Assembly (NCBI GenBank): GCA_023379025.1
Contig: JAMCTH010000007.1
Span: 1-63,128, forward strand
DNA: 63,128 nt
Source of the DNA: Patescibacteria group bacterium
GTDB lineage: Bacteria; Patescibacteriota; Microgenomatia; UBA10105; UBA927
Reading direction: 5' to 3'
Made by a program: the position numbers and the translations under genes. Below the pieces are notes generated by a model, which saw only the letters and a list, made by a program, of their open reading frames with translations, was not told the origin of the DNA and made no database searches. This document shows positions 1-63,128 of this stretch, one piece after another. Every line of letters starts with the position of its first letter. Within the stretch, counting starts at the first letter, position 1.

Positions 1-259
1 TCATACCTCGTTGGACATTGTGATTTGTGAATTGGGATTTGCTTGTCCGAAGGATGGGACACAGTGAATGACATTAAGCGACTGTTTAACTAAAACACAG
101 GTCTCTGCGAAGCCGAAAGGCAACGTATAGGGGCTGACACCTGCCCAGTGCCGGTAAGTTAAGCATGGTTGGTCACCCTGAGCAATCGGGAGAGCTAGCT
201 ATGCAAGCTCCGGTGAACGGCAGCAGTAACTATAACTGTTCTATGGTAGCGAAGTTCCT

Positions 260-1289
260 CTCGACAGGGGGCGTTATGACTATCTAAAGTCATAAGGCGA
301 ACTTGGCTGTATGCTGAAATACCTGAGTATCTTGCATTACCAGATTAAATCTTTTAACATGGGTTTATGTCGGGTGAAAATATGTCAAGTGCAGGCAATC
401 AGCAGGAAACATTGTATTACTTCTCCGGTTTTTTGACCGGAGAGGGATCCATAAGTCTTATCAAAGCAACTAATAAAAATGGAGGGACAGGTTTTTACTA
501 TACTCCGGATTTAACTATCAGCAATGCTGATTTACCGATATTAAAAGAGATAAATAGAATAATTGCTGGTGGTAGAGGAGTAATAACTCGGATTAAAGGT
601 GGTTATAACCTTTCAATGCGGGGCAAAGATAAAGTAAGAACTGTTCTTACTTTTCTTGATAAATACCCACCCATACGTGGTGATTTGATTAAGGAAAAAA
701 TATCTCTTCTCAAAAAAGCGATATTGATTCTTTCTAGAAAAGGGAAGAAAAATAAGCGTTTAAAAAATGAAGAGAAATCCATCGAGCTATTGCGCGAGAG
801 ACTTAAGGAAATAAAAAAGACTGCAAAAGCGAATAAACATTTTTCTAATTTTCGGATGAACCGAAAAAGAATTGGATTTTTTTTGGCTGGAATTGTTGAC
901 GCAGAAGGATCAATGGGACTGCGGAAGTCTGGTAACCGGTCGCAACCATATTTTTGTGTCCTTATGCGTGAAGAAGCCATAATCGATGTATTTCAAAAAT
1001 ATTTCGGTTTTGGCCAAAAATATTGGCGTCCGGCTGAAAAACTCTGGCATTTTGAGACCGGGAAAAAGGGAAATGTATTGAAACTTAGCGAGTTTTTTCT
1101 AAAAAAATGTCCAATACGACTCTCGAAAAATAGAGTACGTCTGGAAAAATTACAACGGATCCTCAACGACTATACGCCAAGATCTTTTAAGTAACATTAG
1201 AAGAATAAGATATAGTCTGAACTTAGTAGCGATACTAAGAGCCTTGACTGGAACTAGAAAGGCTCCGCCAGTTGGCGGATAACACATTG
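260..1289 (+). mobile_element. Group I intron in 23S domain IV carrying a LAGLIDADG ORF
   Basis: The 5' exon ends GCGAAGTTCCT (T259) and the 3' exon resumes TGTCGGGCAAGTTCCGACC at 1290. The intron ends in G1289, so U at -1 and a terminal G fit group I rules. A J8/7-P7-like AAGATATAGTC lies at 1207-1217. GGGGG (267-271) can pair with exon TTCCT as P1 with a U.G pair. By eye alignment the site is just after the E. coli U1943 equivalent. Confidence 0.8.
367..1194 (+). CDS. LAGLIDADG homing endonuclease (double-motif), intron-encoded
   Basis: Two LAGLIDADG motifs are present: YYFSGFLTGEGSISL and FFLAGIVDAEGSMGL. The ORF is AT-rich and lies wholly inside the 23S interruption. Confidence 0.9.
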   Translation: MSGENMSSAGNQQETLYYFSGFLTGEGSISLIKATNKNGGTGFYYTPDLTISNADLPILKEINRIIAGGRGVITRIKGGYNLSMRGKDKVRTVLTFLDKYPPIRGDLIKEKISLLKKAILILSRKGKKNKRLKNEEKSIELLRERLKEIKKTAKANKHFSNFRMNRKRIGFFLAGIVDAEGSMGLRKSGNRSQPYFCVLMREEAIIDVFQKYFGFGQKYWRPAEKLWHFETGKKGNVLKLSEFFLKKCPIRLSKNRVRLEKLQRILNDYTPRSFK

Positions 1290-1397
1290 TGTCGGGCAAG
1301 TTCCGACCCGCACGAAAGGTAGAACGACTTAATGACTGTCTTGAACTATTACCCGGCGAAATTGAAATGGCTGTGAAGATGCGGCCTACTTGCACTT

Positions 1398-1429
<32 letters not shown>

Positions 1430-1488
1430 TTTGGCACTGAGGACTTCGTTTTGACTGTCGAGCATAGGTGGGAGGATGTGCTTCGCAC

Positions 1489-1570
1489 ATAGTTAATTAG
1501 TTAGTGCGTTAATTAGTTACTTCGGAAAACAAAAACGAAGTAACGAAGTAACGTGCGTTGCTAACTAACT
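1489..1570 (+). repeat. AT-rich imperfect hairpin inserted in the 23S L1-stalk region (expansion segment or IVS-like)
   Basis: It lies between the conserved strings GCATAGGTGGGAGGATGTGCTTCGCAC and TGCGTGCGGAGCACGCCGTCAATGGAATACCAC. The arms GTTAATTAGTTAGTGCGTTAATTAGTTACTTCG and CGAAGTAACGAAGTAACGTGCGTTGCTAACTAAC flank the loop GAAAACAAAAA. E. coli has only a short helix tip at this position. Confidence 0.65.
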
Positions 1571-1856
1571 GCGTGCGGAGCACGCCGTCAATGGAATACC
1601 ACTCTTCGAAATGAGGAAATCTGACTTATCCCGACATAAAAATCTCGGGAGAGGACACTGTCTGACGGGCAGTTTAACTGGGGAGGTTGCCTCCAAAAAT
1701 GTAACGGAGGCGTACAAAGGTCGGCTAATCCTGAATGGAAACCAGGACCCGTCGTGCAAACGCGGCAAGCCGGCTTGACTGCGAGACGTACAGGTCGAGC
1801 AGATGCGAAAGCAGGTGTTAGTGATCCTCGGATCCCTCATGGGAGGGACCGGGCTT

Positions 1857-1889
<33 letters not shown>

Positions 1890-2025
1890 GATCGCTTCCG
1901 AGAGTCCATATCGACGAGGCGGTTTGGCACCTCGATGTCGGCTCATCCTATCCTGGGGCTGGAGAAGGTCCCAAGGGTCCGGCTGTTCGCCGGTTAAAAG
2001 GGTACGCGAGCTGGGTTCAGAACGT

Positions 2026-2834
2026 AAATCTCATTGCGTTCTACGCTAGTAATGGCGTAAAATAAAAGTGAAGTCAGAGCACTTCTGCTTTCTGTCACCC
2101 ATGAGGAAAAGTACAGAAAGAATCGACTAAAATCGGTGAAATCCAATAATAGACCGAATGTGTTATTGGACAATACCGAGGGTAAGACAAGTTATTGAGG
2201 CTAGATACTAGAGTCTAGAAGATAGAATTTGAAGTTTGAAAGATCGAAGATTGATTGATACCATTAAATCATGATCCGAACGTTTCGCGATCTTGAAGTG
2301 TATCAAGAATCATACCAACTCATGTTGGCAATCCATCAAGCTGTAAAGAAACTTCCTGTTTTCGAACGAAACGATTTAGCATCCCAAATGCGCAGAGCAT
2401 CAAAATCCTGTCCATCAAATATAGCGGAAGGATGGGCAAAACGACGTTTCGAAAAAGAATTCAAGCATCATTTAGATGTTGCAATTGGTTCAGCAAACGA
2501 AATGGAAGTTCATATAGAAGCGGCAAAGGATTTGGATTATCTCCAGCGAGATTTTTGTGAGAAAACAATGCTTCGGTATCAACAATTAGGAGGAAAATTA
2601 ACCAACCTCCAACGGAATTGGAAAACTTTCTAACGTCAAGTTTCTATCATTAAAGTCTAACTTCTAGTTTCTAATGTCTAGCATCAATTTACTTGATCCT
2701 GTAGAGACTTGCTTCTCGAGAAGCAGATCCGCCGGTAGGCGGATAATACGTCGACCCCCGCCTTCAATATAGAAATGAAGGTTTGGCGGGGTGAAGATAT
2801 AGTCCATACAACTAGTAATAGTTGATAATTTATG
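2026..2834 (+). mobile_element. Group I intron at the 23S L2593-equivalent site carrying a four-helix-bundle ORF
   Basis: The 5' exon ends GGGTTCAGAACGT (T2025) and the 3' exon resumes CGTGAGACAGTTCGG at 2835; the intron ends in G2834. The internal guide GCGTTC (2036-2041) pairs with exon GAACGT (2020-2025), giving a U.G pair at the splice site. AAGATATAGTC lies at 2794-2804. The ORF sits in a loop closed by the stem 2200-2221 / 2661-2682. Confidence 0.78.
2271..2633 (+). CDS. Four-helix-bundle protein (23S rRNA intervening-sequence protein family, PF05635-like)
   Basis: The 120-aa protein reads MIRTFRDLEVYQESYQL...ASQMRRASKSCPSNIAEGWAKR...GSANEMEVHIE, the characteristic pattern of this family. 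It lies inside the second 23S interruption. Confidence 0.85.
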   Translation: MIRTFRDLEVYQESYQLMLAIHQAVKKLPVFERNDLASQMRRASKSCPSNIAEGWAKRRFEKEFKHHLDVAIGSANEMEVHIEAAKDLDYLQRDFCEKTMLRYQQLGGKLTNLQRNWKTF

Positions 2835-3221
2835 CGTGAGACAGTTCGGTCTCTATCCAGTGCAAGCGCTCGATTCTTGAGGGGAGCTCTCCGTAGTACG
2901 AGAGGACCCGGAGGGACAGATCCCTGGTGTGCCTGTTGTCGGCAAACCGGCAACGCAGGGTAGCTAGATCTGGACGGGATAAGTGCTGAAAGCATCTCAA
3001 GCGCCAAGCCCACCCCAAGATGAGGAATCGTTATTTAGACCCGTTGCAGAATACAACGTTGATAGGCGGGAAGTGTACGTATCGCAAGATATTTAGCTAA
3101 CCCGTACTAATCGGTCGAAGTTGTGGAGAACTAAGGATTCCGCCGGACGGCGGATCCCTGTTCCAATTCCACGAAATGATGCAAATGAAGGATACTGGCT
3201 TGTGCGTGGGACCATGGGAGG

Positions 3222-3298
3222 TACTTCGTGATTCGTTCATTCGTTACTTCGTAAATACAAAATTCGAACTAACGAAGAACGTGTGTTACGAACTAACT
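3222..3298 (+). repeat. Hairpin in the 23S-5S spacer related to the 1489-1570 insert
   Basis: CTTCGTGATTCGTTCATTCGTTACTTCG, an A-rich loop TAAATACAAAATT, then CGAACTAACGAAGAACGTGTGTTACGAAC. It shares the CGTTACTTCG / CGAAnTAACGAAG arm motif and an A-rich loop with the L1-stalk insert. Confidence 0.55.
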
Positions 3299-3399
3299 AT
3301 CACATCGTCCTGCGCGCGGGCAAAGGTTACTCCTTATGAGACAACTACTTGAAATACACCGCTCCCACCCGATCCGCCCGTAAAGATTTTGCGGTAAGA

Positions 3400-3515
3400 C
3401 CTTCGGTCTCTTGAGCGAGATGGAACGACCCGATCCCTTTCCGAACTCGGAAGTCAAACATCTCAGCGCCAACAATAGTACCGCCGCAAGGCGGCATGAA
3501 GATAGGTCGAGGCCG
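3400..3515 (+). rRNA. rrf: 5S rRNA
   Basis: The 5S signature CCCGATCCCTTTCCGAACTCGGAAGTCAAAC lies at 3429-3459. Helix I CTTCGGTCT (3401-3409) pairs with AGATAGGTCGAGG (~3500-3513). The gene is embedded in a long flanking stem, CCCGTAAAGATTTTGCGGTAAGA (3376-3398) with GATCTTAACGCAGAATCTTACGGG (3518-3541). The ends are approximate. Confidence 0.72.
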
Positions 3516-3548
3516 GGGATCTTAACGCAGAATCTTACGGGTCAGGCA

Positions 3549-3595
3549 TTCCGGACTCGGCAGCGAAACGCGTCAGCGCCAACAATACCTCCGCC
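3549..3595 (+). other. Degenerate partial 5S-like duplicate (loop C to helix IV segment)
   Basis: TTCCGGACTCGGCAGCGAAACGCGTCAGCGCCAACAATACCTCCGCC parallels 5S positions TTCCGAACTCGGAAGTCAAACATCTCAGCGCCAACAATAGTACCGCC. No helix I partner is visible. Confidence 0.5.
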
Positions 3596-3733
3596 TGTTT
3601 TATTCGTCGGTTTACCATCTGTCCTTCTTGCAGGCACGGCGGCGTTGAGATCACAGACAAGGCATTTGCCGATATGTACCGGTAAAAAACAGAATCCGCC
3701 TGCCTCCGGGCGGCACATGTAGTGTTATTGTGG

Positions 3734-3991
3734 TTATTTATATACTCCTTGCCGGTGCTCAATAGCGACGATCTCAACAGTGCTTTTTTTGGCATTGAAC
3801 GTGTAAATAATCCGGTAATCGCCAAGGCGATACTTAAAAAAATCCTTGAGATCTCCGCGTAATTTCATTCCTGCCAGAGGATTTTGCTGTAAAACAAGAA
3901 GCGAGTGGTGAATCCGCTTCCGAATATGTTTAGGCAATTTTTGCGCTCTTTTTTGTATGTCCTCGGGGAGTATGACTACGTTTGCGGGCAT
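3734..3991 (-). CDS. RelE/ParE-family type II toxin
   Basis: The 85-aa protein carries ...NPLAGMKLRGDLKDFFKYRLGDYRIIYTFNAKKSTVEIVAIEHRQGVY, the typical RelE/ParE C-terminal pattern. It lies downstream of a Phd-like ORF. Confidence 0.8.
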   Translation of the reverse strand: MPANVVILPEDIQKRAQKLPKHIRKRIHHSLLVLQQNPLAGMKLRGDLKDFFKYRLGDYRIIYTFNAKKSTVEIVAIEHRQGVYK

Positions 3992-4247
3992 GATATCCTT
4001 TCAGAAATGTTTCCAGTGTAACATATTTGCCTTCACGGATTTGTTTTTGAGCTTTACGAATAGCTGGCATAGTGTGTTGGAGGGTATAGATGGTTTCTTC
4101 AAGCTCATCCAGATAGTCGGGTGAGATGAGCGTGGCTTTTACTTTTCCTTGTTTTGTGAGGTCGATACGCAAATATTCCTCATCTACTTTATCAACAAGG
4201 GATAAAAAAATTTTTCGCGCCGCAGTGACCGGAAGAATATATGTCAT
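3930..4247 (-). CDS. Phd/YefM-family antitoxin
   Basis: The N-terminus reads ILPVTAARKIFLSLVDKVDEEYLRIDLTKQGKVKATLISPDYLDELEETIYTL. Its 3' end overlaps the toxin start by 62 nt, so the basic C-terminal tail may be a read-through extension. Confidence 0.7.
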   Translation of the reverse strand: MTYILPVTAARKIFLSLVDKVDEEYLRIDLTKQGKVKATLISPDYLDELEETIYTLQHTMPAIRKAQKQIREGKYVTLETFLKGYHARKRSHTPRGHTKKSAKIA

Positions 4248-4255
4248 ACGTAATA

Positions 4256-4284
4256 AGTGTACAGAAAAATGTACGTAGTGTCAA
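4256..4284 (-). promoter_or_regulatory. Sigma70-like promoter of the phd/relE pair (leaderless-type)
   Basis: On the minus strand: TTGACA (4284-4279), a 17-nt spacer, TACACT (4261-4256), then 8 nt to the ATG at 4247. TGTAC repeats overlap the promoter. Confidence 0.5.
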
Positions 4285-4402
4285 ATGTTTACGTGCAGAG
4301 GTGCTCATTTGTGTACAATTCGATCATGGAAAACGTGGATGTTATCGTTGATACACGTTCGTTTTTGCGGCGGGCGGATAAGGAGGTATTGAGCGCTCCC
4401 CC

Positions 4403-4431
4403 TTGAGACTCAAAGTAAAAAAGGGTATACT
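4403..4431 (+). promoter_or_regulatory. Sigma70-like promoter upstream of the S1 gene
   Basis: TTGAGA (4403-4408), a 17-nt spacer, TATACT (4426-4431), about 30 nt upstream of the ATG at 4464. Confidence 0.45.
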
Positions 4432-4463
4432 ACGGTATCCTAATCGAAAGGCGGTATTCATGG

Positions 4464-5657
4464 ATGGCAAAAACCACAATCAAAAATCAAAAAGCAAAAA
4501 TCAAAAATAAAGAAGGAAAGAGCAAAGACGCATCTTCCGCTCATCCCATCTCCCAATTACCTTCTCTCAAGAAATCCCCGCAGACCATGGAGGAGCTTCT
4601 CGCAGCGACCGGGTACAGGCTGACCGGCCTCAAAAAAGGTGACGTCGTGGAAGGGACTATAGCCCGTATTTCTCCCAAAGAAATGACGATAGACATCGGC
4701 AGGAAGACGGATGCCGTGGTTATCGACCGCGAACTTGAGAACTACAAGGACATCCTGATGCATCTCAATGTCGGCGAGAAGGTGTCGGCGCAGGTGATTG
4801 TTGAGGAAAATGACCGGGGCCAGCCCGTCCTGTCTCTCCGGAAGAGTATTTTTGAAAAACGCTGGAACGATCTGGCTGCTGCACAGAAAAACGGGACTCC
4901 TATTGAAGTATTGTTTAAGGAACCGGTTCGCGGAGGAATACTTGCGGAATACGGGGGGCTGCGCGGATACATACCCCAGTCACAGCTTGACGCCGCCACC
5001 CTCAAGCAGGCGGACAAACTGTCGGGGAGGAAGGCGGACGTCAAAGTGCTTGAAGTAGACCGGGAAACCAACCGGCTCGTCTTTTCCCAGCGTGCAGTTG
5101 CAGAAGGGGAGACCCTTGCCAAACAAAAAGAGCTTCTGGCGCTTCTGAAGGTAGACGATACCGTTCAGGCGGCGGTGACGGGTATCGTACCGTTCGGGGT
5201 CTTTGCCAGGATACACGTCATCAGGAAAGACGGGACGACGGAGGAAGTGGAAGGCCTTATCCACATATCGGAAATTGCCTGGGAAAAAGTAGGTGACCCC
5301 GGCCAGTATCTGAAGACGGGGGACAGCATCAAGGTAAAGATCATCGGACTTGATACGCAAACCGGAAAGATCACGCTTTCCCTCAAGCAACTGCTGCCGG
5401 ACCCATGGGAGCACGTCCTCGACCAGTTTCCCAAGGAAAGCATGGTTAAGGGAACGGTATCGCGGGTATCGCCGATCGGCATATTCGTGACGCTTCTGCC
5501 GGGTGTTGAAGGACTCATCCATATCAGCAAAATTTCTCCGGGAGAAGAACCGAAAGAAGGAGACGAAATCACCTGTCTCGTCGAGGACGTGCAGCCGGAC
5601 AAGCGGAAGATAAGCCTCAGCATGGCCTTAACGGAAAAACCGATCGGATACCGGTAA
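4464..5657 (+). CDS. rpsA: 30S ribosomal protein S1-like (four S1 domains)
   Basis: S1/OB repeats recur: GDVVEGTIARISPKEMTIDIG, GTPIEVLFKEPVRGGILAEYGGLRGYIPQSQL, DDTVQAAVTGIVPFGVFARI, ESMVKGTVSRVSPIGIFVTLLPGVEGLIHISKIS. Confidence 0.85.
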   Translation: MAKTTIKNQKAKIKNKEGKSKDASSAHPISQLPSLKKSPQTMEELLAATGYRLTGLKKGDVVEGTIARISPKEMTIDIGRKTDAVVIDRELENYKDILMHLNVGEKVSAQVIVEENDRGQPVLSLRKSIFEKRWNDLAAAQKNGTPIEVLFKEPVRGGILAEYGGLRGYIPQSQLDAATLKQADKLSGRKADVKVLEVDRETNRLVFSQRAVAEGETLAKQKELLALLKVDDTVQAAVTGIVPFGVFARIHVIRKDGTTEEVEGLIHISEIAWEKVGDPGQYLKTGDSIKVKIIGLDTQTGKITLSLKQLLPDPWEHVLDQFPKESMVKGTVSRVSPIGIFVTLLPGVEGLIHISKISPGEEPKEGDEITCLVEDVQPDKRKISLSMALTEKPIGYR

Positions 5658-5690
5658 CGGAGCGCGCGCGTATAGTGTAGAATAGCCTCA

Positions 5691-6998
5691 ATGAAACCTC
5701 GGTCCAGTTTTGTGTGTCAGCAGTGCGGGTATGAGAGCCCCCAGTGGTACGGGAGGTGCCCGCAGTGCGGAGAGTGGAATACGATGGTTGAGACGGTGAA
5801 AGAGACGGGGAGAGGGGGAGATGGGAAGATAGGAAGAGTAAGAGAGCAAGTCAAACCGCAGAAACTTTCTGATGTCCGGCATATCGAGAAAAACCGGTTA
5901 AAGAGTGGATATGGAGAGTTTGACCGGGTCATGGGAGGGGGTATCGTGCCCGGCTCGGTGACGCTCCTGGCCGGGGATCCGGGGATCGGCAAATCGACCC
6001 TCCTTCTTCACGTTCTCGGGAAAATCGGCGGCCTCTACGTGTCGGGCGAAGAATCGGCAGAACAGGTTAAGCTCCGGGCAAAACGCCTGGGGATTGCCGG
6101 GGACAACATTACGATCATGACGGAAACCGACGCCGGCGCGATAGCCGACACCATGGCGTCGTCACCCCGCACGTTCCCATTGGTGATCGTTGATTCCATC
6201 CAGACGCTTTCCACCGAGGAATTAAGCGGCATGGCCGGTACGGTCGGGCAGATCCGCCATTCGGCGGAACTCATCATTGCCCAGGCCAAAGGCCGGGGCA
6301 TACCGGTCGTCATCATCGGCCACGTGACGAAAGAAGGGGAGATCGCGGGACCGAAAGTGCTTGAACACATGGTAGATACCGTTTTGTATCTTGAAGGTGA
6401 ACGGTTTGCCAACGCACGAATCCTCCGGACGCTTAAAAACCGGTTCGGACCGATTGAGGAAGTCGGCATCTTCGAGATGGCGGAAAAAGGACTAATAGAG
6501 ATAGATAATCCTTCTAAGATATTTCTTGAAGACCGGGTAAAAAATGTTTCCGGGTCGGTCGTGACCATCATTATGGAAGGGACCAGGCCGCTTCTGGTCG
6601 AAATCCAGGCGTTAGTAGTCCCAAGTCAACTCGCAGTACCGCGTAGAGTTGCCAACGGTTTTGATTACAACCGATTACAACTCCTTGTCGCGATTCTCCA
6701 GAAACGAATGAATATCGCGCTTGGAACGTTTGATGTCTTTGTCAATGTCAGTGGCGGACTCAGAATATCTGAACCATCAGCGGATCTCGCGGTAATGCTT
6801 GCCATCGTTTCTTCTTTCAAAAATAGACCAATCGATCCGAATCTCGCTGTTTTTGGCGAAGTCGGGCTTCTCGGAGAAATCCGTCGGGTTGAAGAAGAGG
6901 ATAGGAAAATCAAAGAAGGCAAACGTCTTGGGTTCACGACAATCGTAAGTCCTCAAACCACACGGAATCTCACACAGGCCATAGAGATTTTGAGTTAA
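5691..6998 (+). CDS. radA: DNA repair protein RadA/Sms
   Basis: N-terminal zinc ribbon CQQCGYESPQWYGRCPQCGEWNT, Walker A GDPGIGKSTLLL, the KNRFG motif (LKNRFGPIEE), and a Lon-like C-terminal domain. Confidence 0.95.
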   Translation: MKPRSSFVCQQCGYESPQWYGRCPQCGEWNTMVETVKETGRGGDGKIGRVREQVKPQKLSDVRHIEKNRLKSGYGEFDRVMGGGIVPGSVTLLAGDPGIGKSTLLLHVLGKIGGLYVSGEESAEQVKLRAKRLGIAGDNITIMTETDAGAIADTMASSPRTFPLVIVDSIQTLSTEELSGMAGTVGQIRHSAELIIAQAKGRGIPVVIIGHVTKEGEIAGPKVLEHMVDTVLYLEGERFANARILRTLKNRFGPIEEVGIFEMAEKGLIEIDNPSKIFLEDRVKNVSGSVVTIIMEGTRPLLVEIQALVVPSQLAVPRRVANGFDYNRLQLLVAILQKRMNIALGTFDVFVNVSGGLRISEPSADLAVMLAIVSSFKNRPIDPNLAVFGEVGLLGEIRRVEEEDRKIKEGKRLGFTTIVSPQTTRNLTQAIEILS

Positions 6999-7138
6999 TG
7001 AAGAGAAGACAAGGTTGGACCAAGTCAGAGCCTCTTTCATCGTATCATGAAGAATTGCCAGTCTTTTCCCAAGAGGTACGTGTGCTACAATTCCCATAAG
7101 GGCGGGCAGGGAACCTTCCTGTCCCGCAGGACGAACTT

Positions 7139-8047
7139 ATGAAACAGAAAGGAAAAGAGGCGGTCGGCAAGGGAAAGCATTCCGAAAACGTACCGGTCGT
7201 AAAAGAGCGCGTGAGTGCTCCGGGTTCCGCCGGGGAGAAAAAACAGCCCCTGGAAGCTTTTACCAAGCCGACGTCGCAGTTTACCCAGGCGCTTGCCCGG
7301 GAAATCGTCAAAAATCTCGCCAATATCGGCCAGATGACGGCCCGGCCGTTTCACCGCGCGCCGCCCGCGGTAAAAAAGCCGGCAGCTCCAGCGCCTCTTG
7401 GCGACTATCCGATCTATGTGGATACCAGCGTCCTCATCGACGGCAGGATCCTGCCGATCGTCAACAGCGGCTTTCTCGTGGGGACGCTCCTCATCCCGCG
7501 GTTTGTCCTGGACGAAGTCCAGCACATCGCCGATTCGGCCGACAGCCTCCGGCGGGCAAAAGGGAGGCGGGGCCTTGAAGTCGTTGAAAAACTGAAGGAT
7601 CAGAAGGGGAACAGCCTGGTCAAGACAAAAATTATTACCGATGACGTGCCCGCTGTGCCCGAAGTAGATCACAAGCTCGTGGAACTGGTAAAAGCGGCAA
7701 ACAACACGTCACGGCGGCTGCTCCGGCGGGCAGATGTGCGGGGAATTGCCCGGCTACTGACCGTTGATTTCAACCTGGGGCAATATGCCCGGGCCCAGGG
7801 GGTAAAAGTCATGAACGTCAACGACATAGCCCAGGCTCTGAAAGTCGCCCTCATGGCAGGGGAAGAACTGATGCTAAAAATTACCCACGAAGGGAAAGAG
7901 CGCGAGCAGGGCGTCGGATATCTCCCGGACGGCACCATGGTCGTAGTTGACGGTGCCAAGATACACCTGGGTCAGGAGATAGCCGTCGTTATCACAAAAG
8001 TCCACCAGACGGCAGCGGGACAGCTTTTCTTTGCCCGGCTGAAATAG
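7139..8047 (+). CDS. PIN/TRAM domain protein (YacL-like)
   Basis: PIN segment IYVDTSVLIDGRILPIVNSGFL...PRFVLDEVQHIADS and C-terminal TRAM-like GVGYLPDGTMVVVDGAKIHLGQEIAVVITKVHQTAAGQLFFARL. It follows radA, as in Firmicutes. Confidence 0.8.
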   Translation: MKQKGKEAVGKGKHSENVPVVKERVSAPGSAGEKKQPLEAFTKPTSQFTQALAREIVKNLANIGQMTARPFHRAPPAVKKPAAPAPLGDYPIYVDTSVLIDGRILPIVNSGFLVGTLLIPRFVLDEVQHIADSADSLRRAKGRRGLEVVEKLKDQKGNSLVKTKIITDDVPAVPEVDHKLVELVKAANNTSRRLLRRADVRGIARLLTVDFNLGQYARAQGVKVMNVNDIAQALKVALMAGEELMLKITHEGKEREQGVGYLPDGTMVVVDGAKIHLGQEIAVVITKVHQTAAGQLFFARLK

Positions 8048-8060
8048 GCTTCGTATTGGT

Positions 8061-8405
8061 TTATTGATGATCAAGTAGGATCGTCTCTAAGTTAGAAAAA
8101 AGCCATTCTTGTAGCGTATCGGCATATTCCACAAAGTAATCTTCGCGTTCTGCCGCGCCCCGTACCACCCATACAAATCGAGCCAGGTCATAGTGTGTAT
8201 ATTCCCGTAGAGGAGGAATTCCTGTCCCCTCATGTCGAAGGGAGCGAAGTACATACTCCTGCTTATCGGGATCTCTATAAAACAGCATTGATACCTGCTC
8301 TCCCTTATGGGTAAAGGTATAGTAGATCCCCGGATATTCCCCCATATCTGAAAGAGCGTCCATTTCAGAATCGAGATGAAGTGATCGAAATTCCGGATGT
8401 GTCAT
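8061..8405 (-). CDS. Hypothetical protein (114 aa)
   Basis: Clean ORF convergent with the PIN/TRAM gene. I recognised no motif. Confidence 0.45.
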   Translation of the reverse strand: MTHPEFRSLHLDSEMDALSDMGEYPGIYYTFTHKGEQVSMLFYRDPDKQEYVLRSLRHEGTGIPPLREYTHYDLARFVWVVRGAAEREDYFVEYADTLQEWLFSNLETILLDHQ

Positions 8406-9089
8406 AAAAGGGAAGTATACAGGAGTTTGTTGCTATTCACAAGTTATCCACATAAACGGTGCTGATTTTATTTGGATTGTCCGTACAGGCTATTGTAAGA
8501 GAATAAAACTATAAGTCTCACTGTTTTTTTCTGTAATAATCCTATGGGACTTGACAGAGAGGGCAGGAAGGTGTTTGAATGGATTTACATGGAAACACTG
8601 TCGCTAGCACCAATGGGTGGTTCCGGAACGGTAGTGTCCGGGATCAAGGGCTATGTGTCCCGCCTGCTGGGCCGGGAGCGGAAACGGGTATCGCCGCTTG
8701 CCCGCGAACGGGAAAGTTTTGAGCGGGAGGTCAAGGCACAGTTTGTGAAGCTCAAGGAAAAAGGGCTTGGGATCAGCGTCTTTACGCTGTAAGCCAAAAA
8801 AAAGCATCACTACCGCTAGCTATGGGTTTTCCGCCTTTCGACGGAATAAAGGGCTACGAGTAGTAATGCCTTTTGTGTTGGTATCACTTCTTTTGAGCAG
8901 AGAAGATAGATACCTATCTCACTACACTAACAAGGGATTTTTGTGTTGTCAAATGATTTTGTGAAGCTGTGTTTTGTTCTACGGATTGTCAGAACGGCTT
9001 AATATTATCCCCCAAAAATCTTCCCCCTTTTTTCCTGCAGCCGGCCGGATTATGCGGTAAGGTGTCGTACGGTTTTTGCCTGACAGTAT

Positions 9090-9118
9090 TTGACAAACGC
9101 CAAACCCCACGGTACAAT
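9090..9118 (+). promoter_or_regulatory. Canonical sigma70-type promoter with no downstream ORF (orphan)
   Basis: TTGACA (9090-9095), a 17-nt spacer, TACAAT (9113-9118). Downstream there is only about 185 nt before the 3' end of a convergent gene. A hairpin CAGAATAGTCGCA/TGCGACTTTCTG lies at about 9205-9232. Confidence 0.4.
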
Positions 9119-9304
9119 CCCGCTACAAAGAAAAGAGGGGGACAGGCTGGTGCGCCGCTGAACAATTGATGACAATTTTCAGCGTAAAGGGATTGATTGT
9201 TTTCAGAATAGTCGCATTGCGACTTTCTGAATAAAGGGCAGGTTTAGAACGTAGAATCGAGCAGGCTTGTTTATTTGATGGGGGGTTGATTGTTGGGCAG
9301 GCGA

Positions 9305-11131
9305 TCAACTTCCCACTAAGTGGACAAGCGGCTCGATTTTTACGTTCCGATCAATTCCCCATACAGGACTATTAAAAGTTTTTGAGCGCAGGAGCTTCCC
9401 GTTCAGGATTTCTCCAATCTCCCGGGCGGAATACCGTTGTACGTTTTCGAAAATCCGGACGGTCGGATGGTCGAAGACCTGGATGCTTTCCTCCGCTGTG
9501 TCATCGTTGACCGTCAATCCGAGGAAACTGGGGTATGAAGTGAAATCGGCAACGTCACGGTAGCCCAGGGAGCCCGCCAGGAGGAGCCGATACATGGTAC
9601 TCGTCAGCGGATATTTTTCCGTAAGCCGCGGCATGACGGCCCAGATACGCCGGGTGGAGAGGATAATAACATCGCCGTTTGCGAACCGGTCAGCGTAGTA
9701 CGCGAGCTTCTGCGGCGTGTCCGGATCATAAACCGTCAAAAGGTCCCGATTATAGGGGACCGGCGCCATGTCCTGAATCGTAACCGGCAATCCGTCGTTC
9801 CAGTGTTCAGTATAGATTGTCGCGTTGGGCCGGATATGCGTATAAATCCATCGGCTTGCTTCGATACGGGTTTGCGGGCGGATATAGATGGTCCAGTTGG
9901 CCAGTCCCCACCAAGTGTGAAATAAGCCGATAAGCAAATAAACAAATAATCCAACAGGTAAATACGGACGTTTTTTGGAGAGCTTAGCGTATATTTCCAC
10001 AAGAAGCCACGCGGCAGCAATCGTCACGAAGGGTAAAAACGGTACGGTATACCGGTCAAATTTCGTAAACCACGAGCCGACGTATGTGCCGTAGAGAAGG
10101 GGAAAGGCCAGAAATATTCCGAGCCACGGATTTTTTTTACAAAGAAACCGGAGGATGAGCGCCGCAAGCCCGATAAGGCCCAGGACCGGAATGATATCCG
10201 CCTGCCAAAGCATGGTTCTGAACTGGTAGAGATACGGGAGTGTCCCCGTAAACTGGAGCGTATACGGGACAGACGCCGTCCCGAGCGCAACGCCGCTTTC
10301 ATAGCGCATGGACCGGGTAAATCCGTTCCAGTCCAAAAACGTGTAGGGCGACACGACGGTGAACACCATGATTCCCGTCAGAAGGGTCACGAGCATCGGA
10401 AACAGCAGTAACCGGACGTTTTTACCGCGGATTGCCGTCAGGAGGTACGCAACGAAGGGTATCGCAAGATAGGAGACGGCGATCGTTTTGGAGCCGGCAG
10501 CAATACCGATGATGCCTCCGGCAACCAGGGCAGTCCGGATGAGCCGTTTATCCCGGAGAAGCCGCACGGGCCTCATGGCCGAAAGAAGGAGGAGGAGAAA
10601 AAAGACAAGCATGGTTTCCGTCGTGGAAAAATGTGCCTGCTGGACTGCCCACGGTGAGACGGCAATGATAGCCGCCGCAACCAGGCCGACGGCGGGAGAA
10701 AAGTACGCGGCGCCGACAAACGCGATAAGGAGGATACTGACTGAGGACATGACTGCAGAAACGGTGCGGCCGAGGACCGCGATATGCCCCCAGTCGGTCG
10801 TCCATGACGGGTTATGCGTAAGGGCGGAGACGGCATCGGCTATGATGCGGTAGAGGTAGATCGGAAATCCCCCGTAGGCAAAAAATTCCGGATTCATATG
10901 ATCCCAAAATCGAATCCGGGTAACAGCCCAGGAAATGTTGCGCTCATCAGGATGGAACGCATGAAACTGATCCCAGTTGCTATTGGTGAAGCGAAGCATT
11001 GTGCCGACGAAAACAATACCGGCAAGAAGCGGCCACGTTTTTTGAAAAGCCCGGCAGAGGTCGGTTTGAACAGAGTTCCGGACGATCCGCCGGAGAGCGG
11101 AGCTTAGTAGTTTCTTTTTCCCGTGAACCAT
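9305..11131 (-). CDS. GT-C-fold glycosyltransferase-like membrane protein (PMT_2/ArnT-like)
   Basis: Polytopic membrane protein with an early-loop acidic motif, FHAFHPDERNISWAV. The start is taken at M13 (MVHGKKK), 5 nt after the upstream stop. The track ORF start at 11167 would overlap the upstream gene by 32 nt. Confidence 0.72.
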   Translation of the reverse strand: MVHGKKKLLSSALRRIVRNSVQTDLCRAFQKTWPLLAGIVFVGTMLRFTNSNWDQFHAFHPDERNISWAVTRIRFWDHMNPEFFAYGGFPIYLYRIIADAVSALTHNPSWTTDWGHIAVLGRTVSAVMSSVSILLIAFVGAAYFSPAVGLVAAAIIAVSPWAVQQAHFSTTETMLVFFLLLLLSAMRPVRLLRDKRLIRTALVAGGIIGIAAGSKTIAVSYLAIPFVAYLLTAIRGKNVRLLLFPMLVTLLTGIMVFTVVSPYTFLDWNGFTRSMRYESGVALGTASVPYTLQFTGTLPYLYQFRTMLWQADIIPVLGLIGLAALILRFLCKKNPWLGIFLAFPLLYGTYVGSWFTKFDRYTVPFLPFVTIAAAWLLVEIYAKLSKKRPYLPVGLFVYLLIGLFHTWWGLANWTIYIRPQTRIEASRWIYTHIRPNATIYTEHWNDGLPVTIQDMAPVPYNRDLLTVYDPDTPQKLAYYADRFANGDVIILSTRRIWAVMPRLTEKYPLTSTMYRLLLAGSLGYRDVADFTSYPSFLGLTVNDDTAEESIQVFDHPTVRIFENVQRYSAREIGEILNGKLLRSKTFNSPVWGIDRNVKIEPLVHLVGS

Positions 11132-11135
11132 ACCA

Positions 11136-12407
11136 TTAGCGTGCTGCGTCAATTGCACGTGCTGCATTCTTTCCTAATTCTACCGCATAGTTCGTTCCGC
11201 GGTCCCAGGGGTAGATACTGTCAAGATTGGCGAGGAAAATCCCCGGAATCGGGGTAGCCAGGGTCGGCGCCCTACGGGAATAGTGCAGTTCGTGCACCGG
11301 CTGGGCGGCATAGCCGATAAACCGATGCATGGATACGACGCTCGTTTCGGAAAACCGGGGAGTAAGCCGCTTGAGGGACGGGACATATGCCCGAAACAGC
11401 TGTTGTGCGCTTACGGAGAGGAGCGGGTGGTCCTGCGGGAGGTAATTGCCGACGTAGGTTATGTGGTGATTGCCGTAGTGACGTTTATCGATGAAGTTCG
11501 TGTGCGCGACGACCGCAAGGAACGGATAGGAACGGTCCGTGATGTTGAGCCAATAGGTGCGTCTCATGATGGGCTGTTTGGTCTCAAGTACGAGCGTGAC
11601 CGCATGAAGATGCGGTATGGGAGTTGGGTATGAGAGTGGCAGAAGGCGAGCTGCAATTGCAGTCGGAACCGTAAGGAGGATACGGTCAGCCGTATGTCGT
11701 CCGTTACGGTTGGTCGTGAGGATAAATGATCCGGACCGTTTCTCCGGGAAAACCTTCGTAACGACACAATTGGCCGAGATGACTCCTCCTGAAGATTGGA
11801 TCCTGCGTTCAAGCGTATTGATGAGCGTTTGAAATCCTCCCGAGAGGTACATAAGCCGTGATGTGCGTTTATGGATCCGTGCCCAGAACCATGAGGCGGC
11901 GACCAGATTGCTGTATCCGCCGAATTTTCCCTGCAGAAGCGGTTCCCAGATGACCCGCCAGGCTTCGTTGCCTCCGACAATCCTGATGAGCGACTGGGCG
12001 CTCAGTGACTCAAGCGGCTGCCAGAACGGGTTCAGTTTCAGCAACCCAAGAAGGAGGGCGGTGCGGACTTTATCGACCGGGGAGAGCGCGGGAAACAGAA
12101 GGAGGTGACGTCCGGAGTCGAGCTGGTACGGCAGGTCATGCCAGAGGGTAGCAGTGACCGGCCGTTTCAGGATAATTTTTTCGGAGAGACCAATATCCCG
12201 AAGGAGCGTGAGCATCGCACGATCGTTGGTAAACCAATGATGATAGGACTGTTCGAGCGGCCAACTCCAATTGGCTTCCTTAAACCCTGCCGCAAGGCCC
12301 CCGAGCACTGCATTTTTTTCAAAAAGCATGACGGAGTGGCCCTTTCCGGTGAGCTCATATGCGGCACTCAGGCCGGTCATGCCGCCGCCGATGATCGCGA
12401 TGCGCAT
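11136..12407 (-). CDS. NAD(P)/FAD-dependent oxidoreductase (amine-oxidase / UDP-galactopyranose-mutase-like Rossmann fold)
   Basis: N-terminal dinucleotide fold MRIAIIGGGMTGLSAAYELTGKGHSVMLFEKNAVLGGLA. SYHHWFTND resembles the HxFHTND string of Glf. This is a family-level call only. Confidence 0.8.
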   Translation of the reverse strand: MRIAIIGGGMTGLSAAYELTGKGHSVMLFEKNAVLGGLAAGFKEANWSWPLEQSYHHWFTNDRAMLTLLRDIGLSEKIILKRPVTATLWHDLPYQLDSGRHLLLFPALSPVDKVRTALLLGLLKLNPFWQPLESLSAQSLIRIVGGNEAWRVIWEPLLQGKFGGYSNLVAASWFWARIHKRTSRLMYLSGGFQTLINTLERRIQSSGGVISANCVVTKVFPEKRSGSFILTTNRNGRHTADRILLTVPTAIAARLLPLSYPTPIPHLHAVTLVLETKQPIMRRTYWLNITDRSYPFLAVVAHTNFIDKRHYGNHHITYVGNYLPQDHPLLSVSAQQLFRAYVPSLKRLTPRFSETSVVSMHRFIGYAAQPVHELHYSRRAPTLATPIPGIFLANLDSIYPWDRGTNYAVELGKNAARAIDAAR

Positions 12408-12479
12408 GACACGATTGTACCATTACCCGCCGCTTTTCTATCCGCATATCCGCTTGTGCCGGAGTATACTGGAGAACAT

Positions 12480-14828
12480 ATGGGTTCCGACGTGGTTTCA
12501 GTGATCCGATGGTGGGGCGCGCTCTTTTTGATCGGCGCTGCGGCATATCCTCTGACCAGGCGGCTTTTTTCGGACAGGGAGGTCTGGCCTGACGGCGGAT
12601 ATTTTTTTTCGAAAGCCGCCGGCATGGCAGCCGTGACCTTCCTGGTTTACGTATTCGGTACGCTCCATCTTTTCCCGTTTACCCTCATGACGGTCCTTTT
12701 TGCGGTTGCTTCGGTATTTCTTTTCGGGAATCTGCTATCGCTGGGCACCAGGTCGGGTAAACGGGAGTCCCATGAGTTATTCCGGGCGGCCGGCAGAATT
12801 TTCGGTGAAGAAGTGTTTTTTCTCTCGGCCCTTCTTTTCTGGACCTGGATCAAGGCGCACGAACCCAGTATCCATGGTTTGGAAAAATTCATGGATTTCG
12901 GATTTACGAAATCCATTCTTGATAGCAGATACTTCCCCCCGCGTGATATGTGGTACGCGGGATTTCCCATGAATTACTATTACTTCGGCCACATGGGTAT
13001 GGCGACCCTGACGCGGCTGTCAGGACTTCCCCTGACGGTTACGTTTAATCTCATGCTCGCGTCCCTCTTTGCCCTGACGATGACCATGAGTTTTGCGATA
13101 GGGAGCATGCTCCAGCGCCTCCGGTCCCGGCAGGATGCAGCCCCCCGCCGCGGCATTCTGACGTTTATCGGGGGTGTGCTGACGGGGTTTCTCGTAACGC
13201 TTGCCGGGAATATGCAGACGATATACGCATTTACCCGCGGCTACAGCGGCGATCAGGTGAAGCCCTTTTGGCAGCTCCTGTGGCCGCTTGGTCAGTTCTT
13301 CCAAAAGCTTCCCGAAGGGCTCAGCCGGTATTGGTATGCCGATGCCACGCGGTTTATCCCCTATACAATCCATGAGTTTCCGAGCTACTCGTTCGTTGTC
13401 TCCGATGTCCACGGGCACGTTCTGTCGCTCCCGTTCGTTCTTCTGGCAATTGCGCTCATCCTGACCATGACGCTTGGCCGGGGGAGTCGGGAAGAGGAAA
13501 AACAGCGCGCGCGGTATCGTTCCTTCCGGGACATCGCCAACCACCTTCCTGCCTTTGTGTCTTCCCGTATGCGGTTTATCTTCTACGGGTTCTTGGCTGC
13601 TGTACTTCTGATGACCAATGCCCTGGACGGGCCCATCTATGTCGGGCTGCTGTGTATCGTGATGTTGGCCGAATATATCGTGGTGTACCGAAGTAAGCGC
13701 CAATCACCGGCGTCACTTCTCGGCGCGTTTCTCCTCATGGGTGGTGCCGCCGCGGCATCCAGCATGCCGTTCCTTTTTCATTTTTCCTCCTTCGTACACG
13801 GTCTGGCCGTCAATTGTCCTCCGGCAGCGCTCGCCAATACGCATATCGGGCCCCTGCTGTTTGAAGGAGTTGAGAAATGCCAGCATTCACCGCTCTGGAT
13901 GCTCATGCTGTTATGGGGGTTTTTTGTGTTTTGCGGGGTGAGCCTCATGATTGCCGCGGCACCGCGGTCATCGGACCGCCCGAGGCACGGATCCGTCTGG
14001 GAACGCATTCCCGTATGGTTTCGCGAAATACCTCCGGTCGAGCGGGTATTGATCGTATTTTTCTTTTTTGCGCTTCTTCTCATCCTGTTTCCGGAGTTTT
14101 TTTACTTTAAGGACATCTATCCCATGCATTTCCGCAGTAATACGATGTTTAAGCTCGGATATCAGGCGTTTATCCTGTTTTCGATCGTCAGCGGGTACGC
14201 GATCGTGACCATCATGACCGGAGGCAGACGCAATAGCCCGCGGCAGGCCGGATTGGGCAGGGCAGGGAAAACGGTCTTTACCGTCTTCCTGATCCCGCAG
14301 CTTTTTCTTGTGTCTCTCTATCCCATGTTCAGCGTCCGGAGCTATTTTGACAGTCTCAGAACCTATCGGGGGATTGAGGGGATGGGGTGGATGCGGGAAG
14401 AATATCCCGATGATTATGCCGCGGTCACCTGGCTCAATACCCATGCAACCTGCGATGCCGCCCGTTCTGCCTGCGCCCACCCGCCGGTACTCGTGGAAGC
14501 AGACGGGGACAGTTACACGGATTTTGCCCGGTTTTCCGCGTTTACCGGAATTCCCGCCGTTATCGGATGGCCGGTACATGAATGGTTATGGCGCGGCAGT
14601 TATGACGCGGTTGCTCCGCGCCGGCAGGATGTGACGACAATATATCAAAGTCCGAACCTTGCCGTAACGCGTACGCTTCTTGCAAAATACCGCGTGACCT
14701 ATGTCATTGTCGGAACGCTGGAACGCCGGAAATATCTGCCGCTTGAAGAGTGGAAATTTGCGGCACTCGGAACCCCGGTGTTTCATGCCGGTTTGACGGA
14801 TGTGTACCGCATTTCGGGAGAATACTAG
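12480..14828 (+). CDS. DUF2298 / 'Chlor_Arch_YYY' family polytopic membrane protein
   Basis: The diagnostic motif is PMNYYYFGHMG, with many TM segments. The start is reassigned to the ATG at 12480 (MGSDVVSVIRWWG) because the track's upstream extension overlaps the opposite-strand oxidoreductase. Confidence 0.75.
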   Translation: MGSDVVSVIRWWGALFLIGAAAYPLTRRLFSDREVWPDGGYFFSKAAGMAAVTFLVYVFGTLHLFPFTLMTVLFAVASVFLFGNLLSLGTRSGKRESHELFRAAGRIFGEEVFFLSALLFWTWIKAHEPSIHGLEKFMDFGFTKSILDSRYFPPRDMWYAGFPMNYYYFGHMGMATLTRLSGLPLTVTFNLMLASLFALTMTMSFAIGSMLQRLRSRQDAAPRRGILTFIGGVLTGFLVTLAGNMQTIYAFTRGYSGDQVKPFWQLLWPLGQFFQKLPEGLSRYWYADATRFIPYTIHEFPSYSFVVSDVHGHVLSLPFVLLAIALILTMTLGRGSREEEKQRARYRSFRDIANHLPAFVSSRMRFIFYGFLAAVLLMTNALDGPIYVGLLCIVMLAEYIVVYRSKRQSPASLLGAFLLMGGAAAASSMPFLFHFSSFVHGLAVNCPPAALANTHIGPLLFEGVEKCQHSPLWMLMLLWGFFVFCGVSLMIAAAPRSSDRPRHGSVWERIPVWFREIPPVERVLIVFFFFALLLILFPEFFYFKDIYPMHFRSNTMFKLGYQAFILFSIVSGYAIVTIMTGGRRNSPRQAGLGRAGKTVFTVFLIPQLFLVSLYPMFSVRSYFDSLRTYRGIEGMGWMREEYPDDYAAVTWLNTHATCDAARSACAHPPVLVEADGDSYTDFARFSAFTGIPAVIGWPVHEWLWRGSYDAVAPRRQDVTTIYQSPNLAVTRTLLAKYRVTYVIVGTLERRKYLPLEEWKFAALGTPVFHAGLTDVYRISGEY

Positions 14829-14851
14829 TGTTTGGCCTATTCTGGCGAGTA

Positions 14852-14880
14852 TTGACAAGGCAAAGAAAACATGGTTAAAT
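14852..14880 (+). promoter_or_regulatory. Putative extended -10 promoter with a long leader upstream of rho
   Basis: TTGACA (14852-14857), a 17-nt spacer containing TGG, then TTAAAT (14875-14880). The leader to the ATG at 15064 is about 180 nt. Confidence 0.4.
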
Positions 14881-15063
14881 ACACGAGAACAATTGACGTA
14901 CCTCTTGGAAGTGTCGAACGATTTTTCCAAACCGACGAAAAACCTATCAGCATCATGACGATTTGCATCCTTCATGGTATCCGGTAAAGGGGTAAGCATG
15001 GTACAGACGGCACCGGCACGTCCGGCGTCAGACCCTCCTTGACCGACTCTATATCCGTAGCAT

Positions 15064-16689
15064 ATGGCTTTTAAAGCTTCGAAACGTTCACCGCCAAAAA
15101 AACCTGAGCCCGTTCCTGTTGCGGAAGAAGAGGGCGCCGCACCGGTCTCCTCACCCCTGTCCGTAGAGGATGTGGTGGGGGCGGTGGCGGACAGCGCTAA
15201 ACCGGCTTCTTCCGGTTCGGGAACGCGAAGCACGGAACCGGTGCGCGACCGGAAGGCACCTGAGCCGGTTTCCTATGCCGTCCGTCCGTCTTCCGAGCAA
15301 AGAGATATGCGCGGCGGGTTCGGAAGCCACGCGGGAGGCTACACCGGCGGCCGTCCGTTTCACAGCGGGTTCAGGCGGCCGTTCCGTTCCGGTCCGCCCG
15401 GAGGGTACCACAACGGTCATACCAACGGGGACGGTGCCCCCTCACGCTATAGCCTAGAGACGGTCTACGGACAGGACCTGAATCTGCCGACGGAAACGGT
15501 GAAGGGCATCCTTGACTGCATGCCGGAAGGACACGGGTTCCTCCGGCCGAAATTTACCCCGAGCGACCGCGACGTCTATATTTCCCAATCCCAAATCCGG
15601 CGGTTTCTTCTCCGAAACGGCGATATGGTAGAGGGGCAGGCGCGTCCTCCGAAAGATAACGAACGGTACTGGGGGCTCCTCAAGGTAGAAAAGGTCAATG
15701 AGCAATCCGCTGAGGAAATGGGTGAACGGCCGAAGTTCGAAGACCTCGTGCCGATTTATCCCAATAAACTCCTGTCCCTTGAGACCGGGCAGCTTCCGAT
15801 TTCTACACGGATCATTGATCTCGTGGCCCCGATCGGATTCGGCCAGCGCGGGCTTATCGTGTCTCCGCCGAAAGCCGGCAAAACGACGATCCTCAAAGAA
15901 CTCGCGGCAGGAATTTCCGCAAATTATCCGGATGTGCACCTCATGGCAGCGCTTATCGGCGAGCGCCCGGAGGAAGTGACGGATATTTCCAGAAGCGTCC
16001 AGGGTGAAGTACTGGCCAGCAACTTCGATGAATCGCCGTCCGAGCAGACGAGAATCGCGGAAGTTGCTCTTGACCGCGCGAAGAGACTGGTCGAGACGGG
16101 AAAGGATGTCGTCATCCTTCTTGACTCCATCACACGGCTTGCCCGTGCCTATAATCTGGTGGTCAACCCGTCGGGACGGACGCTTTCGGGAGGGTTTGAT
16201 CCGGCGGCGCTTTACCCGGCCAAACGGTTTTTGGGTGCCGCACGGTGCGTGGAAGCAACCGCGAAGCAGGCGGAAGCAGCCCAAGGCGAAACAAAGGATG
16301 AACGGAAGAAACCGGCTGCCCCGGAAAAAGCCAAGCCGCGGAACCGGGTAACGGAGGGCGGATCCCTGACCGTGATCGGGACGGCGCTCATCGACACCGG
16401 AAGCCGGATGGACGACCTTATCTACGAAGAGTTCAAGGGAACGGGCAACATGGAGCTCCATCTGTCGCGCGCCCTTCAGGAACGAAGGATTTTCCCGGCC
16501 ATCGACATCGGCCGTTCCGGTACGCGGCATGACGAACTCCTGCTCGGTGAGGAAAAAATGAAAAAAGTCGGGACCCTCCGGCATATGCTCTCGCTTCTCG
16601 GAGATGAGGAACGCACCCTGATGCTTATCGACCGGCTGACCCGGACCAAAACAAACGACGAATTCCTCGACAGCCTCAATAAAGGCTAA
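15064..16689 (+). CDS. rho: Transcription termination factor Rho (disordered N-terminal extension, insert in the ATPase domain)
   Basis: RNA-binding core GILDCMPEGHGFLRP...YISQSQIRRFLLRNGDMVEG, Walker A PPKAGKTTILKE, ALIGERPEEV, and GGSLTVIGTALIDTGSRMDDLIYEEFKGTGNMELHL. Confidence 0.95.
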   Translation: MAFKASKRSPPKKPEPVPVAEEEGAAPVSSPLSVEDVVGAVADSAKPASSGSGTRSTEPVRDRKAPEPVSYAVRPSSEQRDMRGGFGSHAGGYTGGRPFHSGFRRPFRSGPPGGYHNGHTNGDGAPSRYSLETVYGQDLNLPTETVKGILDCMPEGHGFLRPKFTPSDRDVYISQSQIRRFLLRNGDMVEGQARPPKDNERYWGLLKVEKVNEQSAEEMGERPKFEDLVPIYPNKLLSLETGQLPISTRIIDLVAPIGFGQRGLIVSPPKAGKTTILKELAAGISANYPDVHLMAALIGERPEEVTDISRSVQGEVLASNFDESPSEQTRIAEVALDRAKRLVETGKDVVILLDSITRLARAYNLVVNPSGRTLSGGFDPAALYPAKRFLGAARCVEATAKQAEAAQGETKDERKKPAAPEKAKPRNRVTEGGSLTVIGTALIDTGSRMDDLIYEEFKGTGNMELHLSRALQERRIFPAIDIGRSGTRHDELLLGEEKMKKVGTLRHMLSLLGDEERTLMLIDRLTRTKTNDEFLDSLNKG

Positions 16690-16748
16690 ACGGACCCGGA
16701 GGGGAAGTATTTGCATCTCCTGTCCGCATCTGATACGCTGTTGCACAC

Positions 16749-17828
16749 ATGCGCCGGCATTGGTCAAATTTTACGGGTGACCTCCATGATTGGGCATGGG
16801 GATGGTATGTATACCTCGACAAGAAGCTCTATCGGTTCGGGGGAGGCTTTGAGGCAAAAAAAGCGGCGATCGTCGATATCCTCATGGCGCGGCGCGGCAC
16901 CTACCAGCGGCCGTTTCTGCATTTTTCCCTGGGGGTCCTCTTTATGACCGGGGTTGTTGCCGCCCCGATTCTTGCCGATTCCTATCCCGGATCCATCCCT
17001 TCAACGCTTGCCGATTATACGCCCCCTTCCGCGGTCCTGAGTTCGCTCGATCTTACTGATTACGGAGTACAGACCACCGTGTCGGATAAGCCGCGCGATC
17101 AGGTGATTACCTACACCGTCGTTTCCGGCGACACCCTTGAAAGTCTTTCCAAAAAGTTCGGCGTGTCAGTCGATACCATCCGGTGGGCCAATGACCTCTC
17201 CGATGACAATCTGGCAATAGGAGACCACCTTGCCATCCCGCCGGTGACCGGCATTGTCCATAAGGTTGAGGCGGGGGAGACCGTGTATACGATCGCAAAA
17301 AAATATAAAACCGACGCGCAAAAGATCGTCAACTTTCCGTTTAACGATTTTGCCGATCCGGATACCTTTGCGCTTACCGTCGGCCAGACGCTGATCGTGC
17401 CGGACGGCGTACAGCCGCAGGCACAGCCGATTTATGCCCCGAGCGCCCCTCCGGTTGTTGCCGGCGGGACAGGGCAGCTGATGTGGCCGACCGTCGGCGT
17501 CATTACGCAGTATCCCGTCTGGTACCATATGGCACTTGACATCGCAAACCCGTCCGCCCCGGGCGTTATGGCCGCGGCAGACGGCGTGGTGACGCTTGTG
17601 CAGTACTGGCGCTATGACTACGGGCATCACGTGATTATCGATAACGGCAACGGGTTATCAACACTCTACGCGCATATGACGGACATTTATGTCAAAGTCG
17701 GTGATCGGGTCGCCCGCGGCCAGGTGATCGGGAAAATGGGTTCAACCGGACGCTCCACCGGCACGCACCTCCACTTTGAAGTCCACAGGAACGGCGTCCA
17801 GGTCAACCCCCTGCCGTACCTTAAATGA
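16749..17828 (+). CDS. LysM-domain M23 family metallopeptidase
   Basis: Two LysM repeats (YTVVSGDTLESLSKKFGVSVDTIRWAN; HKVEAGETVYTIAKKYKTDAQKI) and the M23 core GHHVIIDNGNGLSTLYAHM...GSTGRSTGTHLHFEV. Confidence 0.9.
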   Translation: MRRHWSNFTGDLHDWAWGWYVYLDKKLYRFGGGFEAKKAAIVDILMARRGTYQRPFLHFSLGVLFMTGVVAAPILADSYPGSIPSTLADYTPPSAVLSSLDLTDYGVQTTVSDKPRDQVITYTVVSGDTLESLSKKFGVSVDTIRWANDLSDDNLAIGDHLAIPPVTGIVHKVEAGETVYTIAKKYKTDAQKIVNFPFNDFADPDTFALTVGQTLIVPDGVQPQAQPIYAPSAPPVVAGGTGQLMWPTVGVITQYPVWYHMALDIANPSAPGVMAAADGVVTLVQYWRYDYGHHVIIDNGNGLSTLYAHMTDIYVKVGDRVARGQVIGKMGSTGRSTGTHLHFEVHRNGVQVNPLPYLK

Positions 17829-18048
17829 GGATCACCAAAACCCTTTCACTGTGGAACATTCGCTTCGACTGGATACATCCAGGCATTTCCCTGATCTAGT
17901 CTTATCATTTAGGGGCTAATCGGCTCCGTAGTGCTGTTTTCACCGTGAATGGATCGTCCGAATCCTGTATAATATGGATTGTTCCAAACAGAAATACGTA
18001 TATAGAAATGAGCGTAATCATGTGTTTTTTGTCCTTTGGCGTGACGAG

Positions 18049-18121
18049 GGGCCTGTAGCTTAGTTGGTAGAGCGCCGCATTCGCATTGCGGAGATCACCG
18101 GTTCGACTCCGGTCAGGTCCA
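18049..18121 (+). tRNA. tRNA-Ala (anticodon CGC)
   Basis: Acceptor GGGCCTG/CAGGTCC with a G3.U70 pair, anticodon stem CCGCA/TGCGG, loop TTCGCAT, T arm ACCGG-TTCGACT-CCGGT, discriminator A. CCA is not encoded. Confidence 0.9.
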
Positions 18122-18151
18122 CAGGCCAATATTGAAGATAACATTTGTTCC

Positions 18152-18222
18152 GGGCCCGTAGTATACCGGTAGAACGACTCCATGGCATGGAGTAGAAAGG
18201 GGTTCGATTCCCCTCGGGTCCA
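18152..18222 (+). tRNA. tRNA-Ala (anticodon GGC)
   Basis: Acceptor GGGCCCG/CGGGTCC with a G3.U70 pair, anticodon stem ACTCC/GGAGT, loop ATGGCAT, T arm AGGGG-TTCGATT-CCCCT, discriminator A. CCA is not encoded. Confidence 0.9.
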
Positions 18223-18233
18223 CCCAATATTCT

Positions 18234-19526
18234 TTATGATTGTTTGAGAAAATGCAGAACCTGAATATTGAAAAATGGTACGAAATAAATGGTAGTACCT
18301 TCAAACGCTATCTCCTGCGTCAAACTAAGATTGACAATATATGCTTTTAAAACTTTATACTTGGTTAAAAAGGATCTAAAAGAGCGGCTTAGTTCGGGCT
18401 TCTTTAATGTTGCATATTTAACCTCTATAGGTATAACTTCTCCGGCTGTATGTAAAACAAAATCAACTTCCGCCCTGTCCTTGGTTCTCCAAAAATGAAT
18501 ACCGGCAGGCGTGAGCTTGAGGTCTTCTTTTAAAGTATTGAAAACGAAATTTTGAAACAAAAATCCGGCGGACTCATGAGCGATAGTGCCGAATTGATTG
18601 ACTGCGAAGTTGCGAAGCCCCGCATCAACAAAATAGTAGACCGGACTTTTGGTTATCTCTTTTCTGGTATTTTTGAAATACGGCGTAACTTTGCTGATCA
18701 TGTATGTTTTTTCCAGATACCACAAGTACTGTTTCACGGTCTGAACCGAAATTCCGAGCGTATTGGAAAGCTCCGTCAAATGAACGATATTTCCGATTTG
18801 AGAAGCAAGAATTCTGAGTAAAGCGGTGAGACTCTCCGTTTTTTTCAGCCTTAATAGAATGGACATATCTTTCTCTAAGAAACTTTGATAAATATCAGCA
18901 ATTATCGCTCTTTTTTCTTCAACCGCGGGGGCGAGCACTACTTTTGGATATCCTCCGAACGTCAAATACTCATCCAGCAGGGAGGACAACATTTCTCTAT
19001 GAAATTCAAACCCTGTACGTGCCGATGCCGTCAGATCAGTAAAATCAGGATAAAACCGAGATTCGGTTGAAGTGTCATGTTTATAATTTACAAACTCTTC
19101 AAAGCTTATCGTTGAGAGTTCAAAAAGTCTTTTTCTGCCCGGTAATGACTCATGGATTTTTTCTCTTAATTCAAGGCTTCCTGAACCTGAAACAATGAAC
19201 TTATAGGGCAGCTTTTTATCATACAGCCCCTTCAAAAATAATCCGGCATTCTCTTTTCTTTGTATTTCGTCAATGAAAACATATCCTTTTTCATGCCCCA
19301 GTTCATAAGAAATCCGCTGCAACAGTTTCTCTTGAGATTCAAAAAACGGAAGATCCGTAGTGAAGTCAAGATTTAAAAAGATGGTTTTAGCGCCGCTCTT
19401 TTTCAGATCGTCCCTCATGATTTCCATGAGCGTCGTTTTACCGGCCTGACGGGGACCGACGATAAGTGTAATCTCCGGGTTCGGGAGATGGGTTTGCAAT
19501 TGTTTTAACAAAAGCCTGCGTATCAT
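18234..19526 (-). CDS. AAA+ ATPase with C-terminal DUF4143 (COG1373-type)
   Basis: Walker A GPRQAGKTTLME and Walker B-like GYVFIDEIQ, with the typical 430-aa length and layout. It is visibly AT-rich relative to its flanks and ends 12 nt from the tRNA-Ala 3' end. Confidence 0.85.
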   Translation of the reverse strand: MIRRLLLKQLQTHLPNPEITLIVGPRQAGKTTLMEIMRDDLKKSGAKTIFLNLDFTTDLPFFESQEKLLQRISYELGHEKGYVFIDEIQRKENAGLFLKGLYDKKLPYKFIVSGSGSLELREKIHESLPGRKRLFELSTISFEEFVNYKHDTSTESRFYPDFTDLTASARTGFEFHREMLSSLLDEYLTFGGYPKVVLAPAVEEKRAIIADIYQSFLEKDMSILLRLKKTESLTALLRILASQIGNIVHLTELSNTLGISVQTVKQYLWYLEKTYMISKVTPYFKNTRKEITKSPVYYFVDAGLRNFAVNQFGTIAHESAGFLFQNFVFNTLKEDLKLTPAGIHFWRTKDRAEVDFVLHTAGEVIPIEVKYATLKKPELSRSFRSFLTKYKVLKAYIVNLSLTQEIAFEGTTIYFVPFFNIQVLHFLKQS

Positions 19527-19680
19527 ATAGGCGTATTATATCCCGAGAATTATAAATGTCAAGTTATATTTTAGTACGAGAAAAAGTGAACTATATGTAT
19601 AAAATTCAGGCATACAACCTTGTTTAAACGATACGCCTTCGGGGGAGTATAATTGGGCCGTTGGGACTTTCTCTTTTATC

Positions 19681-20139
19681 ATGAGCTTCCCGGAAACTAT
19701 CCGTAAGGCGTTTTATCGGGAACCGGAGGGTTCCGGCGAGCCGGAAAATCCCGGCCGGGATTCCCGGTATTTCAACGCAGATGGTACACCAACGGATCAA
19801 CTTCTCAAGGTCCGGACCCGACTCCTTCATGCGGCTTCTCATTTTCAAGATCACATTGAAGGTTTTTATATCGTCGGAAGTAACAGAACGGGAGAAAACC
19901 GGCGGGGCGGCGTTGATGAGACGTCGGATTTAGATATACTAGTGCTTTTTGCAGATTATCGGATCCCGCATGATATCTGGCCGGAACTTGATCCTCTTCT
20001 CGTTGCCGTGAATGAAGGATATTCTCCTGAAACGGGATCTCTACCGGATGGGCGAGGCAAAGCAGGCAGGGAGCGAAGGGCCGTAGACACTGACGTTACC
20101 GCTGTGTCTGGACGCCGGCCACCTGGGGGGCGGCATTGA
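19681..20139 (+). CDS. Putative nucleotidyltransferase-domain protein
   Basis: A Pol-beta-type pattern is present: IVGSNRTGENRRGGVDETSDLDILVLF (GS...DxD). The 3' end overlaps a convergent small ORF, so the boundaries are uncertain. Confidence 0.45.
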   Translation: MSFPETIRKAFYREPEGSGEPENPGRDSRYFNADGTPTDQLLKVRTRLLHAASHFQDHIEGFYIVGSNRTGENRRGGVDETSDLDILVLFADYRIPHDIWPELDPLLVAVNEGYSPETGSLPDGRGKAGRERRAVDTDVTAVSGRRPPGGRH

Positions 20140-20311
20140 GCTGTTGGTTCACGAAATTGCCGACAATCGCCCCGACGCCGAGCATGATCGCAAACATGAC
20201 AATGAACATCCAGCCCCGCACCATGACGAGATAGGTCCCGTCCGTCTGCGTTCTTCGCGTGCGTACCGCGGTATGGCGGTGATGGACCCGCCGGACAGTT
20301 TTTTGTTTCAT
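20096..20311 (-). CDS. Small single-pass membrane protein (hypothetical)
   Basis: 71 aa with a basic N-terminus followed by one TM segment (WMFIVMFAIMLGVGAIVGNFV). It starts 4 nt after the stop of the 840-aa gene on the same strand. Confidence 0.4.
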   Translation of the reverse strand: MKQKTVRRVHHRHTAVRTRRTQTDGTYLVMVRGWMFIVMFAIMLGVGAIVGNFVNQQLNAAPQVAGVQTQR

Positions 20312-20314
20312 AGC

Positions 20315-22837
20315 TTATCCAGCATGACGGGTTTTTCGAAGCTTGTCAATGCCTGAATTGATGCCATATCCTCCCATAATCACGCATACTACAAGTTCCA
20401 GACTCAGGAGTAATACTTTAAGCCGGGAGGGTTGGTAAGCAAAAGTGACCGTATGTATACCGGGCGCCGCAAGCGATACGGCAACATAAAAGGGGAAGAC
20501 GGTGAAGGCCGGTACCGTTTTTCCGTCGACGGTTGCCACCCAGTCAGGATGACTGCTCTGTTTGAGGATGACCAGGCATTCCCGGCATCCCCGGGGGACG
20601 CGTACGGAGGCGTGAAAAACCATATCCGTGTCATCGGACTGGCTGAGTATCTCCGGCCTGATCACCGGGGTGTCGAGTGAGGAGAGACCGCTGCCGCCCG
20701 GGGGCAGATAAACCGGCGGTTCCTGAAAGAGGCTGTGTACGCTGCCGTCCGGGACGCGGTAGTCCGCTTCGTCCGTCATGCGGAAATTTGGAAGCCCGGT
20801 CTGTTTGGGATAATCGGCAGCAAAGGTGATCTCGGGATACAGCCCCTTTTTATGAAGATCGGATTGGATCCAGAGCCGGACGACGTTGACGTACGACCGT
20901 TTGCCGACCGAGACGACCGCGGGAAGGACTCCCGATGTGATGTAGCCGTCCGTCTGTACGGTGAAAAGGTTCCAGGCAGGAGTTTTTTTATAGAGTTTCC
21001 AGAACGGCTGCGGAGATTGCGAAGGGGGAGCGACGACGGCATTGATATTATAGAGGTCGTAGTCTTCTGCATGGTCTTCGCGGAAGTACTGCTCCGTGTC
21101 GGAGTTCGGGGACCAGGTCTCCGGCAGCCACAGGACGGTCGGGATGCCGTAGGTGGAAAGCTGCATATAGTAGGGCGTCTCGGCGATCTTGAGCTCCTTG
21201 CCCCACCAGCCGCCCCGGCCGGAGTAGACGCGGCCAGGAGGAAGTGACCGTAATACGCTAAAGAGCGTTTGGACGTCGGGATTTTGCCGGTCGAAGTTGG
21301 CATTGGCACGGAGGATGAGCGTGTTATTAAGATCGTTATAATTGATCGTTTGAGGGTAAACGAGGAGAACCGATATTCCTGTCAACAATACAACAATACA
21401 ACAATACAACAGTTGTTTGGGAATTGCTATATTGCTATATTGCTTTATTGTTGCCGTGACCTTCGCTGTCAGAAACGTTAACCCCACCGGCGCAAGGAAC
21501 AGGCCTGCCAGCTGGAGGCCGACGATAAACCGTGACAGGTGGAAGTCCTTCATGCCGGGAATAAGGTTTATGGCAGAGCCCCACGTCGTTCTCCCAAAAT
21601 AGAGGAGGAGCCAGAAGATAAATAAGAGAGCGAAGGGAAAATACGGATTGTTGTATTGTTGTATTGTTATATTGTTAGTGTCGGCTTTACGTGTGGAATT
21701 TTCTTCAGTTTTTTTGCTGATCCTTAGCGCGGCGAAAAATCCTACAAACGTCAGAAGCGTCATCGTCGGGAACCTCCCGAAGTCGAAGAGGTCGCCGTTG
21801 AGGAGGCGGATCATCGTTTCCTTTGCACCGTATGAGTTAAACTTCCATACCGGATCCCAGAAGGAAATGTTGTGGTAATTGTCGGTGAGAAGTATGGGAA
21901 TAATCCAGTAAGAAAGAAAAAAGAGGGTGACGGAAGAGAGAAGAACGAGTTTAAAAATATTGTCGCGCACCTGCACGAGTAGCGTTCTGTCGTTCTCCGA
22001 TCCTTTTCCGCGCGTTGTAAGCCAAACCCTGAGCGGTCCGGCGAATGTAAGGGGGATGAGACTCATGAACGCCATAATGCCGATGCCAAGATGTCCGGCA
22101 GTGGTCGCAAAGAGGTAGAAAACTGCCGGCCAGAAGCCGTCAGAAATCCAAGATCTTAACCTCCCAATACCGAACGTTCGTGCCTGATTGTTCATTGACG
22201 TTTGAGATGTGTGATTTGTTGTAAAGTACTTCCAGCTATACGCAATTGCCTGGGGCAGAAAGATCATGGCAAACAACTGGCTTGACAGGCCGTAGCCGCG
22301 CCAGAGGAATGAAGAAGGGTCGAGTCCATAGAGACCATCAGTTGAGAGTTGGGTCGCAAAGAGTGCTCCGATTCCTGCGGTCAGAAACGACGTGCCAATG
22401 ACACGAAGAGCCACAAAAACAGAAAGCGGGAAGAGGCAAAGGAGGAGGTAGATGACGAGATGATAATATCGGAAAAGAGAAACGTGTGCGGTGAACGATG
22501 GAATGATCGAAAGTGTTCTGTATGTTCCGACAATGACGATTTGCGGGATATGGGAGTAGTAGTAGGGGAGGTTGTACCCTTCAGCCCAGTTCGGGACCCA
22601 ATGGTCTGCAAGAAGCGACAGGTGACAGGAGACAAGAGACAAGTTATGAGGACAGTGAGTATCTGCATATGTCCATATCGTATTTTCCCGGTCGACTAAG
22701 GCGTACTGGAAGGCGTTGTCGTTGGGGTCTACCCCGGCAGTCGGTTCCAGCCGGTAGAGCCATATATTGAAGGCGATCGCGGCGGCCAACATCAATATTC
22801 CTATGAGTTTCTCGAATGATAATCTGGTATAGTTCAT
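20315..22837 (-). CDS. Large polytopic membrane protein, GT-C-like (PTPS-related/COG5617-like), with a C-terminal extracytoplasmic domain
   Basis: 840 aa with many TM segments. The early motif HWVPNWAEGYNLPYYYSHIP resembles PTPS-related membrane proteins. The family call is tentative. Confidence 0.7.
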   Translation of the reverse strand: MNYTRLSFEKLIGILMLAAAIAFNIWLYRLEPTAGVDPNDNAFQYALVDRENTIWTYADTHCPHNLSLVSCHLSLLADHWVPNWAEGYNLPYYYSHIPQIVIVGTYRTLSIIPSFTAHVSLFRYYHLVIYLLLCLFPLSVFVALRVIGTSFLTAGIGALFATQLSTDGLYGLDPSSFLWRGYGLSSQLFAMIFLPQAIAYSWKYFTTNHTSQTSMNNQARTFGIGRLRSWISDGFWPAVFYLFATTAGHLGIGIMAFMSLIPLTFAGPLRVWLTTRGKGSENDRTLLVQVRDNIFKLVLLSSVTLFFLSYWIIPILLTDNYHNISFWDPVWKFNSYGAKETMIRLLNGDLFDFGRFPTMTLLTFVGFFAALRISKKTEENSTRKADTNNITIQQYNNPYFPFALLFIFWLLLYFGRTTWGSAINLIPGMKDFHLSRFIVGLQLAGLFLAPVGLTFLTAKVTATIKQYSNIAIPKQLLYCCIVVLLTGISVLLVYPQTINYNDLNNTLILRANANFDRQNPDVQTLFSVLRSLPPGRVYSGRGGWWGKELKIAETPYYMQLSTYGIPTVLWLPETWSPNSDTEQYFREDHAEDYDLYNINAVVAPPSQSPQPFWKLYKKTPAWNLFTVQTDGYITSGVLPAVVSVGKRSYVNVVRLWIQSDLHKKGLYPEITFAADYPKQTGLPNFRMTDEADYRVPDGSVHSLFQEPPVYLPPGGSGLSSLDTPVIRPEILSQSDDTDMVFHASVRVPRGCRECLVILKQSSHPDWVATVDGKTVPAFTVFPFYVAVSLAAPGIHTVTFAYQPSRLKVLLLSLELVVCVIMGGYGINSGIDKLRKTRHAG
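21383..21454. repeat. Two opposed 8-bp-period cassettes inside the 840-aa gene
   Basis: CAACAATA x3.5 is perfect at 21383-21410. ATTGCTAT ATTGCTAT ATTGCTTT ATTGTTGC lies at 21423-21454. The two blocks are imperfect reverse complements of each other. Confidence 0.85.
21647..21678. repeat. 8-bp-period cassette (ATTGTTNN x4) inside the 840-aa gene
   Basis: ATTGTTGT ATTGTTGT ATTGTTAT ATTGTTAG. Confidence 0.85.
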
Positions 22838-22849
22838 AGGTAAAAAATG

Positions 22850-24673
22850 TTATTTTGGATACACGATGGGGTTCAGCCAATCCGTATGGTCGTCCGTGAT
22901 GCCGTTTCCTGCGGCAACCGTTACAAGGCCAAGCGTTTTGACGCCTTTGATATCGATACTTGCGTGGCCGGGGAGGTCATAGCGCCCCATTTTTCCTGAG
23001 GAGAAAAGTTTTCTGCCGTCGCCGTAAATCTCAAAGACCGCAAGCCCCTGACTCCCGGCTTCCGTATCGATGCCGAAATCGGTCGTCAGGCGCCGGAAGT
23101 TGCCGTTAAGATCGAAGTTTATGAAGCTGTTGGCATGCGTGCCGAAGCCATATCGGTAAAATGCGTATTGATCGGACAAAAACCCCCACTTCGGAAACCC
23201 TGCAAATGCGCCGACCGGCATGTTTTGTTCAAGCGTTCCGTAGTCCTCGCGGTGAGCGACCGGGGTAAGTTGGGTGAGAGAGACCGGCGTTCGTGCCAGA
23301 AGCGGGACGTTTTTGTAAAGGATCGCCAGGACGATAAAAGAAACGGGTAATATTATGCTTATCTTACTTGTTTTTTTTATCATAACGAATACAAAAATTC
23401 CAAATAGCGAAATCAGGAACAGTGAGGACGGTATCGTCAGAAATGGCTGTGTCAGATGTTTGAGTATCGGGAGCCCGTTACCCGGATAGTTAAATACCAG
23501 GGCCGTATGGAGGTTATAAAAATATATAAGCGAAAAAATGCCGTAGAGTATGAGGAATAGTTTGCATGCAGTGTTTTTAACAATTCCGTTTGGAACCGTA
23601 GATACTTTAGGTATAAGAAAGAGCCCCCACAGAAGAAGAAACACGGTCAGGGGAAAGGCGTACCGGTCATGAGATTCCGTTTGGAAGAGAAAAAAAGCGG
23701 CGTTGACAATGATGAGACTTTCTATAAAATACCGAATGGTGTCTGCCCCGTGTCGGTTGACGAGCTGCCGGAGTACGGCGAAGAGATAGAATCCCGAGAA
23801 CAGAATAAGACCGACCGTTTTGGCATTTATCATGCCGATGGCCAGAATCTTATCGGAGATTTGCATACCGCGGGCGCCGGCAACGATCCACCAGAGATTG
23901 AAGGCGTTGAGCGAAAGGAGCGGAAAGTAGTCGAAGTTGTTGGTGAGCGAGCCGACGACGGTTCCCATATCGCGGTTCAGGAAAAACTCGATGTTGAGGC
24001 CGAAAAACGCGAGCGCTGACCCGATGACGCCCCGGACCAGGCCGGTATAGCCGAGGTATTCCCAGAGGAAGAGAAAAAATACCGGCCCGTAGATCATATT
24101 CTGGAGCTTGGTCATCATGGAGGTCATGTAGAGGACGCCGGCAAGCATGGGTTTATGCCTGAGCGCGGCGATAACGGCAAGAAGAAAGACAAAAACGCCG
24201 AGACTATCGATTTGCCCCCACCACGCGCCGTCGATAAGAGAGACGGGATTTAATACAGAAAAAGCTGCTAAGAGGAAATAGAAGCCGGCCGGCAATACCG
24301 GGAAGCCAAACCGTTTCGCATGTTTACCGATCCAGACGATGATGCCGGCAATGCCGAAGTCGGCAAAAACAGCAGGGAGTTTACTGATGGTCAGGAACAG
24401 GAGGTTCCGGTCGTTCCAGAACCCGGCGAAAGTATGCGGGTCGGCGAACCGGCCGTAGATCCAGACGAGGAACCCGAGAAGGTAGGCAAAGGGGGCCGGG
24501 TAATTGTCATTGGTATGGTGCATGGTCCAGAGGAGGCCGTGATCATAGACCGCAAGCCCCCAGGATTTCCAGAATGAGATGTCCGCTTCAAACCCGGGGT
24601 TGGGCAGGAGGATGAGGCGCAGAAGTACGGCAAGAAAGACTACGGATCCGAAGACGGTCCACGCTCGTTTCAT
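22850..24673 (-). CDS. GT-C-like membrane glycosyltransferase fused to a C-terminal NPCBM-like carbohydrate-binding domain
   Basis: N-terminal motif FEADISFWKSWGLAVYDHG...NDNYPAPFAYLLGF (Gpi18/DUF2029-like). C-terminal FGIDTEAGSQGLAVFEIYGDGRKLFSSGKM...IDIKGVKTLGLVTVAAGNGITDDHTDWLNP matches the NPCBM pattern. Confidence 0.75.
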   Translation of the reverse strand: MKRAWTVFGSVVFLAVLLRLILLPNPGFEADISFWKSWGLAVYDHGLLWTMHHTNDNYPAPFAYLLGFLVWIYGRFADPHTFAGFWNDRNLLFLTISKLPAVFADFGIAGIIVWIGKHAKRFGFPVLPAGFYFLLAAFSVLNPVSLIDGAWWGQIDSLGVFVFLLAVIAALRHKPMLAGVLYMTSMMTKLQNMIYGPVFFLFLWEYLGYTGLVRGVIGSALAFFGLNIEFFLNRDMGTVVGSLTNNFDYFPLLSLNAFNLWWIVAGARGMQISDKILAIGMINAKTVGLILFSGFYLFAVLRQLVNRHGADTIRYFIESLIIVNAAFFLFQTESHDRYAFPLTVFLLLWGLFLIPKVSTVPNGIVKNTACKLFLILYGIFSLIYFYNLHTALVFNYPGNGLPILKHLTQPFLTIPSSLFLISLFGIFVFVMIKKTSKISIILPVSFIVLAILYKNVPLLARTPVSLTQLTPVAHREDYGTLEQNMPVGAFAGFPKWGFLSDQYAFYRYGFGTHANSFINFDLNGNFRRLTTDFGIDTEAGSQGLAVFEIYGDGRKLFSSGKMGRYDLPGHASIDIKGVKTLGLVTVAAGNGITDDHTDWLNPIVYPK

Positions 24674-24681
24674 GGAAGTAT

Positions 24682-25365
24682 TTATGTCCAGCTCACCGTG
24701 TCGATAATCCTGTTAAATATATCCGGGGAGAGGAGCCGTGTGGACATCCAGATCAGGAGCTCCGGCCTGCCCGGCACTTCAAAAAACACATTGTCCGGTA
24801 CCGGCTCCCCGTCGCTGCCGAGATATACCGCCCGATACCCGGTGAGCCCCTGGCTGTTCGTGAATTTTGTGACCGTAGAAACCCCCTTATACGTATACTG
24901 TTTCCACCAGGATTCTATATATGCCATTTTGTCTCCCTTCACATACTGCGCGGTATGTTGGGAATGAGTGAGGTTTTCTACCCGGAGAATGAGGTTTGCC
25001 TCCGGGTTGGTGTTTCCCCAGAAGATCGTCACGCTGTCAAACGGGTCATTCGGGAAGACGCCGAGGTTGAGTGTTGCAGGGTACCGGAAGCGGTAGGGGA
25101 AAATTTTCCCCTTAAACTCCTTCCAGGTCGCATCCGCGGCGACCGGGATATACGGAGAATCCGGCGCGGGAGACGGGCCCGGCGTACCGGAAGGACCAAG
25201 GTAGGTATCTCCTGCCGGCAGGACCGTCTGCCCGGGTACGGAAGCTGCGGAGCGGTAGGCGAGGACAGCAGACGCCATAAGGACAGCGGATGCCACGACA
25301 GTAACGATAATCACGGTTTTTACTTCTTTTCTGGGAATGGGGGGAAGGAGGGGTTCGTTTTCCAT
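24682..25365 (-). CDS. Membrane-anchored extracytoplasmic hypothetical protein
   Basis: 227 aa with an N-terminal TM anchor (VIIVTVVASAVLMASAVLAY), a Pro-rich linker and a globular domain. It lies in the operon between two GT-C genes. Confidence 0.6.
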   Translation of the reverse strand: MENEPLLPPIPRKEVKTVIIVTVVASAVLMASAVLAYRSAASVPGQTVLPAGDTYLGPSGTPGPSPAPDSPYIPVAADATWKEFKGKIFPYRFRYPATLNLGVFPNDPFDSVTIFWGNTNPEANLILRVENLTHSQHTAQYVKGDKMAYIESWWKQYTYKGVSTVTKFTNSQGLTGYRAVYLGSDGEPVPDNVFFEVPGRPELLIWMSTRLLSPDIFNRIIDTVSWT

Positions 25366-25515
25366 AGTCCAACCCTAACAAGTTTGAGAAATACTGTCAA
25401 CAGAGCTAGAAGCCATCTCCAAACCTATTCTTCGAGCGTAGCGAGAAGTTCTCACATGCGTTCGAACAATATCTTTTCGAGATTTGAGATAACTTCTAGT
25501 GAGGGGTGGGCAGCG

Positions 25516-26973
25516 TTATCTTTTGATGTAAATTTTTGGATATGCGGACGGGAGATAGGTTGCAGTCAGAAATTCGAGGTCTTCCGGTTTCGGCTTCCAG
25601 AACACCTGGCCGGTCCGGTCCATGATGACATAGCGGGTATTGTGGGCTATGAGAGACCCCCGAAGGGTCGGCAGTTTTATCGGGAGCTGGTCCGCAAACT
25701 CCTGATACGGGTGGCAGCAGATGTAGTAGCCGTCGGGGCGGAAGACATAGGATCCGACCATGTCATAGACCGTGTCCGTTGGTTTGGAAATCCTCAGGAT
25801 GTCCCGGATGACGCCGAGCTGTTCCCGGTTGTCCGCAGCGCTTCCGATACGGACTGAAGTCTGGCGGAGAAACGATACGAGCGCAAGGGCAGCTATCAGA
25901 AGATACACCGCATTTTCCACCCGCCCGGCATGCGTGAGGACGGAAAGCCGTCGTGCAAGCGCTGTCAGCGCGTGTCCGGCAAGGATGCATGCAAAAACGG
26001 AAAGCGGGATAAAATACTGGACATAGGGAGCGGGAAAAAGATAGAGGAAGACGACCGCTCCGCCGGTATAAAGCAGGAGAAAGCCGGCGAGCGTCCTGTT
26101 TTTCAATGCGGTTTGTACCAGGCCGGCCGATGCGAGGACCCAGACGGCGGTTCCGAACAGCCAGGGGAGGCTCAGGCCGCCGCGGTCGATATAAAGAGAG
26201 GGATACGGCGAAAGCGCAAGCCAAAGGGAAAACGGAAGTTTTCCGGCATTGACGATGACGGACCAGACCGTGACCGCTTCGACAGCCAAAGGAAACACGC
26301 CCATCGAGATCAGCCAGAGAAACGTCAGGGTCAGCGGGATCAGGAATCCCGTGCCCAGCGCAACCGACAGTCCGGCAGCGGAATACGTTCCCCGGCGGAT
26401 GTGTCCGCGCCAGGTCAAAAACAGCCATGCGGGAACGGCAAATACCATTTTCGGAAATATCATAAGCGACGCGCCGAGGAAGAACCCTGACCAAAACAGC
26501 CGGTGCGGTTTGACCCGGTCAGGGAGAAGGAGAAGAAGCGACACAAGGAAGAGAAGGGTCATAAGCATGTCCGGACGTACCTCGATGGTTTTATCGAGCG
26601 TTAGGGGAAATACAACAAACAGAAGTGCGGCAATGCGTGCGGACCGCCGGTCCGTCATCTTTTTGCCCAGCATGTACACGATGCCTGTTGTGACAAGGAA
26701 TATTACCCATACGAACATCCGCGCGGCATAAAGCGGCAGCGGTCCGTCCGGCAGACGGAATAAAGGTGAAAGAAATGCCTGAAAAACCGGAATATGGTAG
26801 AGAAAAAAATCCCGGTAGGGGATAAACCCGTGCGTCAGAAGCCAGGTCCAGTGGAGATGGGCGAATTCATCCGCGTCAAAATAGCGGCTCAGGCCGAGAT
26901 AGAGACGGACGAGGAGAACGATAATAATTGTGGGAATAAGAGTTACCCGAAGAAACGTTAGGTGCCGCTTCAT
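25516..26973 (-). CDS. GT-C-fold glycosyltransferase-like membrane protein (ArnT/PMT_2-like)
   Basis: Motif FDADEFAHLHWTWLLTHGFIPYRDFF. It is a paralogue of 43655-45184, which carries FDADEFAYLHWAAHMAAGRVPYRDFF. Confidence 0.8.
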   Translation of the reverse strand: MKRHLTFLRVTLIPTIIIVLLVRLYLGLSRYFDADEFAHLHWTWLLTHGFIPYRDFFLYHIPVFQAFLSPLFRLPDGPLPLYAARMFVWVIFLVTTGIVYMLGKKMTDRRSARIAALLFVVFPLTLDKTIEVRPDMLMTLLFLVSLLLLLPDRVKPHRLFWSGFFLGASLMIFPKMVFAVPAWLFLTWRGHIRRGTYSAAGLSVALGTGFLIPLTLTFLWLISMGVFPLAVEAVTVWSVIVNAGKLPFSLWLALSPYPSLYIDRGGLSLPWLFGTAVWVLASAGLVQTALKNRTLAGFLLLYTGGAVVFLYLFPAPYVQYFIPLSVFACILAGHALTALARRLSVLTHAGRVENAVYLLIAALALVSFLRQTSVRIGSAADNREQLGVIRDILRISKPTDTVYDMVGSYVFRPDGYYICCHPYQEFADQLPIKLPTLRGSLIAHNTRYVIMDRTGQVFWKPKPEDLEFLTATYLPSAYPKIYIKR

Positions 26974-26989
26974 GCCTCCTATGGTAGCA

Positions 26990-27053
26990 TAGGGAGGAAG
27001 AGAGGGGTGGGGAGAGGAAGAGAGGAAGAGAGGGAGAGGGGAAGATTGAAGAA
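26990..27053. repeat. Polypurine tract in a divergent intergenic region
   Basis: AGGGAGGAAGAGAGGGGTGGGGAGAGGAAGAGAGGAAGAGAGGGAGAGGGGAAGATTGAAGAAG, with only four pyrimidines in 64 nt. Related GGGGAGAGG/GGAAGAG runs occur inside radA (5797-5848) and a GT-C gene (44253-44290). Confidence 0.8.
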
Positions 27054-27079
27054 GTGATGCGTTACTTCGTTACTTCGCA

Positions 27080-28666
27080 ATGTCTATGAAACTATCGGGA
27101 AAAGAGTTAGTTATCCTGACGGCAACCGGTACTGCAGCCGTTCTGCTGTCCCTCTCGCAGACGATACTGTATTGGCTGAAAACCCCTTCCGGAACGTATT
27201 ATTCCTTTGCACATAATTATATAGAAGATTACTACTGGTATCTTCAGCTTATGCGGCAGGGGTGGGAGGGGATGTGGAAGGCAACCAGCTGGCTTACCCC
27301 GGAGGTATATCCCGCACAATTCGTCAACCCGTTCTTTCTTTTTTTGGGACACATTGCCCGGTGGAGCGGAATAGGAATACCTCAGGTATACACGCTCGCG
27401 AGGGTCGGAGGGGCCATGGGCCTTTACCTTCTTATTATTCTTCTTGCGGCACGCCTTTATCGCGGCTCAGCCGTGAAGAGAGTGACGGGTGTTGTGTTTG
27501 CGGTGTTTGGAACCTCCTGGTGGGGGTGGGTAAACGGCGCGCCTGCGGTCGCCCCGCTGGTCCATGCCTGGACCGCGCTTGATCCGGTGTTCCGGATGAG
27601 TTATATCCCGCATCACCTCTGGTCAAAAACCGCCATGCTTGCGGCGTTCGTATTTCTGACCGGACAAAGCGGTGTCAGGAAGAACAGACTACATTTATTT
27701 CTTCCGGCCGTTGCCGTCATACTCATGAGTTTCATAAGTCCGGTGACGATCGTGACGTTTGCGGCAACCGTCGTCCTTTGGCTGGGGTTGGAATATCTGA
27801 CCCGTACGTCATCCCGGCGAGCGCTGATCCCGCTCGGAATGTTTGCCCTGTCGCCGGCGGTTCTTATCGCGTGGTATCACCGGATGATCGAAGGGGGAGT
27901 GTTTCCGTGGAACAGTTATAACCTCTGGGAAACGACGCACTACGCGATTTCCGCGCTTTCGTATCTTGAAGCGCTTGGTCCGCTGTTTTTGCTCTTCCTG
28001 GCGGGGCTGCCGTTTCTTGGGAAGTCACGTCCCGGCAGACTCCTCATCGCCTGGGTTGCCTCCGGTTGGCTGCTTCTTTTCGTTCTTGCGCCGTTTCTTC
28101 CGCTGACGAACTCCCGGTACCTCGACGGCTATCAGTTTATCCCGATCGGTGTCGGAGCTGTTGCCGGCGTCTGGCAGGTTGCTGCATTTTTGGGCAAAAA
28201 AATATCCTGTTCCGGGAATATTATTTTGTACGGCTGTATCGCGCTTATCCTACTCTACAGCGCCCTCGGATTATGGGCGAGTATCCGCCAGGAATACGGA
28301 TATATACTGGAAAATTCTGAAAACCCCCAGGTGTACGTTCCGGATACGCTGATCAAGGTGTTTACCTATCTCAGAACCCATGCGGCGCCCCGGTCGCTGG
28401 TCATGGCTCCGTACTGGATAGGGACGATGATCCCCGCGCTGACCGGCGACCGCGTGATCGCCGGACACGCGGTCATGACAGAGTACAGCCCGGAAAAACA
28501 GGCTGACCTTACGGCATTTTACCGCGATATGACTTCCGCTGAGGCAAGGAGTGTGGTTTTGAAGTACCATCCCGGATATATCCTTACGGCAGGAACGACC
28601 ACGGCGCCATACGGAACGGTGGCATACCGTAGCGGCCAGTATGCCCTGTACCGCACCTCATACTGA
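27080..28666 (+). CDS. Polytopic membrane protein, 'DYxxYL' family paralogue A
   Basis: 528 aa. The N-terminal loop reads GTYYSFAHNYIEDYYWYLQLMRQGWEG and the C-terminal end reads ...VLKYHPGYILTAG. Confidence 0.72.
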   Translation: MSMKLSGKELVILTATGTAAVLLSLSQTILYWLKTPSGTYYSFAHNYIEDYYWYLQLMRQGWEGMWKATSWLTPEVYPAQFVNPFFLFLGHIARWSGIGIPQVYTLARVGGAMGLYLLIILLAARLYRGSAVKRVTGVVFAVFGTSWWGWVNGAPAVAPLVHAWTALDPVFRMSYIPHHLWSKTAMLAAFVFLTGQSGVRKNRLHLFLPAVAVILMSFISPVTIVTFAATVVLWLGLEYLTRTSSRRALIPLGMFALSPAVLIAWYHRMIEGGVFPWNSYNLWETTHYAISALSYLEALGPLFLLFLAGLPFLGKSRPGRLLIAWVASGWLLLFVLAPFLPLTNSRYLDGYQFIPIGVGAVAGVWQVAAFLGKKISCSGNIILYGCIALILLYSALGLWASIRQEYGYILENSENPQVYVPDTLIKVFTYLRTHAAPRSLVMAPYWIGTMIPALTGDRVIAGHAVMTEYSPEKQADLTAFYRDMTSAEARSVVLKYHPGYILTAGTTTAPYGTVAYRSGQYALYRTSY

Positions 28667-28675
28667 GGGCGGAGC

Positions 28676-30253
28676 TTAGCGTTTTACCTGCATGAGACTG
28701 ATACCCCCGGCTTCAAAAACGGGATGGAGATACGGCTCTGCCGTATGCGGCGGCGGCGGCGGCGCATCAATGCCGTACAGCACATAGGAGACGTGATAGC
28801 CGTTCAGAAAAGCTTCCGCTTCGGACGTATTCATCTGTCCGTTCAGAAAGGCAAATACGAGGTCGCGCCGGGTATAGTAATCTTCCGAGATGTCATCCCG
28901 CGCGATAAGCGTACGGTTATGGCTGTATGCCGGAATCATGGCGCTGACATATTCCCCGGCAAGGACGACGGATCCGGCGGGCGTATGGGTATCGAGGTAC
29001 CGGAATGCCGCCGCAAGAGAGGAGGGGATATAGTAGGGAAACCAGGAAGGGTCAGGTACAGCCGAGAGTGACGGAACGGAGGAAATAAACGGCACGGCAG
29101 CATAGACGACAAGGAAACCGATGATGCACGCTTCCGTAAGCCTTGCCGCAATGAAGCGTTTGAAGAGGGAGGAAAGAGTCAGGATACCCGAGGTGGCAAG
29201 TACTGCCAGGGGAATATACTGATATGACTGAAAGAGCCTGCTTTCGTTTATGCCGATGAGTCCCCGGACGGGGAAAAGGGCAAGGGGAAGAAATGCCCAG
29301 GAGACGAGAGCCGTGTGTATGGCGTTTTTACCCCGGAGGGAGACGGCTCCGATTGCACCCAAAAGAAGCGCCGGTCCGAGAGCCGCAATGTAGTCCGCAA
29401 TACCGACCGGAGGGTTAAAGGCTTTCATCCGTTCATACATCACCGACCAGGGCGGAACGGTGCGGAAGACGAGGTAGTCATAGAGGAGTACGCCTGCCCC
29501 CGTGAGAAAAACGGGCAAAAGCCACAGCCACTTCCGTCCTGATGCGGGGGCGCCGGGACGCAGACCGGCAACGCCCAATACCGCGTATATTGCGAGGAGC
29601 ATCATAAGAGCCGTCGGGTTCAGCATGCCGCAGAGTATCGTACAGAAGATGAGGATGCCGGTCCGCCGGCGTGTCGGTGAGTTGCCGGAGGCAATAAGCA
29701 CCGCAGGCGTCATGAGGGCAAGCGCCAGGAGGTGGTGCGGGGGCAGGTCTATTTTCCCGATGACGGAAAATGAACTGACCCATGGGATAGGATCCGATAT
29801 GCCGCGCGGTCCGAAGTGCCAGACCGCTGTTGCCGCCGCAAAGCATACCAGTGCCATAATCCGGTGTGAGACACGCCGGAATGTTTTTCTGATCAGGAGG
29901 AGAACGGAGGAAAGAAAAACCGCGAGTGAAAAAAGCCGGAGATAGAGATAGAGAAGCGGCGCCGAGGTGACGCCAATCAGCCTGCCGGTCAGTCCGGTCA
30001 ATGAGAAGAGGGGCTGCATGAAAACCGCAGGCGAGACGGTATCCGTATACCGGGAGGACAGGAAGAAGTGTCCCATAAGCCCGTCTTTGATCCAACCGAG
30101 GTACTGGAAATAATCCGGTAGATATCCGCCGGCGAAACTGTATGTTGCGCCCGCCGGCGTATGACGGAGAGCCGTATGAAACGGGAGGAACACCGCGGTA
30201 AACGAGGTGAGAACAAGCACGGTAAATACCATGAGATCTGCGTTCCGTTTCAT
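28676..30253 (-). CDS. Polytopic membrane protein, 'DYxxYL' family paralogue B
   Basis: 525 aa. N-terminal loop GATYSFAGGYLPDYFQYLGWIKDGLMG and C-terminal FLNGYHVSYVLYG. Confidence 0.72.
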   Translation of the reverse strand: MKRNADLMVFTVLVLTSFTAVFLPFHTALRHTPAGATYSFAGGYLPDYFQYLGWIKDGLMGHFFLSSRYTDTVSPAVFMQPLFSLTGLTGRLIGVTSAPLLYLYLRLFSLAVFLSSVLLLIRKTFRRVSHRIMALVCFAAATAVWHFGPRGISDPIPWVSSFSVIGKIDLPPHHLLALALMTPAVLIASGNSPTRRRTGILIFCTILCGMLNPTALMMLLAIYAVLGVAGLRPGAPASGRKWLWLLPVFLTGAGVLLYDYLVFRTVPPWSVMYERMKAFNPPVGIADYIAALGPALLLGAIGAVSLRGKNAIHTALVSWAFLPLALFPVRGLIGINESRLFQSYQYIPLAVLATSGILTLSSLFKRFIAARLTEACIIGFLVVYAAVPFISSVPSLSAVPDPSWFPYYIPSSLAAAFRYLDTHTPAGSVVLAGEYVSAMIPAYSHNRTLIARDDISEDYYTRRDLVFAFLNGQMNTSEAEAFLNGYHVSYVLYGIDAPPPPPHTAEPYLHPVFEAGGISLMQVKR

Positions 30254-30332
30254 ACCGTTTATGTTTAGCGTACCATATCCACGACCTGTCTTTCCCGGTC
30301 ACAAGAAGGAGCGATTGTTTTATAATGCCACT

Positions 30333-32147
30333 ATGCGGGTATTGCCGAAATTATTTCCGGTATTCATTTTTCTTTTTGTTGCTTTTTCGCTCACACCAAC
30401 GGTCTATGAGCTTGCGAACCGGGACAACATTCCCGAAGGCCGCTCCTTTGAACTCGTCCATAATTTCCCGACGGATTATAATTTTTATCTTTCCCGCATC
30501 CGGGAGGGGATAGAGGGACGGGTGACGGTAGTTGAGAAGTACACGTCGGAGCCGCACAAGGGATCGTTCATCCAGGAATTTTATCTTTTTTTGGGGTGGC
30601 TCGGCAGGTGGGACAGGGTACCGTGGGAACGCTCGGGTGATATCTATCAAGTAGCCCGGATTGTGCTCGGAGTGACACTCCTTTTCCTGATCGCGGAGTT
30701 TGCACGACGGGCATTTTCTGAAACAGAAGAAAAAACTGACGGTAAAGACGCTATCTGGCCGCTACTTGCTTTTGTATTTGCTGTAACGGCAAGTACATGG
30801 CCGACACTCGTGTGGGTCAATGGCGTACCGCGGTTCGGCGGGTACATGGCGTGGTGGTCCGTCATGGACAGCCTGCAGCGGATTACCTTTATCCCGCACC
30901 TTCTGGCGGGACAGGGGCTTCTCCTTGCGATCATTCTTGCCTTTTCCAGCGATGCAGTGCTGGCAAAACCGGGGAATTGGATATTTCTAGGCTTTCTCGG
31001 GCTTCTCCTCGGCGTTATTTTCCCTCCGGGACTGGTATTTGTCTATGCGGCCCTTGCCGTCCTTCTCCTCATACGCTTCGTTTGGGACCGTCCGAAGAAC
31101 AATCTATGGATGAGTTGGGCCATGCGGTACAAACTACCGGTCCTGGTCTTCGGCGTCTTATCGGTCGGCGCCCTTTTGTATCTCCAGCTTATGACCCGCA
31201 TGTATCCATGGAAGCGGCTGGTAGAGGTAGACGTCATCCGTCCGCTGCCGTTTGATTACTTCGAGTACATCAAAGCCATGGGTCCGGTGCTGCCGTTGGG
31301 GTTGTTAGGGCTGTTCGTGTGTTTCGTCGAGAAAAGCAAAACCATGCTTGCTGCCACAGCCTGGGTTATCGCATGGCTGGGACTTCTCGTCATTTTTCAC
31401 TTCGTCCCTGCGCAAAGCCCTCTCAGATTTTCGGAAATGATTCCGCACGTGCCGCTGGCAATATTAACAACGTATTTGTTTTATTATCTGTGTCGCGTTG
31501 CTCCGGTCGCCCGCAAAAATGTAGATCCAGCTTCAAAGTTAGATTCCGCAGGCCTGAGTGAAGCTGGACAAAATTTTGTGGGCTCCCTGCAACGCGCTAT
31601 GTATCCCATCTCACGTGTCTTGCTGGTCTTGCCCGTGTTGCTTGTATTGCTTAACTTAGCCATCATGTATTCCTCCTGGCTCTGGCAGCGGGATTTCATC
31701 GATCACAAGATGCGCGGAGCCTATCCGCTTGTCCAGGTCGGGGCATATGTCATGTATCCCCTCAAGGATTTTCTTTCCCCGATGAAATTTTTACAGGACC
31801 ATACGGCGCGGACCGATGTCATCTTGTCTGAATTTACTGCGGGCAACTACATCCCGGTCGTGAGCGGCAATACCGTTTATATCGGGCACGACAACACCGT
31901 GCATCTCGAAGAAAAGAAGGAAGAGGTGAAACGATTTTTCAGTCTTTCTTTGAATGCGGGAGAAGGGGAGGCGTGGCTCAAGGCCAATAATCTCCATTAT
32001 ATATATTACGGTCCGGAGGAGGAGGACGATGCGAGTCCCGGCGTCCTCTTCGGCGGGCCGGTAGGGGTACCGGATCTTTCCGTACACTATCCGTTCCTCA
32101 AACAGATCTACGAAAATCCCTCGGTCAGGATTTATCAGGCGGAATAG
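30333..32147 (+). CDS. Polytopic membrane protein, 'DYxxYL' family paralogue C
   Basis: The start is reassigned to the ATG at 30333 (MRVLPKLFPVFIF), which lies 6 nt after TATAAT (30321-30326). N-terminal loop FELVHNFPTDYNFYLSRIREGIEG and C-terminal WLKANNLHYIYYGPEE. Confidence 0.72.
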   Translation: MRVLPKLFPVFIFLFVAFSLTPTVYELANRDNIPEGRSFELVHNFPTDYNFYLSRIREGIEGRVTVVEKYTSEPHKGSFIQEFYLFLGWLGRWDRVPWERSGDIYQVARIVLGVTLLFLIAEFARRAFSETEEKTDGKDAIWPLLAFVFAVTASTWPTLVWVNGVPRFGGYMAWWSVMDSLQRITFIPHLLAGQGLLLAIILAFSSDAVLAKPGNWIFLGFLGLLLGVIFPPGLVFVYAALAVLLLIRFVWDRPKNNLWMSWAMRYKLPVLVFGVLSVGALLYLQLMTRMYPWKRLVEVDVIRPLPFDYFEYIKAMGPVLPLGLLGLFVCFVEKSKTMLAATAWVIAWLGLLVIFHFVPAQSPLRFSEMIPHVPLAILTTYLFYYLCRVAPVARKNVDPASKLDSAGLSEAGQNFVGSLQRAMYPISRVLLVLPVLLVLLNLAIMYSSWLWQRDFIDHKMRGAYPLVQVGAYVMYPLKDFLSPMKFLQDHTARTDVILSEFTAGNYIPVVSGNTVYIGHDNTVHLEEKKEEVKRFFSLSLNAGEGEAWLKANNLHYIYYGPEEEDDASPGVLFGGPVGVPDLSVHYPFLKQIYENPSVRIYQAE

Positions 32148-32269
32148 AGCATGAAATCGGCTGTGTACAATCCGGTGCCTCGGACGGGTCTGCAGCATTA
32201 ACCTGCTCACCGGTCAGCGTACCCTTCCGTGTCTCGGAATCCCATGTCGCAGGGATACTGTGGGTTGGT

Positions 32270-33358
32270 TTATGCCTTGAAGTGACGAGGTATTTTTTTC
32301 TCCCATCTGGCGCCGCGGCCACGTCCAAGCATGGCGATACGTCCAAGATGTTGCAACTTGACAAGTGCCTGTTTGACCGTTGCCCGGGGGATACCGGTAT
32401 CTTTGATTATTACCCCCGTTCTTACTTCATGATGTTCCTGCATATACTGCCAGATAACCTGTTGTTGTTTTGACAGAAGTGTCTCGATTTGTTCTCCCCT
32501 CAGTAGAGAGACGGCAAGATTCGACTGCGCTGTCATCACCGAGAGAAAAAACGTGAACCATGGCTCAAGATGTTCCTGTCCCGATCCGAAGGTATTCTGG
32601 CTTTTTCGAAGAGCCATGTAGTATTCCGGTTTGTTATCCTCAATCAGTTTTTCATGCGAAACGTACGGAATGTAGGCATATCCGGCGTGTAAAAGGAGCA
32701 GATTCGTCAGAATCCGCGACAGCCTCCCATTACCGTCCTCAAAGGGATGGATTGCAAGGAATTCGACAATACATGACCCGATGATAAGGAGGGGATGATA
32801 TGTTTTTTGCTTCATCGCATCGGCGGTCCATGCGATGAGGTCGTGCATTGCCGCGGGAGTGAGATAGGCGGGTGTCGTATTGAAAAGTACCCCGACCGAT
32901 TGTCCGGAAGCGTTTACCATCATGACCTTGTTTTCCTTCTGTTTATATTCTCCCCGGTGTGTCTCATCTTTTTTAACGTATTGCAAAAGCTGTTTATGGA
33001 ATGATTTGATAACCCCTTCGGACAGATGAATGGTTTTCCAACTGTCAAAAACATTCCCGAGAAGCTCATAATATCCTTTGACTTCGGCAACATCGCGATC
33101 ATGGAAGGTCTGAATTGCAATCCCCCGCATCAGTTTTTCGATATCTCCATCGGAAAGCCGCGCGCCTTCGATACGGGTGGAAGCCCCGGTTGACGTGATA
33201 AGCACGGATCGTTTCAAATTTCCGAGTGTTTGAGGGTGCAGGTTGACTCCCGCGGTCCATTGACCCTTGCGTTCGTCAATGGCCGCGATAGCAGGGAGAA
33301 TGCGTGCATACACTTCTTGCGACAGCAGAGTAAGTCTTGTGTCAAATTTGGTCATCAT
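32270..33358 (-). CDS. Fic/DOC family protein with a C-terminal winged-helix-like domain
   Basis: The Fic motif is HPFEDGNGRLSRILTN. The first ATG is at 33358; the track's start at 33370 is a TTG inside the repeat/promoter. Confidence 0.9.
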   Translation of the reverse strand: MMTKFDTRLTLLSQEVYARILPAIAAIDERKGQWTAGVNLHPQTLGNLKRSVLITSTGASTRIEGARLSDGDIEKLMRGIAIQTFHDRDVAEVKGYYELLGNVFDSWKTIHLSEGVIKSFHKQLLQYVKKDETHRGEYKQKENKVMMVNASGQSVGVLFNTTPAYLTPAAMHDLIAWTADAMKQKTYHPLLIIGSCIVEFLAIHPFEDGNGRLSRILTNLLLLHAGYAYIPYVSHEKLIEDNKPEYYMALRKSQNTFGSGQEHLEPWFTFFLSVMTAQSNLAVSLLRGEQIETLLSKQQQVIWQYMQEHHEVRTGVIIKDTGIPRATVKQALVKLQHLGRIAMLGRGRGARWEKKIPRHFKA

Positions 33359-33361
33359 AAC

Positions 33362-33397
33362 TATAGCCAATTATAGCCAATTATAGCCAATTGTCAA
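33362..33397 (-). promoter_or_regulatory. Tandem 10-mer (TATAGCCAAT x3) that builds the fic promoter
   Basis: Three perfect 10-bp repeats lie at 33362-33391. On the minus strand they read TTGACA (33397-33392), a 16-nt spacer, TATAAT (33375-33370), then 11 nt to the ATG at 33358. A second TATAAT lies at 33385-33380. The palindrome CAAGAA-n5-TTCTTG follows at 33395-33411. Confidence 0.55.
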
Positions 33398-33445
33398 GAA
33401 CTTCATTCTTGTACTCCGGGCTGATCTCGATTACGATAGAGAACT

Positions 33446-34309
33446 ATGAAATGCTACCTCTGCCATGGCCGGATGAAGCCGTTCTTATTCAAGAACGGGT
33501 ACCAGATCTTTCTGTGTCCTGCCTGCGGGCTCAAAGCGACGGACCTGCGGGAAGAGTATGAGAGTTTTATCAGGAAATTTTACATCAAAGGCTACTATAC
33601 CGGGGATCCCAAGTATGCGGCATATGCCAGTTATCACAGCGATAAATGGCATATCGTACGCAATATGCGAAAATTCCTCATGCATATCCAGAAATATAAA
33701 AAGACCGGAAAACTCCTGGATGTCGGGTGTGCCATGGGATTTATGGTGGAACTTGCTCTCAAAGCGGGATACGATGCGTACGGCTTTGATCCGTCGGTAT
33801 ACGCGGTCACCGAAGGCAGGCGGGACACCGACGGCAGGATTATCCGCGGCACCATCCAGAGCGTGCAGTATAAGCCTAAATCATTTGATATCATTACACT
33901 TTTTGATGTGGTGGAACATCTTGGCGATCCTGCGCGGGATCTTGCCAAACTTATGACTCTTCTTAAAGATGACGGCATTTTGGTGATGGCCACCGGCAAT
34001 ACCGAAAGCATGGCCGCACGCACCCTCCGCAGGCGCTGGACGTTTTATATACCGCCCCAGCACCTGTTTTTCTTTACCAGGAAAAACTTTACCGATCTTA
34101 TGGTGCAGTCCGGCCTTGAGCCGGTCGAGTGGTTCATGATCGGGAAGTGGCTGAGCCTCCGGTATGTGCTGCACCTCGCCCGGTCGACCGGCGGGAGCGC
34201 TCTGGCGCGGCGGTTTTTCCGGCTTGTAGAGAAAGTAGGTCTGGGGTGGCTGCCTCTCTATCTTCCCATGCGGGACAACATGGTGGTCGTCGCCCAAAAA
34301 TCACGCTGA
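33446..34309 (+). CDS. Class I SAM-dependent methyltransferase with an N-terminal zinc ribbon
   Basis: CYLCHGRM...CPACGL, motif I LLDVGCAMGF, and FDIITLFDVVEHL. Confidence 0.85.
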   Translation: MKCYLCHGRMKPFLFKNGYQIFLCPACGLKATDLREEYESFIRKFYIKGYYTGDPKYAAYASYHSDKWHIVRNMRKFLMHIQKYKKTGKLLDVGCAMGFMVELALKAGYDAYGFDPSVYAVTEGRRDTDGRIIRGTIQSVQYKPKSFDIITLFDVVEHLGDPARDLAKLMTLLKDDGILVMATGNTESMAARTLRRRWTFYIPPQHLFFFTRKNFTDLMVQSGLEPVEWFMIGKWLSLRYVLHLARSTGGSALARRFFRLVEKVGLGWLPLYLPMRDNMVVVAQKSR

Positions 34310-35055
34310 TGTCAAAAACCTATCCGGCAGTGTACCACGACTATATTGAGAAGGCGGAAAAAGCCCATTTTTGGTTTTCGGGGCGCCGGGCGCTTCTCCG
34401 GAACGTGATCGGCGCGTTTCTTCCGGGGGCTCCGGAGACTACATTTCTTGAGGTCGGCTGCGGAACCGGACTCGTCCTCGAGCTTCTGGAACGGATGGGG
34501 TTTAGCGCGGTCGGTCTTGATGTCAATGCAAAAGCGCTGTCCTTGGCGCGGAAAAAAACGAAGGCGCCGCTTATCCGGTCATCCCTCTACACCTTCCGGA
34601 CAGACCGGCAGTTTCAGGCGGTCGGCAGTTTTGATGTCCTGGAGCATCAGGAGAACGACCTCCTGTTCCTGCAGCGCTGCCGGTCACTCATCAGCCGCGG
34701 CGGGTATCTTTTTCTGACCGTTCCGGCCGGAAAACGGTTCTGGAGCCCTATTGATGCATATTCCGGACACAAGCGCCGGTATGAAGCCCGGGAGCTTGCG
34801 TCTCTGGTCAGGCGGGCCGGATTTTCCGTCCTTTTCTGCCGGTATTGGAATGCGCTGACCCTGCCGTTTTTTCTTTACAAGCGGCGCTGCGTAACGGAGA
34901 CACTCCCGGAACGGATGATTGCCGACTATGTAGAGAAGCCGCCGGCGGTCGTAAACTGGCTTCTCAATCTGCTTCTTTCCCTTGAGCGCATCGGTATCTT
35001 TACCATCCCGTATCCGGCCGGAGCAAGTCTCGTGCTGGTTGCCAAAAGGATATGA
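34309..35055 (+). CDS. Class I SAM-dependent methyltransferase
   Basis: The start ATG overlaps the upstream stop (TGATG). Motif I FLEVGCGTGL and FDVLEHQEND are present. The track's longer N-terminal extension is rejected. Confidence 0.85.
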   Translation: MSKTYPAVYHDYIEKAEKAHFWFSGRRALLRNVIGAFLPGAPETTFLEVGCGTGLVLELLERMGFSAVGLDVNAKALSLARKKTKAPLIRSSLYTFRTDRQFQAVGSFDVLEHQENDLLFLQRCRSLISRGGYLFLTVPAGKRFWSPIDAYSGHKRRYEARELASLVRRAGFSVLFCRYWNALTLPFFLYKRRCVTETLPERMIADYVEKPPAVVNWLLNLLLSLERIGIFTIPYPAGASLVLVAKRI

Positions 35056-37268
35056 AAAAAACCGCGGTGATTGCCGGGAGTTATGCACTGCTTCTGGTAT
35101 TCCTTTTCGGCGGGGCGCTTTTTCCGGGTCCCCACCGGATTATTTTCGGCGATGACATCACGCACCAGTACTATTATTACCGCGAATTTTTCCTTCATTT
35201 TTTCCGTCAGGGGATAGTCCCATGGTGGAACCCGTACAATTTCAGCGGCACGCCGTTTATCGCAAATCCGGCCGTCACTATCTGGTATCCCGGAACCTGG
35301 CTTTTTCTCCTGCTGCCTCTGAATATCGCCTACAGCTGGCACATCGCGCTGCATCTTCTGATTGCGATGACGGGGATGTACCTCTTTATTTCAAATCTCA
35401 AATCCCAAATCCCGATGACCAAACAAAACACACATCAAAAGAATGATCAAGAAAATGGAAGCATTGATGTCGCTTCCTGGGTGGGGGGAGTTGTGTTCGG
35501 GTTGTCGGGATTTTTCGTTGCCAGGATATGGGCGGGACACGTCGATATCATCGCAGCTGCAAGCTGGATGCCGTGGGTCGTGTGGGGGTTTTATCGATTA
35601 CATCACGCGGTAGGTGCGCGTGTTTCTGCGTCTCCGTCAAGCGTCGGCCCCCTGCGGGTGGCAGGAGCAGGGGGACCCCCGGGAAGGGGTCCCCTTGTGG
35701 GTGTTCCTGGGGGAAAGCTCCTGACAGGACCCGCTGGCACGTTCCTTCGCGTGACGATGCCCGAAAACGCGCACCTCCCCGCGCGCGGAATTGCACTTGC
35801 CTCCATCCTTTTTGCTTTCCAGCTGTATGCGGGCTACCAGACGATGGCATTTTTTACCGTAGAGGCAGTGATCATTGTTGTATTGTTCTATTGCTTTATT
35901 GTGAAAAGTTTTAGACCGTTACTCCCGGTAGCCATAGCGGGACTCCTGGGATTGGGACTGGCAGGTCTCCAGCTTATTCCTGAGCAGCAGTTTTTTCGGG
36001 AGACCATACGGACGTATGCACTCCCTTACCGCTGGACGTCGTACGGAGCGCTCACGTTTCGCGACCTTCTTTCATTTATTTCGCCGTTTCCCTTCGGGAA
36101 TCAGATGAACTACCGGGGGCCTGTTCCTAATTATTGGGAACATGCAGCATATCTCGGCCGGGTCGGATTGACGCTTGCCATCGTTGGATGCTTGAGCGTT
36201 TTATGGACCATGAAGAGAAAGAGGATAGAAAAATCCTGGAGTTTAGCTTTGGCAATGGTGGTTATCACGGTATTTGGGTTCTGGATGTCTTTTGGACCGA
36301 ATGCGCCGGTTGATCTCCAACATATCCTATGGAGCATCCTTCCGCCATACCATTACCTCCGTATTCCAACCCGCCATGTAATCCTTGTCGTATTCGGTAT
36401 GAGCGCGCTTGCCGGAATCGGGCTCGGCGCCCTCCGAAATAGGACCCTCCGGATTGTCATCACGCTCGCCGTCGTAGGGGAGATGCTCTGGTATGGAAAA
36501 ACCTTCATAACGCTTTCTCCGATCCCGGGCGGTCAGACCGATCCGACCTTAGTTTCTCTTTTTAAGAAAGACGTCGGTCCGTATCGGGTGCTTCAGGATT
36601 TTGGCGTATGGGTCTCTCCGCGGGAGAGCCTGGATTTTGACAGCACCATGATGTACGGAATATTTTCGGCAACCGGCTACGACCCGTCAATTCTACGCTC
36701 CTATTTCGACTATGTAGCCCGGGCTTCGGGGCAGACGGGGAGCGATGCGGTCCGGACAACGGATGTGCAGGTCCCGTACCTGGCCCCGGCTTCGGGGGAC
36801 GCCCTGGATTTTCTGAATATCAAATATATACTCGTGCCGCCGGCATACGATCCGTTTGCCGGGAATGCACGGTATGTTTTGGTCCGTGAAGACGCCAGGC
36901 GCGGTTATAGAGTATATGAGAATACGACGGTGAAGCCGCGGTTTTTCCTTGACAAGCGTTCCTGCGGCACGGTCCGTCTCGCGGGTTACACCCCAAATAC
37001 CATACGGCTGGATGTCGATACGACCTGTGCCGCCGGACTGGTCAGTTCGGAAGTCTGGTATCCGGGATGGACGGCATATGTCAATAATAAGAAGGTTGAT
37101 ATGGATAGAATAAATGGATCATTCCGGTCACTTTTTATATCCAGGGGAAATCACGCGGTAATCATGGTCTATGAACCGGCGATTTTTCTCATCGGAGGAT
37201 CCGTAACCATGGGCTCTGCCCTCATACTCATATGGCTGTTGGCAAGACGGAATACAGTCCTCACTTGA
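35052..37268 (+). CDS. YfhO-family (GT-C) membrane protein
   Basis: The N-terminal pattern is GDDITHQYYYYREFFLHFFRQGIVPWWNPYNFSGTPFIANP. It is a 738-aa polytopic protein with a C-terminal TM, and its ATGA start overlaps the upstream gene. Confidence 0.8.
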   Translation: MKKTAVIAGSYALLLVFLFGGALFPGPHRIIFGDDITHQYYYYREFFLHFFRQGIVPWWNPYNFSGTPFIANPAVTIWYPGTWLFLLLPLNIAYSWHIALHLLIAMTGMYLFISNLKSQIPMTKQNTHQKNDQENGSIDVASWVGGVVFGLSGFFVARIWAGHVDIIAAASWMPWVVWGFYRLHHAVGARVSASPSSVGPLRVAGAGGPPGRGPLVGVPGGKLLTGPAGTFLRVTMPENAHLPARGIALASILFAFQLYAGYQTMAFFTVEAVIIVVLFYCFIVKSFRPLLPVAIAGLLGLGLAGLQLIPEQQFFRETIRTYALPYRWTSYGALTFRDLLSFISPFPFGNQMNYRGPVPNYWEHAAYLGRVGLTLAIVGCLSVLWTMKRKRIEKSWSLALAMVVITVFGFWMSFGPNAPVDLQHILWSILPPYHYLRIPTRHVILVVFGMSALAGIGLGALRNRTLRIVITLAVVGEMLWYGKTFITLSPIPGGQTDPTLVSLFKKDVGPYRVLQDFGVWVSPRESLDFDSTMMYGIFSATGYDPSILRSYFDYVARASGQTGSDAVRTTDVQVPYLAPASGDALDFLNIKYILVPPAYDPFAGNARYVLVREDARRGYRVYENTTVKPRFFLDKRSCGTVRLAGYTPNTIRLDVDTTCAAGLVSSEVWYPGWTAYVNNKKVDMDRINGSFRSLFISRGNHAVIMVYEPAIFLIGGSVTMGSALILIWLLARRNTVLT
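35614..35788. repeat. About 175-nt GC-rich foldback element inserted in frame in the YfhO-like gene (copy 1)
   Basis: Core GGGGGACCCCCGGGAAGGGGTCCCCTTGTGGGTGTTCCTGGGGGAA (35670-35715). The arms are mutually complementary (GCGCGTGTTTCTGCGTCTCCGTCAAGCG versus CGCGTGACGATGCCCGAAAACGCGC). The reverse-complement copy is at 47589-47770. Confidence 0.85.
35874..35905. repeat. 8-bp-period cassette (ATTGTTNN x4) inside the YfhO-like gene
   Basis: ATTGTTGT ATTGTTCT ATTGCTTT ATTGTGAA, translated as IIVVLFYCFIV. Confidence 0.85.
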
Positions 37269-37274
37269 AAATTG

Positions 37275-37612
37275 TTGGTGTGAGTTTTTTGGCTAAGCCG
37301 GTGTAGAACGTTACCATTGCTTTTCGGTCAAAGGGGATAAGCATTCTGGGAACATCCGTGATTTCTGCTGCTTTGAGAAAGTTTTTTGATACTTGCAAGG
37401 GATCAACCCTTTCCCCGAACTTCTTATCTGCATCGCGGAATAAGCGTTCGATCGTCCATGCGGTCTGCGTCAGAATACAGTATAAATCTACATAGTCCCG
37501 TTCCTCCGCTTAAATAGAAGTTGTTGAGGATCCAGGGTGTTTTGAGTACCACTGCCAGAAATTGCTCCTGTCGAAGGCTAAGCCCTGTTCCGTTTTCCAT
37601 GGTTTGTGCCAT
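37275..37612 (-). pseudogene. Decayed AbiEii-like nucleotidyltransferase toxin remnant
   Basis: The N-terminal fragment ...LSLRQEQFLAVVLKTPWILNNFYLSGGTGL stops prematurely. A C-terminal-like piece (...ERLFRDADKKFGERVDPLQVSKNFLKAAEIT...) continues in another frame. The central catalytic part is missing. Confidence 0.35.
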
Positions 37613-37931
37613 AGATAGAATTTTAACACTTTCTGCTTGTCCGGGCTGATGCGGTTTTTTATAGAAGACCAGTGTGTTTTGATAAACTCCGGGTCCAGCT
37701 TTTCTCCTTCGAGACCATAACTAATAAGCTGGATGACGCGCCAGATATTATATTCATCGGGAAACTCGCGTTTGAGTTTTTTTCATCAGTATTCCAGTGA
37801 AACATAGCTCGAGTATACAGGAAAGAAAACTATAAAAAAAGGATGATACAAACCGCACAAGGACAGGCATCAGGCGTTGATCGGTCCGCCCAGGCATATC
37901 ACGTCTCGGCACCGGCGGCCACTCTCTGTTC

Positions 37932-37959
37932 TTGACACAAACCAATACAATTGTATAAT
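37932..37959 (+). promoter_or_regulatory. Consensus sigma70 promoter of vapBC (leaderless-type)
   Basis: TTGACA (37932-37937), a 16-nt spacer, TATAAT (37954-37959), then 10 nt to the ATG at 37970. Confidence 0.6.
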
Positions 37960-37969
37960 AGTATTATAT

Positions 37970-38221
37970 ATGAACTACGTGACTACCAACATCCGTTTCC
38001 CTGAAGACATCTATCTGGCGCTCAAGGAAGAAGCAGCCAAAAAAAGACTCAGTCTCTCCGCAGTAGTCCGCGAGAAAGTCGGAGCGGGCGATACACGCCG
38101 TTCGAAAGCGGAAATGACACGGTTAACCTCTCGGCTTGACACGACGGCGAAAGCACTCGGCGATAAGCTTAAAGGCTTTGACGCGGCGCGAGCGATCAGA
38201 AAGATGCGCGAAGAGCTATGA
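37970..38221 (+). CDS. vapB: Ribbon-helix-helix antitoxin (VapB/CopG-like)
   Basis: MNYVTTNIRFPEDIYLALKEEAAKKRLSLSAVVREKV is a typical RHH N-terminus. Its ATGA stop overlaps the start of the PIN gene. Confidence 0.7.
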   Translation: MNYVTTNIRFPEDIYLALKEEAAKKRLSLSAVVREKVGAGDTRRSKAEMTRLTSRLDTTAKALGDKLKGFDAARAIRKMREEL

Positions 38222-38622
38222 TTGTCGTTGACGCCTCAGTAGTCTACAAGTGGGTTGTTGATGAACAGGATGAAGCAACCCGTCGGGCAGTAAAGCTCCG
38301 TAATACCTACCTTGCAAAACGGGAAAAGGTCGTGGCACCCGACATCCTCCTCTACGAAATAGGCAACATTTTTGCGTATAAAACCAAACTTTCGCCAAAG
38401 GATATCTCAAAAGCGTGGCAAAGTTTTTTACTCCTGGATATTCCTACGGTATCCGCTACGGCGTCGTTTATTACCGGTTGCCTTACCGTTTCCCGCAAAT
38501 ATGCCATATCCGTGTACGATGCCGCGTACGTGGAACTCGCGCGGGAAAAAAAGTGCAGGTTAATCACTGCCGATACCGTGTTGGTTAAACGGGTCCATCA
38601 GCCGTTCGTCAGGTCACTGTAG
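38218..38622 (+). CDS. vapC: PIN-domain toxin VapC
   Basis: MIVVDASVVYKWV... (first acidic residue), ...LLYEIGN..., ...VYDAAYVELAREKKCRLITAD. The length of 134 aa is typical. Confidence 0.85.
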   Translation: MIVVDASVVYKWVVDEQDEATRRAVKLRNTYLAKREKVVAPDILLYEIGNIFAYKTKLSPKDISKAWQSFLLLDIPTVSATASFITGCLTVSRKYAISVYDAAYVELAREKKCRLITADTVLVKRVHQPFVRSL

Positions 38623-39990
38623 ACTTTCCGGCCGCTTTCTGCCGGTATGTTCGGATGCACGGATGAGCCAGCGGACCGACAAAATAACCATTAACGGGTA
38701 GTACGGGATAAGATAACGCGGCTCTGTCATGGCCAGGTAGGAAATCGGCACGAGGCTTACGAGATACAGGACGGCATACCAGCGGAAGACCGGTTGCGGG
38801 TCGAAAAATGCGAACAGAAGCGACGGGAGGAATATACACAGGAACAACGGGGGCATGATGACGGCGTAAAGCGTACGGGACACAGAGACATACCGGTCCC
38901 AGAGCGGATACGTCCACGGCGTCATGATGAGCGGCCTGCAGAACCGGATCGTCCCGAGGTTTCCGCAGTAGAGCGGCTGTACCGGATCCCTTCCGCCTTC
39001 GGTTTCAAGGTTATGCCAAAACGGTGCGCGTGCGGTAAGCGTCCGGAAAAAAACGCGGATGCCGCTTTCCAGGTAGTCAAACGGATATTGCCGGATGGCG
39101 GCAATCCCCACGTTTCCGAGAATGGTATCGAGGGCGTGCCAGCTCCGCCCCGTTTTGGGAAGGATATAGTCCTGCAGATCCCAGTATTCCGCATAGGGGT
39201 TTACCGTCTTGGGCACGAACCGCCGCAGCGTCCGTACCGCCGGAGTCTGTTCGCTTGGAAAATGCCGGCCGTCCCACACAAAATTGGTATAAAACGGCAT
39301 GAGCTTGGTATCAGACAGCCCCCAGACGCCGGTGACCGCATGATTGGTGAGGACCCAGCAGCCGAGGATAACCAGGCCTGCGGCCAGGCTGAAACCCGTC
39401 ATTGTTGCGGAACGTTTCCGGCGGAGGCCGTACCGGAGGAGGAGGAGAACGGAAAAACAGAAAAGAACTATGAACTGATATTTGAGGAGGCTCATGCACG
39501 CGGCGAGGACGACGGCGTACGCGAGAGGGGCAATCCGTTTCGTTTGTATAAAACGGGTAAACAGAACCAGGTACAGGAGGAACGCGGTCTGTGCCGGCAG
39601 TTCGGTCATCATGGAGACCGAGTAGATGAGATTTACCGGGAACAGGAGGAACAGGAGGCTGATGACGGCGGCTGCCGGCGCGGAAACTCCCGGGGTAAGC
39701 AGTACATACAACAGGAACGCTCCGGAGGCAAAAAGTGCGATATGCACCAGGTGGAGAAGTATCGTGCCGGACGGCAGTATGCCGATAAGCGCGATAGCTA
39801 TGCCGTAAAGCGGCGGAGAGACGGTCGTCGGACGGCTGTAAAGAAACGGCGCGATAAACGGGTACGTGCCGGTTGTCAGGTACCGGCCGATCGCCCAGTA
39901 AAAATAGCCGTCGATATTCGTATAGAGAAACAGAAAGACGAAGTGGAACAGGAGTATGGCCGCGCCGGAGAGGACGGCAATCCGTTTCAT
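38614..39990 (-). CDS. GT-C-like polytopic membrane protein
   Basis: The start is taken at M11 (MKRIAVLSGAAILLF), giving an ATGA overlap with the upstream gene. It has about 11 TM segments and the early loop NIDGYFYWAIGRYLTTGTYPF. Confidence 0.72.
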   Translation of the reverse strand: MKRIAVLSGAAILLFHFVFLFLYTNIDGYFYWAIGRYLTTGTYPFIAPFLYSRPTTVSPPLYGIAIALIGILPSGTILLHLVHIALFASGAFLLYVLLTPGVSAPAAAVISLLFLLFPVNLIYSVSMMTELPAQTAFLLYLVLFTRFIQTKRIAPLAYAVVLAACMSLLKYQFIVLFCFSVLLLLRYGLRRKRSATMTGFSLAAGLVILGCWVLTNHAVTGVWGLSDTKLMPFYTNFVWDGRHFPSEQTPAVRTLRRFVPKTVNPYAEYWDLQDYILPKTGRSWHALDTILGNVGIAAIRQYPFDYLESGIRVFFRTLTARAPFWHNLETEGGRDPVQPLYCGNLGTIRFCRPLIMTPWTYPLWDRYVSVSRTLYAVIMPPLFLCIFLPSLLFAFFDPQPVFRWYAVLYLVSLVPISYLAMTEPRYLIPYYPLMVILSVRWLIRASEHTGRKRPESLQ

Positions 39991-41873
39991 TTCGCTCCTT
40001 TCCAATACGGGACAATACACGGGTCTTCACCGTGCCACCAGGGGGTTTTGCGCGGAATGACGTTATCCGTCCGGTTGTCAAATACCCAGGTGAGCGGCGT
40101 TCCCCGTACCGATACGGTGTAGGACGGTCTGTGGGTCAGGAGGTAGTCAAAGGCATGGAAGAACCGGTAGTAAAAGGACTGGCGGTTGAGGATAACCACA
40201 AAATCCGAGCCGTATCCGAGTGTGTTGACCGTTTTGAGAAGATCGGGCCGGAGATACAACGCGCCCACATCCGGCATCATGACGATGTCCACCGTCGCAT
40301 GTTCCGGAGCATGGGTATTCACCCAGTTGACAGCCGCTTTTTGTGAGGTACCCCAATAGTCGAGATCATACTTTCCGTATGCTCCCTGGACACCGCCAAC
40401 GAGTTCGTTAAAGTACGTCACCTCATACGGGTGATAGGAGAGGATCTGGAAGGAAAGGAAGGCGAGGAGTATGACGGTTATGAAGACCTCTGCCATAGTT
40501 TTTGCTTTTACTGAGAATTGTTTTATTGTTACATTGTTACATTGTTGAAAACAAAAATCAGCCCCGATTGCCGCAAGGGCGGCGATGGGGAAGAGGACTT
40601 CTTCAAAATGCCGTATGCCGTCGATGACGCCGATCGTCGGGATAAAGTAGCGGGTGAGGGGGAGGAAAAACCAAAGAAGTATCAAGAGGTTCGCGCTTTG
40701 GTCAGTATGTGGTGTTCTCGTATCGTCAAGGTCCGGGACGCTGTTCTGTTTACCAGTGTTTTTTGCCAAGGCCGTGACGATACTTCGAAACCACATACTG
40801 GCCCGCGAGACTATGGCACGTATGAACGTAATTACTCCCAACGAAGAGAAGAAAAGTACCGGCAGCGGCGTCGTGACTGCAAGATACCAGTACGGGTAAT
40901 ACCACGGCACGGTCGAACCGGAGCAGTACCATCTGCCATGGAGCAGTACTTCAAGATTGTCGGTGCTGACGCTAAACGTGCGGTACAGCTGTACAACCTC
41001 ACGGACCGGATGCTGCCAGAAGAGGGCCCAGAGGGCAAACGCCGCAACGGGAGCCAGAAGAAAAAACCCAAATCCCGTCCGCCAGCCGGCGGACCGCGCC
41101 CGGGACAGGCTCAACATGATAAACGAAAAAAATGATGTATGATTTGCGTTTGGTTTTTTGAATTTTACCGGGATTTGGGCATTGGGTTTTGCGATTTGAA
41201 GGAGAATAAGCCATGCCGCATATACAACCGGTATAAATATGGCATTTACTTTTATATTGAATGCCAGGGCAAATCCGAGAACCGCGGGGATGAAATCCCT
41301 TACCCGCCGGTAGCGGACAAGCCGCCACAGAAGCCAGATATTGAGGGCAAAAATGACGGCGGAGGGGATATCTTTCATATTATTATGGAGGTCGCCGAAA
41401 TAGCGCGGCGTTAACGCAAGGAATAGTGCGCCAAGGATGGCGACGCGACGGTTTACTGCCTCTGCCAAGAAGAAATATAAGATCCCTATGCCGGCGACGC
41501 CCCAAAGAATGATCGGAAGATTGTACGCGCTGTCAAACGGCAGGATGTGCCACGCCCGGAAAAGGTAGAGAAACGACAGGACGGGCGGTATGGACATGAG
41601 CGGCCCGTAGGGAAGCGTCCACGCGTTTCTCGGATCCGGCGCTACATACGGAAGCGGCCGCGGGTCGAGGTCCTGCCAGGAGAGCCCCAGGAAATGCCCG
41701 CCGCCGAAAAAATGGAAATGGAAATCCCAGGTCAATCCATAGTCATTGATCGCCACAAGATGGATACAGAGAAAAAAAAGCGCGATGAGAAAGCCGATGA
41801 ATAGGGTTTTTTTGTCCATGTTGTATCCTCTCTCGCTGTACACCCTGGTCCGGCGCGTATACCGCTCTCTCAA
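39987..41873 (-). CDS. GT-C-fold glycosyltransferase-like membrane protein (PMT_2/GT39-like)
   Basis: 628 aa with the loop INDYGLTWDFHFHFFGG and the motif TPRYFGDLHNNMKDIPSAV. It directly abuts the upstream gene. Confidence 0.78.
   Translation of the reverse strand: MRERYTRRTRVYSERGYNMDKKTLFIGFLIALFFLCIHLVAINDYGLTWDFHFHFFGGGHFLGLSWQDLDPRPLPYVAPDPRNAWTLPYGPLMSIPPVLSFLYLFRAWHILPFDSAYNLPIILWGVAGIGILYFFLAEAVNRRVAILGALFLALTPRYFGDLHNNMKDIPSAVIFALNIWLLWRLVRYRRVRDFIPAVLGFALAFNIKVNAIFIPVVYAAWLILLQIAKPNAQIPVKFKKPNANHTSFFSFIMLSLSRARSAGWRTGFGFFLLAPVAAFALWALFWQHPVREVVQLYRTFSVSTDNLEVLLHGRWYCSGSTVPWYYPYWYLAVTTPLPVLFFSSLGVITFIRAIVSRASMWFRSIVTALAKNTGKQNSVPDLDDTRTPHTDQSANLLILLWFFLPLTRYFIPTIGVIDGIRHFEEVLFPIAALAAIGADFCFQQCNNVTIKQFSVKAKTMAEVFITVILLAFLSFQILSYHPYEVTYFNELVGGVQGAYGKYDLDYWGTSQKAAVNWVNTHAPEHATVDIVMMPDVGALYLRPDLLKTVNTLGYGSDFVVILNRQSFYYRFFHAFDYLLTHRPSYTVSVRGTPLTWVFDNRTDNVIPRKTPWWHGEDPCIVPYWKGAK
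40517..40548. repeat. 8-bp-period cassette (ATTGTTNN x4) inside the GT-C gene
   Basis: ATTGTTTT ATTGTTAC ATTGTTAC ATTGTTGA, read on the minus strand as ...FQQCNNVTIKQFS... Confidence 0.85.
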
Positions 41874-43577
41874 TCAGGGTTTTTCGATTCCGGGAACGGG
41901 AGAAGTAACCTGATATATCGTGATCATCGCATTCTTATAGATTTTAGAAAGGAACGGAAGGTTTTGTGCATACAGAGGAAAGCCCTGGAGCGTTCCGGCG
42001 ATGATGTATCCTATCCTGTTTTGTTGAAGAAAGGCTTCGGCATCGGATGATCTGAGGGAACGGGAGAAAAACATCTGTCTGAGGCGTTCTTTTTCGTCCG
42101 GATGGAGGGTGTGGATGGGGTGGCCGTTGAAAACGGTTTTGTCGGTAAAGACCGGAACCATGATTTCTATCGGCATACCGCTGTCGACCATGACGACGGG
42201 CCTTAGCGGATTATCCGGCTGACCTTTGAGCCAGGTGAGAGCACCGGCGACAGGGTTCGGAACATAGGCATAGAGAGAACCGGCCAGGAGCACCGGATCA
42301 CCGGCCGGCGTGAGGCGCGCAGAAAAATCGGCGATACTTCCCGGCAGATCCAGAATGAGGGCTCCGGCAAGGAAAAGGATGAGAAAAAGATTGCCGGGCC
42401 CCAATCGGATCTTTTCAACGACTGTCCGTAACGTCCGACTGAGCTTTTGCATGCCGAGGAGCGCAAGGATGGTCAGGCCGGCGTACCCTGCCGGGAATTG
42501 GTAGCGGGACGGAACAGTTCCCAAAAGGCGCGGAAGCGGGGAGAGAAAGAAGGCCGCAGACACAATCGCCGTGGCAGAGAATAGGACTGCCGTTGTACTT
42601 TTTGTGCGGACAAGCGCGAAAAGCCCGAACGGCAGGAACAGTGTCAGCGGGCCCAGGGATACGAGAAAATGCCGGAAACCGGTATTGACATACTGCCGCA
42701 GCTCCCAAACCTTGGCAGCCGCAAAAATCGGCGAGGAGAATTCCCGGTTTATGAGCCAGGCAGCCGGAAGCGCGGCAAGACCGGTAATGAGAAGTGCTGT
42801 GAGGGCCGGCTTGTATCCTGATGTATGGCGGAAGGCCGACCAGAGACCGGTAACCGCCGCTGCGGGAAGGAAAACGAGTATGGGCAGCGGATTTGCGGAA
42901 GCTGCCAACATGGATATGGCCGCAAGCAGCAGGTATGTTTTCGGCGCGGCGGAACTATTGCGGCTGGTGAGCTTGAGCGCTTTGATAAACATAATTGAGA
43001 GAAGCAGGAAAAGTATGGTCTGCCAGACCTGGTGCGGGACGCCGCCCAGCCGGTTAAAGACCGGCGCGGGAGAGAACCAGAGATCGTCGGGGAAGAGAAG
43101 CCGGTGTTGATTGAGAAGGACGGAAAGGTCAGGAAGCGGGGATCCGATAAGGTACAGAAGAAATCCCCCGATACGTGCAGCGGGATCATCCGGAAAGCTC
43201 CGGCACAGTACCAGGAAGACAAGGACGAGCGAACAACTGACCAGGAGAAAAAGCGCCGTGTTGTATACGGCAAACGGAGAAAGTCCGACCAGGTGGCCCA
43301 GCCATCCGAGAACGTTGTTAAACCAGTACATCCAGGTAGGCGGGAGCGGTTCACCGGTAAAGCGTTGGGTATACCAAAGTTGTCCTGCAGCACCTTCCGC
43401 CATCTGAGCGGTGTAAAGAAAGTAATCTGCCCAGTACTGGATACTTGCAGTAAATACCGTGTGCGGCGGCTGGTTAAACCAGCCGACGAAAACCGGTGCC
43501 TGATTGGCAACAGCGGCGAGGATAGCGAGGCATCCCGCGCATATCCATTCAATCACTCTGTGTTGTTTCTTTTGCAT
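41874..43577 (-). CDS. Polytopic membrane protein, 'DYxxYL' family paralogue D
   Basis: 567 aa. N-terminal loop TVFTASIQYWADYFLYTAQMAEGAAG and C-terminal FLQQNRIGYIIAG. Confidence 0.72.
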   Translation of the reverse strand: MQKKQHRVIEWICAGCLAILAAVANQAPVFVGWFNQPPHTVFTASIQYWADYFLYTAQMAEGAAGQLWYTQRFTGEPLPPTWMYWFNNVLGWLGHLVGLSPFAVYNTALFLLVSCSLVLVFLVLCRSFPDDPAARIGGFLLYLIGSPLPDLSVLLNQHRLLFPDDLWFSPAPVFNRLGGVPHQVWQTILFLLLSIMFIKALKLTSRNSSAAPKTYLLLAAISMLAASANPLPILVFLPAAAVTGLWSAFRHTSGYKPALTALLITGLAALPAAWLINREFSSPIFAAAKVWELRQYVNTGFRHFLVSLGPLTLFLPFGLFALVRTKSTTAVLFSATAIVSAAFFLSPLPRLLGTVPSRYQFPAGYAGLTILALLGMQKLSRTLRTVVEKIRLGPGNLFLILFLAGALILDLPGSIADFSARLTPAGDPVLLAGSLYAYVPNPVAGALTWLKGQPDNPLRPVVMVDSGMPIEIMVPVFTDKTVFNGHPIHTLHPDEKERLRQMFFSRSLRSSDAEAFLQQNRIGYIIAGTLQGFPLYAQNLPFLSKIYKNAMITIYQVTSPVPGIEKP

Positions 43578-43654
43578 ACGTCTTATGTATTCCGTCTTTT
43601 GGCTATCCGGAGTATAAAAAAAAGTGATACCCTTTACTATAGCGGAATTTCCCT

Positions 43655-45184
43655 ATGACTACCCGAACCCTCTCCACCCTTTGCGTCGTCCTGTGCGTTT
43701 TGGGAAGCGGCCTCGTTTTGGGCGATCTTCTCCGGTGGCACCGGACGCTCGGCCTTGTCCGCTTTTTCGATGCGGATGAGTTTGCCTACCTCCACTGGGC
43801 GGCGCATATGGCGGCGGGCCGGGTGCCGTACCGGGATTTTTTCCTGTTCGTGCCGCCCGGATTCGGGTGGTTTCTCATGCCGCTCTTTTTCTTCGGTCAT
43901 GGCATCTCCCCCCTTATTGCGGCACGCGTCATGGAATTTGCGGTATTCACCCTTCTGGTCGGGGTGACGATCGGTCTTTTCTGGCTTCTCAGGCGCTCGT
44001 GGCTTGCCCTCCTCGCCGGAGTGTTCCTTGCGTTCCTGCCTCTCCCGTTTGATAAATTTATTGAGGTACGTCCGGATACGCTTGCGGCGCTTCTCGTGAC
44101 GGGCGGGATAGTGGGCGAGATTCTCTGGATGCGGGAGAAGGGCGCGCGGTACGGAGTCCTGGCCGGGGTCCTCTATGCGGCATCACTCATAGTACTGCCG
44201 AAGACACTGCCGGGTGTCGTTGTGGGAGTCGGGATTGCAGCCGGATCTGCGATGGGGAGAGGGGAGGATGGGAAGAGGGGAGAGGGGAAACGCATGGTTC
44301 GGATGCTTGCGGCGCCGGCCCTCGGGTTCCTCCTCCCGCTTCTTATGTTTGGCGTTTGGTGCCTTTCCGTCGGGAACCTTCCGCTTGTTCTCTATTCAAT
44401 CTTCCGGCTGCCTTTTGAAGTCAATGAAATAAGCCGGACCTTTGTCATGATGCCGGACCTGTTCTTTTACCCCAATGCGGTCTATTTCGGCGCCGGCGGG
44501 TGGGGGGAGGCGCTTCTTGTCAACCATGCCCTATGGATGGCAGGACTCGTTTTTGGGTTGTACCGGCTCCTGACGCCGGTACTGACGCGGGGAAAAACGT
44601 ATCTTTGGGAAGAACTTCTTCTTGCTCTAAACTTCCTGGCACTCGTCTTTTTTTACGTGGAGTTTATCCCGCTGAAGCACGCGCAATACCTCATCCCCAT
44701 AGCCGTGTTTGTCGCATGGTATTCGGCAGATATGCTGGACAGTCTCTGGCAGAAGATGAAGAGAAGTACCGCCGGAATTGTGGTTTTTGGCGTTGCGGCG
44801 CTCGGGCTCCTCGGGCTCCTCTATTCGGTGAATGCGGCGGCCGAGCAGCCGAAGCTGGCCGGAACAAACACACAAAACCTTACTGCGCTTGCCGTGCTGT
44901 ACCGGACCCTTCCCCGCGCGACGCCGGTTCTGGATCTGGTCGGCAGCATGCTGTATTACCCCGATCCGTACTATGCCTGCTGTCTCCCGATAGGGCAGTT
45001 TGCGGCCTATCTGTCGCGGCCCCTTCCGCCGCTTGCGGCGGCGCTTGAGAGGGAAAAGGTGCCATATATATATCAGGGAGAACCCGGCCGCGTATCGACG
45101 CTCCTCCCGGCCGATCAGGAATATATACGCCTACACTACCATCCGGTGGCCGATGGCGACCCGGCGCTCCTCGTACGTCACTGA
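43655..45184 (+). CDS. GT-C-fold glycosyltransferase-like membrane protein (ArnT/PMT_2-like)
   Basis: Motif FFDADEFAYLHWAAHMAAGRVPYRDFFLF. It is a paralogue of 25516-26973. Confidence 0.8.
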   Translation: MTTRTLSTLCVVLCVLGSGLVLGDLLRWHRTLGLVRFFDADEFAYLHWAAHMAAGRVPYRDFFLFVPPGFGWFLMPLFFFGHGISPLIAARVMEFAVFTLLVGVTIGLFWLLRRSWLALLAGVFLAFLPLPFDKFIEVRPDTLAALLVTGGIVGEILWMREKGARYGVLAGVLYAASLIVLPKTLPGVVVGVGIAAGSAMGRGEDGKRGEGKRMVRMLAAPALGFLLPLLMFGVWCLSVGNLPLVLYSIFRLPFEVNEISRTFVMMPDLFFYPNAVYFGAGGWGEALLVNHALWMAGLVFGLYRLLTPVLTRGKTYLWEELLLALNFLALVFFYVEFIPLKHAQYLIPIAVFVAWYSADMLDSLWQKMKRSTAGIVVFGVAALGLLGLLYSVNAAAEQPKLAGTNTQNLTALAVLYRTLPRATPVLDLVGSMLYYPDPYYACCLPIGQFAAYLSRPLPPLAAALEREKVPYIYQGEPGRVSTLLPADQEYIRLHYHPVADGDPALLVRH

Positions 45185-45193
45185 CCGGGGTAT

Positions 45194-45222
45194 TTGCAAA
45201 CCCGAAACGCCTCCTGTATGAT
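45194..45222 (+). promoter_or_regulatory. Sigma70-like promoter of the GT2 / acetyltransferase / aminotransferase operon (leaderless-type)
   Basis: TTGCAA (45194-45199), a 17-nt spacer, TATGAT (45217-45222), then 8 nt to the ATG at 45231. Confidence 0.5.
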
Positions 45223-45230
45223 GAGCCGCA

Positions 45231-45956
45231 ATGAAGGGTAGAACTGATATTTCCCTTGTCCTTCCCTGTTACAACGAAGAGAAGCTGTTCCGGGACAGTG
45301 TCGGCCGGATTATCGAGACGCTCGATCGCCTCCCGTACCGGTGGGAGATATTGTTTGTCGATGACGGAAGTCACGATAATACTCCGGCGCTTATCCGGGC
45401 AGTCTGTACAAAGGACCGCCGCTGCCGGGCTATTTATCACCCGTTCAATGTTGGACGGGGAAAAACGGTTGCGGACGGCATCATCGCGGCGCGGGGAAGG
45501 GTCGCCGGATACATAGATATAGACCTTGAGGTTTCCCCGATCTATATCGCGGAGATGGTGGCTCCGATCCTTGCGGGAAAGACCGACAGTACCGTCGGAA
45601 AACGGATCTACCGGACTGCGGTACCTTCCCTGTTCCGGGAAATCCTGAGCCGCGGATACCGGCGGCTCGCGGATCTGGTGATTGCTACGGGCGGCATAGA
45701 CACTGAATCCGGGTATAAATTCTTTAATCGAAAAAAGATTGTACCCATTTTATCGCTTGCCGCACACCCGCATTGGTTCTGGGATACGGAAATCATCGTC
45801 TATGCGCTGAGGAACCGTCTCCGGATTACCGAAATACCGGTCCTTTTTTCGCGGCGGACGGACAAGCAATCATCCGTCCGGCTTCTTCCTGATCTGCTGG
45901 ATTACGGGAAAAGCCTGTGGATGTTCCGGAGAAAACTGGCAAAAAGCAGAACATAA
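45231..45956 (+). CDS. GT2 polyprenyl-phosphate glycosyltransferase (DPM1/GtrB/ArnC-like)
   Basis: ISLVLPCYNEE...ILFVDDGSHDNT...VGRGKTVADG. It is a short, 241-aa soluble GT-A protein. Confidence 0.85.
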   Translation: MKGRTDISLVLPCYNEEKLFRDSVGRIIETLDRLPYRWEILFVDDGSHDNTPALIRAVCTKDRRCRAIYHPFNVGRGKTVADGIIAARGRVAGYIDIDLEVSPIYIAEMVAPILAGKTDSTVGKRIYRTAVPSLFREILSRGYRRLADLVIATGGIDTESGYKFFNRKKIVPILSLAAHPHWFWDTEIIVYALRNRLRITEIPVLFSRRTDKQSSVRLLPDLLDYGKSLWMFRRKLAKSRT

Positions 45957-45992
45957 TGGAAACGTAAACTGTTCAATAGTTTTAAACTATCC

Positions 45993-46532
45993 ATGAATAC
46001 CGTGAAAACTATCGGGATAGAAAAAGCCATACGGTTTCTCTGGACCAGCGTCTATGCAGGACTCGTTTCCGTTTCGTTGCTTCCGCCTCTCCGGGCGGTG
46101 CTCCTCAGGTTTGCGGGAGCGGCGGTCGGCGCTGATACCGTGCTTTTGCAGGTCCGCTTCGCCAATCTCTACCACTACGGGTTCCGGAAACTCACGATCG
46201 GGAAACGGTGTTTTTTGGGCGATGACGTCATGCTCGATGTCCGGGGCGGCATCCGCCTCGGGGACGACGTGACCCTTTCGAGCCGGGTCTCAATCGTCAC
46301 GCATATAAACGTCGGATACCCAAATCACCCGCTTCAAAAATACTATCCGACCAGGGAAGCGCCTGTCGTCATCGGGGACGGCTCATATATCGGTACCGGC
46401 GCCATTCTCCTGCCCGGAGTCCGTATCGGGAACATGAGTATCGTCGGCGCCGGCGCGGTCGTCACCCGCGACGTTGCGGAGAGAACCGTTGTGGCCGGCG
46501 TGCCGGCAAGAAGGATTAAGGTTCTCAGGTGA
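45993..46532 (+). CDS. Hexapeptide-repeat (LbH) acetyltransferase
   Basis: Left-handed beta-helix repeats: IRLGDDVTLSSRVSIVTH...VVIGDGSYIGTGAILLPGVRIGNMSIVGAGAVVTRDV. Confidence 0.85.
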   Translation: MNTVKTIGIEKAIRFLWTSVYAGLVSVSLLPPLRAVLLRFAGAAVGADTVLLQVRFANLYHYGFRKLTIGKRCFLGDDVMLDVRGGIRLGDDVTLSSRVSIVTHINVGYPNHPLQKYYPTREAPVVIGDGSYIGTGAILLPGVRIGNMSIVGAGAVVTRDVAERTVVAGVPARRIKVLR

Positions 46533-46561
46533 CGCCGGTGACGTCAGTACTCTCTCTATAT

Positions 46562-47908
46562 ATGTATATCCCTCTTACCAAACCATATTGGGGGAAAGCC
46601 GAAGAACGGGCGGCCGTTGAGGCCCTACGGCACTCGAGCGGCGCCGGCGACGGATCGTACACGAAACAGCTTGCGGGGAAGCTCACGAAGCTTACGGGCA
46701 TGAGGTACGCCATCCCCGTGACCTCCTGTACCCATGGCCTCGAGCTTGCGATGGCGGCCCTCGGGATCGGGCCGGGAGACGAGGTGATCGTGCCGAGCTT
46801 TACCATGACGTCAACTGCCAACTGCGTGGTACTCCGTGGGGCTACACCCGTTTTTGCGGATATCGAACCGCTCACGTATGGCCTGTCGGTTGGTGATGTA
46901 GCGCGGCGGATCACCGAACGGACGAAAGGGGTGATCTTCGTGCCGTATGCCGGTATGCCGGGCGATATACGGGCCATCCGGGCGCTCTGCCGGGAGAGAG
47001 GGTTATTTTTGGTTGAGGATGCGGCGCATGCGATCGGCGCCTATGACCGCGGGAAACACCTCGGCACTTTCGGGGACATCGGCGTCTTCTCGTTCCACGG
47101 GACCAAAAACGTGAGCTGCGGCGAGGGGGGAGCGGTCGTGACCGACCGGAAAGATCTCTATGATACTATGGAGATCTACCGGGCCAACGGGACGAACCGT
47201 ACCGCGTTTCTTGCCGGTATTGTGGATAAATACAGTTGGGTCGGGAAAGGTACTAGTTATTTCCTTTCCGATATATTAGCGAATATTGTATCGGCACAAC
47301 TGGATCACATTACCACGATAAATAAAAAAAGAAATCAAATTGCTCTCTATTACTCCAAACAGCTTCAGCATTACGCAGGTCTGTTCGATCTGCCGCGGGT
47401 GCCGCCGGGCGCACAGCCGAACTGGCACATTTATGCCGTCCTTTTTAAGAAAAAAACACACCGCGATCTCTTCCTCCGGGAAATGAGGAAGCGGGGAATT
47501 GACGCGGCCTACCATTACGTGCCGCTCCATAGTTCGAGGATGGGAAGGAAACTGGCTGGGTCGATTTTTGATCAAGGACAATTATCATGCGCGGCGCGGC
47601 GAGCTTTTCCGAGCACCGTCACTGCGCCGGAAACCGGAAAGCGGCGGGTCCTGTCTCGGTTTTTCCCCCAAGAAAACCCACAAGGGGACCCCTTCTTGGG
47701 GGTCCCCCGAACCGAGCCACCCGCCGTACCAGCGCCTGACGGATGCGCAGCAAAAAGTGAGCCGCGCGAAGCGCCGTGTCCTGCCCTGCCAGTAACTGAT
47801 TTTGTTTGGGAGCGGCTCGTCCGGCTCCCGATCTACCCGGGACTGACGAGTAAGCAGCTGCAGTATGTCGTCCAACAGGTGCGGGAGACCCTGCAGGCAT
47901 ATATATAA
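46562..47908 (+). CDS. DegT/DnrJ/EryC1/StrS-family sugar aminotransferase (ArnB-like) with a roughly 70-aa insert
   Basis: MYIPLTKPYWGKAEERAAVEAL, VTSCTHGLELA, FSFHGTKN (PLP lysine context), AYHYVPLH. A GTG at 46529 is an alternative start. The foldback repeat accounts for the insert before the LPIYPGLT motif. Confidence 0.85.
   Translation: MYIPLTKPYWGKAEERAAVEALRHSSGAGDGSYTKQLAGKLTKLTGMRYAIPVTSCTHGLELAMAALGIGPGDEVIVPSFTMTSTANCVVLRGATPVFADIEPLTYGLSVGDVARRITERTKGVIFVPYAGMPGDIRAIRALCRERGLFLVEDAAHAIGAYDRGKHLGTFGDIGVFSFHGTKNVSCGEGGAVVTDRKDLYDTMEIYRANGTNRTAFLAGIVDKYSWVGKGTSYFLSDILANIVSAQLDHITTINKKRNQIALYYSKQLQHYAGLFDLPRVPPGAQPNWHIYAVLFKKKTHRDLFLREMRKRGIDAAYHYVPLHSSRMGRKLAGSIFDQGQLSCAARRAFPSTVTAPETGKRRVLSRFFPQENPQGDPFLGVPRTEPPAVPAPDGCAAKSEPREAPCPALPVTDFVWERLVRLPIYPGLTSKQLQYVVQQVRETLQAYI
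47589..47770. repeat. About 180-nt GC-rich foldback element inserted in frame in the aminotransferase gene (copy 2, opposite orientation)
   Basis: Core TTCCCCCAAGAAAACCCACAAGGGGACCCCTTCTTGGGGGTCCCCC (47664-47708) is the reverse complement of the 35670-35715 core with a few substitutions. Flanking arm similarity extends about 70 nt on each side. Confidence 0.85.
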
Positions 47909-47928
47909 AAGAAAATCGGAACCGGAGA

Positions 47929-48381
47929 TTGCCCGTCACCGGAGAGACAATGTCGAGTATTGAAGATAAGATACCGGAGCTCATCCATGCTGCAGCCGAA
48001 GCACGGCGTATCGGATTTTTTGCATCCCTTGCCGAGAGGCTTCTTCCCCGGACGTTTACCGTCGTCGGATCCGGTGAAGTGACGGATATTCTTGCTGTAC
48101 CGGCTGCGGATGTAGCATGCATCACTGTCGGGGAAGCAAGCAACCCCCTGCAGGTCCGTTTTATCGTGCCGATAGGTGATGCAGCGCGGTATGAGACCGG
48201 TCAGCGTTATGCGATCGTGAGGCAAGACACCCGTGCGGTACTGGCGCAGGGAATTGTGCTTGAGACTCATCTGTCCGTCGGTCCGGCGGCCTTCCTGGAA
48301 AAAGGGGCGGCGTTTGACGAATCGGAGCTTGTCTATGCGTTTCCGACGTATGAGCTACCGGAGGATACCACGGAAGGATAG
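47929..48381 (+). CDS. Hypothetical protein (150 aa) within the sugar-modification operon
   Basis: Clean ORF tightly packed between the aminotransferase and GT2 genes. No motif was recognised. An alternative start, MSSIEDK, lies at 47950. Confidence 0.5.
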   Translation: MPVTGETMSSIEDKIPELIHAAAEARRIGFFASLAERLLPRTFTVVGSGEVTDILAVPAADVACITVGEASNPLQVRFIVPIGDAARYETGQRYAIVRQDTRAVLAQGIVLETHLSVGPAAFLEKGAAFDESELVYAFPTYELPEDTTEG

Positions 48382-48384
48382 GTT

Positions 48385-49440
48385 ATGAGACCATTGCTGT
48401 CACTTATCATTCCCTATCACAACAGTTCGGAAACGATCGGAAGGCTTTTGGCGTCGATCGCGCGGTCGAAGACCGCTCCTGCCTATGAGGTGATCGTTGT
48501 CGACGACGGATCTGAGAAGAATGCTACATGTCCGATGCCAAATGCCAAATTAAAAAAGAAATTGACTGATTTTCGGATCATCACTCTTCTAGAGAACCGC
48601 GGGCCGGCGGCGGCGAGAAACCGGGGAGCGGCGAACGCACGGGGGAAGGTTCTCCTCTTCCTCGACAGTGATGTCGTACTGTTTCCTGATACGCTGAACA
48701 ATTTGGCACGGATTTACCGGGAGGATCCGGACGTGGTTGCGGTCACGGGGGTGTGGGCCAAAGAACAGCGTACGAAGGCATTTTTCCCCAATTTCAAAGC
48801 GCTCCGGGACTGGAGCTACTGGGTGAACGAGCGGGAACTCGGCAGCTACTACTACCTGTTTTCGACCCGCATCGCCTCCATCAAAAGGGCCGTATTCCTG
48901 CGCCTCGGGGGATTTGACGAAAGCTACCACGCCGCGCTCGTTGAGGATATCGAGTTTACCTACCGGATTGCCCGGCGCTACGCGGTCCTGTTTGCCCCGG
49001 ACGTCCGCGTGCGGCATGAGTTTGAAGGCTTCTGGCCGGTCGCCCAAAAATATTTCCGGCGCAGCTACCACTGGACCAAACTGTTCATGGACCGGAGGCG
49101 GTTTGATTCCGTTGCGGCAACCGGCAAGGAAGCCGCCGCAACGCTTTCTGCCGCGGCCCTCGCCGTTCTCGTGCCGATGCGGGTCCTGACGTTTTTCCTT
49201 CTGCCGCACAGTTTTCTCTGCTTCAGGGCTCCGGGTCTCTACCTTTCGTTCTGCACGGGCAGTATGCTGCAGTGGCTGGTCATTGCGGTGCTGGTGATCC
49301 ACCTCCTGTTTGTCCGTAAGTTTCTGTGGTTTGCGGCGCGGGAGCGGGGGATAGTGTTTGCGTTCCAAAGCTTCCTGACCGGCATTGTCCTCTACTGTTT
49401 TATCTTTGCGGGCGCCGTCGCCGGGCGGGTGGGGAAATAA
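48385..49440 (+). CDS. GT2 family glycosyltransferase with C-terminal TM segments
   Basis: LSLIIPYHNSSE...VIVVDDGSEKN...ENRGPAAARNRGA...LFLDSDVV, with a hydrophobic C-terminus. Confidence 0.85.
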   Translation: MRPLLSLIIPYHNSSETIGRLLASIARSKTAPAYEVIVVDDGSEKNATCPMPNAKLKKKLTDFRIITLLENRGPAAARNRGAANARGKVLLFLDSDVVLFPDTLNNLARIYREDPDVVAVTGVWAKEQRTKAFFPNFKALRDWSYWVNERELGSYYYLFSTRIASIKRAVFLRLGGFDESYHAALVEDIEFTYRIARRYAVLFAPDVRVRHEFEGFWPVAQKYFRRSYHWTKLFMDRRRFDSVAATGKEAAATLSAAALAVLVPMRVLTFFLLPHSFLCFRAPGLYLSFCTGSMLQWLVIAVLVIHLLFVRKFLWFAARERGIVFAFQSFLTGIVLYCFIFAGAVAGRVGK

Positions 49441-49449
49441 CGGGCGGCG

Positions 49450-51465
49450 TCAGTGCGGCGGCGCAGGCGCGGGGCTTGCCGGAACAACGAGTTCCGGGTA
49501 GCCGGTCGGCCGGGTGAGGATGTCGAGCGGGTTGACGCCGCCGCGTGTGCCGGCGGCGGTCGCTGAGGCCATGGCGGCAAGCGCCGTCTTTTCTCCGGGG
49601 GAAAGTTTGGCCGTCACCCCGGCGAGCAGGCTGCCCGCAGTTTTGGCGTCGGCCGTATCCTTCCCGACGTGCGCCACCGTCTCCCGGAGCGCAATTGCCG
49701 CGCGGAGGTAATCTTTTTTCTGCTCATAGGCGTAGGCCAGGTTGTAATACGCGTTGGCGTAGTCGGGTTTGAGGTTGACGGCGGCCAGAAACTGCGAAAC
49801 GGCCGCATCATTATTGCCCTGGCGGGTGTAGATGCCGCCGAGCGTAAGCCTGAGCCGGGGATTAGCCGGGTCGAGGGTGATCGCTTTCTCATAGGATGCG
49901 ATACTCCACTGCTCTGCGCCGTCGGTATAGGCCGACAGCGTATCGTACAGGGCGCCGAGATTTTCCCACGCCGTAACCCACCGGGGTTCGAGTGAGGTCG
50001 CGACTTTTCCCTCCCGGATTGCCTGCTGGGTCAGGGTAGTCAGGGTCTTTTTTTCCGCATCGGTGAAGGAGGCTCCGGGCGAGGCGGTCCCGGCGTTTTT
50101 TTGGTCCGCGGACAGGAGATTTTGGGCCAGAAGCAGGTTCAGCCTGCTGAAACTCAGGTGGTACTGGGTCCGGAACGGGCTCATTTCGATAGCCCGGAGG
50201 AGGTAGTTATAGGTTTTCACGTTCTTTGCGTCGGCTGCCCGGAGGGCGCGGTAATAAAGGGTTTCGCCGGCGTAGTAGCGCCCGAGAAGGAACAGGAGCC
50301 CCGCCGAAAGAAGGACTACCGCTCCCGCCGCTCCCGCCGCGGCGTGCCGGGACAAAGCCGGCATACGGACGGCAGGTGGCTCCGCCTCTCCGCGGTCGCC
50401 GGAGAGGAGCAGCAGTTCGGCGAGGAGGACGATCTGGATGATTGAAGGCGGAAGGATGAGGAGCGACAGCCCGGCGGCGGCCAGGGCGGCTGCGAGGCCG
50501 GTTTCGGTGAGGCTTCGTTGGCGCCGGCTGAACAAAGGCCGCACTGAAGCCCAGATGATGATCAGGACACCGGCAATACCGGGGATGCCGGTCGTTGTCC
50601 CGATGTGGAACAGGAAGGAATTGGCCGACGTAAACCGCGTGTTCCAGAGCGGCGTCAGATTGAGGCTGACGGGCCGGCCCGCAGTAAATGCCGAGAGGTA
50701 GTTGCCCGGCCCGACGCCGAGCAGCAGGTGCTCCGCCCCTTTATAGGAATCCATGAGGATGCTCCAGCCGTCCGCCGCGGGAAGCACGGTCGCGGGGATA
50801 TGCGGGATGATGCCGGCCGCGGTGAGCGCGAGCCCCGCGGCAATGATGGCCGTCCCGAGAGCCAGGAAGCCGGTGCGCGCCCAGTCCCTTTTGCGGATTT
50901 GCGCAAGCGTTTCCGCGGCGATTGCCGGAAGGATCACGATGAGGAGCGTGATCAGGGCAAGCGAACTGCCGGCGGGGGTAAAGAGCGGATTCGTGAGGGC
51001 GGGAACAGCCGGGAATACCATGCGCCCCAAGCCGATAGCGCCGTAGACGGCGATGATGCCGGATACCGCGGCGGCCAGGTAGAGCGCCCACCGGAGGAGG
51101 GTCCTGCTTTGTTCCGTAAGGAAGGCGGGAGCCAGGGCGAGCACTGCCGTTGCCGCAACGAGCGTCAGGGGTCCGAACGGTGCGGCGGCAGACTCGGGCG
51201 TATCCGCGGAGACCACAAGCGTGGAAAGAACGGAGGAGACGGTCAGGACGGCAAACCCGGCAAGCCCCGCACCGCGTCCGACGGCCAGGGCGCGTTTTTT
51301 TAGAGCGATGAGCGACCAGAGGATCGTCAGGAAGACCGCGGTAACAAGAAGGAGTACCCACTTATTGAACCCATAGAAATCCTCGGTAAACGGCAGGGCA
51401 AAGAGCGGAAATACCGCGGCAAAGCAGATAAGATACCATCGGGCGGCGGAAAGCATTCGGTGCAT
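49450..51465 (-). CDS. O-antigen ligase-like (Wzy_C) polytopic protein fused to C-terminal TPR repeats
   Basis: Wzy_C-like loop NTRFTSANSFLFHIGTTTGIPGIAGVLIIIW. TPR segments include DPANPRLRLTLGGIYTRQGNNDAAVSQFLAAVNLKPDYANAYYNLAYAYEQKKDY. Confidence 0.8.
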   Translation of the reverse strand: MHRMLSAARWYLICFAAVFPLFALPFTEDFYGFNKWVLLLVTAVFLTILWSLIALKKRALAVGRGAGLAGFAVLTVSSVLSTLVVSADTPESAAAPFGPLTLVAATAVLALAPAFLTEQSRTLLRWALYLAAAVSGIIAVYGAIGLGRMVFPAVPALTNPLFTPAGSSLALITLLIVILPAIAAETLAQIRKRDWARTGFLALGTAIIAAGLALTAAGIIPHIPATVLPAADGWSILMDSYKGAEHLLLGVGPGNYLSAFTAGRPVSLNLTPLWNTRFTSANSFLFHIGTTTGIPGIAGVLIIIWASVRPLFSRRQRSLTETGLAAALAAAGLSLLILPPSIIQIVLLAELLLLSGDRGEAEPPAVRMPALSRHAAAGAAGAVVLLSAGLLFLLGRYYAGETLYYRALRAADAKNVKTYNYLLRAIEMSPFRTQYHLSFSRLNLLLAQNLLSADQKNAGTASPGASFTDAEKKTLTTLTQQAIREGKVATSLEPRWVTAWENLGALYDTLSAYTDGAEQWSIASYEKAITLDPANPRLRLTLGGIYTRQGNNDAAVSQFLAAVNLKPDYANAYYNLAYAYEQKKDYLRAAIALRETVAHVGKDTADAKTAGSLLAGVTAKLSPGEKTALAAMASATAAGTRGGVNPLDILTRPTGYPELVVPASPAPAPPH

Positions 51466-51495
51466 TACCTCCCATTATAAAAGAAACACCGTTGC

Positions 51496-51524
51496 TTGCA
51501 ATCCCGTCCGGCCTTTGTCATACT
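51496..51524 (+). promoter_or_regulatory. Extended -10 promoter upstream of the pilin cluster
   Basis: TTGCAA (51496-51501), a 17-nt spacer ending in TGT, then CATACT (51519-51524). The SD sequence AGAGGAGG (51537-51544) lies 12 nt before the ATG at 51557. Confidence 0.5.
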
Positions 51525-51556
51525 GGGGATGCACAAAGAGGAGGCCGTCACCTGGT

Positions 51557-52279
51557 ATGAGCGTCCGTCCTGTTTCCGGAAACCGTTTTGCCGGCGCCGC
51601 CGGTTTTACCCTGGCCGAACTCATGATCGTGGTCGCGATCATCGCAATGCTCCTGGTCGGGCTCCTTTTTAGTCTGATGCGGCAGACGGACCGGGCCTAT
51701 GACGCGCGGAGGAAAGGCGACCTGAACATGATCAGCCGCGCATTTGAGGAGTACTACAATGACCACGGCTGCTACCCGCCCCTCACGATTCTCGACCGGT
51801 GCGGCAGCGCTGACCTGTCCCCGTACCTCACGACCGTTCCCTGTGATCCGCGGACGAACACCCCGTACAACTATATGCCGATAGACAGCTCCAACCTCTG
51901 TCTCGGGTACCGTCTCTTTGCCTCGCTTGCCGATACGGGCGATCCGGCCATCATGGCAAACGGGTGTTCGCCCACGGAAGGGTGCGGGTACGGCACCCAG
52001 TGGAATTACGGCATATCGACGGCCGGACTCCTTACCGCGCCGGGCTTTACCCCTTCCTACAAGATTACCCCGACTCCGACGGTCCCGACGCCGACCCCTA
52101 CGCCGATGTTCCCGCCGGGTACCTACGCCTGCGATCCGAGCGGCACCTGCAATGCGTACAGCAATCCGACCGCCTGTTCGGGCCCGGGCGACCCCTGCTG
52201 TCCGGTGAGTTTTGCCGACAAAGTCCAGTGCCAGACCCAGTGCCCGATACTGGGTCCGTCGTACTGGTGCAAACAGTAG
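51557..52279 (+). CDS. Type IV pilin-like protein with a Thr/Pro linker and Cys-rich C-terminal domain
   Basis: Prepilin motif AG-FTLAELMIVVAIIAML (G-1, F+1, E+5), the TPTPTVPTPTPTP linker, and 10 Cys in the last roughly 65 aa. Confidence 0.8.
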   Translation: MSVRPVSGNRFAGAAGFTLAELMIVVAIIAMLLVGLLFSLMRQTDRAYDARRKGDLNMISRAFEEYYNDHGCYPPLTILDRCGSADLSPYLTTVPCDPRTNTPYNYMPIDSSNLCLGYRLFASLADTGDPAIMANGCSPTEGCGYGTQWNYGISTAGLLTAPGFTPSYKITPTPTVPTPTPTPMFPPGTYACDPSGTCNAYSNPTACSGPGDPCCPVSFADKVQCQTQCPILGPSYWCKQ

Positions 52280-52337
52280 GGAAGGTTTCGGTAGGGAAGG
52301 TTCGCCTCCCGTGCTATACTGCATAGTGGAGAGAGCG

Positions 52338-52845
52338 ATGCATATGAATCATACTGAGCGCGGGGGGGGATTTACCCTCATAGAACTTCTTATCGTTATT
52401 GCCATATTGGGCATCCTCGTGCGCTTGGGGCTTGCGAGCTTTCTGTCGAGCCAGATCAAATCCCGCGACAGCCGGCGGAAAAGCGACCCTCCGGCAGGTG
52501 GCGACGTCCCTTGAGACCTATTACAACGACAAAGGCGCCTATCCGGCCGGTGACGCAAACGGCGGCATCCTCGGATGCACGCCGGATGATGTGACGCTTT
52601 GTCCGTGGGGCGGGGAATTTGTCGACAAAAACGGGACCATCTATATGGTGAAGCTTCCGTCCGACCCGGCAGCCGGCGATCACTACTATTACCGGAAAAG
52701 CGGCTCCGGATACCAGTTGTACGCGGCGCTTGAGAATACCAATGATGCGGATTACCATGCGGGAGGGTATGCAGGCACCAACTGTGCCGGCAGCGGCACG
52801 CTTCTTTGCACGTACGGAATAGCAAGTACCAACCTGACGCCATGA
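52338..52845 (+). pseudogene. Type IV pilin-like gene with a +1 frameshift
   Basis: The N-terminus MHMNHTERGGG-FTLIELLIVIAIL is in one frame up to the CCC at 52487-52489. Deleting one C restores ...RRKSDLRQVATSLETYYNDKGAYP... through to the stop at 52845. A G8 tract lies at 52362-52369. Confidence 0.75.
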
Positions 52846-53354
52846 AAAAAGGATTTACCCTGATCGAGCTTCTGGTGGTCATTTCGATCATTGCCATGAT
52901 TTTGGCGGTTGCCCTTCCGAACTTTTTGGGCGCGCGGGTCCGGGCGCGGGACGCAAAGCGCAAAAGCGAGCTTCTCGAGCTTAAAACCGCGCTTCGCGTC
53001 TACTACAACGACTACGCCCGCTATCCCATGTGGTCCGGCGGCGGTACCACGATCGACGGCTGCGGCACAAGCGGCACGGGTGGCTGTCCGGTATGTGCCA
53101 CGGCAAATTTCGCGGCAGGCGGCACGGACGGGTGCAGTAATGTGTATATGAAGCAGTTTCCGGCGATAAACGGCACGGCGTCGTTCCGTTACTATCAGGT
53201 GGGAACGGATGATTTCCGGCTCGTGACGACCCTCGAAAATGTGTCGGACGGCGACAGTACGGCGAGCCAGGCACGGTGCCCGGCTGCGGTGCCGACCGGG
53301 CAGTCCGGCGCCGTCGTGTACGCCGCGGCGGATTATGTCCTCTGCGCAGACTGA
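52842..53354 (+). CDS. Type IV pilin-like protein
   Basis: MKKG-FTLIELLVVISIIAMILAV...ARDAKRKSELLELKTALRVYYND. The ATGA overlaps the preceding pilin's stop. Confidence 0.85.
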   Translation: MKKGFTLIELLVVISIIAMILAVALPNFLGARVRARDAKRKSELLELKTALRVYYNDYARYPMWSGGGTTIDGCGTSGTGGCPVCATANFAAGGTDGCSNVYMKQFPAINGTASFRYYQVGTDDFRLVTTLENVSDGDSTASQARCPAAVPTGQSGAVVYAAADYVLCAD

Positions 53355-53360
53355 CTCCAT

Positions 53361-53394
53361 CAACCCGCCGGGTTGAATAGGTTTAAACCTCTTC
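53361..53394. repeat. REP-like inverted repeat, left copy, flanking the Y1 transposase
   Basis: CAACCCGCCGGGTTGAATAGGTTTAAACCTCTTC contains the palindrome AACCCGCCGGGTT. It matches the reverse complement of 54103-54136 at 30 of 34 positions. Confidence 0.8.
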
Positions 53395-54060
53395 CAGAAC
53401 CAGGTGTTTGATTTTTTCTAATTGTTTCGCCAGGGCGATCTGATCACTGACGAAGTCCCTGTATGGGTGTTTGTCAGAGAAATGGGAAAGAACCGTACGG
53501 GTTTCCAACCATGGGACAGGAGGAGTTCCTCCATAGGCAGGGAGCGATGACCAGCGATACGTCCAGAGGTCAGCTTCATCGATGATGCCTGAGGAAACGG
53601 GGTTGAGATGGATATAGCGGGATACGTGAAGCAGCTGTTCGTCAGTTTCGATCGGTACGGCCTTAAACGGCCCCTGGTAGAGCGGTCCGACCCTGTCCTG
53701 CTTTTTATTGAAATATTTAGCGTAGCCGTTGGCGATAGTAGAGATTGCAGTGATAATGCCATGATCAACGTTTTGCCTCACGATCAGGTGAAAGTGGTTG
53801 GGCATGAGGCAGTAGGCCAGAATGTCTACGCCGGGAGGGGTTGTTCGGAGCTTTGCCGCATAGTATTGGCGTTCGTTCACGGGCAGGGTGAGAAAATGGG
53901 AGAAGCTTCTCGGCACATCCATAAAACGGTAATACTCGATAAGCAGTGTGAAACGGCGGTAATCACGGGCAGAGAGGAAAATATTCCGCCGTTCAACGCC
54001 GCGGTTAAAGACGTGATAGACGTAGCTGTTGCGGAAGGCAATCGGGCGGGGTGAAGCCAT
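53383..54060 (-). CDS. REP-associated tyrosine transposase (RAYT) / IS200-like Y1 transposase
   Basis: HUH motif PNHFHLIV and catalytic Tyr context SRYIHLNPV, with N-terminal YHVFNRGVERRNIF. The gene is bracketed by inverted REP-like repeats. Confidence 0.85.
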   Translation of the reverse strand: MASPRPIAFRNSYVYHVFNRGVERRNIFLSARDYRRFTLLIEYYRFMDVPRSFSHFLTLPVNERQYYAAKLRTTPPGVDILAYCLMPNHFHLIVRQNVDHGIITAISTIANGYAKYFNKKQDRVGPLYQGPFKAVPIETDEQLLHVSRYIHLNPVSSGIIDEADLWTYRWSSLPAYGGTPPVPWLETRTVLSHFSDKHPYRDFVSDQIALAKQLEKIKHLVLEEV

Positions 54061-54102
54061 GAGTTCAGCCTAGCGTATCAGGGCCTGTCTGTCAACTGTC
54101 AA

Positions 54103-54136
54103 GAAGAGGTTTAAATCTAAGAAACCCGGCGGGTTG
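54103..54136. repeat. REP-like inverted repeat, right copy
   Basis: GAAGAGGTTTAAATCTAAGAAACCCGGCGGGTTG. The direct heptamer CTGTCAA x2 lies immediately upstream (54088-54101). Confidence 0.8.
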
Positions 54137-54152
54137 AAGTGTGAAGCGGGGA

Positions 54153-57100
54153 TTAGTTTACTACCCACCAGTTGAACGCGATAGGCGTGTGTATCGGGTG
54201 GTCGATGCCGACGGTAAAGCCGGTGCCCGGGGTGGAAGCCGCTACATAGAGGACCTGGTTTTGTGTAGAAGTAATCGGTGTGATATAGATAAGCGATCGA
54301 TCAGTTACCTGTGATGTAGTGATGGTTATGTCTGTTGTATTTGCGCTCAACGTTGCCTGCCCTACGGTCGTGTCCGCCGGCACGGCTGAACCCGAGGCCG
54401 CGGCGGCTTCCGCGATTTGGAGTTTCCGGAAAATGCCGGCTCCCGAGGCAACCACGTCGCCCCCTGCAGAGAGCCCCCCGGCAAACTGCGCCGATCCCGA
54501 GGCAGTGACCGCCGCAACCACCTGTCCCTGCGCCCCCCGGATGATGAGGTTCCCGAAGTGGGTGAGGAGCCCGGCTGAACCCGAGGCCGAGCCGGACGCA
54601 AGCTCCGTGGAAGAGAGGTCAAGCGTGAGGTCGCCCCCGGCCGGGGCAATGGTATCCACCCCCAGGACTCCGCCGACGGCCAGGTTGCCGGACACGGCGA
54701 GGTCTCCGTTCACCATGACACTTCCGAGAGGACTGACCACGAGGGTCCCTCCCAGGATATCGACGCTTGCCAGCCGGTCTTTCTCAAGAAAGAGGGTCGG
54801 TCCGAAGGTACTCAGGCCCGAATCTCCGATCCGGACCGGTCCGGCAGCGGTCAGCCCTCCGGCGATACTCGTCATCCCGAGCGAGGTATTCCCGAGGACC
54901 GAGAGATTCTGCGTGACGGAAAGGGTCTGTCCGGTCAGGGTCCCGGCTATGGCGGCAAGCTCCGGCGGGGGACTACTCACCGTATCCCCGGAGAGGAGAG
55001 CCAGGATTGCCGAGGCGGTCGCATCCAGGCCGCTCGGCTGGGGGGTAGCCGCAGGGGTCGCGAACACGATCCGGGTGATGTTCTCAATCGTGGTGGCCGA
55101 CACCGTAGCCGCGGTCACGGTGGATGCCGCCAGGTCCGTAATATCCCCGAACCGCGTCACGATCCGGTCGGCATATAACGTCCCCGAGAACGTAGCGGAA
55201 CCACGGACATCCAGCAGTACGTCATCGCGAGGGCTCGCAGAGCCCGTGGCGATCTCTGGAGATTGCTTCGTCGCTTCGCTTCTCGCAATGACAAGACGGG
55301 AAGCAGTGAGCGTTCCACTAAAGCTGGCATTCCCCAGGTTATCAAAAGTTGCCGCGGGCGTACCTTCCCGGTTGTAGATCCCGAATGTCTGGCCTTGCCC
55401 GAGCCGGACGGCTACCCCGGCACTCTCACTTGCCTCACTGCTTAAAGGCGAGATCACGTCGGTATGAAGCTCTCCGATATCAGCTACCGGCGAGATGATC
55501 CGGTCGGACTGGAGGAGGCCGGTTTTCACCCACAGGCTTTGGATAAGGTCGACGTTGGTCTTGCTTAAGCTGTCCCAGTTTTCCTTGAGCCAGGCAGAAG
55601 CCGATGCTATGATGGATTGGGGAGTGGGCCCGGGTTGGTCCGGAGCCAGCCTCTCAAGCATGGTTCCACGGGTTCGATTCCCGTCGGGTCCACTCCCTAC
55701 TTGACCATTGACAACTCCTGATGAGGATGCTACACTATTTTCGCTTGAGAGGCTGGTATCACGGATCATTCCGGAACCGCTAAAGCTGGTGGACAGGCTT
55801 AACAGGTCAGTTTCCGAACCTGAGGAGGCCCCTAGAGAATCCGCGAAAGCGGATTTTTTGGTGCCGCCATTCAAAAATCCATCCTGCGTCACATCGCCGG
55901 TGTAGTAGCCCAGGTGGACAAAAGCCTCAATGGTGGAAGAACCACACGCATTATTCGTCATTCTGGCTTGTCCAGACGCCATCCCGGCTTGACCGGGAAC
56001 AGATTCTGGAGTCGCTTCACTCCCCAGAATGACGGAGGGAGTACAAGGAGTCCATGCTTCCAAAGCCTTCGCAACGGTGTAACCGTAGCTAGTGGCTTTT
56101 TGGGCCATGCCGGGATGGGTCGCGGAGGAAGTCAGGAAATCGCCAATTTCAATCGGCGCCGAATCCGGTGCAATTTTAACAGGAACACGTCCAGCCAAAG
56201 CCAACATCCGGCTGTCTGCTTTGCCACTGTCTCCATCCACGCTGCCCATAATCACACCCGGGTTAGTAGAAATAATCCCCAACAGTTTCGAATCATACGG
56301 TTTATCCGCCTTCCTCATCACTCCCTTCGTCGTCACTTCTTCTTCCGTCATTCTGGCTTGTCCAGAATCCGAAGTCCCGGCTTGACCGGGAACAGATCCT
56401 GGAGTCGCTTCGCTCCCCAGGATGACGCGGGTGGGGGAAATTGAGACAACATCTCCCGCTTCAATACTCTTGTCACCAGTAACGTAATATTCTGCCAAAT
56501 CAGCCGAGGTGGTATTGGTGGCGCCAAGATAAAGGGTACCGTAGTTATAAGTGGGAGTGAGATAACGCACTATTACAACTCCAGAACCACCATTACCACC
56601 TGTATAAGGACCTCCAGTACAACCACTCCAACCTGAATTGCAAGCACCCATGCCACCATTGCCAAGACCATTTGTCCCATTAGTGGGGGGAACACCCGGT
56701 GTGCTTCCTCCTGTGGCGTAAGTAACAGAAGAACCAGAGATAGAAGATGCTCTTCCAGCGCCACCACTATATTGGACGCCAGCCCCTCCCGCTCCTCCTC
56801 CGCCACCACCGTTACTATTACCACCACCTGCATTACCATAGCCGGTTAGTGGACTTTGTGTGGTTTGTGTTGCAGACCCTCCGTTGCTGCCTGCGCTTCC
56901 GCCACCGGAACCGCCATTGAGTCCTGCCGTACTACTTCCACCACCACCACCACCATAGGCGGTATAGCTTCCAAAAGAAGAATTCCCTCCGTTAGAGCCC
57001 GTATATCCGTTACCGATTGGTCCGCCATTTCCGCCGTTTCCAACAGTTACTGTTTGAGCTCCAGTTACTCCTGTTAAGGAGCCTTCTAAATAGCCTCCTG

Positions 57101-60100
57101 CACCTCCACCACCCCCATGGTATCCACTGCCACTACCGGCTCCTCCACCACCACCACCCACAATGAGAACGTCGACATTCACGGCTGCGCTTGGAGTGAA
57201 AGTTCCAGAAGTAGTGAAAGTATGAGTGGTATAACCGGAGGCGGTAGCAATCGTTCCACCAGTGGCAAAAAACTTAGGAGTTGTATCGAATCTACCAGCT
57301 GTATTCCCACTACTATCCAAAAAGTAAATACTGCCTGTTCCGGTTGAACCGGTGCCGGTGCCTCCTGCCTGGAGCTGGAGTTTGCCGGAGGAGTTAATGA
57401 TCGAGGGACCGGAGGTCCAGGAGATGGAGTTACTGTCTATGGTGGTTGAGGCAGAGCCGATTTTGAGCGAGGCGGAGACCGTGGCATGGCCCTGGGAGTC
57501 CACCCCAAAGACATCAGAACCACTACTTTGCAATTTAATCAAATTGCCCCACGAGCCCGTTTTATTCACCCAAATAGAGTTCATATTGGAATTACTGTCC
57601 ACATCCGCTGCAGAGGGAGCGAGGGAGACCGTGCCGGAGTTTCTTCCCAACCCGCCGGTGATGACATCAAGACGCAAATTTTGGGCCGAGCCGGAATAAT
57701 TCCACAACCGCACCGTGTTGGTGTCCACCTGTTTAATCTGGAAAGCCTGGGTAGAAACATCCAGCCGCAAATTCTGGGTGGAACCGGAATAATTATAGAG
57801 CCTGGTGGTATTGGCATCCACCTGGACAATTTTGAAAGGACTCAAAGAACCGGTAATATATCTGACAATAACAATCCCCGAACCACCGTTGCCGCCCGCG
57901 TAGTGTGTCCCATTGTAACTCGCGCTACCGCCGCCGCCGCCCGTATTGGCAGTTCCGTTGTTCCCGGCTCCTGATGTATTTGGTGCGCTACCTCCGCCAC
58001 CAAGGCCACCAGAACCTCCTGTTCCCGCACGCGTTCCACCACCACCTCCACCACCATAGTAAGTCGCTGATCCAGAAATACTAGAAGAAATCCCGTTGCC
58101 ACCGTTTCCACCGGTAGTGCCGCTCCCGTTTCCACCTACAGCCCCCGCACCGCCCCCACCTCCTCCTGAATTATCATTGTTTCCACCAACACCACCGTTG
58201 TTACCCTGTCCAGCAGTCCCTGTACCATACGAAGTACCAGTACGGCCACCCCCTCCACCGGAGCCGCCATTACCCGCATCAGCAAGACCACCACCTATAG
58301 CAGTAAGAGTGCCAAAAACACTATTACCACCCTGCGAGCCAAATCCTTCAGGAGCAGTACCACCTGCACCACCATTGCCAACAGTTACTGTATATGCTTG
58401 TGGGGTAACGGAAAATCCTGTTCCTGTGAGCACACCACCCCCACCTCCACCACCGCCTAATGTCCCCTTGCCACCGCCCCCACCACCAACCACAAGATAC
58501 TCAACAAGCCCGGCCCCATTAGGTGTGAATGTTCCGCTGCTTGTGAAAGTGTGGATATTGTAACCATTAGCAGTCGTTATTGTCCCGCCGGTGGCGGAAG
58601 AGCTGGCAATGTTTGTTGACTCCCATAAAGAGGTAGCCGTGTTATAGAACCACCCGCTTGCCAAAAGATCATTGGTTTGCTGATTGTGAACAACTTCCAC
58701 ATATGAACCATTGGCAACACTGGCATTTGTTGCAGAAATGACGCCGGATTCGGTGGCCGTGGAAATGTCTTTCCACTGGCCGTTTAAGTTCACCCACCCG
58801 TCACTGACCACATCACTGGTGTTCTGATTATGGGCCACATCTATATAGGAGCCGTTGGCAACCGAGGCGTTGGTATTGGTATATAGTCCATTTCCTCCGG
58901 GAGCTCCGGCAATGGCGTCGCTTCCGATCCAGGCGATGCCATATCTTGTCACATACGTATTTGTTTTTGTAGATCCTCTGGCAATGACAAACTTTGTTTT
59001 TAAGGAACTGCCTATAGCATTGAACTGACAGAAGTATTCGTATTCAGTGGGGGATTGGGAGGTGTCGGTATTGGTTTGATTGCATTGGTAATAATTGGAG
59101 CCACCGTCATTAGAGGCCCAAACCGTCACCGTATTGGACGTATCAGACGAATCCAGCGTATACTGTGCCCACAAGTAGGCTTGGGAGAAACTTTCGGCAG
59201 TCGTCGTAGTTTTGGAAATAAAATTGCCGGAGGTGGCGGTGGCATAGGAATCAACACCGATAGATTTCACCCCCGAGGTGGCCGAACCGGCGGCTTCAAG
59301 ATTATAGGAAACGGCCAGGGATTTGGTGTCGTCATTGGCCAAAAGAGTGCCGCCGGTTGGAGTGTTGGCGGTTTTGTCATAGGTTTTAATGTTGGTGTCT
59401 GAAGTTAAATCAATCTGGGAGACCCGGCCGTTGGTGGCGTCATTTGTCCCTACATACAGATATTGATTGTTAAAATCAACTCTGGCATCGCCGACGGTGT
59501 TGGTGGAACCGCCAAGCTGTTGGTTGCTGTCTGCCGCGCCTCCTCCCAAGGTCGTCGCATGGCTCTGCAAAGCCCGATACCCAACTTCATACATGTGCTT
59601 GATTTGACCAGCAGAAAGGGCAGTGGCAGTCACAAAGGGTTCGTCAATGGTACCGTTAATATATGCGCCTTGGTTAGTACTTCCCCCAACTACCAAAGGA
59701 ACGGCCGCGGTATTTGGCGCACTTGATGAAGCTGAAGCCATCAGTGTGCCGTCAATATATACTCTTTTGATCGAACCATCCCAAGTTGCAACCACATGGT
59801 GCCAATTACCGTCATTAAGTTTAACTGCAGTAGTCTGGGTATCACCAATACCAGCGTAGGAAAAATCAAGCGTATTGCTGCTCGCATAATATAGAATTTC
59901 CCACCCAACATTTGCACCGGCGTGACTGATTAAACCAGCATATGTTGCTGCAGTGCTTGTAGTTTTTAACCAAGAGCCAGCAGAAAATGACCCAGTTGTG
60001 AAGTTGTAATTAGTGGCACTTGCACTACAGGCACCTCCGGTTGAATCAGAACAAAGATAGCCAGTTCCGCCCAGAGTTAATCCTGTTCCTCTTACCCCAG

Positions 60101-63100
60101 AGGCGTATGTGGCAGAAGCGACTTTATTGTAAAGAGTTTGGGCTTTCACAGACGCATCAGAGACTGTTCCGGCCACGGCTAAAGTGCCACTGCCATTTAA
60201 CGGCCACATGCCGCGAATATCTCCCACCATTTCTTCAGAAATGTAGTCTTTGGTGTAGTATTTGACGGAACCGTTGGCTTCGTCCTTACCTTCATTCGTA
60301 TTAGCACCTGATTGTTTTTCCTGAATAACATTAAGGCCGTAGTCCGTTGAAACATATACTGTGTTTGATTTTCCATCAATCGTAGAAGTTCCTTGTGTCG
60401 CATAAATTTTAATGTTATTTGTCGTATTGGGGTAAAGGCCGAGAATGGATAACCCCTTACTGGAAGTGTCACTTCTATATTCACAATCTTTACCGTTATA
60501 TAATTCCCAATCGCCTGTAGCTCCAGCATTGTATTTACAGTGGATGATGGGAGTAGTTCCCAAATGCGCGATGTAAAGATTACCATTTGATAACAGGTAA
60601 ACTGCCTTAGTTACGTTCTCATTCGTACGAGTTCCGTTTGCAACCGTCTGGTCAGTTTCATTGATGACCGAAACCCCACCGTCAGTCCCCACCGCCACAT
60701 ACGTTCTTGGGCTGACTTGGCCAGTGGCGGTCCAGGTGTAACATTGGTATGTATTAGAAAAATATGATGTTGAAAGACTCAACCGAGCAGTAAAATTAGT
60801 ATTAGTGATAGCATAAGCTTCAGCGCCAATAGCTGCATTTCCAGAATTAGTGGCACAATCGCTTAATTTCACCGGTGCGGACGCGCTATACCCGTTAGCG
60901 GTTAGATTAACTCCCGGGATACCATTAAATTTATAAGGAAAATTGACACTTTCGGAGATATAGGCAGTTCCGTTTGCCTGTATATATCCCCATCCACTTA
61001 CAGTCATGGTTTGAGTTGGTTGGTTAGGGATGACGGCGGCGGAGACGTCGTTGACGACCACATTGACAATAGCTGTGCTGTCATTTACTGTTGTTGAATT
61101 TAAAGCGGAATTCCGTTGCGAAATAACACCATTATATTTTCTTAAACCATTGGGGGATCCATAATATGAGTAACCTGAGTCTGAATAAAACCTAATATTT
61201 CCAGCTGCTCCTGTTGTTCCATTATTGGCCGCAGCATAGATCACACCATTTAATGCAGTTACAGATTTTAGTGCGGTTGAAGAATAACCCCAGTTGTCAA
61301 TAATGGCGTGACCACCAGAATCACTATTGAATCTCATCCATAGTTTTTGAGTATCAGCATCTATGATATCCAGATAAGAATCTTCTCCAACGATATAACT
61401 TCTTTCCGGAAAAGCCGCTTTCGCGCCGCGGGTGGAACTGGCGGGTTCCACCACCCACGATGCGATTTTGAAAACATCACCGGTGTTGTAGTGATAATTT
61501 GAGCCGGCGAGGCTGGTGAAGGTGACACTGACGCCCGTCCCAGTCAGTGCCTGACTGGCTCCGGGCGTAATTGTTACATTGCTGGCATTGTTACCATTGT
61601 AATCGGTCCAAGAAAAAGTCGTGGGGGAGGCGATGGTGATGTAGATAGTTCTCGCGGCCGCGCTCGAACTGTAAGAACCAGAGACTTTTAAGAGAGAACC
61701 GTTGTAAACCGTTGACAGGTTAGGATTAGGGCGATTGGGGGAATTAGGGGAATTGGGGGAAGAGGGCCAAATTGTATCGTTTTGACTGAAACTGGCACTC
61801 GTTGTCGCGACGGAGAGGGTAATCCCGTTATACCAATTAGGGTCAATGCCTAGTTCCACCTGAACTTGAGGTGAGGAATCCCGGGTTCTGTCATAGTAGA
61901 AGACCTTATTTACGGTGTTACTGCCCAAATACGTATTGCCGGCGTTGTCAGTGGTGGAAGTGGCAAAGGTTTGACCACCGATGAGGCCGGCACGATAGGG
62001 GGCAGTAGGCGTATTTATATTGTTCGAAGCCGAAGGCTGAGAACTTCTCGCTTCGCTCGAAGAATATTGCACCGGGCCGGAGACGGTCGTATTGGCAGAA
62101 TCTGTCTTCGTGGTATCGGAGAGGTTGTCAAAATACAGGCCCTTGGGGGCGATGTTCTGGTTGGGAGAAGTTCCGGCGTTAACTGCGGTGTAGTTATTAG
62201 CCAGAAGCCAGTATTCGTTGTGCTTTGAACCTTTGTCAATGGAAGCGGCAGCAGTGACCTGGATCTGGGGGATGAAGACCATGGTGATGTAGCCGGAGCC
62301 GCTGGTACTCGTGTCCGTCACGGTGCCGATTAAACCGTCAAACTGCTTGGCGCTCGTGACGGCCTGGCCCGCGACATCGCTTGTGAAGATATAGTCGCCG
62401 CGGGCGACGGTCGTGGTATTTTTGATGGTGACCGTGGTCGAGCCGCCGATTTTGACGGAACAGGAGGCGGAGGCGGCGCAGGAAGTGAGGATGACCCCGT
62501 ATGTACCCTTTTTATATGGTGTAGTCGTAGTCGTCACCGAGGTATTGGCCGACGTGTCAAAGATGACGAGGGTCCGGGCCGCAAGCGTGCCGCCGCTCGT
62601 ATTGGTAGCCGAGATGATGGTCGGGTCGGAGAGGGCGTTCCAGGCCGAGCCGTTGTAGAGATAGAGGTTGTTGTCGGTCGTGTTGTAGTAGAGGGCGCCC
62701 GATCCTACGGCCGTGGGAGCGGAGGCGTAGCCCCCGACCTGCACCTGGCCGCCGGAGATGATGTCGCCCGCGGTTTTGAGTGACGTGCCGGCTGAGGCCG
62801 GGTCGAGGTAATAGGCGGTGTTGGCGCTGTCCTGGAATTTTTGGGCGGTCAGGACGCCGTTACTGTCCAGATTGTACGTTGAGCCGTTGAAGTAAATGGA
62901 GCCGGTGCCGTTGGGATCGATCGTGAGGGACTGGTTGGTGCCGCCGGTCGTAAGGGTTGCGGTGGCGCTGTTGTAGCCGAGCGTGAGGTCGCTTGCGGAG
63001 ATATCGCCGGTTGCGCCGTTTAAGAGGATGAGGGCCGAGGCCGTCGAGGTGGTCGAGCGGGGAACGGCGCCCGTACTTCCCAGGGCAATGCTCTGGTCCA

Positions 63101-63113
63101 CGACCGACAACAA
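54153..63113 (-). CDS. Giant (2,986-aa) surface or fibre-like protein: fibre-like N-terminus, LamG domain, two glycine-rich modules, repeat-rich C-terminal region
   Basis: A single uninterrupted ORF of about 9 kb. It contains a LamG/ConA-like segment (about 59570-60225; ...NDGNWHHVVATWDGSIKRVYIDG...). Two glycine-rich modules run GGTI.TA.GY..HTFT.SGTF...VGGGGGG...GGNGGSG.VIVRY (about 57853-58590 and 56565-57272). Tandem NASVANGSY.(D/E)V.HNQ repeats are also present. The start is non-ATG (TTG 63113 or GTG 63101) with in-frame stops just upstream, and no signal peptide is evident. Confidence 0.85.
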   Translation of the reverse strand: MLSVVDQSIALGSTGAVPRSTTSTASALILLNGATGDISASDLTLGYNSATATLTTGGTNQSLTIDPNGTGSIYFNGSTYNLDSNGVLTAQKFQDSANTAYYLDPASAGTSLKTAGDIISGGQVQVGGYASAPTAVGSGALYYNTTDNNLYLYNGSAWNALSDPTIISATNTSGGTLAARTLVIFDTSANTSVTTTTTPYKKGTYGVILTSCAASASCSVKIGGSTTVTIKNTTTVARGDYIFTSDVAGQAVTSAKQFDGLIGTVTDTSTSGSGYITMVFIPQIQVTAAASIDKGSKHNEYWLLANNYTAVNAGTSPNQNIAPKGLYFDNLSDTTKTDSANTTVSGPVQYSSSEARSSQPSASNNINTPTAPYRAGLIGGQTFATSTTDNAGNTYLGSNTVNKVFYYDRTRDSSPQVQVELGIDPNWYNGITLSVATTSASFSQNDTIWPSSPNSPNSPNRPNPNLSTVYNGSLLKVSGSYSSSAAARTIYITIASPTTFSWTDYNGNNASNVTITPGASQALTGTGVSVTFTSLAGSNYHYNTGDVFKIASWVVEPASSTRGAKAAFPERSYIVGEDSYLDIIDADTQKLWMRFNSDSGGHAIIDNWGYSSTALKSVTALNGVIYAAANNGTTGAAGNIRFYSDSGYSYYGSPNGLRKYNGVISQRNSALNSTTVNDSTAIVNVVVNDVSAAVIPNQPTQTMTVSGWGYIQANGTAYISESVNFPYKFNGIPGVNLTANGYSASAPVKLSDCATNSGNAAIGAEAYAITNTNFTARLSLSTSYFSNTYQCYTWTATGQVSPRTYVAVGTDGGVSVINETDQTVANGTRTNENVTKAVYLLSNGNLYIAHLGTTPIIHCKYNAGATGDWELYNGKDCEYRSDTSSKGLSILGLYPNTTNNIKIYATQGTSTIDGKSNTVYVSTDYGLNVIQEKQSGANTNEGKDEANGSVKYYTKDYISEEMVGDIRGMWPLNGSGTLAVAGTVSDASVKAQTLYNKVASATYASGVRGTGLTLGGTGYLCSDSTGGACSASATNYNFTTGSFSAGSWLKTTSTAATYAGLISHAGANVGWEILYYASSNTLDFSYAGIGDTQTTAVKLNDGNWHHVVATWDGSIKRVYIDGTLMASASSSAPNTAAVPLVVGGSTNQGAYINGTIDEPFVTATALSAGQIKHMYEVGYRALQSHATTLGGGAADSNQQLGGSTNTVGDARVDFNNQYLYVGTNDATNGRVSQIDLTSDTNIKTYDKTANTPTGGTLLANDDTKSLAVSYNLEAAGSATSGVKSIGVDSYATATSGNFISKTTTTAESFSQAYLWAQYTLDSSDTSNTVTVWASNDGGSNYYQCNQTNTDTSQSPTEYEYFCQFNAIGSSLKTKFVIARGSTKTNTYVTRYGIAWIGSDAIAGAPGGNGLYTNTNASVANGSYIDVAHNQNTSDVVSDGWVNLNGQWKDISTATESGVISATNASVANGSYVEVVHNQQTNDLLASGWFYNTATSLWESTNIASSSATGGTITTANGYNIHTFTSSGTFTPNGAGLVEYLVVGGGGGGKGTLGGGGGGGGVLTGTGFSVTPQAYTVTVGNGGAGGTAPEGFGSQGGNSVFGTLTAIGGGLADAGNGGSGGGGGRTGTSYGTGTAGQGNNGGVGGNNDNSGGGGGGAGAVGGNGSGTTGGNGGNGISSSISGSATYYGGGGGGGTRAGTGGSGGLGGGGSAPNTSGAGNNGTANTGGGGGSASYNGTHYAGGNGGSGIVIVRYITGSLSPFKIVQVDANTTRLYNYSGSTQNLRLDVSTQAFQIKQVDTNTVRLWNYSGSAQNLRLDVITGGLGRNSGTVSLAPSAADVDSNSNMNSIWVNKTGSWGNLIKLQSSGSDVFGVDSQGHATVSASLKIGSASTTIDSNSISWTSGPSIINSSGKLQLQAGGTGTGSTGTGSIYFLDSSGNTAGRFDTTPKFFATGGTIATASGYTTHTFTTSGTFTPSAAVNVDVLIVGGGGGGAGSGSGYHGGGGGAGGYLEGSLTGVTGAQTVTVGNGGNGGPIGNGYTGSNGGNSSFGSYTAYGGGGGGSSTAGLNGGSGGGSAGSNGGSATQTTQSPLTGYGNAGGGNSNGGGGGGAGGAGVQYSGGAGRASSISGSSVTYATGGSTPGVPPTNGTNGLGNGGMGACNSGWSGCTGGPYTGGNGGSGVVIVRYLTPTYNYGTLYLGATNTTSADLAEYYVTGDKSIEAGDVVSISPTRVILGSEATPGSVPGQAGTSDSGQARMTEEEVTTKGVMRKADKPYDSKLLGIISTNPGVIMGSVDGDSGKADSRMLALAGRVPVKIAPDSAPIEIGDFLTSSATHPGMAQKATSYGYTVAKALEAWTPCTPSVILGSEATPESVPGQAGMASGQARMTNNACGSSTIEAFVHLGYYTGDVTQDGFLNGGTKKSAFADSLGASSGSETDLLSLSTSFSGSGMIRDTSLSSENSVASSSGVVNGQVGSGPDGNRTRGTMLERLAPDQPGPTPQSIIASASAWLKENWDSLSKTNVDLIQSLWVKTGLLQSDRIISPVADIGELHTDVISPLSSEASESAGVAVRLGQGQTFGIYNREGTPAATFDNLGNASFSGTLTASRLVIARSEATKQSPEIATGSASPRDDVLLDVRGSATFSGTLYADRIVTRFGDITDLAASTVTAATVSATTIENITRIVFATPAATPQPSGLDATASAILALLSGDTVSSPPPELAAIAGTLTGQTLSVTQNLSVLGNTSLGMTSIAGGLTAAGPVRIGDSGLSTFGPTLFLEKDRLASVDILGGTLVVSPLGSVMVNGDLAVSGNLAVGGVLGVDTIAPAGGDLTLDLSSTELASGSASGSAGLLTHFGNLIIRGAQGQVVAAVTASGSAQFAGGLSAGGDVVASGAGIFRKLQIAEAAAASGSAVPADTTVGQATLSANTTDITITTSQVTDRSLIYITPITSTQNQVLYVAASTPGTGFTVGIDHPIHTPIAFNWWVVN
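55221..55292. repeat. 72-nt palindromic mini-element in frame in the giant ORF
   Basis: The termini GTCATCGCGAG...CTCGCAATGAC are inverted, with internal hairpins GGGCTCGCAGAGCCC and GCGATCTCTGGAGATTGC. It translates as VIARSEATKQSPEIATGSASPRDD. Confidence 0.8.
55626..55692 (+). other. tRNA-Ala-like minihelix (acceptor plus T arm) antisense within the giant ORF
   Basis: GGGCCCG...ACGGG-TTCGATT-CCCGT-CGGGTCC-A. The acceptor stem is identical to tRNA-Ala(GGC) at 18152, including G3.U70. Only 35 nt lie between the acceptor and the T arm, and no anticodon arm can be folded. Confidence 0.6.
55956..56034. repeat. 79-nt palindromic mini-element in frame in the giant ORF (copy B)
   Basis: CGTCATTCTGGCTTGTCCAGA...CCCGGCTTGACCGGG...CTGGAGTCGCTTCACTCCCCAGAATGACG, with terminal inverted repeats CGTCATTCTGG/CCAGAATGACG. 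Confidence 0.85.
56346..56427. repeat. 82-nt palindromic mini-element in frame in the giant ORF (copy A)
   Basis: Same family and orientation as 55956-56034. It differs by a few substitutions and a 3-nt length change, so the reading frame is preserved. Confidence 0.85.
62653..62682. repeat. Inverted repeat, inner copy (encodes TTDNNLYLYN of the giant protein)
   Basis: TTGTAGAGATAGAGGTTGTTGTCGGTCGTG is the perfect reverse complement of 63099-63128. Confidence 0.9.
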
Positions 63114-63128
63114 CCTCTATCTCTACAA
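63099..63128. repeat. Inverted repeat, outer copy, truncated by the window edge
   Basis: CACGACCGACAACAACCTCTATCTCTACAA. It contains the giant ORF's candidate start codons on the minus strand and encodes TTDNNLYLY on the plus strand. Confidence 0.9.

Follow-up and report, generated by a model that had tools for sequence, protein, structure and literature searches.

In the Arn pathway (ArnB, ArnC, ArnT), an amino sugar is loaded onto undecaprenyl phosphate and then transferred by a GT-C, and the assembly of mycobacterial and corynebacterial arabinogalactan and LM/LAM relies on Emb, AftA-D, PimE and Mpt, which use decaprenyl-P-Araf and polyprenyl-P-Man. Systems that combine a GT-A polyprenyl-P-sugar synthase, a flippase and a GT-C are likewise known, and some GT-Cs bear carbohydrate-binding domains (PMC8035078). 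In streptococci, PgfS/PgfM1 protein O-glycosylation has been described (PMC5856776; doi 10.1101/2024.05.05.592596), the Pgf enzymes acting on Ser/Thr-rich regions of surface proteins (PMC5856776). Here, we analyzed a window of 63,128 nucleotides (the whole stretch of DNA studied) from a Candidatus Gottesmanbacteria-type groundwater organism with a tiny genome, a member of the Candidate Phyla Radiation (CPR). Our results support an unusual concentration of GT-C-type membrane glycosyltransferases of several families near genes for donor synthesis, for pilins and for a giant surface protein (Table 1; genes are named by their first coordinate). The locus is probably a lineage-conserved envelope-glycosylation island, most likely encoding an expanded multi-component transmembrane glycosylation system.

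All 14 polytopic membrane ORFs, described in an earlier note on this DNA as 13 large polytopic proteins plus a TPR protein, are present with uninterrupted reading frames (468-840 aa; 8-14 hydrophobic segments per protein in a hydropathy scan). Their summed length, previously put at 25.7 kb and about 41% of the window, is 25,884 nt on recount, or 41.0% of the 63-kb window and 61% of the interval 9305-51465, a share given over to 13-14 large membrane enzymes in a tiny-genome CPR bacterium. They make up 14 of the ~33 genes in this interval, a density far above the bacterial background, where proteins of at least 450 aa with at least eight TM segments account for an estimated few percent of genes. 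An independently assembled Logan contig (SRR10278331_814) covers 25516-35052 at 99.7-100% identity, so the arrangement there is not a mis-assembly. The interval splits into at least eight transcription units and also holds Rho, an M23/LysM peptidase, two tRNA-Ala genes, an AAA/DUF4143 ATPase, Fic, two methyltransferases and a PIN toxin-antitoxin pair. One contiguous operon was therefore rejected, and with Rho, the M23 peptidase and tRNAs inside the island, neighbourhood alone is no proof of one pathway. All-against-all BLASTP and hhalign confirmed a family of four (27080, 28676, 30207 and 41874; 'DYxxYL') and the pair 25516 and 43655; the other proteins are mutually unrelated in sequence, which gives at least 10 sequence families among the 14.

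Table 1 Features of the glycosylation island and its surroundings.
Feature	Coordinates	Strand	Evidence
PMT_2-type GT-C, 620 aa, 'HPDER' after TM1	9305..11167	-	Pfam PMT_2 32.1 bits vs cutoff 26.1
FAD-dependent amine-oxidase-like oxidoreductase	11136..12407	-	Pfam Amino_oxidase 4.5e-29; PRK07233 373.8 bits vs 252
DUF2298/Chlor_Arch_YYY membrane protein, ~782 aa, 14 hydrophobic segments	12480..14828	+	DUF2298 1.3e-93
Diverged YfhO-type GT-C, 840 aa	20315..22837	-	27/56 homologues match YfhO
Polytopic membrane domain (aa 1-460) + NPCBM/CBM51 carbohydrate-binding domain	22850..24673	-	NPCBM 1.5e-27
Single-TM protein, conserved	24682..25365	-	Orthologues at 33-50% identity
PMT_2-type GT-C, 485 aa, 'DADEF' motif	25516..26973	-	Pfam PMT_2 33.4 bits vs 26.1; 43655 paralogue
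'DYxxYL' member 1, 528 aa	27080..28666	+	AlphaFold2 pLDDT 93, pTM 0.92; Foldseek GT-C
'DYxxYL' member 2, 525 aa	28676..30253	-	BLASTP to 27080 7e-33; hhalign probability 100%
'DYxxYL' member 3, 646-aa ORF, gene-called as 604 aa	30207..32147	+	BLASTP and hhalign to family
Two SAM-dependent methyltransferases (33446, 34129) upstream of YfhO gene	33446..35055	+	Methyltransf_23/11
YfhO-type GT-C, 738 aa, 'GDD' after TM1	35052..37268	+	Pfam YfhO 28.6 bits vs 28.5
Diverged PMT_2-type GT-C, 468 aa	38614..40020	-	26/33 homologues match PMT_2
PMT_2-type GT-C, 628 aa	39987..41873	-	Pfam PMT_2 48.6 bits vs 26.1
'DYxxYL' member 4, 567 aa	41874..43577	-	BLASTP 1e-14 to 1e-15 to other members; hhalign 100%
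PMT_2-like GT-C, 509 aa, 'DADEF' motif	43655..45184	+	Paralogue of 25516
TM-less GT2 of 241 aa, similar to polyprenyl-phosphate sugar synthases	45231..45956	+	PDB relatives ArnC, GtrB, DPMS
Hexapeptide-repeat sugar acetyltransferase	45993..46532	+	Hexapep; WcaF, NeuD/PglB/VioB family matches
DegT/WecE-type NDP-4-keto-6-deoxyhexose aminotransferase	46529..47908	+	DegT 3e-93
GT2 with three C-terminal hydrophobic segments	48385..49440	+	Glycos_transf_2 8e-28; TM at residues 254, 292, 323
Polytopic membrane domain (aa 1-400) + TPR repeats	49450..51465	-	TPR_11 1e-15, other TPR models
Type IV pilin-like genes (three); products are candidate acceptors	51515..53354	+	N_methyl motifs

Family or fold evidence supports 12 of the 13 proposed GT-C proteins. 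Pfam/NCBIfam support is direct for 9305, 25516 and 39987 (PMT_2), for 12480 (DUF2298/Chlor_Arch_YYY) and, borderline, for 35052 (YfhO); it comes via paralogy or homologues for 43655, 38614 and 20315, and via structure for the 'DYxxYL' family. All 13 have an acidic motif directly after TM1, which shows little or no variation within each of the four families aligned. Among the five proteins first described as ArnT/PMT_2-like, two have no direct Pfam match: 43655 is 32% identical to 25516 over its full length (E 3e-44, BLASTP), and 38614, placed by its homologues, has a D37 that is invariant among those aligned. The 9305 protein has 10 hydrophobic segments and a 54% identical orthologue at the same position in L021 (L numbers denote related loci). 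The maximal ORF of the DUF2298 gene opens at 12105, but its match to the family extends only from about residue 131 onwards, so a start at 12480 is reasonable; the protein scores 450.7 bits against TIGR03662 (cutoff 300), and its C-terminal part aligns with the 'DYxxYL' family (92.6% probability, hhalign). The marginal YfhO match of 35052 is limited to its C-terminal 72 residues, YfhO matches are also present in its orthologues, and its top NCBIfam match is PgfM1 (27 bits, cutoff 1400). For 20315, which has no direct Pfam match, PTPS_related was rejected in favour of a diverged YfhO, the family matched by 27 of the 56 homologues (one carries the name 'YfhO family protein [Ca. Gottesmanbacteria]'); first-loop D37 and D40 are invariant in this family, and hhalign links the C-termini of 20315 and 35052 (95.9%).

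Searches of Pfam, NCBIfam and PDB sequences at E<=10 gave no match for the 'DYxxYL' family; the island thus includes a large enzyme family named in no database. The fold-level test covered this one family. With the 27080 model, the best 29 Foldseek matches were all GT-C enzymes (STT3/PglB/AglB, AftA, DPY19, ArnT and AftD; E 2e-9 to 5e-3, TM 0.47-0.58), after which matches drop to TM ~0.1; the first-loop Asp is conserved, and the predicted structure is unambiguously a GT-C fold. The best structural matches, STT3/AglB/PglB (GT66; E 2e-9, TM ~0.55), share with the model a TM core and a C-terminal extracytoplasmic alpha/beta domain, but sequence identity is 11-15% with no sequence-level match, the WWDYG motif is absent and the 'DYxxYL' proteins are much smaller (~525 aa).

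Two proteins carry additional domains. The NPCBM fusion in 22850 was noted earlier, and the 22850 profile matches the CBM51 structures 2vmg/2vmh and 7js4. Its membrane domain gave no Pfam, PDB or hhalign link, and the one feature that would speak for a GT-C nature is the conserved acidic first-loop motif (E29-A-D31 and N57-Y-P-x-P-F62 are invariant across seven orthologues). The adjacent 24682 protein has no Pfam match; in most relatives that have both this gene and the NPCBM gene, the two are neighbours (L002, L004-L006, L010, L017, L020, L021), and in L012, L016, L018 and L019 they are near each other but separated. The 49450 protein has TPR repeats; neither it nor its orthologue (31% identity, at the same cluster end in L019) has a Pfam match to Wzy_C at E<=10, and AlphaFold2 gave pLDDT ~30 in the membrane part of 49450. 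The family labels of the earlier note thus stand for PMT_2, YfhO, DUF2298 and 'DYxxYL', and were given up for PTPS-related (20315), Gpi18-like (22850) and Wzy_C (49450).

Many of these proteins might instead be polymerases or ligases, lipid-carrier recycling proteins, transporters or membrane scaffolds, whether of GT-C or another fold. Seven of the 14 lack a direct Pfam or NCBIfam match, no family or fold could be assigned to the membrane domain of either 22850 or 49450, and neither DUF2298 nor the 'DYxxYL' family has a characterised member. We nevertheless regard this as very unlikely, since a Pfam search as permissive as E<=10 matched none of the 14 to a transporter family, the sole modelled family has a GT-C and not a transporter fold with a conserved first-loop Asp, homologues of 20315 match YfhO and those of 38614 match PMT_2, and GT2 and amino-sugar genes lie in the same locus.

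Candidatus Gottesmanbacteria/Patescibacteria genomes of 1.1-1.2 Mb share the gene order of the interval, Rho and the M23 peptidase included. A common order was found in at least 10 related loci, among them contigs of 1.09, 1.22 and 1.22 Mb, with proteins 34-65% identical, so this is a trait of the lineage and not a one-off. Comparative genomics, proposed earlier as a test of linkage, thus finds the genes held together in the same order; the concentration that had been called exceptional is real, but shared by the lineage, with 7-10 such membrane-enzyme genes per 21 kb in relatives. Orthologues of 30207 are 45-60% identical, and the order of a 30207-like gene, methyltransferase and YfhO is kept in L004, L008, L012, L016, L018 and L019. 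Within the window, paralogues share 21-26% identity, less than the 34-52% of orthologues from different genomes; the duplications are therefore older than the split of these genomes.

A variable, largely redundant enzyme set that diversifies the surface against phages or hosts, as do the Gtr clusters by which Salmonella and Shigella convert serotype, would account for the 13 GT-C genes here versus ~8 in the equivalent neighbourhood of L021, for the DIE2_ALG10-type GT-C, dTDP-sugar isomerase and extra GT2 genes that relatives have and this window lacks, and for interspersed toxin-antitoxin, Fic, AAA/DUF4143 and IS200-like genes whose positions differ between genomes. This reading is unlikely, however: for most members, a one-to-one orthologue is found at the same place in the order, with 34-60% identity, in genomes where even Rho is only 65% identical, which indicates long-term retention and not fast turnover, and neither side of the block carries phage or integrase genes. 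Given the age of the paralogues, the conservation of each one and the glycan-binding CBM51-type domain of one enzyme, we think that the GT-Cs mostly act successively, not redundantly, on a complex glycan, be it a wall polymer, a lipoglycan or a protein-linked glycan.

As noted previously, the GT-C genes have genes for donor synthesis, pilins and a giant surface protein as neighbours. The PDB alignments of 45231 extend over residues 7-218 for ArnC and DPMS and over residues 5-112 only for GtrB (sll0501), and its top NCBIfam matches (PgfS, AglJ, ArnC and PpgS) are all far under their cutoffs (PgfS 62 vs 500 bits). The 46529 protein scores 354.9 bits against the dTDP-4-amino-4,6-dideoxygalactose transaminase model (cutoff 375), and the PDB matches of 48385 are generic GT2 enzymes. 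The block of 43655 (GT-C), 45231 (GT2), acetyltransferase, aminotransferase and GT2 is kept in L018 and L019. By its linkage, the 11136 oxidoreductase, which sits between two GT-C genes here and at the same position in L021, may also belong to the system.

In the glycosylation pathway that we favour, the cytoplasmic product of WecE-like 46529 and acetyltransferase 45993 would be a nucleotide sugar, an N-acetylated 4-amino-4,6-dideoxyhexose, and sugars may also be modified by methyltransferases 33446 and 34129. Polyprenyl phosphate would then receive sugars from the ArnC/GtrB/DPMS-like 45231 and perhaps also from 48385, which is membrane-anchored, and the lipid-linked sugar would be flipped across the membrane by a protein encoded outside the window, in which no ORF encodes a GtrA-, Wzx- or SMR-type flippase. 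At the outer face, the thirteen GT-Cs, of at least nine sequence families, would each add a sugar at a specific acceptor position. The donor type and topology given here are those we infer; the elaborate surface glycosylation system of the earlier note gains support from GT-C content and linkage, its function being presumed.

Like the Gram-positive three-component systems (CsbB/GtcA/YfhO, GtlA/GtlB and Csd pairs; PMC8035078), the island combines a GT-A/GT2 enzyme related to polyprenyl-P-sugar synthases with adjacent YfhO/PMT_2 GT-Cs, an acidic first-loop GT-C motif and a carbohydrate-binding domain on one GT-C. Those systems, however, have one GT-A and one GT-C each and number a handful per genome, whereas the island gathers 13 GT-Cs (at least nine families) and two GT2s in one conserved neighbourhood of a ~1.1-1.2 Mb genome and has no adjacent GtrA-type flippase gene. 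Arabinogalactan and LM/LAM assembly offers a parallel for many different GT-Cs that build a complex extracellular polymer from few lipid-monophosphate donors, presumably also sequentially here; AftA and AftD are among the 'DYxxYL' structural matches, and the TM-less, short 45231 has a PpgS-like architecture. The mycobacterial genes, in contrast, are spread over several loci and have no detectable sequence similarity to the island, whose CPR host has no known mycolata-type wall. With 43655, ArnC-like 45231, an acyltransferase and a DegT-family aminotransferase, the island shares the logic of the Arn pathway, but its aminotransferase is nearest WecE and not ArnB, homologues of ArnA, ArnD and ArnE/F are absent, and the host is probably a monoderm without lipid A.

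The acceptor might also be protein. O-glycosylation of Ser/Thr/Pro-rich tracts on pilins, giant adhesin-like proteins or an S-layer, a sub-case of the glycosylation island with another acceptor (cf. Pgf/PgtC2 in streptococci, PMT in actinobacteria and TfpW for Pseudomonas pilin), is a possible though tentative reading. In NCBIfam, 45231 is most similar to PgfS and 35052 to PgfM1, but both scores lie far below threshold (62 vs 500 and 27 vs 1400 bits), and although the Streptococcus mutans Pgf operon (PgfS, PgfM1, PgfE, PgfM2; PMC5856776) likewise pairs a GT2 with YfhO-like GT-Cs, it has two GT-Cs against 13 here, and the window has no epimerase. Five PMT_2-type enzymes would fit this reading, yet known systems use fewer than thirteen distinct transferases, and the CBM51 fusion suggests that a glycan is recognised. 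A 2,986-aa protein (24% Ser+Thr; LamG and Gly-rich domains) adjoins the pilin genes and a 12,315-aa ORF borders the cluster in L020, but the two giant proteins are non-homologous. The three pilin genes are divergent beside 49450, an adjacency that is not conserved (the 49450 orthologue of L019 lies by Fic, and the L018 end has LRR/DUF7282 genes). The first pilin (51515) has a Thr/Pro-rich tract at aa 176-205 (TPTPTVPTPTPTP), and the middle pilin gene is divided over two frames.

The interval 9305–51465 probably encodes an expanded multi-component transmembrane glycosylation system, a term used here as defined in PMC8035078. It holds 14 intact ORFs (genes are named by their start coordinates) for membrane proteins of 468–840 aa, namely 13 proposed GT-C proteins and the TPR fusion 49450. 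Their summed length of 25,884 nt amounts to 41.0% of the window and 61% of the interval, in line with the ~25.7 kb and ~41% of the window estimated in the earlier note, and an independent assembly (Logan contig SRR10278331_814) carries 25516–35052 at 99.7–100% identity. Rather than one operon, the interval is made up of eight or more transcription units that alternate in orientation, and genes for Rho, an M23/LysM peptidase, two tRNA-Ala, an AAA/DUF4143 ATPase, Fic, a PIN toxin-antitoxin pair and two methyltransferases lie among them as well. Genes of selfish or defence type (AAA+DUF4143, Fic, PIN toxin-antitoxin, IS200-like Y1 transposase) lie at 18234–19526, 32270–33370, 37877–38622 and 53383–54060, with the AAA/DUF4143 ATPase gene in a patch of 42% GC; PIN, YafQ and HicAB modules occur elsewhere within the same cluster in relatives.

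GT-C identity had been proposed for 13 of these proteins. We find it supported for 12 of them, and the thirteenth (22850) is placed by its motif alone. Direct family matches are compiled in the table; DUF2298, matched by 12480, is a family which we take to be a member of the GT-C clan. Neither 43655 nor 38614 matched PMT_2 directly in Pfam. The former is paralogous to 25516 over its full length (32% identity, E 3e-44), and PMT_2 was matched in 26 of 33 homologues of the latter (34–58% identical). Likewise, 20315 had no direct YfhO match in Pfam, and YfhO was matched in 27 of its 56 homologues, one of which carries the name 'YfhO family protein [Candidatus Gottesmanbacteria bacterium]'. The former label of 20315, PTPS_related (PF10131), found no Pfam match at E ≤ 10, and we have relabelled the protein YfhO.

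Family matches of membrane proteins encoded in 9305–51465
Gene (start in window)	Matched part	Family or model	Score (bits)	Threshold (bits)
9305		PMT_2 (PF13231)	32.1	26.1 (gathering)
25516		PMT_2 (PF13231)	33.4	26.1 (gathering)
39987		PMT_2 (PF13231)	48.6	26.1 (gathering)
12480		DUF2298 (PF10060)	315	27.8
12480		TIGR03662 Chlor_Arch_YYY	450.7	300.25
22850	C-terminus	NPCBM	96.7	23.9
49450	C-terminus	TPR_11 (+ other TPR models)	57.4	26.8
35052	C-terminal 72 residues only	YfhO (PF09586)	28.6	28.5

All 14 proteins have the polytopic character of GT-C enzymes (about 8–13 or more TM helices), with 8–14 hydrophobic segments apiece. A D/E motif stands right after TM1 in all 13 GT-C candidates, in what is by predicted topology the first extracytoplasmic loop, and 49450 has no acidic motif after TM1. 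Across four aligned families, the acidic residues of this loop are D50 (in at least 90% of 36 sequences), E29 and D31 (invariant), D37 and D40 (invariant), and D37 (invariant). A role other than that of a transferase is less likely, and none of the 14 proteins matched a transporter family in Pfam down to E ≤ 10. NCBIfam searches with ten of the membrane proteins returned TPR matches only. PDB sequence searches gave no membrane-domain match for 20315, 38614, 39987 and 49450 as single sequences, nor for the membrane domains with four family profiles. When all families were compared by hhalign, both as single sequences and as profiles, only three weak links emerged: between the four-member 'DYxxYL' family and the C-terminal part of the DUF2298 protein 12480 (92.6%), between the same family and that of 25516 (89%), and between the C-termini of 20315 and 35052 (95.9%). 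None led to 22850 or 49450.

The 'DYxxYL' family comprises the paralogues 27080, 28676, 30207 and 41874, which show pairwise identities of 21–26% and have D50-Y51-x-x-Y54-L55 after TM1 in common. Searches of Pfam, NCBIfam and PDB sequences down to E ≤ 10 matched none of the four. Among 1.84 billion 50%-identity cluster representatives, the 36-sequence profile of the family retrieved 7,170 at E ≤ 1e-3, of which 2,395 also passed E ≤ 1e-30. Sampled members all bear the name 'hypothetical protein'; most belong to Gottesmanbacteria or to unclassified bacteria, and one is from an Anaerolineaceae MAG. Foldseek comparison with GT-C structures, a check suggested in the earlier note, bore out the proposed fold: for the AlphaFold2 model of the family alignment (pLDDT 93, pTM 0.92), ranks 1–29 against the PDB were all GT-C enzymes (STT3/AglB/PglB, AftA, DPY19, ArnT and AftD; E 2e-9 to 5e-3, TM-scores 0.47–0.58), and LeuT-type transporters (TM ~0.1) followed from rank 30 onward. 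Because the model matches GT-C enzymes and the WWDYG motif is absent, we regard it as a GT-C-fold family outside current family libraries, with D50, H178/H179 and R346 as candidate catalytic residues. Assignment to the oligosaccharyltransferases STT3/PglB (GT66) was rejected, as all four paralogues lack a WWDYG/WWD motif and a PDB sequence match at E ≤ 10.

In the membrane domain of 22850 (aa 1–460), E29-A-D31 and N57-Y-P-x-P-F62 after TM1 are invariant in seven orthologues. This first-loop motif appears GT-C-like, and the domain gave no link in Pfam, PDB or hhalign searches. A relationship to PIG-V/Gpi18 did not hold up: Pfam returned NPCBM alone (at E ≤ 10, and at E ≤ 1 for an orthologue), and a PDB profile search matched only CBM, with the C-terminal domain aligning to CBM51 structures. 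Clusters in public databases are named just 'hypothetical protein' or 'NPCBM/NEW2 domain-containing protein'. The neighbouring gene 24682–25365 encodes a conserved protein of 205–250 aa with one TM segment and no family match; it lies beside or near the gene for the NPCBM-fused membrane protein in relatives having both, and its product could be a subunit with an accessory or acceptor-binding role.

For 49450, previously read as a Wzy_C/O-antigen ligase (PF04932), TPR families alone were matched (E ≤ 10; E ≤ 1 for an orthologue). Its conserved loop 'GVGxxN...SAxxxFxxxTTxGxxG' loosely resembles the loop of O-antigen ligases, a likeness we take as a lead only. The model of 49450, built on an alignment of three sequences only, has a pLDDT of ~30 across residues 1–404, and a metagenome scan for relatives of the protein found none.

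On the donor side, 45231 is a GT2 without TM segments whose closest solved relatives are ArnC, GtrB (sll0501) and DPMS; it aligned to ArnC and DPMS over residues 7–218. Its best NCBIfam similarities (PgfS, AglJ, ArnC and PpgS) all fall far under the cutoffs. Encoded together with GT-C genes, 45231 resembles a GT-A-fold polyprenyl-phosphate sugar synthase by family-level similarity only, and its adjacency to the GT-C gene 43655 is kept in relatives. Nearby are a hexapeptide sugar acetyltransferase gene (45993), a DegT aminotransferase gene (46529; 354.9 bits against a cutoff of 375 for the dTDP-4-amino-4,6-dideoxygalactose transaminase model) and 48385, which encodes a GT2 with three C-terminal hydrophobic segments and generic similarities. 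The C-terminus of the 46529 ORF is ~80 aa longer than in orthologues, and on its 3' side lies a 476-nt gap with a 150-aa ORF (47929–48381) of no assigned family; in the related locus L018, the aminotransferase gene directly abuts the GT2 gene without a gap. The window ORFs include no GtrA-, Wzx- or SMR-like flippase, and no small or Wzx-like polytopic ORF besides the 14 large genes. A flippase gene may lie in another part of the genome.

We propose that nucleotide sugars would be made in the cytoplasm, that a GT2 would load the sugars onto polyprenyl phosphate, that the lipid-linked sugar would be flipped across the membrane, and that GT-C enzymes would transfer it outside the membrane from the polyprenyl-phosphate-linked donor. 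The neighbouring ArnC/GtrB-like GT2 45231 points indirectly to such a donor.

Scattering of the genes in relatives, which would have spoken against the linkage put forward in the earlier note, was not what we found: gene order is kept. We compared the window in particular with L018 (GCA_023245335.1, 1.218-Mb contig), L019 (Hainich groundwater, 89 kb) and L021 (1.088-Mb contig). L018 and L019 share a collinear block that starts with a 49450-like TPR protein (L019 only), a 48385-like GT2, DegT (L018 only), a hexapeptide acetyltransferase and a 45231-like GT2. It continues with 43655-, 41874-, 39987- and 38614-like genes, YfhO (35052-like), a methyltransferase, a 30207-like gene, a dTDP-sugar isomerase, a second GT2 (L018 only), a 24682-like gene and a member of the 'DYxxYL' family, and it ends with a 263–270-aa protein without family and the NPCBM gene (22850-like). 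Past the NPCBM gene, at the place expected for a 20315 homologue, L019 has a 760-aa gene truncated by the end of the locus; at the TPR-protein end, L018 instead has methyltransferase and LRR/DUF7282 genes. The left part is repeated in L021, in which PIN/TRAM, 9305, 11136, 12480, Rho and M23 are followed by 20315, 22850 and 24682, and then by a reduced complement of GT-C, GT2 and methyltransferase genes. A core of 20315, 22850, 24682, 25516, 27080, (28676), 30207, methyltransferase and 35052 is found, whole or in part, in Gottesmanbacteria MAGs (L004, L008, L010, L012, L016 and L017). Between the PMT_2 gene and the DUF2298 gene, 11136–12407 encodes an FAD-dependent amine-oxidase-like oxidoreductase (PRK07233 family) that is kept in L021.

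Proteins of the window and its relatives are 34–65% identical (Rho, 65%), and relatives have 7–10 such membrane genes per 21 kb. The cluster is modular in gene content. DIE2_ALG10-type GT-Cs, an isomerase and additional GT2s occur in relatives; a DIE2_ALG10 GT-C, a dTDP-sugar isomerase and a second small GT2 were looked for in the window and are absent, and copies of PMT_2 and the 'DYxxYL' family are more numerous in the window than in relatives. The DIE2/ALG10-family proteins (eukaryote-type GT59) are bacterial, ~370–400 aa long, and lie inside the cluster (L002 3622–4737; L010 3381–4592). Paralogues within the genome have diverged further than orthologues between genomes, from which it follows that the duplications are ancient and that each copy has been kept in its own right. 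A role in surface variation is less likely.

Because the GT-Cs are many and diverse, their order is conserved and one is fused to a CBM51 domain, the arrangement suggests that they act successively on one complex glycan, a logic similar to that of mycobacterial AG/LAM assembly. A serious alternative is O-glycosylation of proteins, with pilins or giant surface proteins as acceptors. Pilin 51515 with its TP-rich tract, the presence of PgfS and PgfM1 among the best NCBIfam similarities, and locus L020, where the cluster abuts a 12,315-aa ORF, would fit such a role, but relatives do not keep the pilin adjacency. Returning to successive action on a glycan, we tentatively raise a further-reaching and rather doubtful version: an assembly line of ~8–13 GT-Cs supplied with a few polyprenyl-phosphate sugars, which in a ~1.1-Mb genome would be an independent parallel to mycobacterial arabinogalactan/LAM synthesis, with 'DYxxYL' as a new glycosyltransferase family forming its backbone. 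If this were true, the product could be a surface for host-cell attachment.

The components (GT2 and GT-C) are of kinds already known. Three features appear to be new: the scale, with 13 GT-Cs of nine or more families; their retention as one neighbourhood in 1.1–1.2 Mb genomes; and a large GT-C family annotated by no database. Full-text open-access literature, within the coverage of one library, yielded nothing relevant joining CPR, Patescibacteria or Gottesmanbacteria with GT-C or glycosyltransferases. The genomes of CPR/Patescibacteria are very small, and these bacteria are believed to live on other cells; to our knowledge, almost nothing is known of their envelope chemistry. In this lineage, 8–13 GT-C genes stay together in a single conserved neighbourhood of a 1.1–1.2-Mb genome, and in the window they take up ~26 kb, or about 2% of a genome of that size; glycosylation outside the cytoplasm is therefore likely to be central to the biology of the lineage. 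Concrete targets are the 'DYxxYL' GT-C family with its confident model and 22850, a putative GT-C fused to CBM51. They are useful for CPR envelope biology and GT-C classification, with functions that we infer and no new principle.

At the right end of the window, the pilin-like gene 51515–52279 encodes a Thr/Pro-rich tract PGFTPSYKITPTPTVPTPTPTPMFPPG (aa 176–205), plausibly an O-glycosylation site, ahead of a C-terminus rich in Cys. Of three type IV pilin-like genes, the middle one (52212–52845) is split over two frames, with the N-methylation motif in 52212–52514 and the pilin body in 52399–52845, through either a frameshift or a sequencing error. Antisense ORFs 51548–52324 and 52349–52963 were rejected as genes, the real genes there being the + strand pilins. 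Further on, 54153–63113 is a giant ORF of 2,986 aa with one Laminin_G_3 and two Gly_rich_2 domains and 24% Ser+Thr; the 12,315-aa ORF of L020 is not homologous to it.

At the left end, the rRNA operon is split (1–4247). The 3' part of the 23S rRNA gene (1–2064) is interrupted by a LAGLIDADG endonuclease ORF (367–1194), and the 5S gene (3402–3518) is unlinked from it. The 1.3-kb spacer before the 5S gene contains a 23S_rRNA_IVP four-helix-bundle ORF (2271–2633), and a ParE/Phd toxin-antitoxin pair (3734–4247) follows the 5S gene. An interrupted 23S gene and an unlinked 5S gene are typical of Candidate Phyla Radiation (CPR) bacteria.

Follow-up and report, generated by a model that had tools for sequence, protein, structure and literature searches.

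What DNA is shared by two unrelated genes of a Patescibacteria group bacterium, and how could it have come to lie in frame, in opposite orientations, in both? We address this question for a stretch of 63,128 nucleotides (GCA_023379025.1, JAMCTH010000007.1:1-63128), the whole of which we refer to as "the window." An earlier note placed two foldback copies at 35614-35788 and 47589-47770. Both sites are borne out with similar limits: 35606-35788 for copy 1 and, for copy 2, a hairpin at 47575-47782, of which 47589-47776 is the portion homologous to other long forms. The features are as follows:

35052..37268, plus strand: host gene 1, a YfhO-family membrane protein (738 aa; Pfam YfhO match and orthologue alignment)
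35606..35788, plus strand: copy 1, long form, whole foldback (~183 nt), sense to the YfhO-like gene
35606..35653, plus strand: 5' outer arm of copy 1, ...GTGCGCGTGTTTCTGCGTCTCCGTCAAGC..., lineage-specific long-form sequence (alignment A4)
35654..35734, plus strand: apical core of copy 1, GCGGGTGGC...GACAGGACCCGC (81 nt), one arm of inverted pair I2
35735..35788, plus strand: 3' outer arm of copy 1, ...CGCGTGACGATGCCCGAAAACGCGCACCTCCCCGCGCGCGG (alignment A4)
46562..47908, plus strand: host gene 2, a dTDP-4-amino-4,6-dideoxygalactose (WecE/DegT-type) aminotransferase (448 aa; Pfam and PDB matches)
47575..47782, minus strand: copy 2, whole hairpin (208 nt), antisense to the aminotransferase gene (alignments A1 and A4)
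47644..47724, minus strand: apical core of copy 2 (81 nt), conserved
53383..54060, minus strand: RAYT-like Y1_Tnp protein (225 aa; Pfam E = 4.5e-8)

The copies had been described as reverse complements with a common core, each a long imperfect palindrome, and both descriptions hold. A repeat search of the window pairs 35654-35734 with 47644-47724 as inverted arms of 81 nt that are 81% complementary, and the motif GGGGACCCCnnnGAAGGGGTCCCC has exactly two matches, on opposite strands, compared with 0.01 expected from shuffles. Pairwise similarity between the copies extends over ~185 nt, and copy 1 also aligns with long forms in contigs L003, L004, L065, and L012. Each copy folds as one long imperfect hairpin (copy 1, −101.9 kcal/mol, z = −2.8; copy 2, −114.6 kcal/mol, z = −5.2). 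With a covariance model of the core (R1), copy 1 reaches 98.7 bits (E = 5e-19) and copy 2 reaches 102.1 bits (E = 1e-19), compared with only 12.9 bits for the other strand of copy 2. The two copies have opposite orientations inside one GC-skew domain. Long forms carry imperfect inverted outer arms, i.e., terminal inverted repeats as in a classical MITE.

Copy 1 accounts for ~55 extra residues of a YfhO loop, between ASWMPWVVW and QLxAGYQTMAFFT. Copy 2 accounts for ~71 extra aminotransferase residues by homologue alignment, close to the ~70 estimated previously, between HYVPLHSSxMG (here, HYVPLHSSRMG) and LPVTD/LPIYP (alignments A2 and A5); the protein has 448 aa, versus 372–390 aa in most homologues. 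Both copies are read through in the host frame without a stop codon, giving exactly the peptides quoted in the earlier note, and we infer that the element is transcribed and translated as part of the host protein. The best-named relatives of the host proteins are from Gottesmanbacteria/Patescibacteria. In an AlphaFold model of the aminotransferase (mean pLDDT of 89.1), a check that had been suggested, residues 340-383 fall below 50 and the fold on either side exceeds 94; the insert is thus predicted to be a disordered excursion outside a fold that stays intact.

The window sequences are copies of a dispersed, GC-rich foldback repeat family. Public contigs of CPR-type genomes and metagenomes carry at least 58 distinct copies of the core, and viral contigs gave none. 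The earlier note's reservation, that the two window copies might be the only ones and be shared with orthologues as conserved protein sequence, therefore does not apply. Exact-pattern scans matched MAGs of Gottesmanbacteria and of Blackburnbacteria, as well as 65 metagenome contigs, and the covariance model gave 74 matches among 77 loci, some contigs having two copies. The contigs were gathered with a sequence pattern, such that the invariant parts (CCCCTTGTGGGT and GGGTGRC) are partly imposed by the search. On contig L018, two copies of 167–171 nt are 94% identical and only 2.1 kb apart, indicating recent duplication. The hosts are CPR/Patescibacteria genomes of the Microgenomates/Gottesmanbacteria type. 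Full-text literature searches found no description of such a repeat for CPR/Patescibacteria, consistent with the earlier note, which knew of no equivalent; this GC-rich, hairpin-forming repeat is apparently undescribed so far.

Members of the family occupy genes in frame. Taking an in-ORF copy to be one with at least 80 codons of ORF on each side, 29 of the 58 distinct copies fit this definition and contain no stop, as does window copy 2 (30/59 counting both window copies). Their hosts include LepA (three copies), LeuRS (two), M16 peptidase (two), TsaD, Tgt, and RadA, as well as GT2/YfhO/PMT-like membrane proteins, membrane glycosyltransferases among them. The other copies are found at the ends of ORFs or in the short spacers between genes, and no out-of-frame gene disruption by a copy was seen. 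The in-ORF copies are ~10 in sense and ~21 in antisense orientation, and use five of the six frames. The encoded peptides vary with frame and strand (GGPPGRGPLVG, PQGDPFLGVP, PTRGPLLGGP, THKGTPSWGS, and others), and none of the 27–70 aa inserts contains a Pfam domain. Because the nucleotides are conserved while the peptide changes with frame and strand, the constraint is on the nucleic acid and not on the protein. The unit length is 81 nt in 38 of 57 copies. The mean number of open frames is 5.02 of 6, compared with 4.37 in dinucleotide-preserving shuffles; the excess over GC-matched shuffles is modest.

The element is modular, with an apical core of ~81 nt, consisting of three stems, on outer arms that vary by lineage (~50 bp per side in the window). 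Stem P1 is GCGGGT/ACCCGC. Stem P2 is hypervariable and has a purine-purine closing pair; P1 and P2 are separated on the 3' strand by a 3-nt AGG bulge. Stem P3, CCCCCAAGAA/TTCTTGGGGG, closes a 17-nt loop that does not vary, GGGGTCCCCTTGTGGGT. The hairpin GGGGACCCC/GGGGTCCCC singled out in the earlier note can form, but it is not the covarying stem, which is P3. The covariation score is 0.292, compared with 0.114 in shuffles (0/500 reach the observed value) and ≤0.083 with partners slid, and changes on both sides of a stem were seen in 216 cells. A structured RNA would also covary strongly, but would tolerate G·U far more than A·C, whereas here the two are about equally rare (42 G·T and 36 A·C mispairs among 1472 stem cells). 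Rfam 15 at gathering thresholds found only rRNA and tRNA, and a permissive Rfam scan of copy 1 gave only chance-level matches, far below the cut-offs. Together, the near-equality of G·T and A·C, the presence of both orientations in mRNAs, and the lack of an Rfam match point to a core that acts as a DNA hairpin rather than as RNA.

The element is present in some orthologues and absent from others. For both host genes, most orthologues lack the insert, the majority of aminotransferases included, as seen in the orthologue alignment that the earlier note had proposed. At the syntenic locus L078, the aminotransferase site is empty. In L074 and L075, by contrast, this loop of the aminotransferase contains the outer arms of the element, inverted relative to copy 2 and with no intact core. 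Arms-only versions, with the 5' outer-arm sequence of copy 1, are found in L078 and L079, in the same YfhO loop as copy 1; the L079 insert matches the 3' outer arm of copy 1 by BLASTN (E = 1e-6).

We favor the explanation, with a probability of roughly 0.6, that the element is a non-autonomous, RPE-like, selfish foldback DNA repeat family that has spread in CPR genomes and is tolerated as a translated surface loop. The earlier note had likewise proposed an RPE-like foldback inserted in frame in unrelated genes, which the 58 copies, the in-frame occupancy, and the insert-free orthologues support. Spread, past or ongoing, would be at the DNA level, with the folded single strand or cruciform recognized by an enzyme presumably supplied in trans, since the element encodes none itself. 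HUH/Y1 (RAYT- or IS200-like) single-strand transposases are a candidate class only. Copies may persist in genes because their length is usually a multiple of three, because they are rich in GC and have no stop in five of the six frames, and because only insertions in permissive surface loops survive; the host protein would then be extended by a loop rich in Gly, Pro, and Arg and largely disordered. Neither a transposase nor a target-site duplication or conserved target motif could be linked to the element. No consistent direct repeat flanks the 58 copies, the exact ends being uncertain without near-identical empty sites, and no gene or transposase-like neighbor recurs within 3 kb of copies in ~0.5 Mb of DNA, a scan limited by the shortness of the contigs.

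The closest precedent in behavior is the RPE, a palindromic element inserted in Rickettsia genes (Ogata et al. 2000, 2002; summarized in PMC10969869). RPEs are dispersed palindromes of roughly 80–200 nt that encode no transposase. About half of their copies are in-frame insertions into genes that are unrelated to one another and often essential, in a bacterium with a small genome; the extra peptide is predicted to be compatible with the protein surface, and there are several subfamilies. The CPR element shares these features, being a dispersed palindrome with a stable hairpin, as expected of an RPE of about 100–150 bp (z = −2.8 and −5.2), and 58 copies elsewhere, with 30/59 copies in ORFs and stop-free. 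However, each RPE family is reported to use one frame, with a conserved peptide, whereas the CPR element uses five frames on both strands and its peptide is not conserved. RPE hosts are Alphaproteobacteria, a different phylum from CPR. Modularity also sets the CPR element apart: its 81-nt core is shared by many lineages, whereas the outer arms that carry it differ from one lineage to the next. The core is, moreover, markedly asymmetric between strands, and its 17-nt apical loop does not vary. We regard the likeness as one of behavior only: the element probably works like an RPE, and is not taken as a member of that family, which is defined by the RPE-1 to RPE-10 consensus sequences and by occurrence in Rickettsiales.

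MITEs found in genes (ERIC, Coxiella QMITE1, cyanobacterial Nezha, and Anabaena MITEs) are also short, non-autonomous, and bear inverted repeats, and can make in-frame fusions. No parent insertion sequence with matching ends was detected near the CPR copies in the ~0.5 Mb covered, nor was a target-site duplication, although the exact ends of the copies are uncertain. Moreover, the terminal inverted repeats of MITEs are conserved as transposase-binding sequences, whereas the arms of the CPR element covary, which implies selection or repair for pairing.

A purely selfish, immobile relic would not be expected to show the conservation seen at orthologous sites. At such sites, among them one LepA codon position in three lineages and an M16 peptidase pair, core conservation is 71–85%, versus 59–78% for flanking coding DNA; most of the changes compensate one another, and the loop sequences do not vary. 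To account for this, one would have to invoke selection in situ, repair from arm to arm or conversion between copies, or insertion repeatedly aimed at one site. One alternative, which we consider unlikely, is that selection in situ maintains the core as a structured nucleic-acid module with a function, whether as a DNA hairpin/cruciform bound by a protein or as a small RNA expressed independently; residence in genes would then reflect that function or site-specific homing and not selfish DNA that persists neutrally. The pattern at orthologous sites fits such a module, as do the invariant loops GGGGTCCCCTTGTGGGT and CAGGACCC beside hypervariable, covarying stems, and the strand asymmetry of the core (102 versus 13 bits). 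Targeted insertion or replacement would fit two further observations: an identical LepA codon position is occupied in three lineages by different subtypes (A, A', and B), and the aminotransferase loop holds the element in opposite orientations among orthologues. On the other hand, copies have both orientations relative to transcription, and those in the window are opposed within one GC-skew domain; a wobble bias is absent; no gene recurs beside copies; and the orthologous inserts of L074, L075, L078, and L079 have a decayed core or none. Loop invariance stems in part from the search pattern, and repair within a hairpin could yield compensatory changes in a palindrome without selection.

Could the enzyme be encoded in the window? 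Y1-class enzymes act on folded single-stranded DNA hairpins, which fits the stem covariation and the finding of no consistent target-site duplication. The best NCBIfam match of the window's Y1_Tnp protein is the REP-associated tyrosine transposase, and the element-bearing contig L049 encodes a homologue (41% identity). We nonetheless think it improbable that the element is REP/REPIN- or IS200/IS605-derived (PATE) and mobilized by this RAYT-like transposase. NCBIfam scores are below the curated cut-off, the gene is on only 2 of ~60 contigs, and in both cases it is flanked by short, simple hairpins of its own (TCAACCCGCCGGGTTGA, inverted, in the window; CCGCAAGGTCTCACCTTGCGG in L049) and not by the core. 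REP/REPIN-RAYT and IS200/IS605-derived elements likewise form hairpins and are thought to be handled as single-stranded DNA. However, REPs are 20–40 nt, extragenic, marked by a GTAG/CGTC tag, and flank the RAYT gene, whereas the CPR core is 81 nt and half of its copies are intragenic, with GTAG in only some copies and no fixed tag. IS200/IS605-derived elements insert 3' of a fixed tetra- or pentanucleotide and have separate left- and right-end hairpins, whereas the CPR element is a single extended hairpin with no conserved flanking tetranucleotide.

It is very unlikely that the element is instead removed from RNA or skipped in translation (a tiny intron-like or ribosomal-bypass element), the host protein being made without the insert. 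The attraction of this idea lies in a very stable, conserved structure at conserved sites of the essential LepA, LeuRS, RadA, and TsaD. Homing introns and inteins typically occupy conserved sites of essential genes, and GC-rich palindromic bypass (byp) elements are known from yeast mitochondria; all are small mobile inserts at such positions, like the CPR element. However, they are skipped or spliced and do not need a frame, whereas all 30 in-gene CPR copies are in frame and stop-free, in both orientations. In two thirds of copies, the mRNA carries the complement of the asymmetric core and would not reproduce it; no Rfam intron or ribozyme family matches, and an RNA-type G·U bias is absent. 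An intein was rejected, since the inserts are short, with a frame-dependent peptide and no Pfam domain, and a conserved Hint domain would be expected. That the similarity is an assembly artefact, or a low-complexity protein insert common by descent, is scarcely credible: the window is a metagenome-type contig whose final 30 nt repeat 62653-62682 exactly in inverted orientation, which calls for some assembly caution, but both copies are far from the contig ends, dozens of assemblies made independently in different projects have the core in frame, and conserved DNA encodes unrelated peptides in five reading frames.

A bolder reading than the selfish foldback repeat, and one we hold to be unlikely, is that the 81-nt core is the selected recognition module of an undescribed CPR mobility or homing system, which would target the same loops in conserved housekeeping proteins again and again, at the gene level, with a DNA hairpin compatible with coding. 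The LepA codon with its three subtypes and the aminotransferase loop with both orientations are examples of what such repeated insertion might look like. If true, this would mean either mobile elements of a new class, resident in genes and served by a dedicated enzyme, or a DNA structural signal within coding sequence that is used by the host.

The window carries two foldback copies of one element, in the positions and opposite orientations described in the earlier note. A repeat search of the window finds 35654–35734 and 47644–47724 to be inverted repeats of 81 nt (81% complementary); we refer to this apical unit as the core. The motif GGGGACCCCnnnGAAGGGGTCCCC has two exact occurrences in the window, on opposite strands, with 0.01 expected, and pairwise alignment of the copies extends their similarity to ~185 nt. 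Each copy folds into a single long imperfect hairpin (−101.9 kcal/mol, z = −2.8, for copy 1; −114.6 kcal/mol, z = −5.2, for copy 2). The copies and their hosts are as follows.

35606–35788, + strand: copy 1
35052–37268: ORF hosting copy 1, with a Pfam YfhO match; element in sense orientation
47575–47782, − strand: copy 2
46562–47908: ORF hosting copy 2, a DegT/WecE-type aminotransferase; element antisense

Both copies are also translatable without stops, as had been claimed: the host frame is open through each, and the predicted junction-spanning peptides include ...VAGAGGPPGRGPLVGVPGGK... and ...FFPQENPQGDPFLGVPR.... The Pfam match of the aminotransferase ends at residue 342, which is the start of the insert.

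The element proves to be a dispersed repeat that extends well beyond this pair. When one genome per species was scanned for exact matches to the pattern, the core turned up on two Gottesmanbacteria contigs, in Blackburnbacteria, and on three contigs labelled Gammaproteobacteria. A looser pattern matched 65 metagenome contigs, with groundwater, sediment, and soil as sources, and removal of duplicates left 58 distinct copies. The same core pattern has zero matches in viral contigs, leaving a phage origin unsupported. A covariance model of the core (R1), built from the 58 distinct copies, gives the two window copies 102 and 99 bits (opposite strand: 13 bits), finds no further core copy in the window, and adds three copies in the collected loci. 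Several contigs carry two copies, and density on the contigs examined is ~1 per 5–70 kb. On one public contig (L018), two copies of 167–171 nt are 94% identical and lie 2.1 kb apart, which suggests recent duplication.

The taxonomic setting is that of the ultra-small CPR bacteria, as the earlier note had guessed: those relatives of the two host proteins that bear a name belong to Gottesmanbacteria, Microgenomates, or Patescibacteria, and the window begins in a 23S rRNA gene with an insertion that looks like an rRNA intron. Such introns are common in CPR bacteria. The RNA genes are as follows.

1–2064: 23S rRNA gene, 3′ part; 1200 model positions are spread over 2064 nt, hence an insertion of ~860 nt
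367–1194: LAGLIDADG endonuclease ORF within that insertion
3402–3518: 5S rRNA gene; a diverged second stretch resembling 5S comes after it (region 3402–3600)
18049–18224: two tRNA-Ala genes, anticodons CGC and GGC, 30 nt apart

The 5S-like stretch is 79% identical to the 5S gene (3549–3595 versus 3439–3485) and receives no Rfam call. The three Gammaproteobacteria contigs (L002, L003, and L004) come from two MAGs labelled “uncultured Gammaproteobacteria”. This label, or the binning, looks doubtful, because the LepA encoded on L002 scores higher against Thermus EF4 (498 bits) than against its E. coli counterpart (437 bits) and resembles the LepA of other element-bearing contigs.

The core is well defined. 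It measures 81 nt in 38 of 57 copies (alignment A3) and comprises three stems. The first, P1, is GCGGGT/ACCCGC, with variable but covarying outward extensions, and a 3-nt AGG bulge lies on the 3′ strand at the P1–P2 junction. The second, P2, is a hypervariable 6–7-bp stem closed by G-C pairs plus a purine–purine pair, in fixed combinations: GAC is invariably partnered by GGCAGG, and GGC by GACAGG. Next come an internal loop, in which AG-GGGGGA faces AAA, and the third stem, P3, CCCCCAAGAA/TTCTTGGGGG; the apical loop is an invariant 17 nt, GGGGTCCCCTTGTGGGT. Pair counts support this structure. Standard pairs form in 86% of cells, versus 75% after shuffling and 35–53% when partners are slid by 1–3 columns; changes on both sides occur in 216 cells, versus 78 (shuffled) and 32–72 (slid); and the covariation score is 0.292, versus 0.114 for shuffles (reached by 0 of 500) and ≤0.083 for slid partners. 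The hairpin GGGGACCCC/GGGGTCCCC of the earlier note is a pairing that does compete with the base of P3; we favor P3 because a C-to-T change is paired with a G-to-A change in ten copies. A GGGGA/UCCCC pseudoknot was rejected, since its pairs are either unchanging or lost without compensation; a one-position G/A swap still pairs with a loop T, and the pseudoknot is sterically doubtful alongside a full P3 stem. Around the conserved core, the outer arms vary by lineage. One long form (core plus outer arms) is common to the window copies and contigs L003, L004, L065, and L012 (alignment A4); the arms in L018 are unlike it, and L005 and L007 have yet another common extension.

Copies often lie within genes. 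Using a threshold of ≥80 codons on each side of the element, 29 of the 58 are stop-free inside ORFs, as is copy 2 of the window; ~10 are in sense and 21 in antisense orientation. Their hosts are unrelated and mostly housekeeping genes: LepA (three contigs, at an identical codon position), LeuRS (two copies), M16 peptidase (two copies), TsaD, Tgt, RadA, and GT2 and YfhO/PMT-like membrane proteins. Relative to solved homologues, the inserts add ~23–33 residues in loops. The remaining copies occupy short spacers, often between divergent genes, or ORF ends; among the copies examined, none splits a gene out of frame. Five of the six reading frames are used, the sixth being closed by the TGA within GGGTGAC. 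A strong excess of open frames had been expected; copies have a mean of 5.02 open frames versus 4.37 in shuffles, only a modest excess because GC-rich sequence has few stops anyway.

The two window sites were compared with orthologues. The extra residues that the earlier note attributed to the element in the aminotransferase are absent from most homologues, which are 372–390 aa long, and at the syntenic locus on contig L078 the site is empty (377 aa). In the two syntenic orthologues on L074 and L075, the corresponding loop also holds the long-form outer arms, with their orientation reversed and no intact core, and L077 (3001–4395) has an unrelated, AT-richer strong hairpin in the HYVPLH/LPVTD loop (z = −4.2). 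In YfhO orthologues, the loop is short in most; L078 and L079 have arms-only versions in the orientation of copy 1, in which R1 finds no core, and a homologous protein, P0128, probably has another, judging from its peptide. Both loops have thus undergone repeated insertion or remodelling. The arms-only copies may have lost a core, or the core may have been a later addition. Separately, unrelated inserts of 25–50 aa are seen at other loops of CPR homologues of the aminotransferase (P0114, P0102, P0020, P0093, and P0057; alignment A2), following the AxYKGK motif and preceding LPxVP. Foldback inserts that preserve the reading frame may be widespread across such genomes. Structure modelling was suggested in the earlier note; AlphaFold2 (120-sequence alignment) models the aminotransferase with a mean pLDDT of 89.1. 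Residues 340–383 fall below 50 and lack secondary structure, and the flanking fold exceeds 94 on either side, so that in the model the insert leaves an intact fold as a disordered excursion.

The encoded peptides differ wholly between frames and the DNA is conserved; therefore, the constraint is on nucleic acid. In a typical structured RNA, G·U is much better tolerated than A·C. Among 1472 stem cells, the element has 42 G·T and 36 A·C mispairs, with the same ratio in sense, antisense, and intergenic copies. Gathering and permissive Rfam scans match no family. The lack of G·T bias, the presence of both orientations in mRNAs, and the lack of an Rfam match point to DNA as the molecule that pairs, in a single-strand hairpin or a cruciform. 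At orthologous sites, the core is 71–85% conserved versus 59–78% for flanking coding DNA; most of the differences are compensatory, with identical loops. The three LepA copies represent different subtypes (A, A′, and B), each of which is also found at many other loci. That these copies evolved in parallel at the site is unlikely, which leaves three possible explanations for core conservation: (i) the resident copy may be replaced through conversion from other copies; (ii) insertion may be site-specific; (iii) the core may be under selection in situ. Compensatory changes could also arise from repair within DNA hairpins, without selection. Given the conservation at orthologous sites, the core might alternatively be a functional recognition module.

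The element has no coding capacity. With P1 extended and the flanks of all 58 copies compared, there is no consistent direct repeat indicative of target-site duplication, and no conserved target motif or tetranucleotide; TTAC, found beside both window copies, is absent from other long forms. All-against-all BLAST of ORFs ≤3 kb from copies yields host-gene families only, with no recurrent neighbor or autonomous parent, and its largest cluster is joined solely via the element-encoded peptide. IS200/RAYT-like Y1 enzymes handle folded single-stranded DNA, making this class a reasonable candidate mobilizer, and the window encodes one.

53383–54060, − strand: Y1 (IS200/RAYT-like) transposase gene, 225 aa, Pfam E = 4.5e-8
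53360–53394 and 54103–54137: 35-nt inverted repeats flanking this gene, with perfect hairpin TCAACCCGCCGGGTTGA

In NCBIfam, the protein best matches the REP-associated tyrosine transposase, at a score under the cut-off, and the arrangement is REP-RAYT-like. A homologue on contig L049 (1621–2229; 41% identity) has three copies of another hairpin, CCGCAAGGTCTCACCTTGCGG, around it, including one that lies within the Y1 ORF itself. However, the repeats flanking either gene are not the core, and no link was found, so it is improbable that these particular genes mobilize the element.

The window contains other repeats. A ~50-nt repeat, TATTCTTCGAGCGWAGCGAGAAGTTCTCA...TTCGAACAATAT, with a small internal hairpin, occurs at 25426–25475 and 62038–62087 (88% identical, inverted, 36 kb apart) and may be a second small repeat family; one copy falls within a giant ORF.

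54153–63113, − strand: single ORF, 2986 aa, with internal direct repeats and Gly-rich GGTGGTGG-type runs

This ORF, whose repeats include 55982–56034 versus 56375–56427 (94% identical), is probably the gene for a very large, repetitive surface protein. The window closes with 30 nt (63099–63128) that are the exact reverse complement of 62653–62682, 416 nt upstream, and could be a contig-end fold-back artefact or a real inverted repeat cut by the window end. Runs of the octamer ATTGTTGT/ATTGCTAT occur at 21384–21683, 35874–35910, and 40509–40545; one lies in the YfhO gene, ~85 nt downstream of copy 1, and encodes a hydrophobic IVVLFYCFIV segment. The runs may reflect coding bias or another repeat. 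A 98-nt inverted match (26801–26898 and 43748–43845) is not an element; it encodes the conserved FDADEFAxLHW...PYRDFFL N-terminus shared by two paralogous membrane proteins on opposite strands.

We rate the element as coding-compatible palindromic selfish DNA; its conserved core is unusually sharply defined, and there are some hints of site preference. The element lacks, or does not clearly show, the defining features of classical MITEs, REP/RAYT, IS200/IS605 derivatives, Rfam RNAs, introns, and inteins. In behavior, the closest known system is the Rickettsia palindromic element (RPE), as the earlier note proposed: both are dispersed palindromes with ~half of their copies in frame in unrelated genes, and for both the mechanism of mobility is unknown. 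The likeness is behavioral and does not imply family membership, since RPE encodes a conserved peptide, whereas this element uses five frames, and the host phylum differs. The earlier note knew of no CPR equivalent; likewise, a full-text literature search that included the motif found no description in CPR, the single match of the 12-mer being a PCR primer.

The streamlined genomes of CPR/Patescibacteria (~1 Mb) are not free of selfish DNA, and this repeat sits inside essential genes. After Rickettsia, this is a second, independent case of selfish palindromes that live in coding sequence and lengthen proteins. The element may account for some odd insertions in CPR proteins, and it has consequences for gene annotation, for the calling of orthologues, and for predicted structures in these organisms. 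The 81-nt core, with its invariant loops and covarying stems, provides a handle for finding the enzyme that moves such elements, a question that applies to RPEs too.

Follow-up and report, generated by a model that had tools for sequence, protein, structure and literature searches.

CGTC-tagged REPs are hairpins whose stem starts with AT and which carry a short 3' tail and an unpaired terminal CGTC tag, TGTC or CCTC being tolerated (Di Nocera et al. 2013, PMC3733652). The defined families, CGTC-1 to CGTC-4, have stems of 8-9 bp and loops of 4-5 nt, and dimers, mostly inverted, occur in frame within ORFs, where they encode 20-30 aa. That paper, which cites the RPEs of Ogata et al., counts the Rickettsia elements RPE-4 and RPE-6 among the CGTC-tagged REPs. 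For a second system, Chenal et al. (2025, Nat Commun, PMC11893778) described the architecture NTS-ssnA-NTS together with single-strand cleavage. The cut made by Ssn enzymes falls in single-stranded DNA, a few bases 5' of the cognate hairpin, and is strand-specific; neither double-stranded DNA nor RNA is cut. Their clade is delimited by CDD cd10448 and by a blastp E<1e-10 to N. meningitidis SsnA; the published search string for the Ssn-related motif (SRM) is HGTCWYN(0-2)YYVSBRHN(0-5)WNVSBRGN(0-2)RNCYNB (Chenal 2025). NTS/SsnA is reported to modulate transformation in Neisseria (PMC11893778).

How does the present locus compare? Its three elements agree with the CGTC-tagged REP / Ssn-related-motif system as published (Di Nocera 2013; Chenal 2025), the in-frame inserts of 20-30 aa included. 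They are a clean example of a phenomenon already known from other bacteria and represent no new kind of system.

Three hairpin pairs in a giant reading frame

The window, the whole stretch of 63,128 nt that was analysed, comes from an uncultured Patescibacteria (CPR) bacterium. It contains a gene for a giant protein with a Laminin_G_3 domain, two Gly_rich_2 domains and a K1-lyase_C-like C-terminus; the 5' end of the ORF is uncertain because the contig ends there. Elements A, B and C are all read through in this frame.

54153..63113, minus strand: giant-protein gene, single open frame, 2,986 aa, surface/fibre-like
55220..55293, unstranded: element C (second type); GTCAT..ATGAC core 55221-55292, 72 nt; aa 2608-2631; peptide VIARSEATKQSPEIATGSASPRDD
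55220-55256, plus strand: C hairpin 1, stem ATCGC/GCGAT
55259-55293, minus strand: C hairpin 2, stem ATTGC/GCAAT
55956..56034, unstranded: element A, 79 nt; aa 2361-2386; peptide VILGSEATPESVPGQAGMASGQARMT; in a variable Cys..Cys loop, after ALEAW
55956..55978, plus strand: A left hairpin, 3' arm decayed (CCAGACG)
55979..56000, plus strand: A middle, relic of a third hairpin (TCCCGG stem)
56002..56034, minus strand: A right hairpin; CGTC tag, stem ATTCTGG, loop GGAGTGAAGCGACT, stem CCAGAAT, then C
56035..56345, minus strand: module between A and B, YD..LGIISTNPG..LAGRVPVK..GDFLTSS..KALEAW, conserved
56346..56427, unstranded: element B, 82 nt; aa 2230-2256; peptide VILGSEATPGSVPGQAGTSDSGQARMT; in the loop following the GDVVSIS strand
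56346..56369, plus strand: B left hairpin; CGTC tag, stem ATTCTGG, loop CTTGT, stem CCAGAAT, then C
56373..56393, plus strand: B middle, relic of a third hairpin (AGTC-CCGG CTTGA CCGG-GAAC)
56395..56427, minus strand: B right hairpin; CGTC tag, stem ATCCTGG, 14-nt loop GGAGCGAAGCGACT, stem CCAGGAT, then C

All three are built from two YGTCAT-tagged hairpins in inverted orientation, tags outward, to which A and B add the relic of a third hairpin; in related genomes the counterpart of the relic in B is TGTCATTCCCGGCTTGACCGGGAATC. The termini are CGTCATTCTGG/CCAGAATGACG in A and B and GTCATCGCGAG/CTCGCAATGAC in C. A and B carry the CGTC tag at either outer end; in C the tag is CGTC at one end (55220) and TGTC at the other (reverse complement of 55290-55293). 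In all 14 copies examined GTCAT follows a C or a T, and the repeat unit is longer by one base per end, YGTCAT...ATGACR. A and B point the same way and share 89% identity, with one 3-nt indel between them. The right stem of B (ATCCTGG/CCAGGAT) differs from that of A (ATTCTGG/CCAGAAT) by compensatory changes, and the two type-C stems do likewise. These changes keep the individual hairpins rather than a long-range terminal pairing.

In position, length, frame, orientation and inverted termini the elements are as the sequence-only reading had described them, and A and B do bracket the LAGRVPVK/GDFLTSS module. Its division into two families stands in part: A/B and C are distinct types, but they are types within a single superfamily, since they have a 23-nt stretch and one architecture in common.

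Like the SRMs of Neisseria (NTS/dRS3), the hairpins have a (C/T)GTCAT tag, a stem starting with AT and a C right after the palindrome. Like CGTC REPs, they carry a terminal CGTC or TGTC tag, form inverted dimers, occur as in-frame copies of 20-30 aa, sometimes two per gene, and are associated with no classical transposase. Their dimensions set them apart from both. Stems are of 7 bp (ATTCTGG, A/B) or about 5 bp (ATTGC/ATCGC, C), against the 8-9 bp of CGTC REPs; loops are of 5 nt in the left hairpin of A and B only and of 12-23 nt elsewhere, against 4-5 nt. Only that left hairpin comes close to CGTC-1 to CGTC-4. The SRM string matches none of the six hairpins of A, B and C (0/6), because stem sequence and length differ and the loops are long; it does match a canonical NTS-like pair at C9:197779-197849 in the same genome. 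The case for membership is therefore made by the architecture and by the cassette described below. Compared with the SRM/Ssn reports, the host phylum is a different one, Patescibacteria. The Rfam search of 55000-56700 returned no known RNA family matching A, B or C; its sole match was a sub-threshold tRNA at 55626-55692, where ARAGORN finds no tRNA.

A GIY-YIG cassette with the same ends

Does any gene share the termini of A and B? One does, a GIY-YIG ORF, which is the only gene that they bound.

C3:105586-105948: cassette, 363 nt; 11-nt termini identical to those of A and B; encloses the GIY-YIG ORF
C3:105588-105905: cassette ORF, 105 codons, single-domain GIY-YIG; 96 aa align to relatives

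The ATG lies 4 nt past one hairpin and the TGA stop within the other terminus. The product matches Pfam GIY-YIG (E 1.6e-13) and no other domain; NCBIfam holds no family for it, and its best PDB match, UPF0213 BH0048, is weak (E 0.05). Inverted hairpins on both sides of a single-domain GIY-YIG gene of ~95 aa are the SRM-ssn-SRM arrangement; such a cognate nuclease cassette distinguishes this genome from the CGTC REP case. Among 80 nuclease relatives, the closest (72, 65, 62 and 60% identity) have this ATTCTGG stem in their flanks as well; L037, L038, L040 and L115 carry it. More distant ones among the 80 bear other stems, including the canonical Neisseria-type ATTCCCGC; NTS-type hairpins with that stem flank relatives at 54-60% identity. 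The type-C stem ATTGCGAG flanks two cassettes in other genomes (L083 and L099), and no type-C cassette occurs in this one. By these shared ends the A/B-type elements are linked to a putative Ssn-type GIY-YIG cassette.

The pattern exceeds chance. Pairs of GTCAT..ATGAC with 11-nt complementary arms number 7 genome-wide, against 0-4, mostly 0, in 20 shuffles, and GTCAT-tagged hairpins number 25, against 1-8. Family members have nhmmer E-values of 1e-14 to 1e-19, and the elements fold with z-scores of -2.3 to -4.3. Copy number is low, about 10 pairs, at least 6 of them in frame within genes, which also separates this genome from those of the SRM/Ssn reports. All copies are inverted pairs, and six in-frame genic copies encode 20-27 aa. 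Across the phylum the distribution is patchy: the hairpin is present in 38 of 401 Patescibacteria genomes, with 1-83 copies each, and the control pattern in 0.

Insertion status and rival explanations

Are the elements original parts of the gene? The giant protein has homologues (P0001-P0006 among those found). In an alignment of eight, which are 36-65% identical to it over the aligned module with local matches up to 71%, sites A and B are gapped in 8/8, and element C is missing as well. A, B and C are insertions: eight homologues with flanks up to 71% identical are without them. The best module homologue from a metagenome search for closer ones is only 57% identical, so there is no near-isogenic empty site to compare, and the contigs of three mine-tailings metagenome runs hold no empty-site allele from a near-identical strain.

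We consider it likely that A, B and C are non-autonomous hairpin-repeat clusters of the CGTC-tagged REP / SRM superfamily, that is, gene-less cassette ends that were inserted after a lineage split and are passively translated. A and B would each be the two ends of a hairpin-ssn-hairpin cassette minus its gene, and C the same for a type-C cassette. Insertion would postdate the split of this lineage from its nearest sampled relatives, and the elements would have been kept since each lengthens the frame by complete codons and introduces no stop.

Might the hairpins instead be domesticated and kept for a benefit to the host? They could be sites at which cutting by Ssn influences recombination or transformation, a role proposed for Neisseria NTS and in keeping with the reported effect of NTS/SsnA there, or A and B could act as direct repeats through which the module is lost or exchanged in frame, yielding surface variation. 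The sequence-only reading had suggested such a deletion, and the geometry suits it: A and B share identical runs of 21 and 23 nt (longest 23) at in-frame offsets of 390 and 393 nt. Assembly depth in the metagenomes also shifts several-fold along the C-terminal part of the giant gene, which suggests strain variation. However, no deleted junction is seen in the contigs of the three runs, which are assembler output that drops rare variants, so that rare deleted forms may escape. Moreover, the bracketed module is found in every homologue, the depth breaks in run X2 do not coincide with A or B, and further copies of these elements lie in housekeeping enzymes, for which variation would have no obvious use. 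We judge domestication improbable.

Still less probable is it that the elements are classical MITEs, their termini being TIRs bound by a transposase encoded elsewhere. They do resemble MITEs in being small and non-autonomous, with inverted termini of 11 nt and ends common to a longer, gene-bearing copy. A RAYT-like Y1_Tnp gene also lies nearby.

53383-54060: RAYT-like Y1_Tnp gene between inverted hairpin repeats of its own (unit 53361-54138); distance to the stop of the giant gene 93 nt

The core of those repeats, AACCCGCCGGGTT, is unrelated to the GTCAT elements, and on that ground the neighbouring RAYT was rejected as mobiliser. A likeness to REPIN/RAYT systems (REPtron) remains, in that short hairpin pairs occur genome-wide together with one small nuclease or transposase gene flanked by the same hairpins, and the unit 53361-54138 beside the giant gene is itself an instance of a REPtron; but the tag here is CGTC rather than GTAG, and the enzyme a hydrolytic GIY-YIG nuclease rather than an HUH/Y1 transposase. 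Against MITEs stand the lack of a DDE transposase, the enclosure of the GIY-YIG ORF alone, and no transposase, by the same termini, and the absence of direct repeats or a target-site duplication around any of 14 copies. The compensatory changes, too, preserve single hairpins. The inverted termini were accordingly rejected as TIRs: they are the tag and stem of two separately folding hairpins of the CGTC-REP/SRM type.

Could the inserts be genuine protein segments, linkers selected at the protein level in which the palindromic DNA is incidental? The frame is intact through all three elements, and the peptides, of 24-27 aa, are rich in Gly, Ser, Ala and Pro, as linkers might be. But they are missing from all homologues, and three unrelated genes of the genome (class-II aaRS-like, GATase_3 and UvrD helicase) carry in-frame members of this nucleotide family, which is read there in two frames (VILGSEATPES and PSFWGASATPES) and has intergenic copies. 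These findings bear out the earlier view that the peptides are translated repeat DNA and not a protein domain, and the conditions named for its refutation fail, further copies being present and the peptides not being kept by homologues; selection as linkers is very unlikely, and the peptides are probably disordered loops, translated passively.

Least credible of all is an assembly artefact or repeat-formed chimera: Logan contigs do break within C and where A and B end, which is usual for repeats, and depth in run X1 is 15.6 against 47, a three-fold difference, on the two sides of the break in C, but a 3,096-nt X1 contig covers 55264-56900, A and B included, with zero differences, and the protein is colinear with its homologues across all three sites. 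Given that three-fold difference, the population may hold other junctions at element C.

Mobilisation and consequences

If A, B and C are gene-less cassette ends, how might they have moved? We infer that Ssn cutting near a hairpin, followed by host replication or repair, would copy hairpin pairs to new sites. To our knowledge, no Ssn enzyme has ever been shown to transpose DNA, and we know of no obvious strand-transfer chemistry for a hydrolytic GIY-YIG nuclease. The flanks of the 14 copies hold no target motif apart from the tag-derived Y/R bases. The GTCAT..ATGAC core lengths of these copies are 0 or 2 mod 3, therefore no single fixed insertion boundary fits all in-frame copies.

More tentatively, hairpin-ssn-hairpin cassettes might be autonomous mobile elements of an undemonstrated mechanistic class, with miniature hairpin-pair derivatives which, in Patescibacteria, would keep hitting the same permissive loops of giant surface proteins; we hold this to be possible, though doubtful. 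The minimal GIY-YIG single-strand nuclease would nick just outside the outward tags, and the copies would be made by host replication or repair. Were this true, the cassettes would regularly supply lineage-specific peptide inserts as well as direct repeats able to reshuffle modules.

For the spread of CGTC-type repeats and of Rickettsia-style 'protein-coding palindromes', the locus offers a compact, internally controlled case: one small genome unites a cassette presumed to be autonomous, about ten miniature derivatives (six or more in frame) and two sister copies in one gene. The locus also shows that giant CPR surface proteins owe some of their variation in length and loops to selfish repeat DNA and not to protein-level innovation, which is relevant to their annotation and modelling. 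The landing sites here would be three length-variable surface loops of the fibre-like protein. An AlphaFold2 model of the module and inserts (9-sequence alignment) has a mean pLDDT of 52, is confident in the GRVPVK..GDFLTSS core only, with inserts <50, and is too poor to place the inserts as surface loops or to justify a fold search.

Other members of the protein family bear in-frame elements of their own, namely P0002, P0004 and the metagenomic homologues L121, L132, L139 and L146, a pattern that points to recurrent colonisation. In L132 and L139 a type-C element occupies the same loop as element B does here; on the autonomous-cassette reading, the loop after GDVVSIS would have been struck by two element types in two lineages.

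The elements as insertions in the giant gene

The genome comprises 1.11 Mb in 12 contigs, the window being its contig C7. The elements A and B, of one type, and C, of a second, related type, lie exactly where the sequence-only reading had placed them, and their translations match the peptides that it quoted.

54153-63113, minus strand: giant ORF, a single open frame across the region, encoding a surface/fibre-like protein of 2,986 aa
55956-56034: element A, 79 nt, translated as aa 2361-2386
56346-56427: element B, 82 nt, translated as aa 2230-2256
55221-55292: element C, 72 nt, translated as aa 2608-2631

As had been claimed of the two like copies, A and B are co-oriented and differ in length by 3 nt (a single indel); they are 89% identical. 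Each of the three elements folds better than its own shuffles (z −2.3 to −4.3). The final 30 nt of the contig form the outer arm of a perfect inverted repeat (62653-62682/63099-63128), which resembles an assembly fold-back. The start of the giant ORF (TTG 63113) is accordingly in doubt, with possible 5′ truncation of the gene. The database homologue P0001 is longer at the N terminus by about 600 residues.

Do homologues of the giant protein contain these elements? Six homologues from the database search are 29–55% identical over the C-terminal 837 aa, and closer ones are found among 60 related genomes (71–72% in G019:C43, 63% local identity in G046:C10); the relatives compared from the genome search are Patescibacteria of 0.5–2 Mb. 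In the alignment of the module, the segment 56035-56345 bracketed by A and B, gaps face both A and B in all eight of the eight homologues. Site B directly follows the strand GDVVSIS, where the loop of the relatives has 0–7 aa (e.g. VLDDGNQ), while site A follows ALEAW, in a loop that G019 lacks and that two cysteines flank in G046 (C-NASSVPSHAEGLP-C). Element C occupies a variable spacer, 0–35 aa in length, between GNAxxSGxL and SGTLYADRIV, and its residues were found in no homologue compared. We conclude that A, B and C are insertions, lacking in the homologues among which the sequence-only reading had proposed to look for empty sites. The predicted structure of the module (mean pLDDT 52; the GRVPVK..GDFLTSS core alone confident, the inserts below 50) is too weak to add information.

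Insertion recurs within the gene family. Type-C-like peptides are found in two database homologues (P0002 and P0004), at positions other than that in the window protein, and in-frame elements occur in four (L121, L132, L139 and L146) of 80 metagenomic module homologues. L132 and L139 each have a type-C element ([VIAIPSAVEGEAISLSGIATSSDVHRSPRND]) two residues past GDVVSIS, in the same loop as element B; this loop is either permissive or a preferred target.

Paired hairpins and the nuclease cassette

The elements had been described as palindromes with inverted termini and internal hairpins. The hairpins stand, but the simple palindrome does not: each element is an inverted pair of self-folding hairpins with a (C/T)GTC tag outermost. 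The left hairpin of A/B is CGTC-ATTCTGG-CTTGT-CCAGAAT-C, the right one, on the opposite strand, CGTC-ATTCTGG-GGAGCGAAGCGACT-CCAGAAT-C. In B the right stem is instead ATCCTGG/CCAGGAT, a double change that preserves the hairpin and weakens pairing with the far terminus, and the type-C stems, ATTGC/GCAAT and ATCGC/GCGAT, show a likewise compensated difference. It follows that the conserved unit is the single hairpin rather than the terminal inverted repeat. At the middle of A and B stands TCCCGGCTTGACCGGGAA, which every other copy in the genome lacks; relatives' genomes have this 18-mer as the core of an intact tagged hairpin, TGTCATTCCCGGCTTGACCGGGAATC, and A and B are thus three-hairpin clusters with a decayed middle unit. 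Being mutually closest, they suggest that one arose as a copy of its partner, or that both derive from one lost master.

Other arrangements occur in relatives. In loci of G028 and G026 (L029–L036) a TCCCGG-stem hairpin pair sits within a repeat of about 130 nt with its own inverted ends (GAGTGAATTCAGT...ACTGAACAAACTC), which looks like a composite element around a pair of Ssn-related motifs (SRMs). In G011:C57 and G026:C20 ATTCTGG hairpins stand tag-to-tag (..CCAGAATGACGTCATTCTGG..), the opposite of the tags-outward pairs of the window.

What accompanies such hairpins? The window genome contains an A/B-type cassette, that is, a hairpin–nuclease gene–hairpin unit, of 363 nt (C3:105586-105948), which starts CGTCATTCTGG and ends CCAGAATGACG, its 11-nt termini identical to those of A and B. 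Its two hairpins enclose a 105-codon ORF with its ATG 4 nt past one hairpin and its TGA stop within the opposite terminus; 96 aa align with relatives, and the sole Pfam match is GIY-YIG (E 1.6e-13). Relatives of this protein, in a scan of one genome per species, number 146. Identity to it is 50–72% in the best 80, whose sources are Patescibacteria, Proteobacteria, Omnitrophota, Bacteroidota and others. When tested strictly, 37 of these 80 genes have a GTCAT-tagged hairpin no more than 80 nt away, 16 of them on both sides. Stem and nuclease correspond: among the best 80, the four closest hairpin-bearing relatives (72, 65, 62 and 60% identity) have the ATTCTGG stem too, and farther ones have different stems, ATTCCCGC among them. 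The type-C stem ATTGCGAG is found on two cassettes, in a Patescibacteria MAG (L083) and an Aminicenantes MAG (L099); the right end of the former is much like the C9:22775 copy of the window genome, in which no type-C cassette was found. Since cassettes share both the A/B and the type-C hairpins, both element types are gene-less cassette ends. A second small GIY-YIG gene (C11:33519-33740, in the region C11:33300-34115), 43% identical to the first, is flanked by another repeat family (..ATTCTTCGAAC.. / ..GTTCGAACAATAT), inside one copy of which contig C11 ends.

The CGTC-tagged REPs defined by Di Nocera et al., which include Rickettsia RPE-4 and RPE-6 and Neisseria dRS3, are mainly inverted dimers with no transposase known; intragenic in-frame copies encode 20–30 aa, at times two per gene (PMC3733652). 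Chenal et al. studied the Neisseria NTS (CGTCATTCCCGCGMAVGCGGGAATCYRG) and related SRMs, found on either side of ssnA, a 94-aa single-domain GIY-YIG gene. SsnA and its homologues cleave single-stranded DNA strand-specifically beside their own hairpin, binding and cutting depending most on the C that follows the palindrome and on the bases that precede it; the NTS–ssnA–NTS layout is insertion-sequence-like, its mobility a proposal (PMC11893778). A, B and C have in common with these systems the tag, AT-start stems, C tail, inverted pairs, flanking of a minimal GIY-YIG gene and in-frame behaviour. However, they do not match the published SRM search string, and their stem and loop dimensions are outside those of the four defined CGTC families; we therefore file them as divergent new members, in no defined sub-family. 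The system is of a known kind, with a new host phylum and divergent hairpins, and our literature search found no paper on these repeats in candidate-phyla-radiation bacteria. The finding of the sequence-only reading is real and its interpretation essentially right. An intergenic pair at C9:197779-197849, TGTCATTCCCGCGAAGGCGGGAATCCAG and inverted TGTCATCCCCGGCCTGATCGGGGATCCAT, is canonically Neisseria-NTS-like; its hairpins are the only ones in the genome that convincingly match the SRM string.

How might the elements move? An Ssn-type nuclease would nick single-stranded DNA just beyond the outward-facing tags, and replication or repair could then copy the hairpin pair to another place. No target motif, target-site duplication or fixed boundary was found around the copies, and the GTCAT..ATGAC core length of in-frame copies is 0 or 2 mod 3, which is more consistent with selection for any insertion that is in frame overall than with precise cut-and-paste. 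The system is valuable mainly because it offers a compact natural setting in which to test whether Ssn cassettes move. Could a transposase drive the elements as MITEs instead? One lies adjacent:

53383-54060, minus strand: Y1_Tnp gene (IS200-like, RAYT-type), in a unit (53361-54138) directly downstream of the giant gene

Its flanking hairpins are unrelated, however, and this together with the lack of target-site duplications makes such an origin unlikely. The gene is flanked by inverted repeats of about 34 nt with the hairpin AACCCGCCGGGTT, and the unit is a second hairpin-plus-nuclease unit in the window, unrelated to the GTCAT elements.

Copies across the genome

Scanned for GTCAT..ATGAC pairs whose 11-nt arms are complementary, the genome yields seven, as against 0–4, mostly 0, in 20 shuffles. 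Further copies were sought by blastn and nhmmer over the whole genome:

C9:219453-219522: A/B-type copy
C5:25271-25328: A/B-type copy
C3:176376-176449: A/B-type copy
C10:45720-45794: A/B-type copy
C9:22775-22848: second type-C copy

Both types thus recur. Three of these copies, too, are in frame, within a class-II aminoacyl-tRNA-synthetase-like gene (..INKS[VILGSEATPESDLKDRFWTSQNDD]KKKH..), a GATase_3 gene ([PSFWGASATPESDSGHARMT]; identical DNA, partly different reading frame) and a UvrD-type helicase ([VIASEAKQSQINKRSPRRKNGLAMT]), and in all three the Pfam domain match runs across the insert. The copies outside these genes and the giant gene lie between ORFs. With three elements in the giant gene and three in others, at least six of about ten genomic pairs are read through. 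That the peptides are translated repeat DNA, as had been proposed, is borne out by the copies in unrelated genes and between ORFs; that they serve a function at the protein level is unlikely, since non-coding and frame-shifted copies exist. Distribution is patchy: 38 of 401 Patescibacteria genomes have the ATTCTGG hairpin, each in 1–83 copies (reversed control pattern, 0).

Possible recombination between A and B

A and B are direct repeats: they share two uninterrupted identical stretches, of 21 nt and 23 nt, offset by 390 and 393 nt, and recombination between them would keep the frame. The earlier idea of an in-frame deletion holds in its geometry and is otherwise hypothetical: neither the deletion junction nor empty sites were found in those contigs of three mine-tailings metagenome runs (X1–X3) that contain this sequence, these being assembler contigs, with rare variants possible. 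The module is conserved in all homologues, and its deletion is therefore probably not neutral. We consider it improbable that the elements benefit the host through recombination control or module shuffling. An assembly chimera is scarcely credible, given the colinearity with homologues and a 3,096-nt metagenome contig that spans A and B with zero differences.

Across 54900-56900, in the C-terminal portion of the giant gene, assembly depth in X1–X3 varies several-fold, being 15.6 left of 55289 and 47 right of it in X1, and 6.5, 7, 12, 21 and 27 in X2; this suggests co-existing strains with differing C-terminal ends. The summed depth over 55256-55293, the 38-nt half of element C, is 2,300–7,600, which makes this half an abundant repeat community-wide.

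A tRNA-like segment (55626-55692, plus strand) lies antisense within the giant ORF, translated ..GPDGNRTRGT..; it scores 26.3 bits with the Rfam tRNA model (threshold 29), and ARAGORN calls no tRNA there. Its 3′ part matches the genuine tRNA-Ala(GGC) (18200-18223) at 23 of 24 nt. In a homologue (G006:C85; L011 763-773) the same T-loop motif, GGTTCGATTCC, recurs at the equivalent site, likewise antisense but in another frame (..DPTGIEPV..).
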